This document shows, one piece after another, positions 1 through 39,655 of a stretch of 39,655 nucleotides of DNA (its first letter is position 1; each line of letters begins with the position of its first letter). The notes beneath the pieces were generated by a model. That model worked only from the letters and a program-made list of their open reading frames with translations, made no database searches and was not told where the DNA came from. The position numbers were made by a program, and so were the translations under genes. Location: the NCBI GenBank assembly GCA_964637815.1, contig CAZWYD010000001.1:1-39655 (forward strand), in the 5' to 3' direction. The DNA comes from an uncultured Planctomycetia bacterium (GTDB lineage: Bacteria > Omnitrophota > Gorgyraeia > Gorgyraeales > Gorgyraeaceae).

Positions 1-1607
1 TCCAGTCAGGAGATACTATATTTGTCCCTTCCATAGGAGATGTGGTGGCTATTGCCGGTAATGTGAAACGGCCTGCGATATATGAAACAAAAAGTGAAGT
101 GCCTTTATCTGATTTATTGGCTTTTGCAGGGGGTATCACGCCTACAGGAGATTTACAGAGGCTTCAGGTAGAGCGTATCAAGAATAACGAGAGACGTGTA
201 ATGCTAGATATAGAATTGAATCGCCTAGAACTCGGAGAATTCTCGTTAAATAAGATTAACATGAGAAACGGTGATTTAGTAATAGTTTCGCCTATAGTAA
301 GACTGAGACATGACTTTGTGTCTATCCTTGGAAATGTTGAACGTCCTGGGGACTACGCCTTGTCAAAGGATATGAAAGTAAGTGATTTGATAAAAAGGGC
401 GAAAGAGTTTATGCCAGGCACCTATTTACAGAGAGCTGAGTTAGCTAGAGTTACCAGAAATAGGACGCGCGAGATCATACCAGTTAATTTAGAAAGCATA
501 GCTTTGGGCATAGCAGAAGATATTAGTTTGAATGAATGGGATATTTTACTTATATACTCTGAAGCTGAAGTTCAGCCTGTTTCATTCGTAGAAATAGACG
601 GCGCTGTCAATAAGCCAGGGCGATATGAACTTACTCCAGGCATGAAGGTCACAGACCTTATTTTTAGAGGAGGAGGGTTAAAGCCGGATGAGATTATAAG
701 GGGATCTGAATTGTTCCATATTATGCCCGGAGAGCAGCCCGTAGTTCGTAATATAGCTATTAGGCAATCCTCGGGCATAAATTTTTCTGTTGACAAAGAC
801 ATGATCCTTCGCGCAGGCGACGCGCTTTTTATAAAATCAGAACCAAGTCTTACCAAGAGAAAAGTAGTTATTGTCGAAGGCGAAATAAGATTCCCCGGGT
901 CTTATTCAATAACAAGAGGAGAAAGACTTAGTTCTCTTCTTGAGCGTACAGGTGGTTTTACAGAAGATGCTTTTTTAGAAGGCGCCTTTTTTACGAGAAA
1001 GTCCATAAAAGAAATGCAGGAGAAGATGAGAAATAAGTTTCTTGAGAAGGAAAATAGGTCCTTACTGGAAGAACAACAGGCAATTTTATTAAGAGGTTCA
1101 ACCGTTGGGATAGTAGCTAGTACTGCAACCTCAGGATCGTTAGATACAAGAAGAAGCATGTTGGATTTTATCGAGTCAGTTGAAATAGAAGGGCGCATGG
1201 TAACAAGACTTATGCCTCTTTCTCAGCTAAAAGGTACTAAACATGATATCCTGCTCGAAGATGGAGATGCCCTCATGATACCACAGATACCTTCGGCTGT
1301 TGCTGTGATGGGGAGTATTAACAATCCTACGTCAATACCTTATGAAAGAGGAAAAGGCCTTGAGTACTATATTCGTAAAACAGGTGGCTTGACAAGACAT
1401 GCAGATAAAAGTGGCATCTATATACTTCGTTCCAATGGCGAGGCAGTCAGTAAGTTTACGATGTCAAAGAAAATCGGGCGGGGCGATACAATAGTCGTTC
1501 CTCAGAGATTTAAATATACGAGGCCGGCGTATGATATTTTTAAGGATATGGTAGATATGATTTCTCGTATTGCCATTGGTATTGGTATTATCGCAGCGTT
1601 AGATTAA
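1..1607 (+). CDS. Polysaccharide export protein (OPX/Wza family), 5'-truncated by window edge
   Basis: The frame is open from nt 3 (QSGDTIFVPSIGDVVAIAGNVKRPAIYE...), so the Met at 42 is internal. It has five tandem SLBB-like repeats (AIAGNVKRPAIYE, SILGNVERPGDYAL, EIDGAVNKPGRYEL, VVEGEIRFPGSYSI, AVMGSINNPTSIPY), each followed by L-x-x-L-I/L-x(3)-GG. A hydrophobic C-terminal helix (ISRIAIGIGIIAAL) matches Wza-type exporters. Confidence 0.85.
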   Translation, partial: QSGDTIFVPSIGDVVAIAGNVKRPAIYETKSEVPLSDLLAFAGGITPTGDLQRLQVERIKNNERRVMLDIELNRLELGEFSLNKINMRNGDLVIVSPIVRLRHDFVSILGNVERPGDYALSKDMKVSDLIKRAKEFMPGTYLQRAELARVTRNRTREIIPVNLESIALGIAEDISLNEWDILLIYSEAEVQPVSFVEIDGAVNKPGRYELTPGMKVTDLIFRGGGLKPDEIIRGSELFHIMPGEQPVVRNIAIRQSSGINFSVDKDMILRAGDALFIKSEPSLTKRKVVIVEGEIRFPGSYSITRGERLSSLLERTGGFTEDAFLEGAFFTRKSIKEMQEKMRNKFLEKENRSLLEEQQAILLRGSTVGIVASTATSGSLDTRRSMLDFIESVEIEGRMVTRLMPLSQLKGTKHDILLEDGDALMIPQIPSAVAVMGSINNPTSIPYERGKGLEYYIRKTGGLTRHADKSGIYILRSNGEAVSKFTMSKKIGRGDTIVVPQRFKYTRPAYDIFKDMVDMISRIAIGIGIIAALD

Positions 1608-1629
1608 TTGTTACATAAGGAGAGATTAT

Positions 1630-2241
1630 ATGGAAAACAACAGCGGCATTTTATATTATGTTAATATTTACAAGAAGCAATGGAAGTTTGTACTGGTTTT
1701 TGTTGTCATATCCATGTTTTTCGCAATGATTTTTTCTTTGTCAAGATCAGAAACTTATTCCTCAACCGTTACTATTTTGACACAGGCGGCTGGCGTAGGC
1801 AGTGCAAGCGGTTTAGAAGGTTTACTGGGAATTAGAGCATCTTCGGATGACATTATTGTTACTATACTTAAAAGTGGACGCATGGCAAATGATATAAACG
1901 ATAGATTTAGTAGAAGCAAATACAAGAAAAAAATTTGGTGGAAAATTAGTGTATGGAAAATACCAGCTGGTTTGAATATAAATGTTAAGGGGGCAGACCC
2001 TGTGCTTACGAGAGATATAGCAAACTTTGTTGTTGATAATCTTGACAAAATAAATGAAAAGTTGAGCATTACGCCCAAGAAGCCCATGGTAAAGCTCTTA
2101 GATCCTGCTGTTCTTGGTGTTAAGTTGCCAGATCCTGCATTGAAAAATATGTTTATAGCAGGTATGTTGTCATTTTTATTAATAAGTTCCTGTATATTTT
2201 TATTGGAGTATTTTAAAAAACTAAAGGTCAAGTCAAGCTAA
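1630..2241 (+). CDS. Short Wzz-like polysaccharide co-polymerase / chain-length determinant, no kinase domain
   Basis: 203 aa with an N-terminal TM helix (KFVLVFVVISMFFAMIFSL) after a Wzz-like start (IYKKQWKF) and a C-terminal TM helix (FIAGMLSFLLISSCIFLL). An AAGGAGAG RBS lies upstream. It sits directly after the OPX gene. Confidence 0.65.
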   Translation: MENNSGILYYVNIYKKQWKFVLVFVVISMFFAMIFSLSRSETYSSTVTILTQAAGVGSASGLEGLLGIRASSDDIIVTILKSGRMANDINDRFSRSKYKKKIWWKISVWKIPAGLNINVKGADPVLTRDIANFVVDNLDKINEKLSITPKKPMVKLLDPAVLGVKLPDPALKNMFIAGMLSFLLISSCIFLLEYFKKLKVKSS

Positions 2242-2250
2242 GAGCATATT

Positions 2251-3498
2251 ATGGTAAAATGTAGAGTGTGCGGAGCAGAGACAAGGAGTTTTCTATCTTT
2301 TGGAAAAATGCCCTTGGCGAATAATTTTTTAGATAAAAACATGGTCGCTGAGATAGATGAAGGAAGGACTATCGAAGCGTGTTACCCTCTAGAGCTTTTC
2401 TTCTGCAAGGGGTGTGGCATGGTGCAGATCGGAGAGATGCTTTCCCCGGAAAAGTTATTTATAAATTATATCTACCTCGCCTCTAATTCAGAGACAATGA
2501 AAAAACATATCAAAGCACTCGTAAAGCGTATTAAAAATAAACACCTTTCTGGTAAAGATGATTTTGTTGTCGAGATAGGCAGCAACACCGGCGACCTCTT
2601 AAAATTGTTTAAAGCTGATGGGACGAGGGTACTTGGCATAGAACCAGCAAAGAATATTGCTGCTATGTCTAATAAGAATGACATCGAAACAATGGCTGTT
2701 TTTTTTAATAAAGAAACCGCTCATGCCGTAAAGCAACGTTACGGTAACGCGAATGCAGTAATAGGCCGACATGTTTTTGCTCACATAAAAGACCTTGATA
2801 GTGTCATAAAAGGAGCAAGGGATCTTATTGGAAAAGATGGCGTATTTATCGTAGAGGTACCATACCTAGTAGATTTCATAGAGAGAAACGAGTTTGACAC
2901 TGTATATCATGAGCACCTCTCGTATTTTTCTGTAGGAACTTTAAAATTTTTATTCAATAAATATGATATGGAGATAGTGGATGTGGAAAGGGTTTTAGAT
3001 ATCCATGGGGGCTCTATAATAGTATATATTAAAAATAAAGCTTCTAATGCTAAGGCTTCAGAAAGAGTAAGCGAATTAATAAAGCTTGAAAAAGAAAATG
3101 GCCTGGATGATTTCAAGACTTACGCTGATTTTGCTGATAGAGTGCTCAAGTTTAAAGAAGAGCTTCTAAGTGTCTTGAAAGGCTTAAAGAGCCAGGGGAA
3201 ACGGATATGTGGCTATGGGGCTCCTGCTAAAAGCACCACATTGCTTAATTATTGCGGCATAGGCACTGATGTATTGGATTTTGTAGTAGATAATACTCCT
3301 ACAAAACAAGGATTATACCTTCCTGGTAGCCATTTAGAAGTCTGTTCAGATGAATGTGTTCTTAAAGAGCAACCAGACTATTTTTTACTTTTGGCATGGA
3401 ATTTTGCTGATGAGATAATCGGAAAAGAAGACAAGTATATAAAAAAGGGCGGTAGATTTATAGTCCCTATACCTAATGTACGCATAGTCCAATCTTAA
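2251..3498 (+). CDS. NDP-hexose C-methyltransferase (TylCIII-like; Zn-ribbon + class I SAM MTase + C-methyltransferase C-terminal domain)
   Basis: It has an N-terminal Cys4 ribbon (CRVCG...CKGCG) and a SAM motif (VVEIGSNTGDLL). The C-terminal Rossmann-like module (RICGYGAPAKSTTLL...VVDNTPTKQGLYLPGS) is typical of sugar C-methyltransferases. Confidence 0.8.
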   Translation: MVKCRVCGAETRSFLSFGKMPLANNFLDKNMVAEIDEGRTIEACYPLELFFCKGCGMVQIGEMLSPEKLFINYIYLASNSETMKKHIKALVKRIKNKHLSGKDDFVVEIGSNTGDLLKLFKADGTRVLGIEPAKNIAAMSNKNDIETMAVFFNKETAHAVKQRYGNANAVIGRHVFAHIKDLDSVIKGARDLIGKDGVFIVEVPYLVDFIERNEFDTVYHEHLSYFSVGTLKFLFNKYDMEIVDVERVLDIHGGSIIVYIKNKASNAKASERVSELIKLEKENGLDDFKTYADFADRVLKFKEELLSVLKGLKSQGKRICGYGAPAKSTTLLNYCGIGTDVLDFVVDNTPTKQGLYLPGSHLEVCSDECVLKEQPDYFLLLAWNFADEIIGKEDKYIKKGGRFIVPIPNVRIVQS

Positions 3499-3502
3499 AT
3501 CC

Positions 3503-3967
3503 ATGATAGAAGGCGTTAAGATAATACCAATAAGGTCATATGAAGACCAGAGGGGCTTATTTGCAGAGATGTGCCGTAAAGATAACCTGCTTACTGATAT
3601 TATAGCGCATATGCAAATGGCAACTTTTTCATGGACAAAGTCCGGCGTATCGCGAGGTCCTCACGAACACCGCTATCAGACCGATAGTTTCTTTTTTATA
3701 GGCCCATCCGATTTCAGATTATACCTATGGGATAATAGGAAAAATTCTCCAACATATGAAAAGAGGATGATTGAAGAGGTAGGAAGATCAAGGATGGTCG
3801 CAGTAATAGTCCCTCCGGGTGTAGTCCATGCCTACAAGAATATAGGCGATACAGAAGGACTATCTATAAATTTTCCTGACAAGCTCTATAGAGGGATAGA
3901 TAAAAAAGAAAAACCGGATGAGATAAAGTACGAGACAGATAAAAACAGTCCTTTTATCATAGATTAG
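3503..3967 (+). CDS. RmlC-like cupin (dTDP-4-dehydro-6-deoxyhexose 3,5-epimerase family, short form)
   Basis: 154 aa with motifs DQRGLF, SRGPHEH, WDNRKNSPTY and VPPGVVHAYKNIGD, which resemble RmlC-type epimerases. Its shortness and the HxH motif leave a 3,4-ketoisomerase (FdtA-like) function possible. Confidence 0.7.
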   Translation: MIEGVKIIPIRSYEDQRGLFAEMCRKDNLLTDIIAHMQMATFSWTKSGVSRGPHEHRYQTDSFFFIGPSDFRLYLWDNRKNSPTYEKRMIEEVGRSRMVAVIVPPGVVHAYKNIGDTEGLSINFPDKLYRGIDKKEKPDEIKYETDKNSPFIID

Positions 3968-3985
3968 AGGAGAGAAAAAGCTTTT

Positions 3986-4849
3986 ATGAAGATATTTGTA
4001 GCTGGTGCAAAAGGACAACTTGGCAGAGAGGTTATGGAATATTGTAGGTCACTTAACATAGAGTGTGTCGGGAGAGATTTACCAGACTTTGACATTACAG
4101 ATCTGGATAAGGTTTTGTATATAGTAAAAGATATAAAACCGGATCTTATTTATAATTGTGCTGCTTATACTGCTGTGGATCTTAGCGAGAAAGAGTATAA
4201 AAGGGCTTTTCTTGTAAATGGATTAGGAGCACGCAATCTTGCTCTCGCTGCAAGACGTCAAGCCGTAGGCATAGTTCATATATCGACAGATGCTGTATTT
4301 GACGGTACAAAAAGTTCCCCTTATAGAGAAGATGATATCCCGAATCCTGTAAATACCTATGGTGCCTCGAAACTATACGGGGAGGTATTAGTGAAGGAAC
4401 AAAATCCTGACAGTTACATATTAAGGACTTCCTGGTTGTATGGTGAATATGGAAAGACTAATTTTGTAACTGCAATTCGCAAAAATGCCATAAAAGCCCT
4501 AAAAGAACATAAACCTTTAAAAGTTGTAAACGACCAGAAAGGCACGCCAACGTGGACTAAAAATCTAGTAGAACAGACGTTTAACCTCTTGAAAACAAAT
4601 GAGTTCGGAACTTATCATTGTAGTAATGAAGGAGAGTGTACATGGTTTGATTTTGCAAAGGAGATAGTAAAAGCTTATAAAATAGACGTTGAGCTAGAAC
4701 CTTGCTCTACAGACGAGTATCCTAGTGTAGCTAAGCGAGGGAAGGAAAGCGTGTTGGAGAATTTTAATCTTAATAGAAAAGGATTAAATATAATGCCTTC
4801 TTGGAGGAAGGCATTCGAAGATTTTTGTTCTTCACCCCCCCATATTTAA
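3986..4849 (+). CDS. rmlD: dTDP-4-dehydrorhamnose reductase (RmlD family NDP-4-keto-6-deoxyhexose reductase)
   Basis: The N-terminus MKIFVAGAKGQLGREV, the YGASK catalytic motif, ILRTSWLYG and DQKGTPTW are characteristic of RmlD. An AGGAGAG RBS lies upstream. Confidence 0.88.
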   Translation: MKIFVAGAKGQLGREVMEYCRSLNIECVGRDLPDFDITDLDKVLYIVKDIKPDLIYNCAAYTAVDLSEKEYKRAFLVNGLGARNLALAARRQAVGIVHISTDAVFDGTKSSPYREDDIPNPVNTYGASKLYGEVLVKEQNPDSYILRTSWLYGEYGKTNFVTAIRKNAIKALKEHKPLKVVNDQKGTPTWTKNLVEQTFNLLKTNEFGTYHCSNEGECTWFDFAKEIVKAYKIDVELEPCSTDEYPSVAKRGKESVLENFNLNRKGLNIMPSWRKAFEDFCSSPPHI

Positions 4850-4872
4850 TGTCTTTTACATGTATATAATTC

Positions 4873-4901
4873 TTGACACGCAGAAGGCATTTTAATATAA
4901 T
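4873..4901 (+). promoter_or_regulatory. Consensus sigma70-type promoter (TTGACA 4873-4878, 17-nt spacer, TATAAT 4896-4901)
   Basis: Read directly from the sequence: both hexamers match consensus exactly, with optimal 17-nt spacing. It lies in the longest non-coding gap of the window (4850-4932). Confidence 0.7.
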
Positions 4902-4902
4902 A

Positions 4903-4931
4903 ATAGAACGTTCTATAACAGAACGTTCTAT
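4903..4931 (+). promoter_or_regulatory. Two tandem copies of a palindrome (ATAGAACGTTCTAT 4903-4916; ACAGAACGTTCTAT 4918-4931): putative operator pair
   Basis: The perfect 10-bp palindromic core AGAACGTTCT occurs at 4905-4914 and 4920-4929, 15 bp centre to centre. The pair sits between the -10 box and the ATG at 4933. Confidence 0.6.
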
Positions 4932-4932
4932 T

Positions 4933-5547
4933 ATGGTACAGCCTCAAAATAATTTTTTAAAACCTGCCGAACAATTACGCAATCTTCAATTATTAGAAGA
5001 AGTTGCAAAAGATTCTACTGTATCCCAGCGGAAACTTGCTTCCTGTTTAGGAGTAGCATTGGGTGTTACCAATGCCTGCCTTAAAAAAATGATCAGAAGA
5101 GGTCATATCAAAGTAAAAGGCATAAATCATAAAAGGATAGCATATTATCTTACGCCATTAGGGTTTAGTGAAAAAGCCAGCCTTACTTATCATTTCCTCC
5201 AACATACCGTAAATTATTACAAAAACTTAAAGGAAAGCGTATTATCAAAGCTAGATTTAATCTCCAAAGCCGGTATTAAAAAGGTGCTTTTTTACGGTGC
5301 AGGAGAGGTAATGGAGGTAGCTTTAATTTGTTTAAACGAAACAGGCATAGAGCTTGTCGGGATAATAGATGACTCAAAAGATAAACAAGGAAAGAGGATA
5401 TTTGGATATGCTATCCAAGATCCTTCTTTTATAAAATCTTTACATCCCGAGGCTATATTGATCACATCTATTAGATACAGGGATAAGATTTTGGCTGATT
5501 TAAAAAAGACCGAAGAATTGCAAGGCGTCAATTTTTATTCTTTATAA
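4933..5547 (+). CDS. Winged-helix transcriptional regulator fused to a Rossmann-like (PglD-N / C-methyltransferase-C-like) putative nucleotide-sugar-binding domain
   Basis: I prefer the ATG at 4933 (MVQPQNNF...) because the track's TTG at 4873 is the -35 hexamer itself. The HTH segment is VSQRKLASCLGVALGVTNACLKKMIRRGHIKV. The C-terminal half (KKVLFYGAGEVMEVAL...LVGIIDDSKDKQGKRIFGYAI) resembles modules in three enzymes of this window. Confidence 0.7.
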   Translation: MVQPQNNFLKPAEQLRNLQLLEEVAKDSTVSQRKLASCLGVALGVTNACLKKMIRRGHIKVKGINHKRIAYYLTPLGFSEKASLTYHFLQHTVNYYKNLKESVLSKLDLISKAGIKKVLFYGAGEVMEVALICLNETGIELVGIIDDSKDKQGKRIFGYAIQDPSFIKSLHPEAILITSIRYRDKILADLKKTEELQGVNFYSL

Positions 5548-5574
5548 TGGTTTTTAAACGAAAGGATTATTAAA

Positions 5575-6546
5575 ATGCTAAATGGGAAAACAGTTTTAGT
5601 TACAGGTGGCACCGGTTCATTTGGGCATAAGTTTACAGAGATGGTATTAAAGAGATATAAACTCAAAAAACTTATTATATTCAGCAGAGATGAGATGAAA
5701 CAATATGAGATGAGTAAGGTTTTTGATCCAAAGAAACACAAAAACATCAGATTTTTTATAGGAGACGTAAGGGATCCAGAAAGATTGCACAGGGCTTTTA
5801 ACAAGGTAGATATCATAATTCATGCAGCAGCCTTGAAGATAGTGCCTACAGCTGAATATAATCCATTCGAGGCAGTTAAGACAAATGTATTGGGAGCTGA
5901 AAATATTATAAATGTGGCCATAGATAATAATATTAAAAGGGTTATTGCGCTTAGTAGTGATAAAGCTGCCAATCCTATAAATCTTTACGGTGCAACCAAA
6001 CTCTGCGCAGAAAAGATGTTTGTAGCCGCAAACAATTATTCTCCAGCAGGAACAAAGTTTAGTGTAGTGCGATACGGAAATGTGTTTGGTTCCAGAGGAA
6101 GCGTGATCCCGTTTTTTAAAGAATGCAGCAAAAAAGGGTTTATTCCTATAACAGATAAGAGGATGACGCGTTTTTGGATTACCTTGGAACAGGGAGTAGA
6201 TTTTGTATTGAGCTGCTTAAAAGACATGCGCGGAGGAGAGATTTTTATTCCTAAAATACCCAGCATGAAGATAGTCGATTTAGCGAAGGCGATTTGCCCT
6301 GGCTGTAAGCACAAAATAACAGGAATAAGACCAGGGGAAAAATTACATGAGACATTAGTCTCTTCCGATGATGGTATTTACACTTATGAACTTAAAGACA
6401 GATTTATTACTTATTCTAAAGTAGCAGGTTGTAATAATAATGGCAGAAAAGGAAAATACTTGAGTGCTGAATTCAAAAGTTACAGTAGTGATAATAATTC
6501 CGAATGGCTAAATATTAGACAGTTAAAAAAACTAGCGGGATTATAA
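5575..6546 (+). CDS. pseB: UDP-N-acetylglucosamine 4,6-dehydratase (inverting), PseB/FlaA1 type
   Basis: Hallmarks of PseB are present: MLNGKTVLVTGGTGSFGHKF, FFIGDVRD, ALSSDKAANPINLYGATKL, VVRYGNV.GSRGSV.P.F and MTRFWIT. Confidence 0.9.
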   Translation: MLNGKTVLVTGGTGSFGHKFTEMVLKRYKLKKLIIFSRDEMKQYEMSKVFDPKKHKNIRFFIGDVRDPERLHRAFNKVDIIIHAAALKIVPTAEYNPFEAVKTNVLGAENIINVAIDNNIKRVIALSSDKAANPINLYGATKLCAEKMFVAANNYSPAGTKFSVVRYGNVFGSRGSVIPFFKECSKKGFIPITDKRMTRFWITLEQGVDFVLSCLKDMRGGEIFIPKIPSMKIVDLAKAICPGCKHKITGIRPGEKLHETLVSSDDGIYTYELKDRFITYSKVAGCNNNGRKGKYLSAEFKSYSSDNNSEWLNIRQLKKLAGL

Positions 6547-6555
6547 AAGATTAAT

Positions 6556-7734
6556 ATGAAAAATATTCCTTACGGTAAACAGTATATAGACAGTTCAGAC
6601 ATAAAAGAAGTAGTTAATGTTTTGCGATCTGATTGGATAACGCAGGGGTCTAAGGTTGCAGAGTTTGAAGAAAGATTAGCGCGTTATTGTGGCGCAAGAT
6701 ATGCAGTTTGTGTATCAAGCGGAACAGCTGCTTTACATATTGCTTGTCTTGCAGGAGGTATCGAGAAAGGCGACGAAGTTATCACAAGCCCAATAACCTT
6801 TGTTGCTTCCGCGAATTGTATTTTATATTGCGGAGCAAAGCCAGTCTTTGCAGATATTCAAGCGGATACGGCAAACATTGACCCCGAAGAAATTAAGAAG
6901 AAAATAACGAGTAAAACCAAGGCAATAATCCCTGTTCATTTTGCTGGTTTACCTTGTGACATGAAAAGAATTTTTGACATAGCCAAGAAAAATAATCTTA
7001 TAGTAATCGAAGATGCCTGTCATGCCTTAGGAGCAGAATACAGAATTAGGGATAAATGGGCCAAGGTTGGTAATTGTGGTTATTCGGATATGAGCGTGTT
7101 TAGTTTTCATCCAGTTAAGCATATAACCACTGGTGAAGGCGGAGCTATCACCACAAATAATAGAAGGCTGTATGAAAAATTAAAGGCGTTAAGAAGCCAT
7201 GGCATATATAAAGACGCGCGTACAAAAAAACAGGGATCATGGTTTTATGAAATGAGAGATTTAGGGTTTAACTATCGGATAACTGATTTTCAATGTGCAT
7301 TAGGGCTTAGTCAGCTTAGAAAGATAAGTCAATTTATAAGAAAAAGAATATCTATTGCAGGTAACTATAATGGAGCATTTGAAGATATACAGGATTATAT
7401 AACGTTGCCTACGTATTCTAATAGTAATAAGACGCATGCTTGGCATTTGTATCTAGTGCACCTACAATTGGATAGATTAAAATGCTCTAGAAAAAAGATA
7501 TTTTCAGAATTGCGACAAAAAAAGATAGGCGTGCAGGTACATTATATACCTGTTTATAGGCAGCCATTTTATAGAAAGAGAAATTATAGTAAAAAAGGTT
7601 TTAGTCACGCAGAAAAATATTACAGAGACTGTATCAGTTTACCTATTTATGTTGATTTAGATAGCAAGTCTCAGGAATATACGATTTCTTCTGTAAGAAA
7701 AATAATAATAAAATATTCCAAGAAGAGGTATTAA
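6556..7734 (+). CDS. pseC: UDP-4-amino-4,6-dideoxy-N-acetyl-beta-L-altrosamine transaminase (PseC-type DegT family)
   Basis: The start IPYGKQYIDSSDI and the motifs WITQGSKV, SSGTAALH and PLP-lysine FSFHPVKHITTGEGG fit PseC. It lies immediately downstream of pseB. Confidence 0.88.
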   Translation: MKNIPYGKQYIDSSDIKEVVNVLRSDWITQGSKVAEFEERLARYCGARYAVCVSSGTAALHIACLAGGIEKGDEVITSPITFVASANCILYCGAKPVFADIQADTANIDPEEIKKKITSKTKAIIPVHFAGLPCDMKRIFDIAKKNNLIVIEDACHALGAEYRIRDKWAKVGNCGYSDMSVFSFHPVKHITTGEGGAITTNNRRLYEKLKALRSHGIYKDARTKKQGSWFYEMRDLGFNYRITDFQCALGLSQLRKISQFIRKRISIAGNYNGAFEDIQDYITLPTYSNSNKTHAWHLYLVHLQLDRLKCSRKKIFSELRQKKIGVQVHYIPVYRQPFYRKRNYSKKGFSHAEKYYRDCISLPIYVDLDSKSQEYTISSVRKIIIKYSKKRY

Positions 7735-8595
7735 ATGTGTGTTAATTTTGTAGCAGAGGTCTCTAGTAATCATAATCAAGATTTAAAACGCAGCTTAAAA
7801 TTTATTGAGACAGCAGCAGCTATTGGCTGCAGTGCAGTAAAATTTCAACTATTTAAGATAGATAAGCTTTTTGCATCAGAGATAATTGAAAAAAGCAAAG
7901 ATATAAAAGCTAGGAAAAAATGGGAGCTTCCTCTTAAATTTGTACCTATTTTATCTAAAAAATGTCACGAGTTAAATCTGAAATTTTCTTGCACACCTTT
8001 TTATACAGAGGCCGTAAAAGAATTACAACAATGCGTAGATTATTATAAGATTGCATCTTATGAGCTTCTCCACAATGATTTGATTGAGGAGTGTGCTAGG
8101 ACTGGTTTCCCTCTTATTCTATCAACAGGAATGGCTACGTTGGATGAGATTGATTCAGCAATAGAATCATTGAGATCCTTGAAAGTGAAAGATGTTACCT
8201 TGCTTCATTGTGTTTCAAGTTATCCGACGCCTGCTGAACAGTGCAATTTGGCTGCAATTAAGATATTGCGAGAGAGATATAAGTGTAAAGTGGGATGGTC
8301 AGATCATACAGCTTCCAGAGCTGTCATATACAGGGCAGTACATAAATGGGGAGCTACCATGGTTGAGTTTCATATGGACCTGGATGGGAAGGGAGTAGAG
8401 TTTTCAGGTAAACACTGCTGGTTACCCGATGATATCAAAGAGGTGATAGAAAATATAAAAATGGGTATTAAGGGAGACGGAATAGCTAAAAAGGCACCTT
8501 TAGCAAGCGAGATTTCCGAAAGAAATTGGCGAGCTGATCCAATAGATGGCTTGCGACCATTGCGAAAAATTAGAAAAAAGTGGAATTTAATATGA
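7735..8595 (+). CDS. NeuB-family nonulosonate (Pse/Leg/Neu-type) synthase homologue lacking the C-terminal SAF domain
   Basis: VAEVSSNHNQDLKRSLKFIETAAAIGCSAVKFQLF matches the NeuB TIM-barrel start. The protein is only 286 aa and ends soon after the barrel, with no SAF-length tail. Its stop overlaps the next ATG (ATGA at 8592-8595). Confidence 0.78.
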   Translation: MCVNFVAEVSSNHNQDLKRSLKFIETAAAIGCSAVKFQLFKIDKLFASEIIEKSKDIKARKKWELPLKFVPILSKKCHELNLKFSCTPFYTEAVKELQQCVDYYKIASYELLHNDLIEECARTGFPLILSTGMATLDEIDSAIESLRSLKVKDVTLLHCVSSYPTPAEQCNLAAIKILRERYKCKVGWSDHTASRAVIYRAVHKWGATMVEFHMDLDGKGVEFSGKHCWLPDDIKEVIENIKMGIKGDGIAKKAPLASEISERNWRADPIDGLRPLRKIRKKWNLI

Positions 8596-9350
8596 AAATT
8601 GGAGCTATTGTTCAAGCACGTTTGAATTCAAAAAGATTACCAAGAAAGGTTTTATTGCATTTGGCAGGAAAGCCAGCATTATGGCATGTTTTAAATAGAT
8701 TGAAGCATTGTAAAAAATTGGATACGGTTATACTCGCTACATCTACTGATAAAGAAGATAGAAAACTAAAAGATGTTGCTGATTTATTAAATATAAATTC
8801 ATTTTTTGGGAGCATTAATGATGTTCTTTCAAGGTACTATTATGCTGCAAAGGAATATAATCTAGATGTGATAGTTCGCATAACAGGTGATTGTCCACTG
8901 ATTGATCCTTCAATTGTAGATGAAATTGTAGAAAATTATAAAAGAGATCAATATGATTACTATGGACTTTCTGGTGATTTTCCAGATGGCCTAGATGTAA
9001 GCGTCTTTAGTTTTAAAGCGCTAGAGATAGCTTTTAAAGAAGCTAAGCTTCCTTCTCAAAGAGAACATGTTGTCATGTTCTTTGAGAAGAACAACGATAG
9101 ATTCAAGCTTGGTTTTTATGAAAAATTTCAAGATAAAGGAGATTATCGCTGGACGTTAGACGAACCCGAAGACTACGAATTTTTAAAGGCTGTTTTTAAT
9201 GAACTTTATAATGAAGAAAAAGTTTTTAACTATGAGGGTATATTTGCATTATTGGAAAGGAAACCAGAATTAATGAAGATAAATAAGCATATTATAAGAA
9301 ACGAGGGATATCTGAAATCATTAGAAGAAGATAAAAGATCCGTAACTTAG
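8592..9350 (+). CDS. SpsF/PseF-like cytidylyltransferase (CMP-nonulosonate synthetase family)
   Basis: MKIGAIVQARLNSKRLPRKVL and ITGDCPLIDP are typical of SpsF-type cytidylyltransferases. The ATG at 8592 is preferred over the track's GTG at 8580 because of the ATGA coupling. Confidence 0.8.
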   Translation: MKIGAIVQARLNSKRLPRKVLLHLAGKPALWHVLNRLKHCKKLDTVILATSTDKEDRKLKDVADLLNINSFFGSINDVLSRYYYAAKEYNLDVIVRITGDCPLIDPSIVDEIVENYKRDQYDYYGLSGDFPDGLDVSVFSFKALEIAFKEAKLPSQREHVVMFFEKNNDRFKLGFYEKFQDKGDYRWTLDEPEDYEFLKAVFNELYNEEKVFNYEGIFALLERKPELMKINKHIIRNEGYLKSLEEDKRSVT

Positions 9351-9364
9351 CGAAAGAAGGATTT

Positions 9365-10675
9365 ATGAAAGGCCCTGATTTATACAAGAAAGCATTAAAG
9401 TTTATACCCGGAGGTACTCAGTTGTATTCAAAGCGTCCAGAATTATATCTACCAGGATCTTGGCCTACTTATTACAAATCTGCAAAGGGTGCTGAGATTA
9501 CAGATTTGGATGGAAATAGATATATCGATATGAGTATTTTCGCTGTTGGTGCATGTGTCCTAGGATATGCGGATAGGGATGTGGATAAAGCAGTGAAAAA
9601 GGCCATTGATAATGGTTCTAGTTCTACTCTGAATTGTCCCGAAGAAGTAAGACTTGCGGAGTTACTTTGTGAATTGCACCCATGGGCAAAGATGGTACGA
9701 TTTTCAAAAGGAGGAGGAGAAGCAGCATCTATTGCTATTCGTATCGCAAGGGCTTATACAAGCAAAGACAAGATTGCCTTTTGCGGTTATCATGGATGGT
9801 GCGATTGGTATTTAGCAGCAAATTTAAGTAGCAAAAAGGCATTGGATGGTCAATTAATGCCGGGCCTTCCTTCTTTGGGAGTACCAAGGGGTTTAAAAGG
9901 GTCAGCTTTTCCATTTAGTTATGGTAGAGTTGATGAATTAGAGGGTATTATAAAAAGACACGGCAAAAAACTTGCGGCTATTATTATGGAGCCCGCAAGG
10001 GATGTGCCAGACAGGAATTTTTTGAAAGATGTCAGGAAGTTAGCTGATTCGATAGGAGCGGTGTTAATATTTGATGAGATTACATCCGGGTTCAGAATGA
10101 ATACAGGAGGGATTCATTTAACCTTAGGGGTTTATCCTGATATGGCTGTATTCGCGAAATCTATGGCAAATGGCTATCCCATAGGGGCAATAATAGGTAA
10201 GAAAAAGATTATGCAGGTGGCTCAATCCACTTTTATTAGTAGCACAAATTGGACAGAGCGTACAGGGTTTGCAGCGTCTATTGCTACAATAAAAAAGTTT
10301 AGAGAGAAAAATGTGGCAACCCATCTTGTAAAAATCGGAAAAAAAATTCAGGATGTGTGGAAGAAGACAGCAGAAGAAACAGGGCTAAAAATTAATGTGT
10401 CAGGGATTCCGCCATTAAGTCATTTTTCATTTGAATATGATAATGAACTTGCGATAGCTACATTCTTTACTCAGGAGATGCTTAAAAGAAGGTTTCTGGC
10501 ATGGACTCAATTCAAATCGTCATATGCCCATAGGGATATACATATAAATAAGTATTCTGATGCAGTCTATGAGACATTTCGCAAAATCAAGAAGGCTATA
10601 GAAAAGAACTATATTGAAAAACGTTTAAAAGACTCGATAGCAAAAAAAGGATTTTATAGGCTTGTTAAAAATTAA
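9365..10675 (+). CDS. Class III aminotransferase, glutamate-1-semialdehyde 2,1-aminomutase-like
   Basis: IPGGTQLYSKRP, DLDGNRYIDM, FDEITSGFR and the PLP-lysine context VFAKSMANGYPIGAIIG fit this class. A GAAGGA RBS lies upstream. Confidence 0.82.
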   Translation: MKGPDLYKKALKFIPGGTQLYSKRPELYLPGSWPTYYKSAKGAEITDLDGNRYIDMSIFAVGACVLGYADRDVDKAVKKAIDNGSSSTLNCPEEVRLAELLCELHPWAKMVRFSKGGGEAASIAIRIARAYTSKDKIAFCGYHGWCDWYLAANLSSKKALDGQLMPGLPSLGVPRGLKGSAFPFSYGRVDELEGIIKRHGKKLAAIIMEPARDVPDRNFLKDVRKLADSIGAVLIFDEITSGFRMNTGGIHLTLGVYPDMAVFAKSMANGYPIGAIIGKKKIMQVAQSTFISSTNWTERTGFAASIATIKKFREKNVATHLVKIGKKIQDVWKKTAEETGLKINVSGIPPLSHFSFEYDNELAIATFFTQEMLKRRFLAWTQFKSSYAHRDIHINKYSDAVYETFRKIKKAIEKNYIEKRLKDSIAKKGFYRLVKN

Positions 10676-10676
10676 A

Positions 10677-11600
10677 ATGGAATATCGAGAATTAGGTAAA
10701 ACAGGACTAAAGGTTAGCATGATTGGGTTTGGCTCAGCTGGGTTAGTGATGGATTATGGAGTAAATGTCCCAGGAGAGAAAGCTAGGTTAGATAAAAAGC
10801 ATGTGCAAAGTTTAATCGGCAAGGCACTTGATAGTGGCATTAATTTGTTTGATACGGCGCCTTCTTATGGAGAAAGTGAAAAACTATTAGGTTCTAATAT
10901 TCGCTCAAGAGATTGTTATATTGCGACAAAGGTGAATATATCCAGAGGGGACGAAGATTGCGTTAAGTCTATTAGGACATCAATAGAGAATAGTCTAAAG
11001 AATTTAAAAAGAGAATATCTAGATATTCTCCAAATTCACAACGCGACAGTTGAGGATATAAGACGTTTTGAGATCATGGATATCTTAGTAAGACTGAAAA
11101 AAGAGGGCTTGATTAGATTTATAGGTGCCTCAGTATATGAGCCAGAGAATGCTACGGCAGTGATCAGGGCAGGATATTTTGATGTATTGCAGATTGCATA
11201 TAATCTTCTTGATCAAAGGATGGGCGAAAGCGTATTAGATAATGCAAGAGCTCAAGGTGTTGGGATTTTAGGCCGTTCAGTATACCTGAAAGGCGTATTA
11301 ACAGAAAGAGTGAAATATTTTCCTGAAAACTGCTCAGTGTTAAAGAAAGCAGCTGAAGATATAAAAACGCGGATGGAATTAAGTTCATGGAATGAGTTAT
11401 CTCATTTTGCTATAAGATTTGCTTTGTCAAATCCTCGTATTGGTTCTGTGCTTTTAGGTGTTCGCAGCAACATTGAATTAAGCCTTGCAATTGCTGCTAT
11501 TGAGGCAGGAGTGTTAGCCGATCATGAACTAGAAACATCTTATTTTCTTAGAATGGATGATAGATTTTGGCTCAATCCTTCTAATTGGGGCATTGATTGA
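10677..11600 (+). CDS. Aldo/keto reductase
   Basis: MEYRELGKTGLKVSMIGFG, FDTAPSYGESEKLLG, LDILQIHN and IGASVYE are classic AKR motifs. I prefer the ATG at 10677, just after the upstream stop, over the track's TTG at 10662. Confidence 0.85.
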   Translation: MEYRELGKTGLKVSMIGFGSAGLVMDYGVNVPGEKARLDKKHVQSLIGKALDSGINLFDTAPSYGESEKLLGSNIRSRDCYIATKVNISRGDEDCVKSIRTSIENSLKNLKREYLDILQIHNATVEDIRRFEIMDILVRLKKEGLIRFIGASVYEPENATAVIRAGYFDVLQIAYNLLDQRMGESVLDNARAQGVGILGRSVYLKGVLTERVKYFPENCSVLKKAAEDIKTRMELSSWNELSHFAIRFALSNPRIGSVLLGVRSNIELSLAIAAIEAGVLADHELETSYFLRMDDRFWLNPSNWGID

Positions 11601-11602
11601 TT

Positions 11603-12634
11603 ATGAAAATAGTATTTCGCTGTGATGCATCTTTTGATATTGGATTAGGTCATTTGGTAAGATCTTTGGCCTTAATAGAAGAACTTGTCTCGCGTAATCA
11701 TGTTATCCTAGCAACAATCGAAGATGGAGCAAAGCCATATATTAGCAAGAGGGTTAATGAATTTGATACATTTTTTAAAGAAAAAAATGAAGGAGAAGAG
11801 GAGTTTTTAAGGCGCATAAAGGTTATTTTGAAGCCTAACGTTGTTGTTATAGATAAAAAATATCCCTATAGCTCAGAATTTCTGAATCAGTTAAAAGGAG
11901 AGAATATCAAGATTATAATGATAGACAATATCTGTGAAGGACTTTGTGCTTCAGATGAGATCATATTTCCTACAGCGCATCTTGATAAGACCCTGTTAGA
12001 AAAATATTTATCACAGGAGAAGATTGATAGTGTGAAGACAGGGTTTGAATATATAATCTTACGCAAAGAGGTCTTGGCATTAAAAGATAAAACCCAGCCT
12101 GGTTTACATACATCGTCGAGAGTTGTCGTGACTACTGGTGGTACTGATCCTGAAGGCGTTTTACTCAAGTTGATTCCTTGGATAAAGGACATGGCTTTAG
12201 ATGCTAGAATCTTGTTATTACTTGGTCAGTCGTTCAGATTTAGAAATGAACTTAAGCACTTGGTAACTGATTTGCCAAACAATATTCACCTTATGTCATA
12301 TTCTTTAAAGGAGGTTATAAAAGGAGATATAGCAATCTGTACTTTTGGTGTGAGTGTATATGAAATGATTTACCTTGGCATACCAACTATATGTATCTCA
12401 CACAATATCGAAAATGCAGATGGTGCGAGGATGTTAAAGAAAAGATGCGGTGTTATAGAAAATCTTGGTTATGTCGAGGATATTAGTGTTCAGAGTTTAC
12501 ATTCAGCAGTCATAAAATTGTTATCTGACAGAATGCTTTGTCGCAATATTTTCGAGAAGTCCCGTAATTTAATAGATGGTAGAGGCATAAAGAGGATTAG
12601 TCAGATAATTACAAGGGCTAGATTATATGTCTAA
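11603..12634 (+). CDS. pseG: PseG/SpsG-like UDP-sugar hydrolase (GT-B, GT28 C-terminal-like)
   Basis: KIVFRCDASFDIGLGHLVRSLALIEEL is the typical PseG N-terminus, and VVVTTGGTDPEG lies at mid-protein. The ATG at 11603 is preferred over the TTG at 11597. Confidence 0.7.
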   Translation: MKIVFRCDASFDIGLGHLVRSLALIEELVSRNHVILATIEDGAKPYISKRVNEFDTFFKEKNEGEEEFLRRIKVILKPNVVVIDKKYPYSSEFLNQLKGENIKIIMIDNICEGLCASDEIIFPTAHLDKTLLEKYLSQEKIDSVKTGFEYIILRKEVLALKDKTQPGLHTSSRVVVTTGGTDPEGVLLKLIPWIKDMALDARILLLLGQSFRFRNELKHLVTDLPNNIHLMSYSLKEVIKGDIAICTFGVSVYEMIYLGIPTICISHNIENADGARMLKKRCGVIENLGYVEDISVQSLHSAVIKLLSDRMLCRNIFEKSRNLIDGRGIKRISQIITRARLYV

Positions 12635-13565
12635 AACTAAAGCTTTTGTCTATCCACCTACAGGCTTGGAACATTATGGTAGCTTAGTAGATTCTATAGA
12701 TGGCTTCGACGTAATTGAATGCGAGTGTTGTGGATTTAAGCATATTATTCCTATCCCGACGCCACAGAAATTAGATGATTTATACAAGGATAGATTTTAT
12801 TCAACCGAGAAGCCTAGATATTTTAAGGAAGCAGAAGAGGATATAGAATGGTGGGAGATGACATACCGCAATTATTACAAATTATTTGAAAGTCATCTTT
12901 CAAAAAACAGCAGGAGATTGCTTGAAGTTGGGTCAGGCCCTGGGTATTTTTTGAAATGCGGCAAAGAATTAGGATGGTCTGTGGTTGGATTTGAACCATC
13001 AAAACAGGCGTATGAGTATTCTCAGAGATTTGATGTAGAAGTTATAAACAAATTTTTTGACAAAAGAGTCACAACTGATCATGACAAGTTTGATGTTGTA
13101 TATATGAATATGGTTATTGAGCATCTGCCAGATCCATTGTCGTTGATCAAGGCTGTAAAAGAAGCATTAAGGCCTGATGGAATTATTTGCATTATTGCAC
13201 CCAATGATTATAATCCTTTGCAAAAGATTGCCAGGAATGATTTATGTTGCGAATCATGGTGGATAGCCCCACCGCAACATATAAATTATTTTGATTTTGA
13301 ATCAATTGCAAGATTTCTTGGAAAGGCTGATTTCGATATTGTAGAGTCTATGGCAACTTTTCCCATGGAGTTCTTTTTATTGAGTGGGGACAATTATTTG
13401 AGCAATAATGAAGTAGGTAGAGAATGTCATTCCAGACGCAAGATGTTCGAGGTAAATATGTATAAAAATGAAGCGGAATATTTGAACAAGGTCTATAGAG
13501 ATTTGGCTTCTAATGGTATAGGAAGAGAATTTCTGATTATCGGAAGGCTGCGTAATAATGGATAA
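12627..13565 (+). CDS. Class I SAM-dependent methyltransferase
   Basis: It carries SAM motif I (LLEVGSGPGYFL), the acidic loop VVGFEPS and post-motif VVYMNMVIEHLPDP...LRPDGIICIIAPN. A CxCC cluster sits near the N-terminus. It overlaps the upstream gene by 8 nt. Confidence 0.82.
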   Translation: MSKTKAFVYPPTGLEHYGSLVDSIDGFDVIECECCGFKHIIPIPTPQKLDDLYKDRFYSTEKPRYFKEAEEDIEWWEMTYRNYYKLFESHLSKNSRRLLEVGSGPGYFLKCGKELGWSVVGFEPSKQAYEYSQRFDVEVINKFFDKRVTTDHDKFDVVYMNMVIEHLPDPLSLIKAVKEALRPDGIICIIAPNDYNPLQKIARNDLCCESWWIAPPQHINYFDFESIARFLGKADFDIVESMATFPMEFFLLSGDNYLSNNEVGRECHSRRKMFEVNMYKNEAEYLNKVYRDLASNGIGREFLIIGRLRNNG

Positions 13566-13590
13566 TAGATTTTAGAATTGGAGCGAAGGA

Positions 13591-15153
13591 ATGAAGAATA
13601 CAGTTGTTTTATTTAAGCCAAGGACATATCCTAAGGGTTCCCGCAACGATAGAATGACCCCTGTGCATTTACCGCTGGGTTTATTGACAGTAGCATCTCC
13701 TTTAGTCAGGGATGGTTATCGCGTTGTTGTATATGATGAAAATTTTGAGGAAGATATTAAAACTAAACTACAGGTCTTAAAAGACGATATTATCGCGATT
13801 GGAATAACAGCCCAGACAGGGTATGAGATTGTGGGTGGGGTAAGGATGTCAAAATATGCTAAAGAGACGTTAAAGGTTCCTACTATATGGGGAGGTTGGC
13901 ATCCTTCGACTGTACCACGCCAGACAGCAGAAAACATATACGTAGATTTCGTTGTGAAGGGCGCAGGGCAGCAGACTTTATTAGATTTGATAAAGGCTAT
14001 AAATAATGACCTGTCTTTTAAGGATATCGAAAGTATACTGTATAAAAAAAATGGTAATATCTTTGAGAATCGCACCAGGAGGTTAATGGATATAAACAAC
14101 TATCCTTTGCCTAGTTATGATCTTGTTGATGTGGAGAAATATATTCAAGACGGGTGCAATAAAGGTACGGGTATATCAAACGATGTCCATTTTAAAAAAG
14201 AAAGAATGCTTATGTATGTTACAAGCTATGGATGTGTACATAGATGCAGGTATTGCGCAGCTACCAGTGTATTTAATCGCCAGATAACACTTTTAAAGGC
14301 CGAAACAGTAGGAGAACAGTTAGAGTCTCTTGTAAAAAAATATAATATCCAAACCATATTTTTTATTGATTCCAATTTCTTTGCTAGCGCAGAAAGGGTT
14401 AAAAAGATATGCAATGAGATTTTAAAAAGAAGACTAAATATTAAATATGTAGCAGATCCACGCGTGGATCACATAATGAGATGGGATGGCAGTGTGCTTC
14501 CGCTGTTGAAAAAGAGTGGCTGTGTATGGTTAGGTGTTGGCTCAGAATCAGGCTCTCAGAATATTTTAGATTATATGCAGAAGGACATAAAGGCTTCTGA
14601 TATCATGAAGGCAGCAAGAAAGGTTCTTGCTGCAGGCATAGACGTGACTTTCTTTTTTATGTTTGCCATGCCAATGAACGAATCAAAAAAGGATCTTTTT
14701 GAGTCTTTAAAACTTGCAGCTCAATTGAAAGAGTTGTATCCAAAAATTTTACTCCCAATGTATTTTTATGACCCATTTCCAAGCACGCCTATGTACTATG
14801 ATGCAGTAAAAAGTGGATTTAGAGAGCCTAACTCTCTTGAAGAATGGGGACATCGCATACCTGATGTTATAGACAAAAACCCTTTAACTCCTTATGTAAG
14901 CGATAGATATGTGGATATGGTTAAAAGAGTTATAATCTTTTATCTGCCATTGACATATCCCGCAGATATGGTTTTGGGTACATTAACGCATATTAAAACA
15001 CAGATGAAAAAAGGAAGATATAAATATCTTCTTAGGTTTTTACATGTATTGGCCCGGATTAGAACAAGGCACCAATTTTATTATATCCCTGTTGAATGGA
15101 TGGTATTCAAATTTGTCCAGAAACTAATGCCACATAGGATATATAAGAAATAA
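13591..15153 (+). CDS. B12-binding-domain radical SAM protein (class B-like) no. 1
   Basis: The N-terminal Rossmann/B12-like region is VVLFKP...LPLGLLTVASPL...IGITAQTG...IWGGWHPS. The CxxxCxxC cluster CVHRCRYC is at nt 14233-14256. A GGAGCGAAGGA RBS lies upstream. Confidence 0.85.
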   Translation: MKNTVVLFKPRTYPKGSRNDRMTPVHLPLGLLTVASPLVRDGYRVVVYDENFEEDIKTKLQVLKDDIIAIGITAQTGYEIVGGVRMSKYAKETLKVPTIWGGWHPSTVPRQTAENIYVDFVVKGAGQQTLLDLIKAINNDLSFKDIESILYKKNGNIFENRTRRLMDINNYPLPSYDLVDVEKYIQDGCNKGTGISNDVHFKKERMLMYVTSYGCVHRCRYCAATSVFNRQITLLKAETVGEQLESLVKKYNIQTIFFIDSNFFASAERVKKICNEILKRRLNIKYVADPRVDHIMRWDGSVLPLLKKSGCVWLGVGSESGSQNILDYMQKDIKASDIMKAARKVLAAGIDVTFFFMFAMPMNESKKDLFESLKLAAQLKELYPKILLPMYFYDPFPSTPMYYDAVKSGFREPNSLEEWGHRIPDVIDKNPLTPYVSDRYVDMVKRVIIFYLPLTYPADMVLGTLTHIKTQMKKGRYKYLLRFLHVLARIRTRHQFYYIPVEWMVFKFVQKLMPHRIYKK

Positions 15154-15173
15154 TCCAAAGGAGGAAACAAGTA

Positions 15174-16382
15174 ATGGGTTATAGATGTGTTATGTGTGAT
15201 TGTAAGGATTGCAAGAAGATTACGAATGTTAAGCTTGTAAAGCTTAATTATTTGTCAACCAAAGATAGGATAGATACAGAAGAAAAGAGTCATATAATGT
15301 GTCCAGCTTGCGGATTTATATCAATATACCCAAGGTATACTAAAGAGGCGTTAAAGACTTATTATAAAGATATACCTACCTCTCAATTTGATGATGATGT
15401 CTTGAAAAATTATACACATCTTTTTTATAGAAAGACCATAGATCATCTTGACGGTATTGTGGGGTTAAAAGGAAAAACGGTTTTTGATGTGGGTGCGTCG
15501 CAAGGGCTATTGCTAAAGATGATAAAAGATAGCTTTGGTTGCGATGTCAATGGATTAGAGCCCAGTCAGAAGTGCGTGAAATTCGCAAAGAAGGAACTAG
15601 GGATTGAGCTAGTCAATAAAATGCTAGAGGATATCGATATTGAGAAGGGCGAATTTTTATATTTAAAGGAAGGTTTCGATGTTGTTTTAAGCTTACATGT
15701 TCTAGATCTTGTATCTGACCCAAAGGGATTTTTAGAGTCTTTAATTAAGTTGACAAAACCAGGAGGCTATATATATGTTGATGTGCCATCTTGGTTTGTC
15801 GAACGCTATCCTAATCCACGCTATGGAAATACCCTTTGTGCTATACACCATAATCATTTTAGCCCCACTTCTATAATAAAGTTTTTTGAAAAGGAGAATT
15901 GCATAACGCTTGCAGCTTATACTGAATTATCAGAAACTAATTACCCCACACAGCGATTTTTGCTTAGGAAGTTGAATTATATTGAAGGGATAGAGAGCGA
16001 ATTTGTGAAATATTTTGAGTCTAGACATAATAATAATTATGAAAGGGCATTCTCTAAAGTTTTAAACTATCTCGGGCAATTTAAAAGAATAGTATTTTAT
16101 GGTGGCGGAGAAGACTTGTTTCGTTTTATTGAGACCCATAGAGATTTTTTTGAGAAGAATAAGGGTAGATTTCAATGTGTTGACTATAATGAGAATAAGA
16201 TTGGGAAGAATCTGTTGATGTTGAAGATAGAGCCTGTGAAGGGATGTCTCTTGGCTCCTAAAGATACAGTTGTCTTGAGTACCTCTACAAGCCAGATGGT
16301 CCAACGCCATATAAAATCGGATTTTGATAAGCTGAACACAAATTTAAAATTCGATAATTTGTTTTCGGACGTAGCGTTTTAA
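15174..16382 (+). CDS. Zn-ribbon / class I SAM methyltransferase with C-terminal Rossmann-like (C-methyltransferase-C-like) module
   Basis: It has Cys clusters CVMCDCKDC...CPAC and SAM motif VFDVGASQGLLL, plus LTKPGGYIYVDVPS. The C-terminal module is RIVFYGGGEDLF...CVDYNENKIGKNL. A strong AAAGGAGG RBS lies upstream. Confidence 0.8.
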   Translation: MGYRCVMCDCKDCKKITNVKLVKLNYLSTKDRIDTEEKSHIMCPACGFISIYPRYTKEALKTYYKDIPTSQFDDDVLKNYTHLFYRKTIDHLDGIVGLKGKTVFDVGASQGLLLKMIKDSFGCDVNGLEPSQKCVKFAKKELGIELVNKMLEDIDIEKGEFLYLKEGFDVVLSLHVLDLVSDPKGFLESLIKLTKPGGYIYVDVPSWFVERYPNPRYGNTLCAIHHNHFSPTSIIKFFEKENCITLAAYTELSETNYPTQRFLLRKLNYIEGIESEFVKYFESRHNNNYERAFSKVLNYLGQFKRIVFYGGGEDLFRFIETHRDFFEKNKGRFQCVDYNENKIGKNLLMLKIEPVKGCLLAPKDTVVLSTSTSQMVQRHIKSDFDKLNTNLKFDNLFSDVAF

Positions 16383-16397
16383 TAAGGGTGACCTCAA

Positions 16398-17630
16398 ATG
16401 AGAAAAAATGTTTTGATTGTCGGCGCAGGAATAAATCAATTGCCTTTGATAAAATTAGCAAAACGTAAAGGGCTGTATTTTGCGGTAGCGGATTTAAATC
16501 CCGATGCAATAGGGGCAAAATATGCGGATCGTTTTTATAATATCAGTACTAGCGATATTCAGGGGATGGTGCAACTGGCAAAGAAATTGGATGAAGAGAT
16601 AGGACTTGATGGAGTCACAAGTATGGCAGCGGAAGTTTCAAAGACTATCTCTGAGGTGGCAGAAGAGCTGGGATTACCTGCTATTAGCAATGAAACTGCA
16701 GAGGTCACGACTAATAAGTTAAAAAGGTACGAGCGGTTACGCAAATGTGGCATCTCTATCCCGAGATTCTATCCTGTCAAGAACAGGAAAGAAATTATGT
16801 CAGCTATAAAAGATCTGGGCTTACCAGTTGTTATAAAGCCGGTTGATAGCGCTGGCGCAAGAGGCGTCCAGAAGATATTTGATGTGGCAATGATTGATGT
16901 AGCGTTGAGGGAGATTAAGAAATATTCAAAAGCAGACGTGTTTATTATAGAAGAATTTTTACAAGGGACTGAGCATAGTTCAGAATCGATAGTTATTGAT
17001 AACGAGATATACACTACCGGGTTCTCAGACCGTAACTATGACAAGAAAGAGATAAACCCGCCTTATTTTTTAGAAGACGGAGATAGCTTGCCGACAGCCT
17101 TGCCGGATAACGTATATGAAGATACTCTGCAATTGGTTAAGGAAGCCATAAAGGCGCTTGGTATAAATTTTGGCCCTGCGAAAGGCGATATCTTTATTGA
17201 TAAAAAAGGCCCTAAGGTTTTGGAGATGGCTTCAAGGTTAAGCGGAGATTATTTTTGCTGGGAGACAGTACCTTTGCATAATGGGACGGATATTTTAAAC
17301 GTTTTGCTTGATATAGCAGTGAGCAACAAACCAGATGTAAGTTTATTGAGTCCGAAATTCAATCGAGGCGTTGCGTTACGTTATTTTTTTCCAAAAAAAT
17401 CAGGGAGAATAAAGTCAATAAAAGGCGTAGATGAGGTGAAGCATATGGAAGGGGTTTATTTCTTTAAATGGGAGCCTGCATATGAAAACATCGATGTTGG
17501 AAAAGAAATCAGAATCCCTACATGCCATGCTGAAAGAGTGGGCTGTGTTATGACGCATGCTGATACAAGGGAAAAGGCTGTCAGGATAGCAGAAAAGGCA
17601 GTTAGTGCAATAACCATAGAGGTGGAGTAA
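16398..17630 (+). CDS. ATP-grasp carboxylate-amine ligase
   Basis: VLIVGAGINQLPLI, the grasp core LGLPVVIKPVDSAGARGV, FIIEEFLQGTEHS and KVLEMASRLSGD resemble PurK or L-amino-acid-ligase type ATP-grasp enzymes. Confidence 0.8.
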   Translation: MRKNVLIVGAGINQLPLIKLAKRKGLYFAVADLNPDAIGAKYADRFYNISTSDIQGMVQLAKKLDEEIGLDGVTSMAAEVSKTISEVAEELGLPAISNETAEVTTNKLKRYERLRKCGISIPRFYPVKNRKEIMSAIKDLGLPVVIKPVDSAGARGVQKIFDVAMIDVALREIKKYSKADVFIIEEFLQGTEHSSESIVIDNEIYTTGFSDRNYDKKEINPPYFLEDGDSLPTALPDNVYEDTLQLVKEAIKALGINFGPAKGDIFIDKKGPKVLEMASRLSGDYFCWETVPLHNGTDILNVLLDIAVSNKPDVSLLSPKFNRGVALRYFFPKKSGRIKSIKGVDEVKHMEGVYFFKWEPAYENIDVGKEIRIPTCHAERVGCVMTHADTREKAVRIAEKAVSAITIEVE

Positions 17631-17635
17631 ATAAT

Positions 17636-18592
17636 ATGCAAAGAATGATGAAGATATTGTATCTTGGGTCAGGACATGCTTCAATCCAGGCATTTTGCAA
17701 TCTGGCAGAAAAAAAATTCAATATAACTGGATTAGTTCTTTCAAAAGTTCCGAAAAATATACCTTCGAGGTCTTCTGGTAGTGACGCTATTAAAAAAGCA
17801 GCCATGCAGTATAATATAAAAGCATATTCTTATACTGAATTATTAAAGGCTGTAAAAGAAACTTCTCCTGAGTTGATAGTTGTAAATAATTTTATTGATA
17901 TAGTACCTCCGAAAATTATAGATAATTATAAATGTATCAATTTGCACTATGCCTTATTGCCTAAATATAGGGGGCTGCATGCTACGCAATGGGCATTGAT
18001 AAATTGCGAAAAGGAGGTGGGTTTTACCGTACATTTTATGACGAGAGGGTTTGATGATGGTGATATCCTGTATCAGGGCAGGATAAAGGTCTGTGATAAT
18101 GATACTATAAACACGCTATATTCTAAGCTTAATAAAGAATCAGCCATGGCATTGCCAAAGGTGGTTGAGCAGATTGAGAAAAATACCTATAAAGCGGTTT
18201 CGCAGAACGAACGCATGGCTACCTATGTGCAGAGAAGATATCCGTCGGACGGTCTGATAAACTGGAATTCAACGTCATTAGAGATATTTAATCTGATAAG
18301 GGCGCTGGCATATCCTTATCCAGGCGCTTATACTTTTTATAAAAATGAGAAATTGATAATATGGAAGGCATCGCTTTGCAAATCTCCTTTTTATAAAGAG
18401 ATACCGGGCCGTGTGGTTAAAATTACAGAAAAAGGTATTTTGGTAAAAACCAGAGATAATCTTCTTAATGTCGAGAAAGTGCAGTATGGTAAAAACAAGA
18501 CACGGGATGCTAGCGCGCTTTTTAGGAAACCAGGGGCAAGATTAGGCATAAGTATGAACGATTTAATACAGAAATATATGGGACCGGCTTAG
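17636..18592 (+). CDS. Formyltransferase (Fmt/ArnA-N/sugar N-formyltransferase family) with Fmt-like C-terminal domain
   Basis: CINLHYALLPKYRGLHATQWALIN provides the Asn/His motif and FDDGDIL the catalytic Asp context. The C-terminal YPGAYTFY...LIIWKA resembles the Fmt C-terminal domain. Confidence 0.85.
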   Translation: MQRMMKILYLGSGHASIQAFCNLAEKKFNITGLVLSKVPKNIPSRSSGSDAIKKAAMQYNIKAYSYTELLKAVKETSPELIVVNNFIDIVPPKIIDNYKCINLHYALLPKYRGLHATQWALINCEKEVGFTVHFMTRGFDDGDILYQGRIKVCDNDTINTLYSKLNKESAMALPKVVEQIEKNTYKAVSQNERMATYVQRRYPSDGLINWNSTSLEIFNLIRALAYPYPGAYTFYKNEKLIIWKASLCKSPFYKEIPGRVVKITEKGILVKTRDNLLNVEKVQYGKNKTRDASALFRKPGARLGISMNDLIQKYMGPA

Positions 18593-18594
18593 AT

Positions 18595-19968
18595 ATGTTT
18601 TATTATAAACTTACACCCGCGAGTTGCAAAAAGATTAAGACCAGATACAGAAAAATTGTAACAGGGCTTCCTGTAAAGGAATCTGTGCGTATCTTAAAAG
18701 AGATGCATAAGTTTGAACCTAGATCGGTATCTGGCCAGCCTCCAATTATCTGGGATTGCGCAGAAGGAGTAAATGTGTTTGATAAATATGGCAATATGTG
18801 GCTGGACTGGAGTTCTGGAGTTTTAGTGGCGAATTCCGGCCATAGCAGAGGCAGGATTAAGAAAAGTATCTCAGATCTGATTAATAAAAGCCTTATATTC
18901 TCCTATTATTTTCCGACAGAGGTTCGGATCGAACTGGCAAAAAGAATAATAGCTATTTCACCTAAGGGCTTGGACAAGGTATTTTTATTAACCACAGGCG
19001 CAGAGGCTACTGAAAATGCCTTAAAACTTGCCAAGACTTATGCGTTAAAAAAATACGGGAAAGAGAAAAAAATTATCTTAAGTTTCATTAATGCATTTCA
19101 TGGACGCACAATGGGTGCGCAGCTAATGGGAGGCAATCCAAAGGCCAAGGAGTGGATAGGCGAGTTGGATAAAACATTTATTCAGGTTCCATTTCCAGAT
19201 GGATTTAGGGATAAAAATACAGATTTCCACTTTTTCTTAAAGGAATTAAACAAAAATAACATAGCCCCTTCTCAAGTTGCGGGCGTAATTATGGAATCAT
19301 ATCAGGGAGGAGGAGCAAGTTTTGCACCGAAAGAATATGTAAGGAGGCTTTTAGAATGGTGCCATAAAAGCGATATTTTGTTTATAGCTGATGAAGTTCA
19401 GTCAGGTTTTGGTCGCACCGGTAGGCTGTTTGCTTTTGAACATTATGGCGTAGTTCCGGATATTGTATGCTGCGGAAAAGGAATTACAAGTTCTCTGCCC
19501 ATGTCCGCTGTTATAGGAAGGAAAGATATATTGGATTTATACGGGTCAGGCGAGATGTCGAGTACTCATGGCGGACATCCATTGTCCTGTGCTGCTGCGT
19601 TGGCTAATATTGAGATTTTATTTGAAGAGGATTTGATTGGGAATGCGTTAAAGTTGGGGAAAGTGTTAACAGCTTCTTTGGAAATATTGAAAAATAAATA
19701 TCCTGATATTATCGGAGCTGTGCATGGTAAAGGTCTTGTCAGTGGCCTGCACATTATTAGGTCAAGAAAAAATATGGAACCAGATACTGATAAGGCGCAT
19801 TCTATTGTAGAGAGATGTTTCAGGAGAGGTTTGCTTATATTTTCTCCTGTGGGATACGGTGCTGCTACCATAAAGATTGCACCGCCTTTGATTATAAATA
19901 AAGAAGCGCTTCTTGAAGGAGTTTCTGTGTTGGACGAGGCAATAAGCGGGGCAGGAAAAGAGATATAG
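18595..19968 (+). CDS. Class III (omega-type) PLP aminotransferase
   Basis: TTGAEATENALKLA, ADEVQSGFGRTG, the PLP-lysine context CCGKGITSSLPMSAVIG and STHGGHPL fit this class. Confidence 0.85.
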   Translation: MFYYKLTPASCKKIKTRYRKIVTGLPVKESVRILKEMHKFEPRSVSGQPPIIWDCAEGVNVFDKYGNMWLDWSSGVLVANSGHSRGRIKKSISDLINKSLIFSYYFPTEVRIELAKRIIAISPKGLDKVFLLTTGAEATENALKLAKTYALKKYGKEKKIILSFINAFHGRTMGAQLMGGNPKAKEWIGELDKTFIQVPFPDGFRDKNTDFHFFLKELNKNNIAPSQVAGVIMESYQGGGASFAPKEYVRRLLEWCHKSDILFIADEVQSGFGRTGRLFAFEHYGVVPDIVCCGKGITSSLPMSAVIGRKDILDLYGSGEMSSTHGGHPLSCAAALANIEILFEEDLIGNALKLGKVLTASLEILKNKYPDIIGAVHGKGLVSGLHIIRSRKNMEPDTDKAHSIVERCFRRGLLIFSPVGYGAATIKIAPPLIINKEALLEGVSVLDEAISGAGKEI

Positions 19969-19971
19969 GAC

Positions 19972-20736
19972 ATGACAAGGAATCCGCAGTTAAAGATTAG
20001 AGAAAGATATGATGGTGCAGGGATGTTGAAAGATATCCGATTCAGGCACGTCTTGCTCAAGAAAGACATGAACTTTAAATCCGATAGCTACGAGACAGCT
20101 ATAGTGATATTAAAGGGAAAGTGTCGTATTTATGTGCGTGGCATTGAATACCGCTTGAAACGTAAGGATGTGTTTACAGAGAAGCCAAGCGCAGTCTATG
20201 TCTCTGTTCAGGATGCAGTTAAAATAAAAAGGGACTCGGAATTTTGCGAAATAGCAATATGTCAAACTCTCTCTGCTGAAAAGAAAAAGACTTCTCTTAT
20301 ATTAAAGGAAAAAGTTAATAAAGAGGAGCGCGGTAAACTCCCTTATAAAAGATATGTTTTTGATATAATCAGTGAACAGTTTAATGCCGGCACCATGCTC
20401 ATTGGCGAGACAATTAATTTTTCTGGAAATTGGTCGAGCTATCCTCCACATAAACATGATGCAAACAGTCTTCCCTATGAAACAAAGATGGAGGAATTGT
20501 ATTTCTTTAAGCTTTGGCCAGATAACGGCTTTGGATTCCAACGGTTATATACAAAAGATAGGTCGATTGACAAGACATTATTGATAGAAAATAATGATAT
20601 CGTGTTGATCCCTAAAGGTTATCACCCTGTATGTGTAATGCCGGGTTATAAATTATATTATCTTTGGATTCTTGCAGGCAAAAATCGGATACTGAAACCC
20701 AACGAGGACAGTGCATATGCATGGACTAAGACATAA
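19972..20736 (+). CDS. IolB/KduI-like cupin (5-deoxy-glucuronate isomerase family)
   Basis: NWSSYPPHKHDANSLPYETKMEELYFF and the C-terminal IPKGYHPV match the IolB signature region by eye. It starts 3 nt after the aminotransferase stop. Confidence 0.72.
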   Translation: MTRNPQLKIRERYDGAGMLKDIRFRHVLLKKDMNFKSDSYETAIVILKGKCRIYVRGIEYRLKRKDVFTEKPSAVYVSVQDAVKIKRDSEFCEIAICQTLSAEKKKTSLILKEKVNKEERGKLPYKRYVFDIISEQFNAGTMLIGETINFSGNWSSYPPHKHDANSLPYETKMEELYFFKLWPDNGFGFQRLYTKDRSIDKTLLIENNDIVLIPKGYHPVCVMPGYKLYYLWILAGKNRILKPNEDSAYAWTKT

Positions 20737-20755
20737 ACAGGAAAGCACAGGCAAT

Positions 20756-22786
20756 ATGATGTATTTATATTCTGTTTTTCACTTGAACCTAATGTACTCT
20801 TCTATAAAGGAAGAGGATTGGCCAAAGGTTATAAAGATATGTTACTGGCCCATATTGGATATTATAAAATCCTTGGAAATTCCCCTGGGGATAGAAATTT
20901 CCGGACATTCGTTAGAAATGATTAAAAAGATTGATTCGAGATGGATAAGTTCATTCAAAAAATTATTGAAAGCCGGAAAAACTGAACTTATAGGAAGCGG
21001 TTATATGCAGATAATAGGACCCTTGATCCCGAGAGAAATTAATGCATATAACCATAAATTTGGATTGGATAGTTATAGAAAAATACTGGATTGTGTTCCG
21101 GAGATTGCATTAGTTAATGAGCAGGCTTATTCCTGCGGTTTAATAGATGGCTATAAAAAGGCAGGATACAAGGCTGTTATAATGGAGTGGGATAATCCTT
21201 TTCGTTTTCATCCGGAATGGGATAGCAGATGGAGGTATTATCCCCAGATGGCTAGCGATGATTGCGGAAACTGTATCCCTGTAATTTGGAACAACGCAAT
21301 CTTGTTTCAGAAATTTCAAAGATATGCACATGGGGAGATTGAGCTTGAAGAATATATGTCTTACCTAAAAAGCCATTTTCTTGGAGAAGAAACAGTACTT
21401 TCATTATACGGGAATGATGCTGAGACTTTTGATTTCAGGCCGGGTCGTTTTCACACAGAATCAGATATCCATAAAGGCGGAGAATGGAATAGAATCAAGG
21501 TATTACTTAAGGGATTAAAAAAAGATTCCAAATTTAGTTTTATTTTGCCATCCGGGGCATTGAAGTTTACAAGGCAGCCTTTGGCAAATAACAGGATTCA
21601 TTTAGAGTCATGCGCTCAACCTATACCGGTTAAAAAACAGGAAAAGTATAATATTGCAAGATGGGCGGTGACTGGCAGGAACGATACTATAATCAATACC
21701 AAATGCTACCGTCTCTATGATTATTTAAAGGATTGCAATAAGAGCGGAAAAAATAAAGCAGAAACAGAAGGCTTATGGAGGAAATTGTGTTATTTATGGA
21801 GCAGTGATTTCAGGACTCATATAGAAAAAGCCCGCTGGAGAGTGTTTAATAAAGATTTAAATTATACGCTAAAAAAAGCAAAAAAGATTTACGAAAGCAC
21901 GATTACGAAAAATGAAAAGTTCAAACCAAACAATCAAATAATTCCAAGTTCGATACCTGAAGTTAGGCGCATAAAAACAAAAATAGAGATAGAAAATAAA
22001 AAAAATGAACTGATTTTAAATTGCAATAAAGGCCTTACAATAACTTCTTTGATATTTAAGGACATAAGTCCATGTCCTTTAATAGGGACGATTTCTCATG
22101 GTTATTATGATGATATAAGTCTAGGGGCGGATTATTTTACAGGTCATACGATTATAGAGGGAGCTGATTTAAAAAAGTTTACTGATTTAGCAAGTGTAGT
22201 ACCAGACATATTGGATGGTTTTAGCAGTCAAAAGCCGTATATTCAGGTAAGAGGCACTATTAAATTGGGCTGTGGGACAATAAAGAAGGAGATAAATTTT
22301 TATTTATTAGAATCCAAGATAGACATACGCTATATTTTTAATCTTAATTTCGGAGTCCCTGTTTCTTTAAGGACAGGCATCGTCACATTGTTACCTGAAG
22401 CCTTTGATAAAAATACGCTGTATTACAAGACTGTAAATGGCGGTACGCATAAAGAAACCTTTAGAATTGGCGGGACTGCCTCAATCAATTTCGGTGCTCC
22501 GGTTAGCAGGATGGTTACGGCCAGCCATTGTTTAGGAGCTACGGACGGTTGGTTAGAGATGGGTGACAAAGATAAGAATATCAGAATTTATTCGGATAAG
22601 GCTAAGATGTATAGCGTGCCAATGTTAGAATATAAGACTGTTTCAAATTCATATTTTTTAAGATGCCTTAATTCTTTAAGAGAAATAGATGAAACCTCAA
22701 TAGAGGGAAAAGGTTTTAAGGGCGAAATAAAATTTTCTATTATAGCAAGTAAGAATAAACAAAAAGAGAAACGGTGTAGCACCTAA
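20756..22786 (+). CDS. GH57-like glycoside hydrolase-fold protein with large uncharacterised C-terminal half
   Basis: N-terminal FHLNLMYSS, GKTELIGSGYMQIIGPLIP, ALVNEQAYS (candidate nucleophile Glu, nt 21119-21121) and YGNDAETFDF (candidate acid/base Asp, nt 21416-21418) resemble conserved GH57 regions. The ATG at 20756 follows the iolB-like stop, and I prefer it to the track's overlapping GTG at 20711. Confidence 0.6.
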   Translation: MMYLYSVFHLNLMYSSIKEEDWPKVIKICYWPILDIIKSLEIPLGIEISGHSLEMIKKIDSRWISSFKKLLKAGKTELIGSGYMQIIGPLIPREINAYNHKFGLDSYRKILDCVPEIALVNEQAYSCGLIDGYKKAGYKAVIMEWDNPFRFHPEWDSRWRYYPQMASDDCGNCIPVIWNNAILFQKFQRYAHGEIELEEYMSYLKSHFLGEETVLSLYGNDAETFDFRPGRFHTESDIHKGGEWNRIKVLLKGLKKDSKFSFILPSGALKFTRQPLANNRIHLESCAQPIPVKKQEKYNIARWAVTGRNDTIINTKCYRLYDYLKDCNKSGKNKAETEGLWRKLCYLWSSDFRTHIEKARWRVFNKDLNYTLKKAKKIYESTITKNEKFKPNNQIIPSSIPEVRRIKTKIEIENKKNELILNCNKGLTITSLIFKDISPCPLIGTISHGYYDDISLGADYFTGHTIIEGADLKKFTDLASVVPDILDGFSSQKPYIQVRGTIKLGCGTIKKEINFYLLESKIDIRYIFNLNFGVPVSLRTGIVTLLPEAFDKNTLYYKTVNGGTHKETFRIGGTASINFGAPVSRMVTASHCLGATDGWLEMGDKDKNIRIYSDKAKMYSVPMLEYKTVSNSYFLRCLNSLREIDETSIEGKGFKGEIKFSIIASKNKQKEKRCST

Positions 22787-22845
22787 TTATATAGTGACCA
22801 CTTTGGAAAAGAAAGCAAAAATAGATATCAGGAAGGAGTTCGAAT

Positions 22846-23574
22846 ATGAGCAGAGTAAGTTTTGAAAATTTTGGAAAACTCGCGCGGTCTTTAAAAGACC
22901 CTACTTTGGCATCAGGAAGATATAGCATACAGGAAGGCGATAAGAAAAAGATTACAGGAGACGTCATAAAAAAACTTGAGTTAAAACCGGAAGATCGTGT
23001 TTTAGAAATAGGTTGCGGCGTAGGAGATTTGTTAATTCCCCTTTCTTTTTTTGTCAAAGAGATTACAGGCATTGATCATGAATCCTGCCTGAAGAGCCTG
23101 TGCAGAAGGCTTGGAAGGGTCGATAATATCCGACTTATTCAGGGAAATTTTTTTGATATTTGTCCGAATAAGGCCTATGATAAAATATTATGTTATAGTG
23201 TTATACAATATATTAAAGACAAAAAGGAAGTTTTTAATTTCATAGATAAGGCCTTACGCCTATTAACACCTGGAGGAATGGCGCTTTTCGGAGATATACC
23301 GAATCAATCTACGAAAGAAAGATTTCTTAACTCTGAACATGGCAGGCAATTTGTCAAAGAGTGGCAGGTTTTGATGAATGTGGAAAAATCCAAAGGCCAT
23401 AAACAGATAAATTTAACACAGGACAAAGGATTGGCAAGGTTTGATGATAATCTCACGCTAGCTGTATTAAAGAAGTTTCGGCTGAAGGGATATCATACAT
23501 ATATTCTTGCTCAGCCACCTGATCTTCCTTTTGGAAACACCCGTGAAGATATTCTTATTGTAAAGACATCATGA
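22846..23574 (+). CDS. Class I SAM-dependent methyltransferase
   Basis: It carries SAM motif VLEIGCGVGDLL, ITGIDHE and LTPGGMALFGDIPN. An AGGAAGGAG RBS lies upstream. Confidence 0.8.
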   Translation: MSRVSFENFGKLARSLKDPTLASGRYSIQEGDKKKITGDVIKKLELKPEDRVLEIGCGVGDLLIPLSFFVKEITGIDHESCLKSLCRRLGRVDNIRLIQGNFFDICPNKAYDKILCYSVIQYIKDKKEVFNFIDKALRLLTPGGMALFGDIPNQSTKERFLNSEHGRQFVKEWQVLMNVEKSKGHKQINLTQDKGLARFDDNLTLAVLKKFRLKGYHTYILAQPPDLPFGNTREDILIVKTS

Positions 23575-23593
23575 TATATCAAGGAGAAGGGAT

Positions 23594-24580
23594 ATGAGAA
23601 ACAGCAGGCAGAATCTAGTAGAGTTATGGCGTACAGGACCTTTTAATTTACCATTAAAGGATAAAAGGCGTTTTACTCTGAAATATATATTTCCTAGTGG
23701 CAGGCAGGCTATAGCTTGTTCATTAAAGCATGCGGGCTTAAGTCGTTCCAGGAGGATGGCTTTCCCAGAATGGAGTTCGCATTGTGTTATAAGCGCATTG
23801 GGAAGGCATGTTACTCCTGTGCCCCTAAATGAAGTTCTCAAATATGGCATTGAGATAGACGCTGTGTTATTGTATGAACAATGGGGTTGGCCTTTTACAA
23901 ACTCTGCATGGGAGGCTCTGGAAGAAAGATTTAAGAATAAAATAATAATATTGGATATGGTTGATTCAGCCGATTTTTATTTTAACAGGAGAGAATGCCC
24001 AAACTGTAAAACTTTAATAGAGATTTTGAGTCTGAACAAGATATTGGGCTTGCGTGGTGGTGGTTTAGCATATTTTAATAGAAGACCTTTGGTATTCGCG
24101 CCTACCTTAAAATCACAATTGACAAAGATGCTTGACGATCAAAGGAAAAACAGTATCTTTAAAAAGGATTTTGGATACAGGGACTATTTTCAAAATAGCG
24201 ATCAAGCAGTAAATCCTGCAATCGTAAACTGGGTAAAACAAAATGACCTTTTGGGCGCAATTGAAGCAGAAAGGGAAATTAGACAGAACAACCTTCATTT
24301 TTTATTAAGGAGCCGCTTTTCTTCCTGTTGGCCTAAATGGATGGTAGATGTTGTAGAAAATGGCGCGGGCCCAGGAATAGCACCAATTATGAAAGGGGCA
24401 GGGGAGAAAAGGTTAAGGACGCTAGCGTCTGTTTTGGAAAAAGAACATAAAATGAGAGCTGTTATTTACCACTTTAACTGGTCAGGAAATCCGCTGAAAC
24501 CGTCTTATGAAAAGTGTCTTGCTGTTCCTGTACATGGTATGGTTAAGGATTTATACAGTATTTTAAAGAACATAAGGTAA
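23594..24580 (+). CDS. Hypothetical protein, divergent DegT/PLP-dependent-transferase-like fold
   Basis: Segments line up by eye with DegT landmarks: SGRQAIACSLKHAGL (cf. SGTAAL), IIILDMVDSA (cf. vIEDaAqA) and LSLNKILGLRGGGLA (cf. FSFHxxKxxxxGEGG). Overall similarity is weak. The coding call is good but the function call is tentative. Confidence 0.4.
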   Translation: MRNSRQNLVELWRTGPFNLPLKDKRRFTLKYIFPSGRQAIACSLKHAGLSRSRRMAFPEWSSHCVISALGRHVTPVPLNEVLKYGIEIDAVLLYEQWGWPFTNSAWEALEERFKNKIIILDMVDSADFYFNRRECPNCKTLIEILSLNKILGLRGGGLAYFNRRPLVFAPTLKSQLTKMLDDQRKNSIFKKDFGYRDYFQNSDQAVNPAIVNWVKQNDLLGAIEAEREIRQNNLHFLLRSRFSSCWPKWMVDVVENGAGPGIAPIMKGAGEKRLRTLASVLEKEHKMRAVIYHFNWSGNPLKPSYEKCLAVPVHGMVKDLYSILKNIR

Positions 24581-24585
24581 TTAGT

Positions 24586-25704
24586 ATGAAATTTGCGGAG
24601 TTCAATGATTTTACGCCTCAAGAATGGGATGACTGCATAAAAGCGGTTCCTGAGTCTACGTATCTGCATAGTTCATGGTGGTTAAGGTATTTGAACGCGA
24701 TGCATTCTGACGTAGTCAATAAAAGCTTTATTTTATTTGAAGGAGCGTTGCCTATAGCAATTTGCCCTATCGCTGTGCATAAGACAAGCAATTTGGGGAT
24801 GGAATACATGGAGGCGACGTTTGGCGGTTTTTCAAGCATTTATCCTGCAATAATTAAACTGCCTCCGACTCAAAGAAGGCGGGTTGTCCGTAAAGTTTTT
24901 GCTCTGATGGACGAAAGAATGGAGATGTGTGAAGTTAAAAACTCCAGGCTTTTCAGACATCCTATAAACTTAGATGTTATGAACGGAGGGCTCAGTATTA
25001 CTAATATGACCGAGGGTATTTCACATGGTTATATCCCTTATGTGAAGAATTCCGTGATAATAGATCTCAGAAAAGAAGAAGATTGCCTGATGCATGAGAT
25101 GAGCCAGTACCAGCGGAAAAATATAAGAAAGTCAGAAAAACAAAAGTTGTCTGTAAAGGAATACAGGGGCGAAGCCAAAGATACAGATGAAATTTTCGAT
25201 GATTTTAAATCTGCACATTTCAATAGTTCTGGCCGGCTTACCAGGCCTATGGAGACGTGGGACATGATGAAGGATTTGTTAAAGAAGAATATGGCCGTGC
25301 TATTTGCTGTCTCTACAGAGGAAGGAAAGAATATTAGTTATTTATATTGCGGAGAATTTCACAAATTCTGTTTTGGATGGTCGCAGGTTAACCTTAAGGA
25401 ATGCGAAGGTTTCCATTCTCCTCGCCATCTTTTAGAATGGGAAGCCATGTTGTTTTATAAAGCAAGGGGGTTTTATTTTTATGAAATCGGTCCCAAGAAT
25501 GATTCGTCTCAGCCGAATCATATTCCTACATATAAGGAATCGACTATCTCTCAGATAAAGGAGAGATACGGCGGAGATTTATATTGCTGGCTTTATTTTG
25601 AAAAATTTTTTGATAAAAGATTATTCGAGACAGTATATAATGATAGATTGAAAAATTTTTTAGCCTCCAATTATTTTTTACGCAAGGATACAAATGAAAC
25701 ATAG
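24586..25704 (+). CDS. FemAB-family / double-GNAT (aminoacyl-tRNA-dependent peptidyltransferase-like) protein
   Basis: Size (372 aa), an N-terminus of the FemX type (W..C......TYLHSSWWLRY) and the central EMSQYQRKNIRKSEKQKLSVKEY motif fit FemAB-like transferases. Confidence 0.65.
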   Translation: MKFAEFNDFTPQEWDDCIKAVPESTYLHSSWWLRYLNAMHSDVVNKSFILFEGALPIAICPIAVHKTSNLGMEYMEATFGGFSSIYPAIIKLPPTQRRRVVRKVFALMDERMEMCEVKNSRLFRHPINLDVMNGGLSITNMTEGISHGYIPYVKNSVIIDLRKEEDCLMHEMSQYQRKNIRKSEKQKLSVKEYRGEAKDTDEIFDDFKSAHFNSSGRLTRPMETWDMMKDLLKKNMAVLFAVSTEEGKNISYLYCGEFHKFCFGWSQVNLKECEGFHSPRHLLEWEAMLFYKARGFYFYEIGPKNDSSQPNHIPTYKESTISQIKERYGGDLYCWLYFEKFFDKRLFETVYNDRLKNFLASNYFLRKDTNET

Positions 25705-27568
25705 AAGAACAGTTATATTTTTGGATTATTTTGAAAGCCTGGAAAGAGTTGCACCTCTTGTGCATCGAATATGTTCGAGGTTTAAGGAAAAGCCTGTCGT
25801 GGTATCTTCTAATTTTGATCACAGCCCATTAAATAAATATTCAAATTTTGAGTTAGTTTATTTTGAAGAGTTTTTATCAAAGGAAGATTTTGTGTTTATG
25901 GAACAGTTTGTTTTTGATTTGACTCATCGCTGGTATGCAGGCTTAAGAAATAACGAAAGATTGGGCAAGACAAGGCAATATCTGGACATTGAATTTGGCT
26001 TCTTGGCAGAACATAAGATACAGCCGTTTTTTGCCTTCATGGTAAAAAAACTTGAGATCGCCTTGAAAATAATAGAATATTATAAGCCTACCCACATGAT
26101 TTTGATAGGCGAGCCGTGCATATTTAAAGAACTTTCTGAGTTGATAAAAGAAGACATTGGTATTTCTAGCGCATTTGTCAATTGCAAGGAAGAAAGGTTT
26201 TCCATAAAAAGGGCGTTTAAAAAGCTGCGCTATTTTGCATCAGAAATAGCATCGGATACTTTTGATTTTTTCATGCGTTTTATTGTAACTAGGAGAAAAC
26301 TTACAGGATGCGAGGTTTTTATAGACAATCGCCTTTATTTTAAATCCAAGGATTTAGCGAAACAATTTCAGACCTTTGTGTATGTTATAGGAAAAAGCTT
26401 GCAGATAAGATTGAAGCTCATCAAGGAAAAGAAAGTTTTTGCCCCTATCCTGGTAGATGATATGGTGAAGATACCTGATATTTTCAGCAGTTTTTATTGG
26501 AATTGGAGGTTAATAGAGAGAGATAAAAAATTCCAAGATAATTTCAGGTATAGGAATGTGCTGATATGGAAGATTATGAAAAGAGCCATAAAGGAGCTGA
26601 TTATTATTGATTTTCCGAAAATAAGAAAAAATATCATTTTTTTACAAAAATTATACAACGTTATTACGCCAAAGATGGTTGTTTTAAGAGAGGCTGTGCG
26701 GACTCCGGAAAAGACAATAGTATATACAGCCAGGGAAAAAAGTGTTTTGACCCTTGTTGCGCAACATGGTATCTTAGCTGCCTCCGGAGTATATACGGCT
26801 ATTCATTCAAACAAGATAGCTTTATGGGGCAGGGTTGGCATTGAATGGTATAGAGGCCATAATAATGATGTATCAAAATGTGTAGTTACAGGCAATCCGG
26901 ATCACGATTTTTGGTATTTTGAAAAAAATGGCGAAAAGGACAAGGTAAAAAGCATGCTTGCAAAGATCGGAATAAACCAAGGCAGGGATATCATTGCATA
27001 TCTTCCAGGATATTTTAAACTTAATAGGCGATTAGATCTTTCAGTATATCACTCTCAGGATTCAGAATTTATATCGCTGGAATCTGTCCTGAATGTTGCA
27101 AGATATTTTCCCGACAAATGTTTAATAATCAAAATTCATCCTTATGATACTATTGACATAAATTTTTTGCGTAATTACAGGGTAAAATATTATCCGAACG
27201 TTTTCATTGTAAAGAATGAAATTGATACAATAAACCTGATCCGCGAAAGCTCCTTGGTAGTTACTTCTCTTTTCTCATCTGCCGGCATAGATGCCGTTAT
27301 ACTGAAAAAACCTCTCATTACGCTGAATCTCTATAATAAGGAAGACTTTGCCCCTTTCGCACGACGCGATGTAGCTGTGAGTGTTAATAAAACAGAAGCA
27401 TTACTCGAAGCAGTGAATCAAATTTTTATTGACGGGAAGATAAAAGAAATAATGAGTATAAACAGAGATGCTTTTATATATGATTATGTTTATAAGATAG
27501 ACGGTAACTCAACAAAAAGGCTTTGGGAATTAATCAAAGGCTCAATATATGAGCAGATAGAAAAATGA
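25694..27568 (+). CDS. Large uncharacterised protein with GT-B-like C-terminal half carrying an HP motif (KpsS/TagF/sialyltransferase-like); candidate nonulosonate or phospho-sugar transferase
   Basis: The C-terminal half has VVTGNPDHD, IIKIHPYD (HP at nt 27137-27142) and SSLVVTSLFSSAGIDAVILKKPLI. I recognise nothing in the N-terminal 330 aa. It overlaps both neighbours (11 nt upstream, ATGA downstream). Confidence 0.4.
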   Translation: MKHRRTVIFLDYFESLERVAPLVHRICSRFKEKPVVVSSNFDHSPLNKYSNFELVYFEEFLSKEDFVFMEQFVFDLTHRWYAGLRNNERLGKTRQYLDIEFGFLAEHKIQPFFAFMVKKLEIALKIIEYYKPTHMILIGEPCIFKELSELIKEDIGISSAFVNCKEERFSIKRAFKKLRYFASEIASDTFDFFMRFIVTRRKLTGCEVFIDNRLYFKSKDLAKQFQTFVYVIGKSLQIRLKLIKEKKVFAPILVDDMVKIPDIFSSFYWNWRLIERDKKFQDNFRYRNVLIWKIMKRAIKELIIIDFPKIRKNIIFLQKLYNVITPKMVVLREAVRTPEKTIVYTAREKSVLTLVAQHGILAASGVYTAIHSNKIALWGRVGIEWYRGHNNDVSKCVVTGNPDHDFWYFEKNGEKDKVKSMLAKIGINQGRDIIAYLPGYFKLNRRLDLSVYHSQDSEFISLESVLNVARYFPDKCLIIKIHPYDTIDINFLRNYRVKYYPNVFIVKNEIDTINLIRESSLVVTSLFSSAGIDAVILKKPLITLNLYNKEDFAPFARRDVAVSVNKTEALLEAVNQIFIDGKIKEIMSINRDAFIYDYVYKIDGNSTKRLWELIKGSIYEQIEK

Positions 27569-28902
27569 AGCACAAGATCATTTTATTTTTTCCAACTATA
27601 ACAGATACGGATATTGAAGCGCAGTATGAATATCCATGGATGCCGCTATCTGTCCTTGCCCTTGCCAAGCGACTGATAGATGATGGCTATTCGGTTAGAA
27701 TTATAGATGAACGCGTCGAGGATGAATCTATTTGGAAAGAACAACTTAAGACTATACGGCCAGACGAACTTGTTTTTGCGGGCGTTTCTTGCATGACAGG
27801 AAGGCAGATTCATTATGGATTAAAATTTTCTGCTGCGATTCGTCAGTTATTTCCTCAAACTAAGATTGTGTGGGGAGGTTATCACCCTACGATATTTTCC
27901 AAAGAAGTAGCAGTGCATCCTTTTGTAGATTATGTATTTGCAGGCCATGCAGAGAAAAATATTGCTCGGTTTGCTAGGATGCTGAGCGAAGAGAAAGAAG
28001 AGGAATTGGAAGGGATATTGGGTCTTTGTTTTGTGAAAGCGGACGGATCTTTTGTATCCAAACCAAGGATAAAAGAGATAGATTTAAGTGTTTTTTTAAG
28101 TATGCCACTTGAACTATTGGATATATCAAAATACCTTCATCCTGATACACAGCGCATGCCTTTTATATCTTCTGTCGGATGCGTAAATCGCTGTTCTTTT
28201 TGTTATCAAGGGTCTTATTATTGTTCCATGTCTCCGCATGAATTAGTTGATAGGCTTCTGCATTACATGGATAGATATGGTGTGAAAGGATTCAGATTTT
28301 TCGACCCTAATTTTTTTGTCTCAAGGAAACGCGTCATAGATTTTTGTTCCGAGGTTTTGAAGAGGAAGTTGAAGATAGATTGGATTGCATTCGGCGACCT
28401 TGTTGTGCTGAGGAAATATTCCAAAGAAGATATGAAGCTTGTTTATGAAGCTGGATGCAGCAGTATCAGCATAGGTGTTGAAAGTGGCTCTCCTAAGTTA
28501 TTAGAATTATTAGCTAAAGGCCATAAACCGGATGATCTTTTGGAATTCATGGAGAGAACAATGGACATACCCTTGCATTTGACGCTGTACTATATGTTTG
28601 GCTTGCCCTATGAAGATATAGAGGATTTTAACATGACTGTGGCTCAGATTCGAAAAGCAGTATCTATTAAGAAAGAAGTTACGCCAGGATCATTTTTTTA
28701 TGCCCCTATCCCTGCTGTTAAGCTTCAGGAAGTATGTAAATCATATGGTTATCAAGAGCCTGATTCGCTGGAAGACTGGGGTAGGATTGACCTTGCAACA
28801 CATGATGATTTCAGGGAATACCCGTGGACGAAAGGGTTGTATACAGAATACTATCGTAGGACTTTTAAGGAAGTCTTTGGAGAGAATGAAAGACATACAT
28901 AA
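27565..28902 (+). CDS. B12-binding-domain radical SAM protein (class B-like) no. 2
   Basis: The N-terminus is ILFFP...MPLSVLALAKRL...GVSCMTGRQI...VWGGYHPT. The CxxxCxxC cluster CVNRCSFC is at nt 28180-28203, followed by ISIGVESGS. Confidence 0.85.
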   Translation: MKHKIILFFPTITDTDIEAQYEYPWMPLSVLALAKRLIDDGYSVRIIDERVEDESIWKEQLKTIRPDELVFAGVSCMTGRQIHYGLKFSAAIRQLFPQTKIVWGGYHPTIFSKEVAVHPFVDYVFAGHAEKNIARFARMLSEEKEEELEGILGLCFVKADGSFVSKPRIKEIDLSVFLSMPLELLDISKYLHPDTQRMPFISSVGCVNRCSFCYQGSYYCSMSPHELVDRLLHYMDRYGVKGFRFFDPNFFVSRKRVIDFCSEVLKRKLKIDWIAFGDLVVLRKYSKEDMKLVYEAGCSSISIGVESGSPKLLELLAKGHKPDDLLEFMERTMDIPLHLTLYYMFGLPYEDIEDFNMTVAQIRKAVSIKKEVTPGSFFYAPIPAVKLQEVCKSYGYQEPDSLEDWGRIDLATHDDFREYPWTKGLYTEYYRRTFKEVFGENERHT

Positions 28903-30013
28903 TTTTTTTAAAAAAGAAAAAAATAGAAAAAGGCTTAATAGGAAAATTCTTTTTTTCACTATGGGGAATAAAGAGCTTGCAAGCACGCGCACGAGAGTGC
29001 ATGGATATCTCCCTTATTTGCGAAAAAGCGGGTTTGATTATTTAATAATTTCTTATACTGCTGCGTGGTATTGTCGCCTGTTTACTAGGGGAAAAGATTA
29101 TATTTTATTTAGGTTGTTTAATAAATTTTATAGCTGCCTGAGTGTTTTAAGGTTAATTTTTCAAGCAAAGAATTTTGACGTGATTTTTATACAGAGAGTT
29201 TTGTTTAGGAAAGCAATATTCAGAATAATATGCAGGCTTAACCCTAATATAATTTTTGATTTTGACGATGCTATATATTTGACAAACACTAATTGTAATT
29301 CTGGAAATAACAGAGATAAATTTTTATCTCGTTTCAATTATATCGTGAAACATTCCAAACGTGTAATTACCACGCAGAGTGAATTTAATCGTTCTATAGC
29401 AATAAAGATCAACAAGGATATAACCAGCTTGACGACCCCAATCAATACAAATAGATATTTTCCATCCAAAACTAAAATAATAAAAGAAAGAGTTATTGGT
29501 TGGATAGGTAGCCCTGCCACAACGCATTACCTTTATGGGTTAAGGGATGTATTTCGGACTGTGGTAAAAAAATATCCTGATGTAAAGATTGAACTGATTG
29601 GCGCCAAGAGATTTAAGATAGAGGGCATAAATTTGATATTTAAAGAATGGGATATCAAGACAGAGGTTAAGGATTTGCAGAATTTCGATATAGGGATTAT
29701 GCCTTTAGAAGATGATGACTGGTCCAGAAATAAATATTACAAACTGTTGCAATATTTTTCCATGGGCATCCCTGCTGTTGTTTCATCGGTTGGTGTCTGT
29801 AAGGGCATGATTGAAGATGGCCTTAATGCTTTTTTAATCAGAGATGAAAAAGATTGGATAGAGAAATTGTCCAGTTTAATTGAGAATGATGAATTAAGAA
29901 GCAAAATAGGCATGCATGCGAGAAAAACAGCAGAATCTTTTTATTCATATGAAGTGACCGCCCCTATTTTAATAGGTGTGTTTAATGATCTTGTAGAACG
30001 GAGAAGAACATGA
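28886..30013 (+). CDS. Glycosyltransferase family 4 (GT-B, group 1)
   Basis: The C-terminal half IGWIGSPATTHYL...IGIMPLEDDDWSRNKYYKLLQYFSMGIPAVVS...GLNAFL is a typical group-1 EX7E-type region. The start is uncertain. ATG 28886 keeps the KILFF beta-strand and ATG 28961 is the alternative, while the track's start at 28700 lies inside the preceding gene. Confidence 0.75.
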   Translation: MKDIHNFFKKEKNRKRLNRKILFFTMGNKELASTRTRVHGYLPYLRKSGFDYLIISYTAAWYCRLFTRGKDYILFRLFNKFYSCLSVLRLIFQAKNFDVIFIQRVLFRKAIFRIICRLNPNIIFDFDDAIYLTNTNCNSGNNRDKFLSRFNYIVKHSKRVITTQSEFNRSIAIKINKDITSLTTPINTNRYFPSKTKIIKERVIGWIGSPATTHYLYGLRDVFRTVVKKYPDVKIELIGAKRFKIEGINLIFKEWDIKTEVKDLQNFDIGIMPLEDDDWSRNKYYKLLQYFSMGIPAVVSSVGVCKGMIEDGLNAFLIRDEKDWIEKLSSLIENDELRSKIGMHARKTAESFYSYEVTAPILIGVFNDLVERRRT

Positions 30014-31449
30014 AAACAGATTTTCTGCTCATAAATCCTCCTTGCAGAGCTGCGTATTTAGTCCCAATAGGATTAGGGTATATCGCAAGTGTCATCAAAA
30101 AAGAAGGTTATAGTGTTAAAATATTGGATATTAATGCGCTTAAGCTATCTGATGAAGAAGTCAGGGAAACAATAAAAAAACTTGAATTCGATATAGCTGG
30201 TATAGGCGGGTTGACACCTACCTATAAATATGTAAAGTGGTTGGCAGATACAATTAAGACGTATAAGCCTGATGTTACTGTAGTAGCTGGCAATATGGTA
30301 GCTACTGCTCATCCAGAATTGCTGCTAAGAAATAGCAGGGTGGATATAGCTGTCATAGATGAAGGCGAGGCGACAATAAGAGAACTTGTTCCTGCTATCC
30401 TTAACAAAAAAGATTTTAGCGAGATAGATGGTATTTTTTATAAGTCTAAAGACAACGAAATATTAAAGACTTCTCCAAGAAAAAGGATTTTAGACCTTGA
30501 TTCTCTGCCTTTTCCTGCATGGGATTTGTTTCCTATGGAGATTTATCTTGATAATCCTATGCAGGCAAGGACTATGGTGGTTTCTGCTGTAAGAGGATGT
30601 CCATATGAATGCACCTTTTGTTCGCATCCTTTTGGCAGACGCGTTACCTTTAGGTCAGCGGGAAGCATTGTGGAAGAGATAAAAGAGCTTAAAGAAAGAT
30701 ATAATATAAAAATGACAGGATTTTCTGATGACTTATTTTTGATTAATAGAAAGCTTGTTTTGGAATTTTGCGACAGGATGATAGCCGAAAAGGTAAATAT
30801 TGAATGGGGATGTGCTGCAAGAGTGAATCTAGTTGACGACAGTCTACTGAGAAATATGCGCCTGGCAGGCTGCGTAGAATTGGGATATGGTTTTGAAAGC
30901 GGAAGCCAAGCGATGTTGGATAGAATGAAGAAGCGCGTTACTGTCAAACAGGCAGAAGAAGCTGTTAAGGTGACAAGGCGAGCAGGTATGAAAATCACAG
31001 GTTCTTTTATATTAGGTATGCCAGGAGAGACAGAAAGCACAATCAAAGAGACTTTGGATTTCATTAAAAGGACACGCCTACCTATGCGCCGTTTTTTTTA
31101 TGCCACACCCTATCCTAAAACAGAACTTTATGAATTTGCTAAACAATTGAGACGCTTGCCTGCTGACGAAGACAAATATGTGGAGAGCTTAGGTGAGATG
31201 CGCTTGACTTTTCTTGTGAACCTGACTGATTTTCCGGATAAGAAGCTTGTTAGTTTAAAAGAGTCTGCTGAAAAGATTGCTAAAAGAAACTTGAGTTTTA
31301 GATTTAAGTTTGAAGAGTTTATGCGAGATTGGCTAAGAAGATTTACTGTTATTCGGCTGAGTCTTAAAGATTCGGGAGTATTAGTTACAATAAAAAAAAT
31401 ATTTCTTAGGATTCAATATAAACTGATTAAAAACCGCAACTTGAAGTAG
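30010..31449 (+). CDS. B12-binding-domain radical SAM protein (class B-like) no. 3
   Basis: The N-terminus is LLINPP...VPIGLGYIASVIKKEGYSVKILD...GIGGLTPTY. The CxxxCxxC cluster CPYECTFC is at nt 30598-30621, followed by LGYGFESGSQ. Its ATG overlaps the GT4 stop (ATGA). Confidence 0.88.
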   Translation: MKTDFLLINPPCRAAYLVPIGLGYIASVIKKEGYSVKILDINALKLSDEEVRETIKKLEFDIAGIGGLTPTYKYVKWLADTIKTYKPDVTVVAGNMVATAHPELLLRNSRVDIAVIDEGEATIRELVPAILNKKDFSEIDGIFYKSKDNEILKTSPRKRILDLDSLPFPAWDLFPMEIYLDNPMQARTMVVSAVRGCPYECTFCSHPFGRRVTFRSAGSIVEEIKELKERYNIKMTGFSDDLFLINRKLVLEFCDRMIAEKVNIEWGCAARVNLVDDSLLRNMRLAGCVELGYGFESGSQAMLDRMKKRVTVKQAEEAVKVTRRAGMKITGSFILGMPGETESTIKETLDFIKRTRLPMRRFFYATPYPKTELYEFAKQLRRLPADEDKYVESLGEMRLTFLVNLTDFPDKKLVSLKESAEKIAKRNLSFRFKFEEFMRDWLRRFTVIRLSLKDSGVLVTIKKIFLRIQYKLIKNRNLK

Positions 31450-31463
31450 TATAAAAATTTGTT

Positions 31464-32966
31464 ATGAGTAAAACAAAGAAGTTTTTCAATGATGCTTTAT
31501 TTTATTCGGCCAGCAATATTTTTGCCAATATTCTGAATTTTATTACCGGTATTGCTGTTCGTAGATTATTGCAACCGGTTCTTATGGGTCTTCTTAGTGA
31601 AATTATGCTCATATTTGAATATGTCCGCTATTCACATTTGGGTATTATTAATGCATTAGACAAAGAACTCCCTTATTTTTATGGCAAAAAAGATTATGAA
31701 AAAGTTGAAATGCTAAAAGATATAGGTTTTACAGTTTGTCTAATATCTACCTTGTCTATAAGTTTTTTTATCTTTATAGGGACTTTTATTGTAAAGTTTA
31801 GCGATAGGTTTTTGCTAAATGGTATACGCATTGTTTTGATTTTAATAGTGCTACGACTTATAAGTTCTTTATATCTGGTCTTGAATAGGTCACACAATAG
31901 ATTTTCAATAATTAGTAAATATACATTATTGATCGCTGGTGCAGATATAGTTTTAAAAGTGATTTTGACAATAAAATTCGGATTATATGGTCTTCTATGG
32001 GCCTATATTCTGACTGCTTCTCTGGGGTTGGTATATTTTTACAACGTAAGTAAAGTGAGATTCAAGTTTATTTTAAACTTTTCTTTTAGAGAGGTAATTA
32101 GATTATCTAAAATAGGTTTTCCTCTTTTTATTATGGGATTTGTGGCTATGACATTGACTAATATTGACAGGATTATGATTATTAACCTTTTAGACAGAGA
32201 AAAGCTCGGTTTTTATACAATAGCGCTTATGGTCAGTGTTTATATGATTCAATTGCCAAATTTGATGTATGCTGTAATTTTTCCGAGGTTTTACCAGGCA
32301 TATGGCGAAAAGGGCAACATTTTTGACATAAAAGAATTTTTTATGAAACCGATGTTTATCTTTGCGTATCTGTTTCCTGTTTTGATGGGCATTATCATCC
32401 TTGGACTGCCTTTATTGATAAATTACCTATTACCGGCTTATATATCAGGTCTTGGTCCAGCTTATATATTACTTCTTGGATCTGCTTTTCTCATATTGAT
32501 AAATATGTCAGGCTATCTATTGACGGCATTAAATAAACAGATTTACATGGTTATAATAGGCTTTGTCTCTATCGTAATAGCGGTGGTTTTGAATTATCTG
32601 TTTGTTATAAACTTTCAATTGGGATTGTCCGGCATTGCTATGGGAACTGCGGTAACATATTTTTTATACACAACTGCTGTGATAATAGTCGCATTTAAAA
32701 ACTATACAAAAAATATAGTAGTTCATTTGAAGTTTTTCGCAGAGCTTTATTCTCCTTTTATATGGGCTGTAGCATGGCTTGTAATATTACAAGCGTTTGT
32801 TTTTAATGCATCAGGCAGTTTTTTCAGGGATTTGTCCATCGTTTTTTGTAAAGGTGTCATTTTTTTAATAACCTGCTTGCCTCTCGTATATTATGCTAAC
32901 AGAAAGACAAAAATTATGACTTTGTTAAAAAGCGCATATGCAAAAAATATTGTAACCGGAGGATAA
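31464..32966 (+). CDS. wzx: Wzx-type oligosaccharide flippase (MOP superfamily polysaccharide biosynthesis protein)
   Basis: This 500-aa protein is highly hydrophobic with about 12-14 predicted TM segments. The N-terminus (NILNFITGIAVRRLL.P..MG) is typical of Wzx/RfbX family proteins. Confidence 0.8.
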   Translation: MSKTKKFFNDALFYSASNIFANILNFITGIAVRRLLQPVLMGLLSEIMLIFEYVRYSHLGIINALDKELPYFYGKKDYEKVEMLKDIGFTVCLISTLSISFFIFIGTFIVKFSDRFLLNGIRIVLILIVLRLISSLYLVLNRSHNRFSIISKYTLLIAGADIVLKVILTIKFGLYGLLWAYILTASLGLVYFYNVSKVRFKFILNFSFREVIRLSKIGFPLFIMGFVAMTLTNIDRIMIINLLDREKLGFYTIALMVSVYMIQLPNLMYAVIFPRFYQAYGEKGNIFDIKEFFMKPMFIFAYLFPVLMGIIILGLPLLINYLLPAYISGLGPAYILLLGSAFLILINMSGYLLTALNKQIYMVIIGFVSIVIAVVLNYLFVINFQLGLSGIAMGTAVTYFLYTTAVIIVAFKNYTKNIVVHLKFFAELYSPFIWAVAWLVILQAFVFNASGSFFRDLSIVFCKGVIFLITCLPLVYYANRKTKIMTLLKSAYAKNIVTGG

Positions 32967-32970
32967 AATT

Positions 32971-33975
32971 ATGATAAATGTTGGCGTAATTGGCTATGGA
33001 TATTGGGGCCCTAATATTGTCAGGAATTTACAAGGAACAGAAGGTGCAAAATTAGTTTCAATATGTGACAAAAAACCCGGAATCCTGATGAAGATTCGTA
33101 AAAATTATCCCAATATAAAGTTTTGTTGCAATTATAGAGATATAACGCGTTCTTCAAATGTAGACGCAATAGCAATAGCCACGCCGGTCTCCACACATTT
33201 TGAAGTGGCGAAAGACGCTCTCTTAAACGGCAAGCATGTTTTTGTTGAGAAGCCATTTACTTCAAACGTTAGACAGGCCGAAGAATTATTGGATTTGGCG
33301 GATAAAAAGAAGTTAAAGATTATGGTAGATCATACTTTTCTTTTTACCGGAGCCGTTAAAAAGATAAAGGAGCTTATTAATAAAAAGGCACTGGGCGATT
33401 TTCTTTATTATGACTCGACCCGCATTAATTTGGGACTTTTTCAGCATGACATTAATGTGATATGGGATCTCGTACCGCATGATCTGGCAATAATGGATTA
33501 TATAATAAAAGATAGACCGGTCGCAATATCGGCTAAAGGTGTTGATCATTTTGGCAGGGGGCTGGAGGATGTGGCATATGTTATGGCGTATTTTAAGAAC
33601 AATATGATTGCCCACTTTAATATCAATTGGCTATCGCCTGTGAAGATAAGGTTGACCCTTATAGGGGGTACGAAGAAAATGCTCGTCTGGAATGATGTTG
33701 ATCCTGACGAGAAAATAAAGATATATGACAAAGGGGTGAAGGTTAAGGGGGAAGAGGGCATATATAAGCTGTTAGTGGATTATCGTTCTGGTGATATGTG
33801 GGCGCCAAAGTTAGACCGTTCGGAAGCTCTCAAGGTAGAGCTGCAACTTTTTGTTAAGTATATAAAAAGCAGTTGCCCTGTAATCAATGATGGGCATGCG
33901 GGTTTAAGAATACTAAAGATGCTTGAAGCTACGGATAAATCACTGAAAAACGGAGGGAAGGTAATTAAACTATGA
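32971..33975 (+). CDS. Gfo/Idh/MocA oxidoreductase (WbpB/WlbA-like UDP-sugar 3-dehydrogenase)
   Basis: INVGVIGYGYWGPNIVRNL, VFVEKPFT, DLVPHDLAI and the context with an LbH acetyltransferase and a DegT aminotransferase support the call. Confidence 0.82.
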   Translation: MINVGVIGYGYWGPNIVRNLQGTEGAKLVSICDKKPGILMKIRKNYPNIKFCCNYRDITRSSNVDAIAIATPVSTHFEVAKDALLNGKHVFVEKPFTSNVRQAEELLDLADKKKLKIMVDHTFLFTGAVKKIKELINKKALGDFLYYDSTRINLGLFQHDINVIWDLVPHDLAIMDYIIKDRPVAISAKGVDHFGRGLEDVAYVMAYFKNNMIAHFNINWLSPVKIRLTLIGGTKKMLVWNDVDPDEKIKIYDKGVKVKGEEGIYKLLVDYRSGDMWAPKLDRSEALKVELQLFVKYIKSSCPVINDGHAGLRILKMLEATDKSLKNGGKVIKL

Positions 33976-34439
33976 AGAAATATTTATGCATAGCAAAAGA
34001 TGTTAAATTAGGTAGGAATGTTAAATTTTCAAACTTTATTAATCTCTATGGGTGTGTTATCGGTGATAATTGTAAAATTGGGGCATTTGTTGAGATACAA
34101 AAGAACTCCATAGTAGGAAAAAACTGTAAGATTTCGAGTCATACCTTTATTTGTGAAGGAGTACGCGTTAAAGATAATGTATTCATAGGACACAATGTGT
34201 CCTTTATAAATGATAAGTATCCTAAGGCAGTAAAACCGGATGGTACTATGAAAGGAGATAATGACTGGAAGGTAGTCAAAACAACAGTCGAAAAAGGAGC
34301 GTCCATAGGAACGAGCGTTACAGTACTATGTGGTGTAAGGATTGGAAAAAACGCTATAATCGGCGCTGGTTCTGTGGTAACAAAAGATGTTCCTGAAAAT
34401 ACTGTTGTAGCAGGGAATCCAGCCAGATTGATGAGGTAG
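33972..34439 (+). CDS. Left-handed beta-helix N-acetyltransferase (WbpD/WlbB-like)
   Basis: It has hexapeptide repeats throughout and the C-terminus IIGAGSVVTKDVPENTVVAGNPARL. It overlaps the upstream gene by ATGA. Confidence 0.82.
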   Translation: MKKYLCIAKDVKLGRNVKFSNFINLYGCVIGDNCKIGAFVEIQKNSIVGKNCKISSHTFICEGVRVKDNVFIGHNVSFINDKYPKAVKPDGTMKGDNDWKVVKTTVEKGASIGTSVTVLCGVRIGKNAIIGAGSVVTKDVPENTVVAGNPARLMR

Positions 34440-34444
34440 ATAAA

Positions 34445-35119
34445 ATGAGAAGCAGCAAGAAGGATGAGATAATATTGATCGGAAGTGGTGCTCAAGGCCG
34501 CGTTACACTGGATATTCTCGAAGATAGTGGTTTTAAGGTCATTGGTTTTCTGGATGATAAAGATTCATTACAGGGAGTTGAAATAAGCAAAAAAAAGATT
34601 ATCGGGAAAACAAATAATGCCATGGAACTATCAGAAAGAAACTATAGATTCATTATTTGTATTGGCAATAATCGTGTCAGAAAAGAGGTTTCAGAGAAGA
34701 TAGAAATAAAGAAATCTTCATACGGGAATGCTATACACGCTTCTAGTGTTATTTTAAAGTCTGCATCAGTGGGTTGCGGTAATATGATTTTTGCAAATAC
34801 GTATATAGGTTCAAATACTCAGATAAAGAATCACACTATAATTAATAACGGTTGCGTAATAGAACATGACTCTGTACTCGAAGATTTTGTTTCAATTAGT
34901 CCGGGGTGTTGCATGGCTGGCAGAGTTACAATACGCGAAGGCGCTTTTATATCAGCCGGCGTTACTGTTGGTCCTAGGGTTATCATAGGGGCGAATTCAA
35001 TAATAGGTGCAGGCTCCGTCGTACTTAAAGATATCCCAGAGGGTGTTTTAGCTTATGGTGTTCCTGCGAAAGTAATAAGGAAAGTTAACCCCGAAGAGTT
35101 ATGGGATAGGTTGCTATAG
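34445..35119 (+). CDS. NeuD/PglD-family sugar acetyltransferase (Rossmann-like N-domain + LbH)
   Basis: The N-terminal module is IILIGSGAQGRVTLDIL...VIGFLDDKDSLQG. The C-terminal hexapeptide region is IIGAGSVVLKDIPEGVLAYGVPAKV. Confidence 0.82.
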   Translation: MRSSKKDEIILIGSGAQGRVTLDILEDSGFKVIGFLDDKDSLQGVEISKKKIIGKTNNAMELSERNYRFIICIGNNRVRKEVSEKIEIKKSSYGNAIHASSVILKSASVGCGNMIFANTYIGSNTQIKNHTIINNGCVIEHDSVLEDFVSISPGCCMAGRVTIREGAFISAGVTVGPRVIIGANSIIGAGSVVLKDIPEGVLAYGVPAKVIRKVNPEELWDRLL

Positions 35120-35154
35120 AGAAGAAGACATAGTTGTAAAGAAAGAGGTTTTTT

Positions 35155-36309
35155 ATGGAAGAATTATTTAAACACCAGATTCCATTAATGAAGCCCTGGG
35201 TAGGGATAGAGGAATATGAGATCCTCAAGGATGTCATATTAAGTGGATGGATTAGCCAAGGGCCAAAGGTTGAAAAATTTGAAAAAACCGTGGCTTCTTT
35301 TGTCGGGGCAAGGTACGCAGTAGCAACTAATTCCTGTACCTCTGCCTTGCATTTACTGTTGATAGCTAATGGAGTAGGGAAGGGAGATGAGGTAATATTA
35401 CCGGATTTTACCTGTATGGCAGATGCCAATGCCATAGCAATGGCTGGCGCAGTGCCTGTATTTGTTGACATAGACAGTGAGACATATAATATTGATCCGG
35501 AAGAAGTAGAGAAAATAATAACTAAAAAAACAAAAGCCGTTATGGTAATAGATCAAATTGGGCTTCCAGCTGACATGGATAGGTTTATTAATATTGCAAA
35601 AAGACATAATTTGCTGTTAATTGATGACGCCGCAACATCGTTGGGCGCTAAATATAAAAGCAGACATTTGGGTGGTTATGGAATTAGCGCTGTTTTTAGC
35701 TTTCATCCAAGAAAAATGATTACAACAGGAGAAGGTGGCATGATCGTGACAGATGATACAAAAATAGCTGAAACTTCAAGGATATTGAGGGCAACAGGCG
35801 CTTCTGTATCAGATCTCGAACGACATAAAGCCAAAGGCGTTATATTACAAAAATATTATACCAGTGGTTTTAATTATAGAATGACGGATATACAGGCTGC
35901 TATCGGAATCGTTCAGATGAAAAAATTGCCTGAGATATTGAAAGAGAGAAATAAACAAGCGCAATACTACAAAAGAGCATTCAGCAAGATAGGAGAACTT
36001 GAGGTTCCCTTTGTTCCGGAATATGCCAGTCATGCTTTTTCGTCCTATCTTTTGAAACTGAAAAAAGGTGCAAAGTTTACACCTAAAGACATTATAAACA
36101 GAATGGCCGACAAGAATATTTCTTGCAGGTTTGGAATACAACCACTTCATCGCGAACCGTATTTCTCTGAAAAAAAATTATCAGATAATGATTTTCCTGT
36201 GACGTGTGATGTGGCTGATAGGTCATTTTTCATCCCAATTTTTCCAGGGTTGTCCGTAAGAGATATGGATTATATTATCGATAGTATAAAAAATATTTTG
36301 AGTAGCTGA
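35155..36309 (+). CDS. DegT/DnrJ/EryC1/StrS-family sugar aminotransferase (WbpE/PglE-like)
   Basis: WISQGPKVEKFE, NSCTSALHL and the PLP-lysine motif FSFHPRKMITTGEGG fit the family. NYRMTDIQAAIG is also present. Confidence 0.88.
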   Translation: MEELFKHQIPLMKPWVGIEEYEILKDVILSGWISQGPKVEKFEKTVASFVGARYAVATNSCTSALHLLLIANGVGKGDEVILPDFTCMADANAIAMAGAVPVFVDIDSETYNIDPEEVEKIITKKTKAVMVIDQIGLPADMDRFINIAKRHNLLLIDDAATSLGAKYKSRHLGGYGISAVFSFHPRKMITTGEGGMIVTDDTKIAETSRILRATGASVSDLERHKAKGVILQKYYTSGFNYRMTDIQAAIGIVQMKKLPEILKERNKQAQYYKRAFSKIGELEVPFVPEYASHAFSSYLLKLKKGAKFTPKDIINRMADKNISCRFGIQPLHREPYFSEKKLSDNDFPVTCDVADRSFFIPIFPGLSVRDMDYIIDSIKNILSS

Positions 36310-36310
36310 T

Positions 36311-37033
36311 ATGACAAGAAAAATTACCAAAAGCATAAGCTTTATTTTACCTGTTTTTAATGAGAAAAATCTTATAATAGATACACTAAGACGTTGTAAT
36401 GAGATTTTATCGAGAGATTTTGAGGATTTTGAGATAATACTTGTTGATGATGGCAGCGTTGATGGAACAGGCGAAATTATAGAGGAACTAGCAAAAGGCA
36501 ATAATCGTATCCGGATAATTCATAATGGTGTAAATCTGAATGTAGGCATATCTATCCTTCGTGCTTTAGCACTTTCTACAAAAGATTATGTTATACATAA
36601 TGCGGTTGACCTTCCTTTGGATCCAGAGGATATAGCAGGGCTGGTCGATAAGTCTATGGGTGATAACGATGTCTTGGTTCTTGAGAGAAAGGCTTACGGC
36701 GGTTCCACTTTATGGCGTAAGATTGCTTCAAAAATTAATCGAGTGCTGCTGCATATTGTATTTCCTATTGCAAGCCATGGCGTGCGAGATATGAATTTTA
36801 CACAGCTTTATAAACGCGAGATACTTAAAGATATAATGCCTCTTGCTATGAGTCCCGAATTCACTACTCCGGAAATGATTCTTAGAGCTAAATATAAAGG
36901 TTTGCGCGTAAAATCTGTTTTAGTTGATTACTGGCCTAGGACATTAGGGAAAGGTGCGTTTGGCAAACCTCATGATATTCTATGGTCTCTATACGATATG
37001 TTTCGTTTTCGTCTGAAATCTTGGAAAGGATAG
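36311..37033 (+). CDS. GT2 glycosyltransferase, polyprenyl-phosphate sugar synthase-like (ArnC/DPM1-like, no C-terminal TM helices)
   Basis: ISFILPVFNEKN, EIILVDDGSVDGT and the later AVDLPLDPEDI are typical of the GT-A fold GT2 family. The 240-aa length resembles soluble DPM1/GtrB-core proteins. Confidence 0.75.
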   Translation: MTRKITKSISFILPVFNEKNLIIDTLRRCNEILSRDFEDFEIILVDDGSVDGTGEIIEELAKGNNRIRIIHNGVNLNVGISILRALALSTKDYVIHNAVDLPLDPEDIAGLVDKSMGDNDVLVLERKAYGGSTLWRKIASKINRVLLHIVFPIASHGVRDMNFTQLYKREILKDIMPLAMSPEFTTPEMILRAKYKGLRVKSVLVDYWPRTLGKGAFGKPHDILWSLYDMFRFRLKSWKG

Positions 37034-37037
37034 TTTT

Positions 37038-38009
37038 ATGTCCAGAAATAATGTTGAAGGGTCAAGGATTTTTATTACAGGTGGTGCAGGGTTCGTAGGC
37101 TCTTATGTTGTAGAAGAACTGCTTCTTTTAAAGCCAGAAAAGATATATATACTAGATAATTTATTCCGCGGGAACTATAAAAATATGAGTCATTTTATAG
37201 ATAACCCTATAGTCGAGTTTATCAAGGGGGACATAAGGGAAGATAAGCTTATAGATAAATATATGTCAAAATCCGATTATTGTTTTCATATGGCAGCATT
37301 ACGTATCAATGCTTGCGCAGCAGATCCTATTGAGGCCTTTGACGTGATGGTTAAGGGGACTTTTAATATATTGGAAAATGCCCGTAAACACAAGATAAAA
37401 AAGCTCGTTTATTCTTCCAGCGCTTCGGTGTATGGATTAGCACAGAATTTTCCTACATTCGAGACAGACAATCCTTATGATAATAAGACATTTTATGGTG
37501 CCAGTAAGTTATTTGGAGAGCAAATACTGCGCAGTTACTACCATATGTATACCATGAATTACGTTGCCTTGCGTTATTTCAATGTTTATGGTCCTCGCAT
37601 GGATATAGAAGGCAAATATACAGAGGTCATGATTAAATGGCTCGATTGTATTAAAGAGAACAGAGAGCCTGTAATTTATGGAGACGGTTCTACGACAATG
37701 GATTTTGTTTATGTTAAAGATGTTGCAAAGGCTAATGTTTTAGCCTTGATTAGCGATGTAAAAGATGAGGTTTTTAATATTGGTTATCAGAGAGAAACAA
37801 GCCTTAAGGAGTTACTTGAAATCCTGCTGAGAGTAAATAATTCGTCATTAAATCCGAGATTTATTAAGGAGAGTACTGTAAATCCAGTTAAGAGAAGATT
37901 AGCTGATATTGGAAAGGCAAAAAAACTTCTTAATTATCAACCCTCAGTGAGCTTAGAAGAAGGCTTAAGACTTTTGTCAGAATGGTATTTAAGAAAAAAG
38001 GAGATTTAA
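37038..38009 (+). CDS. Extended SDR NAD-dependent nucleotide-sugar epimerase/dehydratase/decarboxylase
   Basis: It has RIFITGGAGFVGSY, SSSASVYG, the catalytic YGASKLFGE motif and LRYFNVYGPR. The exact reaction (4-epimerase or UDP-GlcA decarboxylase type) cannot be told by eye. Confidence 0.8.
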   Translation: MSRNNVEGSRIFITGGAGFVGSYVVEELLLLKPEKIYILDNLFRGNYKNMSHFIDNPIVEFIKGDIREDKLIDKYMSKSDYCFHMAALRINACAADPIEAFDVMVKGTFNILENARKHKIKKLVYSSSASVYGLAQNFPTFETDNPYDNKTFYGASKLFGEQILRSYYHMYTMNYVALRYFNVYGPRMDIEGKYTEVMIKWLDCIKENREPVIYGDGSTTMDFVYVKDVAKANVLALISDVKDEVFNIGYQRETSLKELLEILLRVNNSSLNPRFIKESTVNPVKRRLADIGKAKKLLNYQPSVSLEEGLRLLSEWYLRKKEI

Positions 38010-38014
38010 AAGAG

Positions 38015-39142
38015 ATGATTAATATCGCTAAACCTTATTTAACAAAGGATGAAGCACAAGGTGCCTATGATGCAATACTGACAGGCTGGGTTACTCAGGG
38101 GCCAAGGGTACAGGAATTTGAAAAGAAGTTTGCAGAACATGTAGGAGCCAAATATGCAGTTGCTGTTTCTAGCTGCACTACTGCCCTGCATCTGTCTATG
38201 GTAGTGGCTAGAATTAAATCAGGAGACGAGGTTATATGCCCTTCTATGAGCTTTATCGCAACTGCCAATTCCATAATGTATGTTGGAGCTAAACCGATTT
38301 TTGCCGAAATTGAGCCAAAGACTTATAATATTGACCCTAAACATGCAGAGAGATTGATAACTGATCGCACAAAGGCAATATTGGTAGTGCACCAGATGGG
38401 TATGCCGGCTGATATAGATAGTTTTAAGCAGTTGTGTAAAAGACACAATCTTAAATTAATTGAAGATGCAGCTTGTGCGACAGGTTCATCGTATAAGGGA
38501 AGCAAGATAGGGTCTCATTCTGATCTTGTTTGCTTTTCTTTCCATCCGCGCAAGGTGATAACGACCGGTGATGGTGGAATGATAACGACTTCAAGAAAAG
38601 ATTACTACGACAGATTAAGGCTTCTGCGGCAGCATGGAATGTCTGTTGATGACAGGGCTAGGCATTTATCAAAGAGTTTTATTTTTGAAGATTATGTGGA
38701 AATCGGATATAACTACAGGATGACAGATATTCAAGCAGCGATAGGGATAAGGCAATTAGAAAAACTGGATTGGATAGTTTCAGAAAGAAGAAAAATAGCA
38801 GAAAGATACAAACAAGGCTTAAAAGATATAAATTGCATTAGGCTTCCATCGGAGAAAAAAGGATACTTTTCTAACCATCAGTCATATCCTGTCTATTTAA
38901 AAGAGAGTGTTCTCATATCCAGAAACGATTTGATGCAGAGGTTGTTTGACGAGGGCATTTCCACCAGGAGGGGTATAATGACTGCGCATCGTGAGATTGC
39001 CTACAAAAATTACTGTAAAAACCTGAAACTTCCTGTGTCAGAAAAAGTTTCTGATAGAAGTCTTCTACTGCCTTTGTATGTTGGCATGGAGAATAAGGAT
39101 ATAGATACAGTTATAGATAAATTAAAGAGATTTTTGAGGTAG
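38015..39142 (+). CDS. DegT-family sugar aminotransferase (ArnB-like); paralogue of the 35155-36309 gene
   Basis: WVTQGPRVQEFE, SSCTTALHL and FSFHPRKVITTGDGG fit the family. The ATG at 38015 has an AAAGGAG RBS, whereas the track's start at 37982 overlaps the SDR gene. By eye it aligns along its whole length with the 35155 product, matching at roughly half the positions. Confidence 0.85.
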   Translation: MINIAKPYLTKDEAQGAYDAILTGWVTQGPRVQEFEKKFAEHVGAKYAVAVSSCTTALHLSMVVARIKSGDEVICPSMSFIATANSIMYVGAKPIFAEIEPKTYNIDPKHAERLITDRTKAILVVHQMGMPADIDSFKQLCKRHNLKLIEDAACATGSSYKGSKIGSHSDLVCFSFHPRKVITTGDGGMITTSRKDYYDRLRLLRQHGMSVDDRARHLSKSFIFEDYVEIGYNYRMTDIQAAIGIRQLEKLDWIVSERRKIAERYKQGLKDINCIRLPSEKKGYFSNHQSYPVYLKESVLISRNDLMQRLFDEGISTRRGIMTAHREIAYKNYCKNLKLPVSEKVSDRSLLLPLYVGMENKDIDTVIDKLKRFLR

Positions 39143-39152
39143 TCGTATTAAG

Positions 39153-39655
39153 ATGAAAAAATACTATTATGTGGTTTTAATTATTTTCTTCTTGGCGTTG
39201 ATATTAAGGATTATAACTGTGATTGACATGCAGGCGCCTACTGAAGGAGATCCTTTGTCTTACGATACTCTTGCCAGATCTATAATCGATAGACTGGAAT
39301 TTTCTTATGTTCATGGAAAGTCTATATCATGGCGACCACCGTTCTACCCGATGTTTTTAGCTCTTTTATATATTATAGGGAGGCATAGTTATTTACTAGT
39401 CGGAATAGTTCAGGCGGTGATTGGATCCCTAACATGCATTTTTATTTATTGGATTGCCAGAGAATTTTTTGTTCGGACTGTAGCAGTGATAGCTGGATTG
39501 ATTTCAGCATGTTATCTTTATTTCATAGTTTCTACAAAGTTTTTGATGAGTGAAGCATTATTTATATTTTTATTAACTTCTTCAATGTATTACCTTATCA
39601 AGGGCCTAAGAAGGAGTTTTTTATTTAGAGATATAGCCCTAGCTGGATTTCTTTT
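39153..39655 (+). CDS. GT-C membrane glycosyltransferase (ArnT/PMT_2, GT39/GT83-like), 3'-truncated by window edge
   Basis: My own translation from ATG 39153 is open to the window end: MKKYYYVVLIIFFLALILRIITVIDMQAPTEGDPLSYDTLARSI...WRPPFYPMFLALLY.... It has TM helix 1, an early acidic loop (EGD..SYD) and the RPPxYP motif typical of ArnT-like enzymes. It is missing from the ORF track because it has no stop in the window. Confidence 0.75.
   Translation, partial: MKKYYYVVLIIFFLALILRIITVIDMQAPTEGDPLSYDTLARSIIDRLEFSYVHGKSISWRPPFYPMFLALLYIIGRHSYLLVGIVQAVIGSLTCIFIYWIAREFFVRTVAVIAGLISACYLYFIVSTKFLMSEALFIFLLTSSMYYLIKGLRRSFLFRDIALAGFL

What the first reader, a model, noticed from the sequence alone, without database searches (positions are those of the whole stretch)
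5575..12634. Non-canonical pseudaminic-acid-like module: no PseH, SAF-less synthase, and an inserted GSA-type aminotransferase plus aldo/keto reductase
PseB, PseC, a NeuB-family synthase, an SpsF/PseF-like cytidylyltransferase and a PseG-like hydrolase are all present, so a CMP-nonulosonate is almost certainly made. Three things deviate from the textbook six-enzyme Pse pathway. First, no small GNAT PseH is present in the module. Second, the synthase is only 286 aa and lacks the SAF domain, which in NeuB-type synthases reaches into the partner subunit's active site and contacts the substrate N-acyl group. Third, a class III aminotransferase and an AKR are wedged between the cytidylyltransferase and PseG-like genes. 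GSA-like class III aminotransferases are known to aminate sugar aldehydes, for example at the 6' position in aminoglycoside pathways. An additional amino or reduced position, or a non-acetyl N-acyl group supplied by the downstream island, is therefore plausible. The product may not be Pse5Ac7Ac.
Basis: partly seen in the sequence, partly recalled or inferred. Interest (0 to 1): 0.6.

Follow-up and report, generated by a model that had tools for sequence, protein, structure and literature searches.

The report
PseH-less pseudaminic-type sugar operon
These seven genes are one copy of a widespread, horizontally spread operon for a sialic-acid-like nine-carbon surface sugar; it lacks the usual acetyltransferase, uses a shortened synthase, and carries an untested aminotransferase/reductase pair tied to the activating enzyme.

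Summary
Seven tightly packed genes (5575-12634) encode PseB and PseC (both above the curated cut-offs), a 286-aa NeuB-domain synthase without SAF, an SpsF-type cytidylyltransferase, a GSA-like class III aminotransferase, an aldo/keto reductase and a PseG-like GT-B protein. No PseH was found.

The three "deviations" are two independent features.
- **SAF-less synthase.** It forms its own deep clade. In 14 related loci it never sits with a PseH-like GNAT (0/14). It sits with an ATP-grasp ligase in 12/14 and a GH57-like gene in 9/14. This resembles the Shewanella oneidensis sfm system, whose flagellin sugar carries one acetyl plus a 236-264 Da group.
- **Aminotransferase/reductase pair.** It is a separate module that is very often fused to the cytidylyltransferase. 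It also occurs beside ordinary PseI/PseH clusters and Leg-type clusters, in at least 585 species genomes.

My reading is a CMP-activated Pse-type sugar with a non-acetyl N7. The pair probably converts a hydroxyl to an amine, but this step is inferred. Aeromonas, Vibrio and Legionella papers note these genes without assigning a function. This scan has already met the same cassette in several other genomes. Interest is moderate.

The parts
5575..6546 (+). PseB, the inverting UDP-GlcNAc 4,6-dehydratase
   Evidence: TIGR03589 scores 493 bits against a cut-off of 407.75. PF02719 E=1e-100.
6556..7734 (+). PseC, a DegT-type aminotransferase that makes UDP-4-amino-4,6-dideoxy-beta-L-AltNAc
   Evidence: TIGR03588 scores 515 bits against a cut-off of 423.5.
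7735..8595 (+). SAF-less NeuB-family nonulosonate synthase, 286 aa
   Evidence: Only PF03102 matches. The residues aligned with N. meningitidis NeuB E25, K53, Q55, T110, F112, K129, S132, E134, H215 and H236 are kept. The protein sits in a separate clade of 16 rows with SH-aLRT 100. Its relatives are 281-308 aa.
8592..9350 (+). SpsF-type CTP_transf_3 cytidylyltransferase, the presumed CMP-nonulosonate synthetase. The listed ORF starts at GTG 8580; the likely ATG is at 8592.
   Evidence: PF02348 E=9e-33. The best solved relative is 6oew, E=7e-45. Relatives are fused to NeuB, PseG, class III aminotransferase and AKR domains.
9365..10675 (+). GSA-aminomutase-like class III aminotransferase of unknown substrate
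   Evidence: PF00202. PRK06209 scores 260 bits and hemL 199 bits, both below cut-off. The PLP lysine K265 and D237 are invariant in the family. Relatives are 60-75% identical across phyla. At least 585 species genomes carry one.
10677..11600 (+). Aldo/keto reductase, partner of the aminotransferase. The listed ORF starts at TTG 10662; the likely ATG is at 10677.
   Evidence: PF00248 E=1e-37. The nearest solved relatives are L-galactose dehydrogenases. AKR is present in 11 of 14 related loci, and AKR-SpsF fusions exist.
11603..12634 (+). PseG-like GT-B protein, the presumed UDP-sugar hydrolase. The listed ORF starts at TTG 11597.
   Evidence: TIGR03590 scores 116 bits, below the 153.6 cut-off, but covers positions 1-268 of 280. 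The GxGHxxR motif is invariant. The AF2 model has pLDDT 90. It aligns to C. jejuni PseG 3hbn at Z 24.7, rmsd 3.2 A, 274 of 282 residues, 20% identity.
12627..13565 (+). Class I SAM methyltransferase that travels with the cassette
   Evidence: PF13489. A homologue is present in 12 of 14 related loci.
16398..17630 (+). ATP-grasp (LAL_C2) carboxylate-amine ligase, the candidate replacement for PseH
   Evidence: PF18603 and PF02655. Present within 10 kb in 12 of 14 loci with the SAF-less synthase, against 2 of 20 loci with a long synthase. SfmE of Shewanella is of this type (PMC3765264).
17636..18592 (+). Fmt/ArnA-like formyltransferase, a second candidate N-acylating enzyme that is specific to this window
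   Evidence: PF00551 plus PF02911. fmt scores 171 bits (below cut-off) and ArnA 162 bits. My single-seed HMM found none in the 14 related loci.
20711..22786 (+). GH57-like protein that co-occurs with the cassette; its role is unknown
   Evidence: PF03065. Present in 9 of 14 related loci against 1 of 20.

Best explanation
The seven genes are one copy of a conserved, horizontally spread operon that makes a CMP-activated nonulosonic acid of the pseudaminic type whose N7 is not acetylated by PseH.

**Steps supported by curated family models**
- PseB and PseC convert UDP-GlcNAc to UDP-4-amino-4,6-dideoxy-beta-L-AltNAc.

**Steps inferred from homology, fold and gene fusions**
- The PseG-like GT-B protein removes UDP.
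- The SAF-less NeuB-family enzyme condenses the free sugar with PEP.
- The SpsF-type cytidylyltransferase makes the CMP-sugar.

**Inferred from co-occurrence and the Shewanella sfm precedent**
- The amine that PseH would acetylate is instead acylated by the downstream ATP-grasp ligase with a purpose-built acid, and/or formylated.
- The loss of the SAF cap goes with this different substituent.

**Most speculative step**
- The class III aminotransferase and the AKR are a separate module coupled to the cytidylyltransferase.
- They most likely oxidise one hydroxyl of the nonulosonate and transaminate the ketone with glutamate, around the CMP-activation step. My guess is C8, next to the terminal methyl. 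This would give a third amino group.
- The logic matches that of KdnB/KdnA in 8-amino-Kdo synthesis.
For: **Core pathway**
- The PseB and PseC equivalog models are passed.
- The synthase keeps the metal-binding and catalytic residues of N. meningitidis NeuB.
- The PseG-like protein keeps the GxGHxxR motif, and its model overlays C. jejuni PseG at Z 24.7.
- The cytidylyltransferase is fused to the SAF-less synthase in L026, L049 and L051 and to the PseG-like protein in L006. This marks them as steps of one pathway.
- B. subtilis SpsF is genetically the CMP-Leg step (PMC7439481).

**Spread of the cassette**
- The same gene order occurs in Methanoregula, Planctomycetes, Acidobacteriota, Nitrospirota and Syntrophorhabdus.
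- None of the 40 relatives searched carries a close homologue of the synthase; the best match is 39% identical.

**Missing PseH**
- In loci with at least 5 kb of flank, those with the SAF-less synthase have a PseH-like GNAT in 0/14, an ATP-grasp ligase in 12/14 and GH57 in 9/14.
- Loci with a long synthase have these in 8/20, 2/20 and 1/20.
- PseH above its cut-off was found in only 2 of 26 genomes, both in long-synthase loci.
- S. oneidensis has PseB and PseC, a 290-aa NeuB-only SfmA, an ATP-grasp SfmE and no clear PseH, PseG, PseI or PseF orthologues. Its flagellin sugar is a 274 Da mono-acetyl Pse plus 236-264 Da (PMC3765264).

**Aminotransferase/reductase module**
- Of the 120 best long relatives of the cytidylyltransferase, about 86 are fusions to a class III aminotransferase and 15 to an AKR. 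One is a triple fusion and one is fused to a Gfo/Idh/MocA oxidoreductase.
- The oxidoreductase partner varies between AKR, Gfo/Idh/MocA and SDR, while the aminotransferase stays constant.
- A glutamate dehydrogenase follows the aminotransferase in L036.
- The PLP lysine is conserved.
- The nearest named families aminate aldehydes: GSA-AM, GntE and the C-6' aminotransferases.
- The nearest solved AKRs are sugar dehydrogenases that run oxidatively.
Against: - No enzyme of this cassette has been assayed. No nonulosonic acid with a third amino group turned up in the paper library.
- Some relatives of the aminotransferase stand alone among unrelated genes, as in L055, or lie in non-glycan contexts, as in L036. 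The family may therefore act on a smaller metabolite.
- The pair is dispensable for the PseH-less pathway: Geoalkalibacter L006 lacks both genes.
- The synthase and the PseG-like protein fall below the curated PseI and PseG cut-offs. Both substrate and stereochemistry could therefore differ.
- A NeuD/PglB/VioB-type acetyltransferase (34445-35119, 200 bits against a cut-off of 161) and a formyltransferase lie in the same window and could acylate N7.
- The co-occurrence counts come from loci chosen by the aminotransferase and from related cassettes, so the Fisher p-values overstate independence.
- I could not check by sequence that Shewanella SfmA belongs to this synthase clade.
Confidence: 0.55

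Rival explanations
1. The module makes ordinary CMP-Pse5Ac7Ac. An unrelated acetyltransferase does PseH's job: the NeuD/PglB/VioB-type enzyme at 34445, or one on an unassembled contig. The aminotransferase and AKR serve something else.
For: A NeuD-family acetyltransferase passes its cut-off in the same operon-like run. The MAG is 73.8% complete, so PseH could be missing from the assembly. PseB and PseC are canonical.
Against: None of the 14 related loci has a PseH-like GNAT or a PglD-like gene within 10 kb. The NeuD-type gene sits 22 kb downstream, beside its own Gfo/DegT module. The synthase is outside the PseI clade. The Shewanella relative carries only one acetyl (PMC3765264).
Confidence: 0.12
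2. The aminotransferase and AKR do not touch the nine-carbon core. They build or trim the side-chain acid or amine that the ATP-grasp ligase attaches, or they make another small amino alcohol.
For: Relatives occur away from nonulosonate genes, next to glutamate dehydrogenase, Gfo/Idh/MocA enzymes and amidohydrolases. Acid-building genes vary from locus to locus around the ligase. The earlier follow-up on 16398-22786 reads that block as an acid-tailoring cassette.
Against: This does not explain why the aminotransferase and AKR are so often fused to the cytidylyltransferase. It also does not explain why they occur in clusters without any ATP-grasp ligase (18 of 20 long-synthase loci).
Confidence: 0.18
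3. The pair changes the core without adding nitrogen. One route is oxidation and reduction giving an epimer (as in 4-epi or 8-epi forms). Another is a PLP/PMP-dependent deoxygenation with the reductase, as in the E1/E3 logic of 3,6-dideoxyhexoses.
For: An oxidoreductase always accompanies the PLP enzyme. Class III enzymes such as GenB2, GenB3 and GenB4 epimerise or deoxygenate aminoglycosides (my own knowledge). C4 and C8 epimers of these sugars exist in nature (my own knowledge).
Against: Epimerisation by oxidation and reduction needs no PLP enzyme. The adjacent glutamate dehydrogenase in L036 points to real amino-group transfer.
Confidence: 0.1
4. The short NeuB-family protein is not the nonulosonate synthase. 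It condenses PEP with a different aldehyde to build a keto-deoxy acid side chain.
For: It scores far below both the NeuB and PseI cut-offs and lacks SAF. The genome has a second, ordinary NeuB-type synthase on contig C82.
Against: It is the only NeuB-family gene in each related locus and always sits after PseB and PseC. It is fused to the cytidylyltransferase in three loci. The C82 synthase belongs to a separate Leg-type cluster. Deleting Shewanella sfmA abolishes the whole modification (PMC3765264).
Confidence: 0.05

Closest known systems
Shewanella oneidensis MR-1 flagellin modification genes: pseB/pseC, the oversized cytidylyltransferase SO_3269 and sfmABCDE (PMC3765264; bioRxiv 10.1101/2023.12.03.569772)
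   Same: Both have PseB and PseC plus a NeuB-domain-only synthase of about 290 aa. Both lack clear PseH, PseG, PseI and PseF orthologues. Both have an ATP-grasp carboxylate-amine ligase and SAM methyltransferases nearby. The Shewanella product is a Pse-like sugar with one acetyl and a large extra group.
   Different: The Shewanella acid-building genes (a TPP enzyme and an SDR) are replaced here by other genes: a formyltransferase, a second aminotransferase and an IolB-like gene. The target there is flagellin, through Maf proteins. Here the cassette lies in a Wzx-type polysaccharide locus. The Shewanella papers I read mention no aminotransferase/AKR pair. I could not compare the sequences directly.
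Canonical CMP-Pse5Ac7Ac pathway PseB-PseC-PseH-PseG-PseI-PseF (Campylobacter jejuni, Helicobacter pylori)
   Same: The first two enzymes are the same. There is a PseG-fold protein with the conserved His motif. PEP condensation is by a NeuB-family barrel, followed by CMP activation.
   Different: There is no PseH. The synthase lacks SAF and lies outside the PseI clade. The cytidylyltransferase is SpsF-type, not PseF-type. There are two extra enzymes.
Aeromonas group I flagellin glycosylation islands (PMC7874193), the Vibrio B9-25K2 nab cluster (PMC7371886) and the Legionella pneumophila serogroup 6/12 O-antigen clusters (PMC3694923)
   Same: An aldo/keto reductase and/or a class III (GSA-like) aminotransferase is interleaved with pseC, the cytidylyltransferase and pseG. 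In Vibrio the SpsF-like cytidylyltransferase is fused to an AKR.
   Different: Those clusters are described with a pseI and often a PseH or PseG-PseH. None of these papers assigns a function. I did not confirm homology to this window's genes by sequence.
KdnB/KdnA of Shewanella, which make 8-amino-3,8-dideoxy-D-manno-octulosonic acid before CMP activation by KdsB (my own knowledge)
   Same: The logic is the same: a dehydrogenase plus a PLP aminotransferase turn a hydroxyl of an ulosonic acid into an amine, and a CTP_transf_3 enzyme then activates the product.
   Different: The enzyme families differ, and there the alcohol is primary. This is an analogy of mechanism only; membership was not tested.
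Bacillus subtilis SpsC, SpsD, SpsE, SpsF, SpsG and SpsM legionaminic acid pathway (PMC7439481)
   Same: It uses UDP-linked intermediates, an SpsF-type cytidylyltransferase and an SpsG (PseG-like) protein.
   Different: It has the acetyltransferase SpsD and a SAF-bearing SpsE, and it makes Leg. It has no aminotransferase/AKR pair.

Membership tests
Canonical CMP-pseudaminic acid pathway | PseB, the inverting 4,6-dehydratase | tested here: met
   TIGR03589 scores 493 bits against a cut-off of 407.75.
Canonical CMP-pseudaminic acid pathway | PseC aminotransferase | tested here: met
   TIGR03588 scores 515 bits against a cut-off of 423.5.
Canonical CMP-pseudaminic acid pathway | PseH, the GNAT N-acetyltransferase | tested here: not met
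   TIGR03585 gives no match in the assembly, which is 73.8% complete. No GNAT was found among the window's ORFs. None of 14 related loci has one.
Canonical CMP-pseudaminic acid pathway | PseG, the UDP-sugar hydrolase | tested here: inconclusive
   TIGR03590 scores 116 bits, below the 153.55 cut-off. However, the alignment is full-length, the GxGHxxR motif is invariant, and the model matches 3hbn at Z 24.7 over 274 of 282 residues. MurG scores as high, so hydrolase and transferase cannot be told apart.
Canonical CMP-pseudaminic acid pathway | PseI, a NeuB barrel with a SAF domain that belongs to the PseI equivalog | tested here: not met
   TIGR03586 scores 177 bits against a cut-off of 340 and there is no SAF. 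The protein sits in a clade separate from sequences that pass the PseI model.
Canonical CMP-pseudaminic acid pathway | PseF-type cytidylyltransferase | tested here: not met
   TIGR03584 scores 21.5 bits against a cut-off of 205.7. The protein is CTP_transf_3 of the SpsF type.
Shewanella sfm-type PseH-less nonulosonate system | NeuB-domain-only synthase of about 290 aa together with PseB and PseC and no PseH | tested here: met
   compared with the description of SfmA in PMC3765264. Direct sequence comparison with SfmA was not possible.
Shewanella sfm-type PseH-less nonulosonate system | ATP-grasp carboxylate-amine ligase in the same gene group | tested here: met
   16398-17630 matches PF18603 and PF02655. 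Present in 12 of 14 related loci.
Shewanella sfm-type PseH-less nonulosonate system | Maf-type transferase with flagellin as the target | tested here: not met
   No Maf-type or flagellar family appeared among the Pfam matches for the window. It holds SLBB exporter, Wzx, GT1, GT2 and Glyphos_transf genes instead.
Glutamate-1-semialdehyde 2,1-aminomutase (HemL) | Passes the HemL equivalog model and serves haem synthesis | tested here: not met
   TIGR00713 scores 199 bits against a cut-off of 527. A better HemL-like gene lies on contig C43. The context here is a glycan operon.
Dehydrogenase/aminotransferase tailoring of ulosonic acids (KdnB/KdnA-like) | Oxidation of a hydroxyl of the free or CMP-bound acid, followed by transamination | not testable with these tools
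   Only gene fusions and context bear on this. It needs an enzyme assay.

The most novel reading that the evidence does not exclude
The cytidylyltransferase/aminotransferase/oxidoreductase unit installs a third amino group on the nine-carbon acid, around the CMP-activation step. The product would be, for example, an 8-amino-8-deoxy pseudaminic-type sugar. That would make this and hundreds of related clusters producers of a class of triamino nonulosonic acids that has not been described. Here the sugar would additionally carry a non-acetyl N7 substituent.
Probability: 0.27. Interest if true: 0.75.

Novelty: new variant of a known kind. Interest (0 to 1): 0.45.

Why it matters
Nonulosonic acids decorate flagella, capsules and S-layers. 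They shape recognition by phages and by the immune system.

This cassette shows that much of the environmental diversity of these sugars rests on two building blocks that have never been assayed.
- One is a SAF-less synthase that works without PseH.
- The other is an aminotransferase/oxidoreductase pair welded to the activating enzyme in at least 585 species genomes of bacteria and archaea.

Working out what the pair does would assign a function to a very large protein family that some sources label 'glutamate-1-semialdehyde aminomutase'. It could also reveal a new class of sialic-acid-like sugars. For this window alone, the result is one more member of that cassette. The scan has already met the cassette several times.

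Tried and rejected
- **Truncated or frameshifted synthase.** Rejected. The next gene overlaps its stop, and the 120 best relatives are 281-308 aa with a NeuB domain only.
- **The aminotransferase is HemL.** Rejected.
- **PseH elsewhere in the genome.** Not found, but the MAG is incomplete.
- **Sequence search of solved structures with the PseG-like protein.** It gave nothing at E 0.01. Foldseek's first 50 rows did not list PseG. The wider VIA second look did, at rank 5.
- **Literature search for 'triamino' plus 'nonulosonic'.** No papers. Searches combining GSA aminotransferase, AKR and pseudaminic acid gave only annotation-level mentions.
- **The 2026 Clostridium Pse paper and the SugarBase preprint.** They say nothing on these two genes.
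- **The careful IQ-TREE run.** It did not finish within the time limit, so the quick tree with SH-aLRT support is reported. The duplicate loci L007 and L011, and ORFs scoring under 60 bits on my NeuB HMM, were left out of the tree.
- **Apparent 544-548 aa 'synthase' ORFs in L031 and L037.** These proved to be artefacts of my ORF caller in GC-rich DNA, not fusions.
- **The 403 Da glycan of Aeromonas hydrophila AH-1 as evidence for a third nitrogen.** Dropped. By my own arithmetic the mass equally fits a glutamyl or other N-containing substituent, and I could not establish to which island subgroup the strain belongs.
- **Sequence check of Shewanella SO_3261-SO_3271 and the Aeromonas genes.** I could not fetch them to check homology directly.

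Full report
**What is in the window**

The window is one long run of + strand genes with even composition (GC 0.32-0.41). It is a surface-polysaccharide locus. It holds an SLBB exporter, a Wzx-type flippase, glycosyltransferases, three B12/radical-SAM enzymes and several sugar-nucleotide modules.

The stretch 5575-12634 holds seven genes that are packed almost without gaps. With the likely ATG starts, the spacings run from -8 to 14 nt. No convincing terminator lies inside.

Family matches are as follows.
- PseB and PseC pass the curated equivalog cut-offs, at 493 and 515 bits.
- The third protein (286 aa) matches only the NeuB barrel. It has no SAF and scores about equally, and far below cut-off, on the NeuB and PseI models (180 and 177 bits).
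- The fourth is a CTP_transf_3 enzyme that is not PseF-like (21.5 bits). Its best solved relative is the cytidylyltransferase 6oew.
- The fifth is a class III aminotransferase nearest to GSA aminomutases, below every cut-off.
- The sixth is an aldo/keto reductase.
- The seventh matches PseG over its full length but below cut-off (116 against 153.6 bits).

PseH was not found anywhere in the assembly, which is a 1.33 Mb MAG at 73.8% completeness. The observation therefore stands as written.

**The parts look functional**

- *Synthase.* It keeps the residues aligned with N. meningitidis NeuB E25, K53, Q55, T110, F112, K129, S132, E134, H215 and H236.
- *PseG-like protein.* The family has an invariant GxGHxxR motif near the N-terminus. 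From memory, this holds the catalytic histidine of C. jejuni PseG. An AlphaFold model (pLDDT 90) overlays C. jejuni PseG at Z 24.7, rmsd 3.2 A, 274 of 282 residues and 20% identity. MurG scores similarly, as expected for this fold.
- *Aminotransferase.* It keeps the PLP lysine and the aspartate. It is not the cell's HemL: a better HemL-like gene lies on contig C43.

**The module is a recurrent cassette, not a one-off**

The synthase has thousands of relatives. The best 120 are all 281-308 aa and NeuB-only, at about 60% identity, from Geoalkalibacter, Desulfocicer, Methanoregula and Syntrophomonadaceae. The aminotransferase is even more conserved, at 60-75% identity across phyla and domains.

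The same seven genes in the same order occur on a Methanoregula contig. They also occur, with small permutations, in Planctomycetes, Thermoplasmata and Syntrophorhabdus.

None of the 40 relatives of this organism has a close homologue of the synthase; the best is 39% identical. The cassette therefore moved in horizontally.

**Two independent features**

I annotated the 80 best loci with BLAST and with HMMs built from the hits. Three contexts emerge.

| Context | Content |
|---|---|
| Type A (this window) | PseB, PseC, SAF-less synthase (at least 50% identical), SpsF-type enzyme, aminotransferase, usually AKR, PseG-like protein, methyltransferase |
| Type B | The same aminotransferase and cytidylyltransferase, but with a roughly 350-aa synthase |
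| Type C (mostly Alphaproteobacteria) | The aminotransferase behind an SDR, next to a PglD-like acetyltransferase and a NeuB/LegI-type synthase |

Representatives of the type B synthase pass the PseI model at 448-498 bits. The synthase sampled from type C (L056) passes the NeuB model.

Counts in loci with at least 5 kb of flank on both sides:

| Gene nearby | Type A | Type B | Fisher p |
|---|---|---|---|
| PseH-like GNAT | 0/14 | 8/20 | 0.011 |
| ATP-grasp ligase | 12/14 | 2/20 | 1e-5 |
| GH57-like gene | 9/14 | 1/20 | - |

These p-values overstate independence, because the loci are related and were chosen by the aminotransferase. PseH above its curated cut-off was found in 2 of 26 genomes, both inside type B loci.

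In a quick ML tree, the SAF-less synthases form one clade of 16 rows (SH-aLRT 100, stem length 1.9). This clade is apart from the PseI clade and from the NeuB/LegI clade. The latter holds the fragment of this genome's second synthase on contig C82.

The absence of PseH and the loss of SAF thus go together, and they go with an ATP-grasp ligase. The aminotransferase/AKR pair is a different, more general add-on.

**The PseH-less half has a studied relative**

S. oneidensis MR-1 has pseB and pseC. It has no clear PseH, PseG, PseI or PseF orthologues. It has a 290-aa NeuB-domain-only SfmA, followed by a TPP enzyme, an SDR, a methyltransferase and the ATP-grasp SfmE. Deletions abolish or reduce flagellin modification.

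The glycan is a 274 Da Pse-like acid with a single acetyl, plus a 236-264 Da nitrogen-free moiety (PMC3765264). Its cytidylyltransferase SO_3269 is noted as much larger than usual (bioRxiv 10.1101/2023.12.03.569772). That fits the SpsF-PseG fusion I see in Geoalkalibacter.

This supports reading the window's cassette as a maker of a Pse-type acid whose N7 carries something other than acetyl. The ATP-grasp ligase at 16398 would attach it, and/or the Fmt/ArnA-like formyltransferase at 17636 would formylate N7. CMP-nonulosonates with free and formylated amines have been detected in other organisms (bioRxiv 10.64898/2026.04.20.719630).

That the missing SAF cap makes room for a different substituent is my inference. 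The role of SAF in substrate binding is described in PMC8208679. That paper also reports SAF-less NeuBs as common in environmental bacteria.

**The aminotransferase/reductase half**

Among the 120 best long relatives of the cytidylyltransferase, the fusion partners are as follows.
- About 86 are fused to a class III aminotransferase.
- 15 are fused to an AKR.
- One carries all three domains (982 aa).
- 6 are fused to NeuB.
- Single cases are fused to a Gfo/Idh/MocA oxidoreductase, a PseG-like domain, an ATP-grasp domain or GNATs.

In the loci, the oxidoreductase next to the pair is an AKR, a Gfo/Idh/MocA enzyme or an SDR, while the aminotransferase is constant. In a Vermiphilus contig the aminotransferase is followed directly by glutamate dehydrogenase and two Gfo/Idh/MocA genes. 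The aminotransferase tree follows the cassette types. The nearest solved AKRs are L-galactose dehydrogenases, which run oxidatively on sugars.

All this fits a dehydrogenase/transaminase pair that turns a hydroxyl into an amine on the substrate or product of the cytidylyltransferase. That is the logic of KdnB/KdnA for 8-amino-Kdo, with FrbH as a precedent for PLP chemistry on CMP-bound substrates (both from my own knowledge). I guess C8, because the ketone there would be a methyl ketone.

This step is inferred only, and there are points against it.
- No triamino nonulosonic acid turned up in the library.
- Some relatives of the aminotransferase stand among unrelated genes.
- The pair is dispensable for the PseH-less pathway.

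**What was already known**

- A Vibrio cluster has an SpsF-AKR fusion (PMC7371886).
- L. pneumophila serogroups 6 and 12 have PseG, a GSA-aminomutase-like gene and a cytidylyltransferase side by side (PMC3694923).
- B. subtilis SpsF is genetically the CMP-activation step for legionaminic acid (PMC7439481).
- This scan has met the same cassette in other genomes, and earlier follow-ups reached similar readings.

**Verdict**

This is one more member of a widespread, biochemically untested variant of the pseudaminic acid pathway.

The useful additions here are:
- the separation of the three "deviations" into two modules;
- the counts linking the SAF-less synthase to the lack of PseH and to the ATP-grasp ligase;
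- the extent of the fusions that tie the aminotransferase and reductase to the cytidylyltransferase.

Noticed in passing
Own genome, contig C82 (locus L004:1-5221): This is a second, separate nonulosonate cluster of the legionaminic type. It holds a LegC-family aminotransferase, two unassigned ORFs, a NeuC-type hydrolysing 2-epimerase (472 bits), another ORF, and a NeuB/LegI-type synthase cut off by the contig end. The organism probably makes two different nine-carbon acids.
   Followed up: partly
window 32971-36309: A Gfo/Idh/MocA enzyme (UDP-GlcNAc 3-dehydrogenase-like), a short hexapeptide acetyltransferase, a NeuD/PglB/VioB-family acetyltransferase (200 bits, above cut-off) and a DegT aminotransferase lie together. 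They look like a separate diacetamido-sugar module.
   Followed up: partly
window 19972-20736: An IolB-type 5-deoxy-glucuronate isomerase passes its equivalog cut-off (231 bits against 205) inside a glycan operon. It lies between a second class III aminotransferase and the GH57-like gene.
   Followed up: no
L047, L052, L058, L075, L088 (type B loci): PseC is fused behind an RmlD-like reductase domain in ORFs of 704-732 aa. My HMM found no PseG-like gene in L052 or L088; L047 also lacks one but is a short contig, and L058 and L075 do have one. This may be a further variant in which a fused reductase accompanies PseC.
   Followed up: no
L091:8557-13654: This Zixiibacteriota Pse locus carries the aminotransferase/AKR pair and three PseH-like GNAT genes, two of them above the PseH cut-off. 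The canonical pathway needs only one N-acetylation by PseH after PseC. The extra copies would fit an extra amine to cap, but this is anecdotal.
   Followed up: no
L036:9923-12555 (Vermiphilus sp.): A 57%-identical relative of the aminotransferase lies outside any nonulosonate cluster. It is followed directly by glutamate dehydrogenase and surrounded by amidohydrolases, a URO-D-like protein, Gfo/Idh/MocA enzymes and an SDR.
   Followed up: partly
window 4873-4901: This is the only 12-of-12 sigma-70 consensus match in 4700-17000 (TTGACA, 17 nt, TATAAT). It lies just upstream of the small ORF that precedes pseB. It may drive the whole run.
   Followed up: no
Literature: Aeromonas hydrophila AH-1 (PMC4691044): The single flagellin sugar of this strain is 403 Da. 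By the nitrogen rule (my own arithmetic), the odd nominal mass implies an odd number of nitrogens. It would be worth checking whether the strain's island carries the aminotransferase/AKR pair.
   Followed up: no

Follow-up and report, generated by a model that had tools for sequence, protein, structure and literature searches.

Three nonulosonate-associated gene modules between a Pse-type core and a Wzx flippase gene in an uncultured Planctomycetia bacterium

Gene content of the region

The window, the whole stretch of DNA that was analysed, comprises 39,655 nucleotides from an uncultured Planctomycetia bacterium that probably belongs to the Omnitrophota, its phylum in GTDB; its features are listed in Table 1. 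Between positions 12627 and 31449 every open reading frame of at least 100 aa is on the forward strand. We counted 15 co-directional genes in this interval, and not the 16 given by a previous, sequence-only reading, whose own list also sums to 15. Two further statements of that reading, that no gap exceeds 59 nt and that the island overlaps the upstream Pse-like module by 8 nt, are borne out, the former with corrected gene starts; the overlap is between the PseG-like gene and MT1. The start of the GH57-like gene is most likely the ATG at 20756, which restores the conserved N-terminal FHLN motif of the family, and the start of GT4 was placed at 28886. At its downstream end the interval runs, as had been stated, into the flippase gene.

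Table 1. Features of the window discussed in the text
Feature	Position	Strand	Evidence
Branched 6-deoxyhexose module	2251-4849		C-methyltransferase, RmlC-like, RmlD
Pse-type nonulosonate (NulO) core	5575..12634	+	Pfam and NCBIfam scores
MT1, class I SAM methyltransferase, first gene of module A	12627..13565	+	Methyltransf_23 2.8e-25
rSAM1, B12-binding radical SAM	13591..15153	+	Pfam; CVHRCRYC at residue 215
MT2, SAM methyltransferase, 402 aa	15174..16382	+	Pfam
ATP-grasp carboxylate-amine ligase, L-amino-acid-ligase type	16398..17630	+	LAL_C2, ATP-grasp_3, ATP-grasp_4
Formyltransferase (Fmt)	17636..18592	+	Formyl_trans_N, Formyl_trans_C
Class III (omega) aminotransferase	18595..19968	+	Aminotran_3 2e-89
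IolB/KduI-type ketol isomerase	19972..20736	+	KduI 5e-74; TIGR04378
GH57-like protein, anchor of module A, GH38/GH57-clan fold (model)	20756..22786	+	PF03065
MT3, class I methyltransferase, first gene of module B	22846..23574	+	Pfam
PLP_IMCC1989-family protein, probable PLP enzyme	23594..24580	+	TIGR04422 3e-5; precomputed PF27889
FemAB_IMCC1989-like transferase	24586..25704	+	TIGR04421 4.8e-13 (below cut-off); Acetyltransf_6
HP-motif GT-B protein, 624 aa, putative NulO transferase, first gene of module C	25694..27568	+	Glyphos_transf, Capsule_synth
rSAM2, B12-binding radical SAM	27565..28902	+	Pfam; CVNRCSFC at residue 206
GT4-type glycosyltransferase, 375 aa	28886..30013	+	Glyco_trans_1_4, Glycos_transf_1
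rSAM3, B12-binding radical SAM	30010..31449	+	Radical_SAM 1.4e-24, B12-binding 1.7e-19; CPYECTFC at residue 197
Wzx flippase, downstream end of variable region	31464..32966	+	Polysacc_synt, Polysacc_synt_3
WbpB/WbpE/WbpD-like diamino-sugar module	32971-36309

Domain matches agree with the proposed presence of three proteins combining B12-binding and Radical_SAM domains, each with one CxxxCxxC motif, and of three class I SAM methyltransferases (MT1, MT2 and MT3). The predicted ATP-grasp ligase indeed has a LAL_C2 domain. The formyltransferase is complete, with N- and C-terminal domains, and retains N102-x-H104 intact as well as HYALLPKYRG; its scores do not reach the cut-offs for Fmt or ArnA. 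The proposed omega-aminotransferase belongs to class III and reaches no NCBIfam cut-off, the IolB-like protein scores 231 on the equivalog model TIGR04378 (cut-off 205), and the GH57-like protein scores 49.2 against a Pfam gathering threshold of 21.2. The FemAB-like protein was likewise recovered, with matches to Acetyltransf_6 and, below cut-off, TIGR04421. Two labels had to be revised. The protein described as degenerate DegT-like is a PLP_IMCC1989 member that retains the PLP Asp/Lys motif, and the count of only one conventional glycosyltransferase was too low, the 624-aa HP-motif protein being a second one (see below).

The NulO core upstream encodes PseB, PseC, a NeuB-type synthase, an SpsF-type cytidylyltransferase, a GSA-like class III aminotransferase, an aldo-keto reductase (AKR) and the PseG-like protein. 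PseB (493, cut-off 407.75) and PseC (515, cut-off 423.5) reach the equivalog level. The NeuB-type synthase is short (286 aa), lacks the SAF domain and scores under both the PseI and the NeuB cut-offs; the PseG-like protein (116, cut-off 153.55) and the cytidylyltransferase are also below their family cut-offs. No GNAT-type PseH was found in this Pse module, and one NulO amino group may therefore stay free. This argument is weakened by a PglD/NeuD-type acetyltransferase encoded downstream of the island (34445-35119), which could stand in for PseH.

A module anchored by the GH57-like gene

Module A consists of MT1, rSAM1, MT2 and the genes for the ATP-grasp ligase, Fmt, omega-aminotransferase, IolB and GH57-like protein. 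Its distribution was determined in a census of 80 GTDB loci anchored on the GH57-like gene, fractions being based on the 58 loci with at least 9 kb of upstream DNA. The ATP-grasp and GH57-like genes form the multi-phylum core of the module: an ATP-grasp homolog was present in 53 of the 58 loci (91%), and in 41 of all 80 the two genes are immediate neighbours with ATP-grasp on the 5' side. At least one of NeuB, PseG and cytidylyltransferase was encoded in 44 of the 58 loci (76%), and MT1 homologs (37-54% identity) followed a PseG-like gene in 35. The common gene order is PseC, NeuB, cytidylyltransferase, (GSA-like aminotransferase, AKR), PseG and MT1, then a variable stretch, then ATP-grasp, (aminotransferase, IolB) and GH57-like. 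The order ATP-grasp, aminotransferase, IolB, GH57-like is also found in Methanocalculus taiwanensis and in Actinobacteria, and orthologs of the omega-aminotransferase (51-55% identity) lie between ATP-grasp and IolB in three loci. IolB adjoins the GH57-like gene in 10 of the 80 loci; an Fmt homolog is present in three, Methanocalculus among them. Methyltransferases of 391-403 aa occupy the relative position of MT2 in loci L098, L099 and L100, but these are 21-25% identical to the window methyltransferases and are matched by MT1, not by MT2. The best solved matches of the ATP-grasp protein are 4dim, BL00235, RizA and BacD.

More than 2600 homologs of the GH57-like protein, forming 479 clusters at 50% identity, were retrieved (E<=1e-30). 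The catalytic Glu and Asp are invariant across the family, and in the family profile E110 and D209 of the window protein align with catalytic E123 and D214 of 1k1w. A Foldseek search with the AF2 model (pLDDT 82.6) returned the GH38 structure 7ufu (E 3e-20) and also GH57 1k1x; the predicted structure confirms a GH38/GH57-clan fold. We note that it is not obvious what a retaining-glycosidase-like enzyme would contribute to the building of an N-acyl chain, a counter-point to the explanation preferred below.

IolB, the aminotransferase, Fmt, ATP-grasp, radical SAM and methyltransferase genes could alternatively constitute an embedded aminocyclitol/aminoglycoside-like small-molecule pathway. IolB clears the equivalog threshold for 5-deoxy-glucuronate isomerase, natural-product clusters show a similar mix of aminotransferase, methyltransferase and ATP-grasp genes, and AprD4, the top solved match for each of the three radical SAM proteins, is an aminoglycoside enzyme. 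There are, however, no further iol genes, and a nearby GFO/IDH protein scores 159 bits as a UDP-GlcNAc 3-dehydrogenase versus 81 bits as IolG. The block is also flanked by an SLBB/Wza-type export gene on one side and the flippase gene on the other, and synteny of these genes with NulO genes is seen across many phyla, all of which makes a small-molecule pathway highly improbable.

Modules B and C

Module B comprises MT3 and the PLP_IMCC1989 and FemAB_IMCC1989 genes. This trio, which matches the already catalogued family pair TIGR04421/TIGR04422, recurs beside PseB, PseC, NeuB and cytidylyltransferase genes without module A genes. MT3 homologs (47-55% identity) are located immediately 5' of PLP_IMCC1989 homologs in metagenome loci, and a FemAB gene adjoins PLP_IMCC1989 homologs in NulO contexts. 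Radical SAM, GH57-like and ATP-grasp genes were all missing from the loci anchored on the PLP-like gene. Asp121 and S146-x-x-K149 of the PLP_IMCC1989 protein (PF27889/TIGR04422) are invariant in eight homologs, which indicates that the window protein is probably active.

Module C consists of the BFO_1060-like transferase, rSAM2, GT4 and rSAM3, and is followed by Wzx. The C-terminal half of the 624-aa transferase matches Glyphos_transf, Capsule_synth, the BFO_1060 family (BFO_1060_trans, 9.8e-17) and TIGR04396 (9e-11), the latter two under cut-off, and K480-x-H482-P483 and H358-G359 are invariant. These C-terminal matches together with the invariant K-x-H-P indicate a second, probably NulO-specific, GT-B transferase. 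Homologs of this protein adjoin rSAM3-family genes in four loci, L093 among them; an rSAM2 ortholog (68-69%) follows a 621-aa transferase in L093 and in one other locus, and L093 also has a GT4 ortholog (56% identity). The rSAM3 homologs (79, 61, 53, 51 and 43% identity) have a gene for NeuB, cytidylyltransferase or a ~600-aa HP-motif glycosyltransferase adjacent in five of five contexts.

Alternatively, the targets of the tailoring enzymes, or of some of them (above all rSAM2, rSAM3, GT4 and the methyltransferases), might be the lipid carrier or repeat-unit sugars other than the NulO. The locus also has a branched 6-deoxyhexose and a diamino-sugar module, and in L093 it is GT4 and not a NulO gene that precedes rSAM3. 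We regard such a division of labour as rather unlikely, since rSAM3-family genes adjoined a NeuB, cytidylyltransferase or HP-motif glycosyltransferase gene in all five contexts despite differing sugar genes, and since rSAM1 orthologs sit between the SDR and ATP-grasp genes of module A.

The three radical SAM proteins share pairwise identities of only ~26%, and none of them belongs to a characterised non-glycan family, a point that had been set down for checking: no NCBIfam or other curated subfamily cut-off was reached, all scores being far below. Only about seven orthologs of rSAM1 were found (59-64% identity). Those of L099 (Desulfobaccales) and L100 (another lineage), of 62-63% identity, are directly 5' of the ATP-grasp and GH57-like pair, and both loci have two more B12 radical SAM genes. 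Just 5 of the 58 GH57-anchored loci carry B12 radical SAM genes, which are thus accessory to module A. A sugar substrate for the window proteins is plausible from gene context.

The island is a mosaic

The sequence-only reading took the island for a single system. The 15 genes would then constitute one dedicated pathway for a single elaborate substituent and be inherited as a unit, which would suit their layout on a single strand with short gaps, several overlaps and no internal terminators or promoters that stand out against shuffled controls, as well as the ties of all parts to NulO genes elsewhere. Yet the genes are not found together as a set and the blocks are distributed differently: all 80 GH57-anchored loci were devoid of MT3, the PLP-like gene, the 624-aa protein gene and GT4, and neither module A nor radical SAM genes accompany module B in its loci. 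In addition, cassettes are swapped in the closest relative, which retains the skeleton. There, a KduI-type gene and two SDRs replace Fmt, the aminotransferase and IolB, rSAM1 and MT2 are missing, and an additional GT87, UbiA and rSAM-SPASM block is present. The downstream flank (32971 onward) is 91-96% identical between the two, Wzx 75% and the island 27-79%, the ATP-grasp proteins sharing only 27%. Inheritance as one unit is therefore decidedly unlikely; the island is a mosaic of three separately recurring modules. Each of these adjoins NulO core genes in unrelated genomes, and the earlier proposal that the island encodes tailoring chemistry linked to nonulosonate stands in that respect. The further claim that no characterised glycan locus has this combination holds for the literature searched, but parts of it resemble or match what is already described (sfmABCDE, the Tannerella transferases and TIGR04421/TIGR04422).

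Proposed function

We consider it fairly probable that this is a Wzx-dependent surface-glycan locus with a Pse-type NulO, in which the interval forms a variable tailoring and transfer mosaic of three NulO-tied modules. Its function would most likely be to tailor the NulO in several N-acyl, methyl and radical steps. From the family assignments and gene associations observed, we infer as follows which substrates are used, in what order the steps run and what the radical SAM and GH57-like proteins do chemically. PseB and PseC, given their equivalog-level scores, would produce a UDP-4-amino sugar, and the PseG-like protein, short NeuB and SpsF-type cytidylyltransferase may complete and activate the backbone. 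The IolB-type isomerase and omega-aminotransferase would provide a sugar-acid-like side chain, whose precursor the GH57-like enzyme might supply or process and which ATP-grasp would link as an amide to a free NulO amino group. The formyltransferase could cap an amine, MT1 and MT2 would methylate, and rSAM1 may modify an unactivated carbon, most simply by C-methylation. An aminoacyl-type substituent might be added or edited by the FemAB-like transferase, the PLP enzyme and MT3. The HP-motif GT-B protein would then transfer the finished CMP-NulO to a lipid-linked repeat unit, to which GT4 could add one further sugar; CMP-NulO or the lipid-linked glycan is the candidate substrate of rSAM2 and rSAM3. 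Wzx would flip the unit last. The presence of B12-type radical enzymes and a glycosidase-like protein in a NulO decoration region is unusual, and our literature search found neither a described NulO role for them nor a paper that connects NulO loci with B12 radical SAM or GH57-like enzymes.

Comparison with known systems

The canonical Pse pathway (PseB, PseC, PseH, PseG, PseI, PseF) has equivalog-level counterparts here in PseB and PseC, whereas PseH is missing and the PseG-like, NeuB-like and cytidylyltransferase proteins fall short of their families. That pathway has no step for the additional GSA-like aminotransferase and AKR. Known N-acyl variants of Pse carry acetamidino, formyl, hydroxybutyryl and glyceroyl groups. 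The formyltransferase of the window fits the known N-formyl variants (PMC5378307).

The nucleophile Glu and acid/base Asp of GH57 (Thermococcus litoralis 4-alpha-glucanotransferase, 1k1w) and GH38 alpha-mannosidases align with residues of the GH57-like protein, which matches the entire architecture of barrel, helical linker and beta-sandwich. Identity is only ~12%, however, and no signal peptide was seen by inspection. The window protein is kept beside an ATP-grasp ligase in NulO loci, and not in a setting of alpha-glucan metabolism.

GenK and GenD1, class B (cobalamin-dependent) radical SAM enzymes, carry out C-methylation in gentamicin biosynthesis. The window trio shares with this class, in which AprD4 is also counted, the N-terminal B12-binding domain, the radical SAM core and CxxxCxxC, but lies in a cell-surface glycan locus and not in an antibiotic cluster. 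AprD4, the best solved match, is a diol dehydratase, not a methylase, and does not use cobalamin; methylation by the window proteins is therefore not implied by this relationship.

In Tannerella forsythia, knock-outs of the BFO_1060 relatives Tanf_01245 and TFUB4_00887, which have the HP motif, show that they are needed in Pse/Leg transfer (PMC5420450). The 624-aa protein shares with them the Glyphos_transf (TagB/TagF-type) match, the HP motif and the location within a NulO locus. It scores far below the curated BFO_1060 cut-off (61 versus 200), and is ~180 aa longer than the Tannerella transferases, with an unmatched N-terminal half of ~370 aa.

In Shewanella oneidensis MR-1, the flagellin nonulosonate modification operon sfmABCDE (SO_3261-SO_3265) specifies a short NeuB of 290 aa, a methyltransferase of 395 aa and an ATP-grasp protein of 412 aa besides a TPP enzyme and an SDR. 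It is required for a flagellin glycan in which a mono-N-acetyl NulO bears a 236-Da group, C9H16O7, with 0-2 O-methyls; less mass was lost in the ATP-grasp mutant than in the other sfm mutants (PMC3765264). The window likewise has a short NeuB, a ~400-aa methyltransferase and a ~410-aa ATP-grasp protein, and in both cases PseB and PseC are adjacent and PseH, PseI and PseF are not clearly present. In other genomes module A most often matches sfm in gene content, with the TPP enzyme and a FabG-like SDR included. The window itself lacks the TPP enzyme and SDR, both central to the Sfm-type module, and has in their place a B12 radical SAM gene, the formyltransferase, the omega-aminotransferase and IolB; it adds the GH57-like protein, absent from the five described sfm genes. 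Whereas Shewanella uses Maf-dependent flagellin glycosylation, the window would direct a Wzx-dependent polysaccharide. By analogy, the Shewanella mono-N-acetyl NulO with its methylated C9H16O7 group fits an ATP-grasp enzyme that would acylate a free NulO amine.

Organization of the locus and its nonulosonate core

Gene order in the window was read from Pfam and NCBIfam models. The 39.6-kb window constitutes a single co-directional polysaccharide locus of uniform composition (~37% G+C). The upstream part encodes an SLBB (Wza-type) export protein and a weak Wzz-like ORF, followed by a sugar C-methyltransferase, an RmlC-like protein and RmlD. Next come PseB and PseC, both over their equivalog cut-offs, and then a short NeuB-type synthase, an SpsF-type cytidylyltransferase, a GSA-like class III aminotransferase, an aldo-keto reductase (AKR) and a PseG-like protein, which precede the tailoring island. 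On the 3' side of the island, Wzx is followed by a WbpB/WbpD/PglD/DegT-type amino-sugar block, a GT2, an epimerase, another DegT gene and a truncated GT-C gene. Copies identical to window proteins are present on several JGI and ENA metagenome contigs.

Coordinates of the features discussed (window positions unless a comparison locus is named)
Position	Feature	Evidence or remark
2251-4849	TylC3-type NDP-hexose C-methyltransferase, 154-aa RmlC-like protein, RmlD	Methyltransf_14, Methyltransf_13
4873-5547	224-aa ORF, TTG start	Winged-helix HTH (HTH_24/MarR_2) and the C-terminal part only of a C-methyltransferase domain
5575-6546	PseB (inverting UDP-GlcNAc 4,6-dehydratase)	TIGR03589 493, cut-off 407.75
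6556-7734	PseC aminotransferase	TIGR03588 515, cut-off 423.5
7735-8595	NeuB-type synthase, 286 aa	Pfam NeuB as sole domain match, without SAF
9365-10675	GSA-aminomutase-like class III aminotransferase	52-68% identity in NulO loci of Bacteria and Archaea, including a Thermoplasmata MAG
11597-12634	PseG-like protein	TIGR03590 115.8, cut-off 153.55
12627-31449	Tailoring island	15 genes
20756	GH57-like gene, corrected start (ATG)	Public gene calls: GTG 20711 or ATG 20792
28886	GT4 gene, corrected start	
28937-38711	Region compared with closest relative (L093)	Steep gradient: 91-96% identity from 32971 on, island genes 27-79%
39153-39653	PMT_2 (GT-C, ArnT-like) gene	Interrupted by window end
L099 1314-3122	APS kinase and sulfotransferase	Between PseG-like and methyltransferase/radical SAM genes
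L100 780-3147	APS kinase and sulfotransferase	Between PseG-like and methyltransferase/radical SAM genes

The equivalog-level matches of PseB and PseC directly identify the first two steps of a pseudaminic (Pse) type of nonulosonate (NulO) pathway, and several of the later genes depart from the canonical set. A PseI with a SAF domain is absent from the window, the synthase scoring 176.7 with TIGR03586 vs a cut-off of 340.25. The PseF model gave no match at E<=1e-10, and the cytidylyltransferase matched only Pfam CTP_transf_3 and, weakly, KdsB-type NCBIfam models. No GNAT gene that could represent the N-acetyltransferase PseH was found within or near the Pse module; the only acetyltransferase-type genes in the window are the FemAB-type one (Acetyltransf_6) and the downstream hexapeptide/PglD-type ones. 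The GSA-like class III aminotransferase, unusually well conserved among NulO loci, is not known to have a role in the canonical Pse or legionaminic (Leg) pathways. Short NeuB proteins (up to ~316 aa; range 269-316) make up 22 of the 35 NeuB homologs in loci anchored on the GH57-like protein (best 80 of 234 relatives), and a short, SAF-less NeuB appears to be characteristic of such clusters.

Two features lie upstream of pseB. The methyltransferase/RmlC-like/RmlD genes make up a C-branched 6-deoxyhexose module, and the glycan may therefore hold a second, conventionally made C-methyl sugar. The 224-aa ORF may be what is left of a gene, or may encode a small regulator; another NulO locus (L119) likewise holds an HTH_24 gene (126 aa).

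Gene content of the tailoring island

The island had been described, from the sequence alone, as a 16-gene system; our count is 15. With the corrected starts of the GH57-like and GT4 genes no gap exceeds 59 nt, as had been proposed, and five junctions overlap, including the 8-nt one at 12627 between the PseG-like gene and the methyltransferase gene MT1. The ATG start chosen for the GH57-like gene brings back the conserved N-terminal 'FHLN' motif of its family. A promoter and terminator scan yielded nothing over shuffled controls.

Every domain named in the sequence-only reading was found, and the family assignments, like the conserved catalytic motifs, are direct observations. All three B12-binding radical SAM proteins (rSAM1-3) match PF02310, the B12-binding domain at the N terminus, and PF04055, the radical SAM core, and contain a single CxxxCxxC each. 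The three class I methyltransferases (MT1-3), a class III (omega-) aminotransferase, and the GH57-like and FemAB-like proteins were recovered, as were an ATP-grasp ligase (LAL type), a two-domain formyltransferase (Fmt) with intact Asn-x-His, and an IolB-like isomerase over its equivalog cut-off. Two assignments had to be revised. The island contains two glycosyltransferases and not one, because the 624-aa HP-motif protein also belongs to this enzyme class, as a GT-B transferase. The protein taken for a degenerate DegT-like one belongs to the PLP_IMCC1989 family; since it keeps the invariant Asp and the S-x-x-K motif, it is, as judged from sequence, probably a working PLP enzyme.

Module A recurs in NulO loci of Bacteria and Archaea

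Module A comprises MT1, rSAM1, MT2, the ATP-grasp ligase, Fmt, the omega-aminotransferase, IolB and the GH57-like gene. A GTDB search (one genome per species) anchored on the GH57-like protein returned 234 relatives. The best 80 loci were taken with 10-kb flanks and searched with all window proteins (tblastn), and all their ORFs were clustered. Among the 58 of these best 80 loci that have at least 9 kb upstream, an ATP-grasp homolog was present in 91%, MT1 in 60%, and at least one of NeuB, PseG-like and cytidylyltransferase in 76%. The ATP-grasp gene was located immediately 5' of the GH57-like gene in 41 of the best 80 loci. These loci come from Omnitrophota, Acidobacteriota, Desulfobacterota, Geobacter, Actinomycetota, Patescibacteria and Thermoplasmata, and also from a methanogen in culture, Methanocalculus taiwanensis. 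Two cultured organisms, M. taiwanensis P2F9704a and Desulfuromonas sp. CSMB_57, carry module A, which makes it experimentally reachable.

The recurring order is PseC, short NeuB, cytidylyltransferase, (GSA-like aminotransferase, AKR), PseG-like, MT1, a variable stretch, ATP-grasp, (aminotransferase, IolB) and GH57-like. The variable stretch usually contains additional ATP-grasp paralogs, a TPP enzyme in the form of a transketolase (split or fused) or an acetolactate-synthase-like protein, and a FabG-like SDR; the TPP enzyme/SDR cassette may carry out a YerE/YerF-type two-carbon branching step. At this position the window has rSAM1 and MT2, and its ATP-grasp and GH57-like genes are separated by Fmt, the aminotransferase and IolB. 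The trio of ATP-grasp, aminotransferase (51-55% identity) and IolB 5' of the GH57-like gene was also found in Methanocalculus and two actinobacterial MAGs. A sulfotransferase and APS kinase are added in some module A loci, among them the two rSAM1 contexts listed in the table, and a sulfotransferase also occurs in L028, which hints that sulfated versions of the same decoration exist.

The presence of IolB raised the alternative that part of the island belongs to an inositol or aminocyclitol pathway. We rejected this explanation: the window has no further iol genes, and the neighbouring GFO/IDH protein resembles a UDP-GlcNAc 3-dehydrogenase.

To date, the GH57-like protein has no annotation beyond 'glycoside hydrolase family 57'. 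It scores 49.2 with PF03065 vs a gathering threshold of 21.2, and its E110 and D209, invariant in 23 sequences, align with E123 (nucleophile) and D214 (acid/base) of 1k1w. When the family profile was compared with solved sequences, only the T. litoralis 4-alpha-glucanotransferase was matched, in its catalytic domain only. The AlphaFold model (pLDDT 82.6) shares its fold with GH38 mannosidases and GH57 enzymes across the barrel, the helical linker and the beta-sandwich. Because the catalytic residues align and the fold matches, the protein is a genuine member of the GH38/57 clan with intact catalytic carboxylates. Its family forms 479 clusters (50% identity, E<=1e-30). A function in alpha-glucan metabolism is argued against by the proximity of NulO genes in 76% of the 58 loci. 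A role as a de-N-acetylase of the same clan was set aside as less likely, on the ground that both GH57 catalytic carboxylates are invariant.

Radical SAM proteins in NulO loci

The radical SAM proteins were compared with the curated NCBIfam cut-offs of the B12 radical SAM subfamilies BchE, HpnJ, HpnR, PhpK, Mmp10, TsrM, KedN5, BzaD, AprD4, ArsL and ApyD. None of the three falls within a characterised subfamily: the best scores were 120 with TIGR04072 for rSAM1 (cut-off 360), and 95 and 218 with BchE for rSAM2 and rSAM3, respectively (cut-off 481). Pairwise identity among the three is only ~26%. None contains a DxHxxG motif, which is often missing from class B radical SAM enzymes. Their solved relatives are, in order, AprD4, an unnamed radical SAM protein, and then OxsB, CysS, TsrM and TokK; AprD4, the closest, is not known to use cobalamin.

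Genomic context differs between the three. rSAM1 has few orthologs, and in the two contexts viewed (62-63% identity; Desulfobaccales and another lineage) these are located immediately 5' of the ATP-grasp/GH57-like pair. Both loci contain two further B12 radical SAM genes as well as an MT2-sized methyltransferase, which is only 21-23% identical to the window methyltransferases and matches MT1, not MT2. rSAM3 has many homologs (43-79% identity), mainly in Omnitrophota, the source of the nearest named homologs (MAGs) of both this protein and the GH57-like protein, so that the window, too, is likely to stem from Omnitrophota. In five of five independent contexts viewed, rSAM3 homologs directly adjoin NeuB, a cytidylyltransferase or a 590-620-aa HP-motif transferase, and often Wzx too; one of these loci (L120) contains several methyltransferases and, like the window, three B12 radical SAM genes. 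In the closest relative found, the 621-aa transferase is followed by an ortholog of rSAM2 (68-69%).

Literature searches combining GH57, transketolase, ATP-grasp or B12 radical SAM with nonulosonic, pseudaminic or legionaminic acid, O-antigen or Omnitrophota gave no report linking B12 radical SAM or GH57-like proteins to NulO loci, and class B radical SAM enzymes acting on sugars were found in aminoglycoside work only.

Modules B and C

Module B (MT3, PLP-like, FemAB-like) was traced by a metagenome scan anchored on the PLP_IMCC1989-like protein, which gave 18 loci. A homolog of MT3 (47-55%) is located immediately 5' of the PLP-like gene, with the FemAB-like gene alongside, in surroundings that include PseB, PseC, NeuB, cytidylyltransferase, GSA-like aminotransferase and AKR. 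In the window the PLP-like gene adjoins the FemAB-like gene; in L101, L104, L105, L107, L109, L110 and L111 they are neighbours or lie on either side of MT3, and in the four of these with flanking DNA (L101, L104, L110 and L111) PseB, PseC or NeuB is nearby. These PLP-anchored loci lack GH57-like, ATP-grasp and radical SAM genes. Thus, the expectation that the island genes co-occur elsewhere as one set did not hold: the modules distribute separately. Module B corresponds to the catalogued TIGR04421/TIGR04422 pair and stays below both cut-offs (FemAB-like, 49 vs 250; PLP-like, 23.6 vs 75); the precomputed Pfam PF27889 assignment of the PLP-like protein is positive.

Module C (624-aa transferase, rSAM2, GT4, rSAM3) leads into Wzx. 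The 624-aa protein gives matches of the Glyphos_transf, Capsule_synth and BFO_1060 kind. In Tannerella forsythia, knock-outs show that the Pse and Leg transferases, for which the HP motif seen in sialyltransferase-like enzymes of bacteria was described, are needed for NulO addition (PMC5420450). The window protein has this motif in common with the BFO_1060/Tanf_01245 transferases (K480-x-H482-P483, invariant in 6 homologs), and its score is under the BFO_1060 cut-off (NF046086 61.1 vs 200, residues 372-616). A single-sequence structure model (pLDDT 33) was too poor for use, and searches of solved-structure sequences with the 624-aa family profile and the PLP-like protein gave nothing meaningful.

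A variable region next to a conserved flank

The closest relative found (L093 and L097) was compared with the window gene by gene.

Protein identity between the window and its closest relative
Gene	Identity
Seven genes 3' of Wzx	91-96%
rSAM3	79%
Wzx	75%
rSAM2	68%
MT3	63%
FemAB-like	57%
GH57-like	57%
GT4	56%
PLP-like	52%
MT1	47%
624-aa transferase	44%
NeuB	31%
ATP-grasp	27%
PseG-like	27%

The relative has a KduI-type gene and two SDRs in place of Fmt, aminotransferase and IolB, is without rSAM1 and MT2, and contains a TylF-type methyltransferase and an insert of GT87, UbiA, rSAM-SPASM and epimerase genes. This identity gradient with a close relative suggests, at the sequence level, that the NulO and tailoring region was exchanged by recombination. 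The pattern is that of a serotype-like variable region next to a conserved flank and not of a single conserved system.

A possible pathway and its implications

The mosaic structure and the three associations with NulO genes were directly observed. The designation of the region as one for NulO tailoring stood; the idea of a single 16-gene system did not, since the region is a mosaic. Parts of it have described relatives. We consider it reasonably probable that the island is a mosaic of NulO-directed tailoring modules; each single step of the following mechanism is held with lower confidence. A Pse-type NulO would be made, with the usual PseH acetylation replaced or supplemented. The IolB-type isomerase, the omega-aminotransferase and the GH57-like enzyme of module A would convert a sugar-acid-like precursor into a side chain; what the GH57-like enzyme would do here is the weakest point of the scheme. 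The ATP-grasp ligase, by analogy with SfmE of Shewanella, would attach the side chain as an amide; Fmt would formylate, MT1 and MT2 would methylate, and rSAM1 would alter an unactivated carbon. Module B might add or edit an aminoacyl-type group. The finished CMP-NulO would be transferred by the HP-motif GT-B enzyme, and rSAM2 and rSAM3 may act on the CMP-sugar or at a lipid-linked stage, prior to export by Wzx.

What is new is the repeated embedding, in several phyla, of several B12 radical SAM lineages and of the GH57-like/ATP-grasp pair in NulO loci. A tentative explanation, somewhat less likely than not, is that several cobalamin-type radical SAM lineages, most clearly the rSAM3 family, have been recruited to act directly on NulOs or their N-acyl side chains for C-methylation or other radical C-H functionalisation, and that the GH57-like family (~480 clusters at 50% identity, catalytic residues kept) works with ATP-grasp ligases in a widespread, uncharacterised NulO side-chain pathway of Bacteria and Archaea. 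If so, cell-surface sugars would be a substrate class without description for the radical SAM superfamily.

Among surface determinants, nonulosonic acids are of major importance. Knowledge of their decorating enzymes is acknowledged to be poor (PMC5378307). Through the analysis, a single unusual locus resolves into three gene modules that can be tested, among them a multi-phylum ATP-grasp/GH57-like pair and a B12 radical SAM family found beside NeuB or a NulO transferase in all contexts viewed. If the radical enzymes act on NulOs, cobalamin-dependent radical SAM chemistry would extend from antibiotics and cofactors to cell-surface glycans, and could account for unassigned NulO masses of environmental surveys.

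Comparison with the Sfm system of Shewanella

Judged by gene content, domains and sizes only, the nearest characterised system is sfmABCDE of S. oneidensis, which codes for NeuB in a short form (290 aa), a TPP enzyme, an SDR of the 3-oxoacyl-ACP-reductase type, a methyltransferase (395 aa) and an ATP-grasp protein (412 aa), and is needed for a flagellin O-glycan with a mono-N-acetyl Pse-like NulO of 274 Da (PMC3765264). This NulO bears a 236-Da C9H16O7 group with 0-2 O-methyl groups, and the mass loss in the ATP-grasp mutant is smaller than in the other mutants (PMC3765264). The original paper was the only one found on sfmABCDE. By our own arithmetic, C9H16O7 equals a dideoxy-nononic acid (C9H18O8) minus water. 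A reduced KDN-like nine-carbon acid, amide- or ester-linked, would fit the 236-Da group, and would be consistent with the NeuB-type synthase serving a second time, alongside a reductase and the ATP-grasp ligase.

Enzymes of the SfmB (TPP-dependent) and SfmC (SDR) types are absent from the window and present in most related loci. Among the forms of module A, the Sfm-type gene set was the most frequent, as in a Geobacter locus (L047) with the order DegT, NeuB (287 aa), PseG, MT, MT, ALS-like TPP enzyme, SDR, ATP-grasp, GH57-like. S. oneidensis and the window are alike in having PseB and PseC and no clear PseH, PseI or PseF (S. oneidensis has no clear PseG either, and the window has the PseG-like protein), and the sizes of their shared proteins are close: 290 vs 286 aa for NeuB, 395 vs 402 aa for the methyltransferase (MT2) and 412 vs 410 aa for the ATP-grasp protein.

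Follow-up and report, generated by a model that had tools for sequence, protein, structure and literature searches.

A conserved ATP-grasp and GH57-like gene pair with a variable cassette in a pseudaminic-acid-type locus, and a predicted role in amide-linking small acids to surface sugars

Results

The window, by which we mean the whole 39,655-nt stretch of DNA analysed, carries 36 genes, all of them co-directional, with gaps that have a median of 5 nt and never exceed 59 nt, and promoter-like or terminator-like sites show no excess across it. Annotation by Pfam and NCBIfam indicates that all 39 kb are one packed polysaccharide locus for a pseudaminic-acid-type sugar, that is, a nonulosonic acid (NulO). 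Its core module (5575..12634, plus strand, as are all features below) encodes PseB-like and PseC-like proteins, a short NeuB and a CTP_transf_3 protein, followed by a GSA-aminomutase-like aminotransferase, an aldo-keto reductase and a PseG-like protein. These core genes recur upstream of the GH57-like gene described below in 17-36 of the 59 genomes whose upstream flank is 9 kb or longer. Pfam further identifies a SAM methyltransferase (12627-13565), with strong orthologues in 33 of 59 loci (e.g., 390 bits in a Saccharibacteria MAG), a B12-radical SAM enzyme (13591-15153) and a methyltransferase immediately 5' of the ATP-grasp gene (15174-16382); a similar methyltransferase of 370-403 aa stands just before the ATP-grasp gene in loci L007, L009, L106 and L109. 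Further downstream, a 624-aa protein (25694..27568) with weak TagF/KpsS-like similarity (Glyphos_transf, 30 bits; Capsule_synth, 23 bits) is a candidate transferase for the modified sugar; L008 and L009 likewise encode proteins of 613-625 aa downstream of their GH57-like genes.

The original prediction singled out five tightly spaced genes of this locus as a self-contained route to an N-formylated, amide-linked amino-deoxy sugar acid. The five are indeed co-directional, with gaps of 5, 2, 3 and 19 nt, and Pfam and NCBIfam bear out all their family assignments; tight spacing, however, is no mark of a block where all 36 genes are closely packed, and instead of being self-contained the five genes are an accessory part of the pseudaminic-type NulO locus. 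The first encodes a LAL-type ATP-grasp amide ligase of 410 aa (16398..17630; Pfam LAL_C2, 63.6 bits, and several ATP-grasp domains), which among solved sequences is closest to 4DIM and to the L-amino-acid ligases BL00235, RizA and BacD. It is followed by an ArnA/Fmt-type N-formyltransferase of 318 aa with a C-terminal domain (17636..18592; Formyl_trans_N, 111 bits; Formyl_trans_C, 83 bits). The best solved relative of this enzyme is ArnA, and its catalytic residues are intact, with ArnA Asn102, His104 and Asp140 aligning with N-L-H at 102-104 and with Asp140. The third gene product is a class-III (GabT/ArgD-like) aminotransferase (AT-III; 457 aa, 18595..19968; Aminotran_3, 300 bits), whose best solved relatives are 4-aminobutyrate aminotransferases and which has the motifs DEVQ at 266 and CGKG, with the PLP lysine, at 293. 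Its relatives at 50-55% identity occur both in AT-III/IolB/GH57-like trios and in housekeeping amino-acid contexts, and it is no closer to its cassette counterparts than to housekeeping ArgD-like enzymes, which counts against a cassette role. The fourth is an IolB/KduI-family cupin aldose-ketose isomerase (254 aa, 19972..20736; PF04962, 249 bits; TIGR04378, 231 bits against a cut-off of 205), in which HKHD at 160 and GYHP at 216 are conserved relative to 2QJV. The catalytic residues of both the IolB cupin and the aminotransferase are thus intact.

The fifth gene encodes a GH57-like protein of 676 aa (20756..22786; alternative start 20711). The ATG at 20756 has a GGAAAG Shine-Dalgarno-like motif ~10 nt upstream, and homologues align from residues 1-4, which supports this start and with it the 19-nt gap. 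Glyco_hydro_57 (PF03065) matches residues 32-283 only, with a score of 49 bits (cut-off 21). The catalytic Glu and Asp that had been proposed from the sequence hold up: Glu122 (nt 21119-21121) and Asp221 (nt 21416-21418) correspond in alignment to Glu123 and Asp214 of the 4-alpha-glucanotransferase of Thermococcus litoralis (TLGT, 1K1W), and across an alignment of 33 diverse homologues E122, D221, E77, E223 and D351 are invariant and H9 is at least 90% conserved. The nucleophile, acid/base and CSR-2 Glu are retained by the TLGT alignment, and other conserved positions by motif. R228, R231 and R353 are equally invariant, as is a KKQEKY loop; the aligned TLGT segment has none of these, which argues for an anionic substrate. 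The C-terminal half, earlier taken for an unknown domain, is the helical and beta-sandwich part of the TLGT/GH38 fold, the normal accessory architecture of these families: the AF2 model is confident (pLDDT 87.8), and its Foldseek matches over the full length include TLGT (E 1e-24) and GH38 enzymes (TMq 0.68). TLGT (PDB 1K1W, 1K1X; 659 aa) shares the (beta/alpha)7 barrel, the helical region and the C-terminal beta-sandwich, but differs in being only ~11% identical by structural alignment, in its lack of the invariant Arg/Lys near the catalytic motifs and in serving glycogen/maltodextrin metabolism as opposed to a NulO biosynthesis context.

GH57-like homologues form a sharply defined family (479 representatives at E<=1e-30) with at least 391 species (391 species loci), in which the presence in a glycan-assembly operon, once seen as an oddity, is the rule, with a NulO context in 80/80 sampled loci. 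Of 62 informative genomes, 53 have an ATP-grasp homologue at most 4 kb upstream of the GH57-like gene and 33 have the two side by side; in most loci the GH57-like gene is translationally coupled to it. Comparative genomics shows this pair to be a conserved frame, and its loci are NulO, flagellin-glycosylation or O-antigen loci. On the acceptor side, flagellin genes lie past the block end in 8 loci and within range in 13, and other block-end neighbours are Wzx flippases or Maf-type transferases.

Beside the pair stands a swappable cassette, either a ThDP enzyme with an SDR, or IolB/KduI with an SDR, a mannitol dehydrogenase or an aminotransferase; 119 unidentified upstream ORFs included 41 SDRs, 18 transketolase-like and 10-13 ALS-like ThDP enzymes. 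Individual versions combine PanB, a ThDP enzyme and an SDR (L012), KduI and two SDRs (L008), IolB/KduI and an SDR (CPR bacteria), IolB and mannitol dehydrogenase (Desulfurella amilsii, L107 and L109), or AT-III and IolB (the window, Methanocalculus taiwanensis L088, Actinomycetota L072, L095). Synteny of the five genes stands in part. ATP-grasp, AT-III, IolB and GH57-like genes recur in this order in the archaeon M. taiwanensis, an actinobacterial MAG and a metagenome contig, whereas the formyltransferase is not a fixed partner of AT-III and IolB: in Methanocalculus its gene lies ~6 kb upstream of them, beside the cytidylyltransferase gene, and in L043, L058, L061 and L081 it stands alone between the ATP-grasp and GH57-like genes. 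This separability leaves several candidate amines for a formyl cap. The nearest IolB homologues on long contigs have the order ATP-grasp, IolB, mannitol dehydrogenase, GH57-like; two further homologues, one in a NulO cluster that has neither gene of the pair (L110) and one beside Leloir genes (L108), count against a link with the pair. Sequence identities indicate that the ATP-grasp protein co-varies with cassette type (47% to the window protein in AT-III + IolB loci versus ~30-38% in most others); the GH57-like protein is ~40-50% identical in all but one locus, whatever the cassette, and near its lowest (42.5%) in the two AT-III + IolB loci, and so shows no such co-variation. In place of the ATP-grasp gene, and adjoining PseB and PseC, L111 and L112 encode an AMP-forming ligase, KduI, an SDR and a GH57-like/AAC(3)-type N-acyltransferase fusion.

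Discussion

The five genes belong to a widespread, previously undescribed system in bacteria and archaea, which most likely amide-links custom small acids onto sialic-acid-like surface sugars. For the window, we propose, with a probability of about 0.5, that they are the tailoring end of the pseudaminic-acid-type NulO locus, where the cassette acid would be amide-linked to the NulO; the likely acceptor is the NulO sugar of the same locus, and we infer the substrates of the GH57-like family and the ATP-grasp clade from genomic context. Between or beside the conserved frame, a lineage-specific cassette would yield a small carboxylic acid. By isomerisation, the IolB-type cupin would give the keto isomer of a free aldehydo (deoxy)hexuronate, and the GabT/ArgD-like aminotransferase would turn the keto carbonyl into an amine, where sister loci would form an alcohol via an SDR or UxuB-type reductase, and the product in the window would be an amino-deoxy-hexonic acid. 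The ATP-grasp enzyme would activate the carboxylate as an acyl phosphate and join it as an amide to a free amine on the NulO or on a precursor; since no PseH-type acetyltransferase is recognisable at the locus, the 4-amino group could be the acceptor. The formyltransferase would cap the amine that remains, be it that of the side chain or the other one on the NulO. Such an ATP-grasp linkage of a sugar-acid carboxylate, as originally predicted, fits the comparative data, both the sister loci with IolB/KduI and a ketoreductase replacing the aminotransferase and the variant with an AMP-forming ligase and N-acyltransferase. UDP-glucose-dehydrogenase-family genes nearby in 8/80 loci give weak support to a UDP-uronate source.

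The GH57-like enzyme would be cytoplasmic. Its most likely target is an anionic sugar shared by every version of the pathway, in which it would break an alpha-type glycosidic or glycosyl-phosphate bond. It may act like PseG, freeing an N-acylated hexose from its nucleotide, or may free the uronic acid that supplies the cassette. In the PseH/PseG steps a UDP-4-amino sugar is N-acylated and the nucleotide is then removed by hydrolysis, an order mimicked by ATP-grasp followed by GH57-like and by the GH57-like/N-acyltransferase fusion beside PseB and PseC. PseH is, however, an acetyl-CoA GNAT and PseG has a GT-B fold, neither resembling ATP-grasp or GH57, and a PseG-like gene co-exists with the GH57-like gene in most loci (36/59), so that the latter is not simply a PseG replacement.

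The contiguity of the AT-III/IolB/GH57-like trio in four unrelated lineages, the consistent company of a carbonyl-processing enzyme and an ATP-grasp ligase with IolB/KduI, the variation of the ATP-grasp sequence together with the cassette and the retention of KduI and an SDR in the AMP-ligase/N-acyltransferase variant all argue against independent action of the genes on ordinary nucleotide-sugar or NulO intermediates, with no sugar-acid side chain. This alternative, which we regard as unlikely but worth weighing, would have the formyltransferase produce an N-formylated NulO or amino sugar, IolB and the aminotransferase serve another repeat-unit sugar, and the ATP-grasp ligase attach a standard amino acid, e.g., Ala, Gly or Glu. 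It would accommodate the formyltransferase genes lying apart from AT-III and IolB in the five loci named above, the nucleotide-linked amino sugars that are substrates of the closest solved formyltransferase relatives (ArnA and sugar N-formyltransferases), the usual preference of LAL-family ligases for coupling amino acids, and the FemAB-like and other tailoring enzymes also encoded in the window.

We give distinctly less credence to the GH57-like protein being an ordinary amylase, glucanotransferase or branching enzyme of alpha-glucan metabolism, or a BcsZ/PslG-like hydrolase that trims the exported polysaccharide, in both cases encoded here incidentally. Exopolysaccharide biosynthetic operons often include a hydrolase, and the Pfam match, complete catalytic set and TLGT/GH38 fold would suit such a role, but the NulO contexts include polymer-free flagellin-glycosylation islands, the GH57-like protein has no signal peptide, its model opening directly with barrel strand 1, and its coupling to the ATP-grasp gene, the N-acyltransferase fusion of one family member and the invariant Arg residues and KKQEKY loop all point elsewhere. 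A place for IolB and the aminotransferase in myo-inositol or hexuronate catabolism, as remnants or as components, is highly improbable: although IolB scores above the NCBIfam equivalog threshold for 5-deoxy-glucuronate isomerase, its gene lies within a co-directional glycan operon, its nearest homologues lie in NulO clusters (Desulfurella, L107, L109, L110) and the 39-kb window holds no IolC, IolD, IolE, IolG, IolJ or uronate catabolic genes.

Returning to the proposed NulO tailoring, its individual elements have counterparts elsewhere. Like the UxaC-UxuB/UxaB, KduI-KduD and IolB systems, the sister loci set a KduI/IolB cupin beside a mannitol-dehydrogenase-family or SDR reductase, with the same logic from aldehydo uronate through keto acid to aldonic acid; in GH57-like loci, however, this pairing would serve biosynthesis together with an amide ligase, neither a kinase nor an aldolase comes after it, and in the window an aminotransferase replaces the reductase. 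Hydroxy-acid or sugar-acid N-acyl groups on pseudaminic acid are a known chemical precedent: C. jejuni has a di-O-methylglyceroyl group (PMC3068675) and T. denticola a 2-methoxy-4,5,6-trihydroxyhexanoyl group (PMC13439194, citing Kurniyati 2017). Both systems resemble that proposed for the window in combining PseB-like, PseC-like, NeuB and cytidylyltransferase proteins with extra enzymes and methyltransferases, in their amide-linked hydroxy-acid or deoxy-hexonic-acid groups and in the decoration of both flagellins and polysaccharides, whereas the amino or formamido sugar acid predicted for the window is as yet unreported. The glucuronamide pathway of the C. jejuni HS:2 capsule, reportedly described by the Raushel laboratory, likewise joins an ATP-grasp amide ligase (Cj1438) and a PLP aminotransferase (Cj1437) in a surface-glycan locus to make an amide-linked decoration. 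It is said to have no IolB, formyltransferase or GH57-like partner and to take its carboxylate from the sugar glucuronate and its amine from serinol or ethanolamine phosphate, whereas in our proposal the cassette acid would give the carboxylate. As for the remaining cassettes, the ThDP enzyme and SDR pairs could, in the manner of YerE and YerF, add a two-carbon branch to a keto sugar rather than yield a free acid.

Conservation of the GH57-like gene and its ATP-grasp partner

The GH57-like gene (20756-22786, + strand), which the original prediction had left as an unexplained oddity in a glycan-assembly operon, appears on comparison to be the conserved hallmark of an undescribed system for tailoring nonulosonic acids (NulOs). 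We annotated 80 genome loci with the window proteins and added further loci (numbered L) from gene-position look-ups. An ATP-grasp gene of the L-amino-acid-ligase (LAL) type lies upstream of the GH57-like gene, on the same strand and within 4 kb, in 53 of the 62 loci whose upstream flank spans 4 kb or more; it is directly adjacent in 33, mostly overlapping or a few nucleotides apart. Genes for NeuB, a cytidylyltransferase, a GSA-aminomutase-like aminotransferase, an aldo-keto reductase, a PseG-like protein and a methyltransferase each occur upstream in 17-36 of the 59 loci with a flank of at least 9 kb. Since flagellin genes, Maf-type transferases or Wzx flippases are found downstream of the block, the system probably serves flagellin glycosylation as well as polysaccharides.

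The family has sharp limits: it comprises 479 representatives at 50% identity (E ≤ 1e-30), more than 3,000 90%-clusters and at least 391 species in the genome collection. Its bacterial carriers include Omnitrophota, Patescibacteria, Acidobacteriota, Thermodesulfobacteriota, Chloroflexota, Cyanobacteriota and Bacillota, and its archaeal carriers Methanothrix, Methanocalculus, Thermoplasmata and Aenigmatarchaeota. A literature search for GH57 in connection with nonulosonic or pseudaminic acid, flagellin or O-antigen returned no relevant paper, and two surveys of flagellin-glycosylation islands do not mention the gene. Long family members (P0077, P0091 and about eight others; 740-786 aa), considered as possible fusions, carry an interdomain insertion of about 100 aa instead; P0245 is the sole true fusion among the long proteins.

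The most far-reaching of our readings, to which we give a probability of roughly 30%, is that the GH57-like protein represents a new functional class within the GH57/GH38 fold. It would hydrolyse anionic sugars in the cytoplasm, either nucleotide-linked ones or those of the NulO pathway, rather than act on alpha-glucans. It would work in obligatory partnership with the ATP-grasp ligase, in a modular system spread over bacteria, CPR bacteria and archaea that adds interchangeable, locally made acyl groups to NulOs, and the product in the window would be a pseudaminic-type acid with an N-(formamido- or amino-deoxyhexonoyl) group, a compound not reported so far. N-acyl tailoring of NulOs is itself known chemistry; what stands at the centre of this system is an uncharacterised enzyme family.

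Family and fold of the GH57-like protein

The protein matches PF03065 (49.2 bits against a cut-off of 21.2) over residues 32-283 only, a domain that every listed homologue also carries. Among solved structures, sequence searches with the single sequence and with the family profile matched only the Thermococcus litoralis 4-alpha-glucanotransferase (TLGT) and found no closer characterised relative. In pairwise and profile searches alike, Glu122 aligns with the TLGT nucleophile Glu123 (CSR-3) and Asp221 with its acid/base Asp214 (CSR-4); Glu77 aligns with the Glu of TLGT GQLEIV (CSR-2) and Glu223 with that of HDDGEKFG (CSR-4). Across an alignment of 33 homologues from many phyla, 43-58% identical to the window protein, E122, D221, E77, E223 and D351 are invariant and H9 is at least 90% conserved, which upholds the predicted retention of the GH57 nucleophile and acid/base. 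Because H9 and D351 fall beyond the stretch aligned by HMMER, their putative equivalence to the CSR-1 His and the CSR-5 Asp is one of motif resemblance.

Among the 33 homologues, invariance extends to many positions in the C-terminal half. An AlphaFold (AF2) model built from the same alignment (pLDDT 87.8, pTM 0.89) has TLGT (1k1x) as its top PDB match in Foldseek (E 1e-24), and GH38 alpha-mannosidases match it over the full length (TMq up to 0.68). Given these full-length matches, the C-terminal half of about 400 aa, first described as unknown, corresponds to the helical region and the beta-sandwich of a GH57/GH38 protein. The catalytic domain is modelled as a (beta/alpha)7-barrel, and because its strand 1 begins at residue 2 the protein lacks a signal peptide.

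Three arginines, R228 and R231 just past the acid/base motif and R353 in the CSR-5-like motif, are invariant without counterpart in the aligned TLGT segment, as is a flexible PIPVKKQEKYN loop; K293, K294 and K297 are likewise invariant. The presence of invariant basic residues that this segment lacks suggests an anionic substrate and, together with the NulO and flagellin-glycosylation context, argues against a neutral alpha-glucan.

The five genes and their tailoring enzymes

The window is one co-directional array of about 36 genes with roughly 37% G+C, and contigs identical to it are present in several metagenome assemblies. On the + strand, the GH57-like gene is preceded by genes for the ATP-grasp protein (16398-17630), the formyltransferase (17636-18592), the class-III aminotransferase (18595-19968) and the IolB-like protein (19972-20736). 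These five ORFs and their gaps of 5, 2, 3 and 19 nt were confirmed, given ATG 20756 as the GH57-like start; this start is favoured by a GGAAAG motif some 10 nt before it and by homologues that align from residues 1-4, and the 664-aa public gene calls would remove the conserved first strand. While the genes and gaps of the proposed tightly coupled block are real, its limits are arbitrary: the median intergenic gap of the whole window is 5 nt, so tight spacing is not peculiar to the five genes, and the widest gap (59 nt) follows directly on the GH57-like gene. A window scan found no excess of promoter-like or terminator-like sites over shuffled sequence and defined no sub-operon.

Pfam and NCBIfam bear out all five predicted families. 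The ATP-grasp protein contains PF18603 (LAL C-terminal domain 2; 63.6 bits) as well as ATP-grasp_3 and ATP-grasp_4, and its solved relatives include the L-amino-acid ligases BL00235, RizA and BacD, so that fold and LAL domain together mark it as a putative L-amino-acid-ligase-type enzyme. The formyltransferase, of the N10-formyl-THF-dependent ArnA/Fmt type, has both Formyl_trans_N and Formyl_trans_C, and its residues aligned with Asn102, His104 and Asp140 of ArnA are identical, an Asn-His-Asp triad that is catalytic in ArnA. The aminotransferase, assigned to the class-III (omega) family by its sequence, matches PF00202 over its full length (300 bits), carries the Asp motif DEVQ at 266 and the PLP-lysine motif G-K-G at 294-296, and has GABA aminotransferases as its closest solved relatives. 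The IolB-like protein scores 231.1 bits with TIGR04378 (5-deoxy-glucuronate isomerase; equivalog cut-off 205) and shares with the IolB-like structure 2QJV the cupin His-x-His, Glu and His residues (HKHD 160-163, the Glu of EELYF and GYHP 216-219), a putative metal site. As anticipated, it and the GH57-like protein both keep their predicted cupin or catalytic motif residues on alignment. Equivalents of IolC, IolD, IolE, IolG and IolJ were not found in the window, which places the gene outside a myo-inositol catabolic (iol) set, and the nearest homologues of the IolB-like protein sit in NulO clusters.

Variable acid-making cassettes

The ATP-grasp and GH57-like pair is accompanied by a cassette whose make-up differs between lineages; it is found either between the two genes or directly 5' of the ATP-grasp gene. 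From 119 upstream ORFs initially left unidentified (41 SDR, 18 transketolase-like, 10-13 ALS-like), we recognised cassettes of a split or fused transketolase-like enzyme with an SDR, or of an ALS-like ThDP enzyme with an SDR. Other versions consist of PanB with a ThDP enzyme and an SDR (L012), a GFO-family oxidoreductase (L017, L021, L069), a formyltransferase alone (L043, L058, L061, L081), KduI with two SDRs (L008), IolB/KduI with an SDR (CPR bacteria), or IolB with a mannitol-dehydrogenase-family reductase (Desulfurella amilsii, L107, L109). The combination of aminotransferase and IolB occurs in the window, in Methanocalculus taiwanensis (L088), in Actinomycetota (L072) and in a metagenome (L095). 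A metagenome scan with the aminotransferase returned mostly housekeeping contexts (AT-III, M20 peptidase, GFO, TrmD), so that the gene by itself does not mark the cassette.

All five families stand in one co-directional cluster in Methanocalculus, in the order formyltransferase, cytidylyltransferase, methyltransferase, three ATP-grasp genes, aminotransferase, IolB and GH57-like. The predicted five-gene order is thus kept elsewhere for the ATP-grasp, aminotransferase, IolB and GH57-like genes, but the formyltransferase lies apart in Methanocalculus. Just 3' of this cluster (L088 14380-17098), an rve-family integrase and a transposase-like DUF4277 protein are encoded, as would fit a cassette that moves horizontally. 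In another locus (L025), three ATP-grasp genes precede the GH57-like gene, and in their midst a gene with a sulfotransferase domain (5115-5951) may point to sulfated forms of the decoration.

ATP-grasp identity to the window protein is 47% in the loci with aminotransferase and IolB and about 25-38% in most others; the GH57-like proteins of those same loci are among the least similar to that of the window (42.5%). Such a pattern fits an ATP-grasp enzyme that would recognise the cassette product and a GH57-like protein that would recognise an invariant substrate. Two loci (L111 and L112) lack the ATP-grasp gene and have in its stead an AMP-forming ligase, KduI and an SDR next to PseB and PseC, together with a fusion of the GH57-like protein and an N-acyltransferase of the AAC(3) type. 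The ligase would activate an acid and the N-acyltransferase would pass it to an amino sugar, exactly the chemistry predicted for ATP-grasp in a single step, a natural replacement experiment.

Proposed chemistry and alternatives

UxaC/UxuB and KduI/KduD are catabolic pairs that convert aldehydo-uronates to aldonic or keto-deoxy acids. The cassettes mirror them in that IolB/KduI is always paired with a carbonyl-processing enzyme, be it an SDR, a UxuB-type reductase or an aminotransferase. On the most parsimonious reading IolB would generate a ketone or aldehyde, which sister loci would reduce and the window aminotransferase would instead transaminate, giving an amino-deoxy-hexonic acid. Because the formyltransferase is separable from the aminotransferase and IolB, it may cap either the side-chain amine or a NulO amine. 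The sugar-acid and amide route of the original prediction was in this sense a reasonable partial reading, favoured by cassette recurrence and ATP-grasp co-variation and weakened by the separable formyltransferase.

The position of the GH57-like gene after the N-acylating enzyme, and its one fusion to an N-acyltransferase, suggest that the protein could act as a PseG-like nucleotide-sugar hydrolase of the N-acylated intermediate; against this, PseG-like genes co-exist with it in 36 of the 59 loci, which also dismisses it as a general, simple replacement of PseG. It may alternatively free a uronic acid that feeds the cassette, which would account for the presence of IolB/KduI cassettes in CPR bacteria with their minimal metabolism, yet UDP-glucose-dehydrogenase-family genes are near it in only 8 of the 80 loci, plus L107, so that a UDP-uronate source is weakly supported. 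As for the other cassettes, pairs of a ThDP enzyme and an SDR could instead attach a two-carbon branch on a keto sugar, for which YerE/YerF is a precedent.

NulOs occur on flagella, S-layers, capsules and O-antigens, where they bear on motility and on phage and immune recognition. Their N-acyl diversity is known chemically (glyceroyl, hydroxybutyryl, trihydroxy-methoxy-hexanoyl and others); for most of these groups we know of no installing enzyme. Campylobacter jejuni carries di-O-methylglyceroyl-Pse (PMC3068675), and Treponema denticola carries 2-methoxy-4,5,6-trihydroxyhexanoyl-Pse (PMC13439194), whose acyl group could be the product of a cassette like that of L008 (KduI and two SDRs) with a methyltransferase. 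A conserved two-gene frame of ATP-grasp and GH57-like genes with plug-in acid cassettes, extending from Omnitrophota and Patescibacteria to methanogens, would, if our reading of an acyl-adding system is true, offer a genomic rule to predict NulO decorations and the first non-alpha-glucan role for a GH57-fold enzyme. Cultivable carriers would be Methanocalculus taiwanensis, Desulfurella amilsii, Desulfonatronum sp. SC1 and Desulfuromonas sp. CSMB_57.

The surrounding locus

Judged by gene content, the rest of the window is a predicted NulO polysaccharide locus, all on the + strand. A Wza-like SLBB exporter (Pfam/NCBIfam) is followed by RmlC-like and RmlD-like enzymes, by PseB-like and PseC-like enzymes (at Pfam level), and then by a module at 7735-12634 with a short NeuB without SAF domain, a CTP_transf_3 cytidylyltransferase, a GSA-aminomutase-like aminotransferase, an aldo-keto reductase and a PseG-like protein. 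Methyltransferases come next, and later in the order stand GT1 and GT2 glycosyltransferases, a Wzx flippase and, last, a WbpB/WbpD/WbpE-like set. The canonical Pse set (PseB, C, H, G, I, F) is incomplete at equivalog level: the PseG-like protein reaches 115.8 bits with the PseG model (cut-off 153.55), NeuB 176.7 bits with the PseI model (cut-off 340.25), and Pfam and NCBIfam recognised no PseH-type GNAT in the window, all of which points to a variant Pse-type NulO route. The GSA-aminomutase-like and aldo-keto-reductase genes are extras relative to the canonical pathway. The five genes of the module overlap or abut tightly, and the module recurs across phyla; the same kinds of gene are listed for the LPS cluster of Legionella pneumophila serogroup 6/12 (PMC3694923).

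Few partners in the system are better conserved than the SAM methyltransferase at 12627-13565, which occurs in 33 of 59 loci and surpasses most core NulO genes in conservation (about 390 bits against a Saccharibacteria orthologue). Three B12-binding radical-SAM enzymes (13591-15153, 27565-28902 and 30010-31449) are probably C- or unusual methyltransferases, and homologues recur near the GH57-like gene elsewhere (L007, L009 and L022, for example). Two neighbouring genes (23594-25704) encode a protein that scores weakly with PLP_IMCC1989 and one that matches FemAB_IMCC1989, both hypothetical-equivalog models of NCBIfam, a pair that suggests a further aminoacyl-type decoration; a FemAB-like homologue is also present in a Saccharibacteria locus (L080). 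The 624-aa TagF/KpsS-like protein (25694-27568), with only weak Glyphos_transf and Capsule_synth similarity, may be the enzyme that transfers the modified NulO. In several loci, proteins of 613-625 aa, or unannotatable ones of about 580 aa, are encoded directly 3' of the GH57-like gene. A mechanically called ORF (28700-30013) begins about 200 nt inside the radical-SAM gene before it; as public gene calls on an identical contig give a 375-aa product, its true start is probably near 28886. With all genes on one strand, the coding strand shows a strong, uniform purine excess and a GC skew of about +0.2 throughout.
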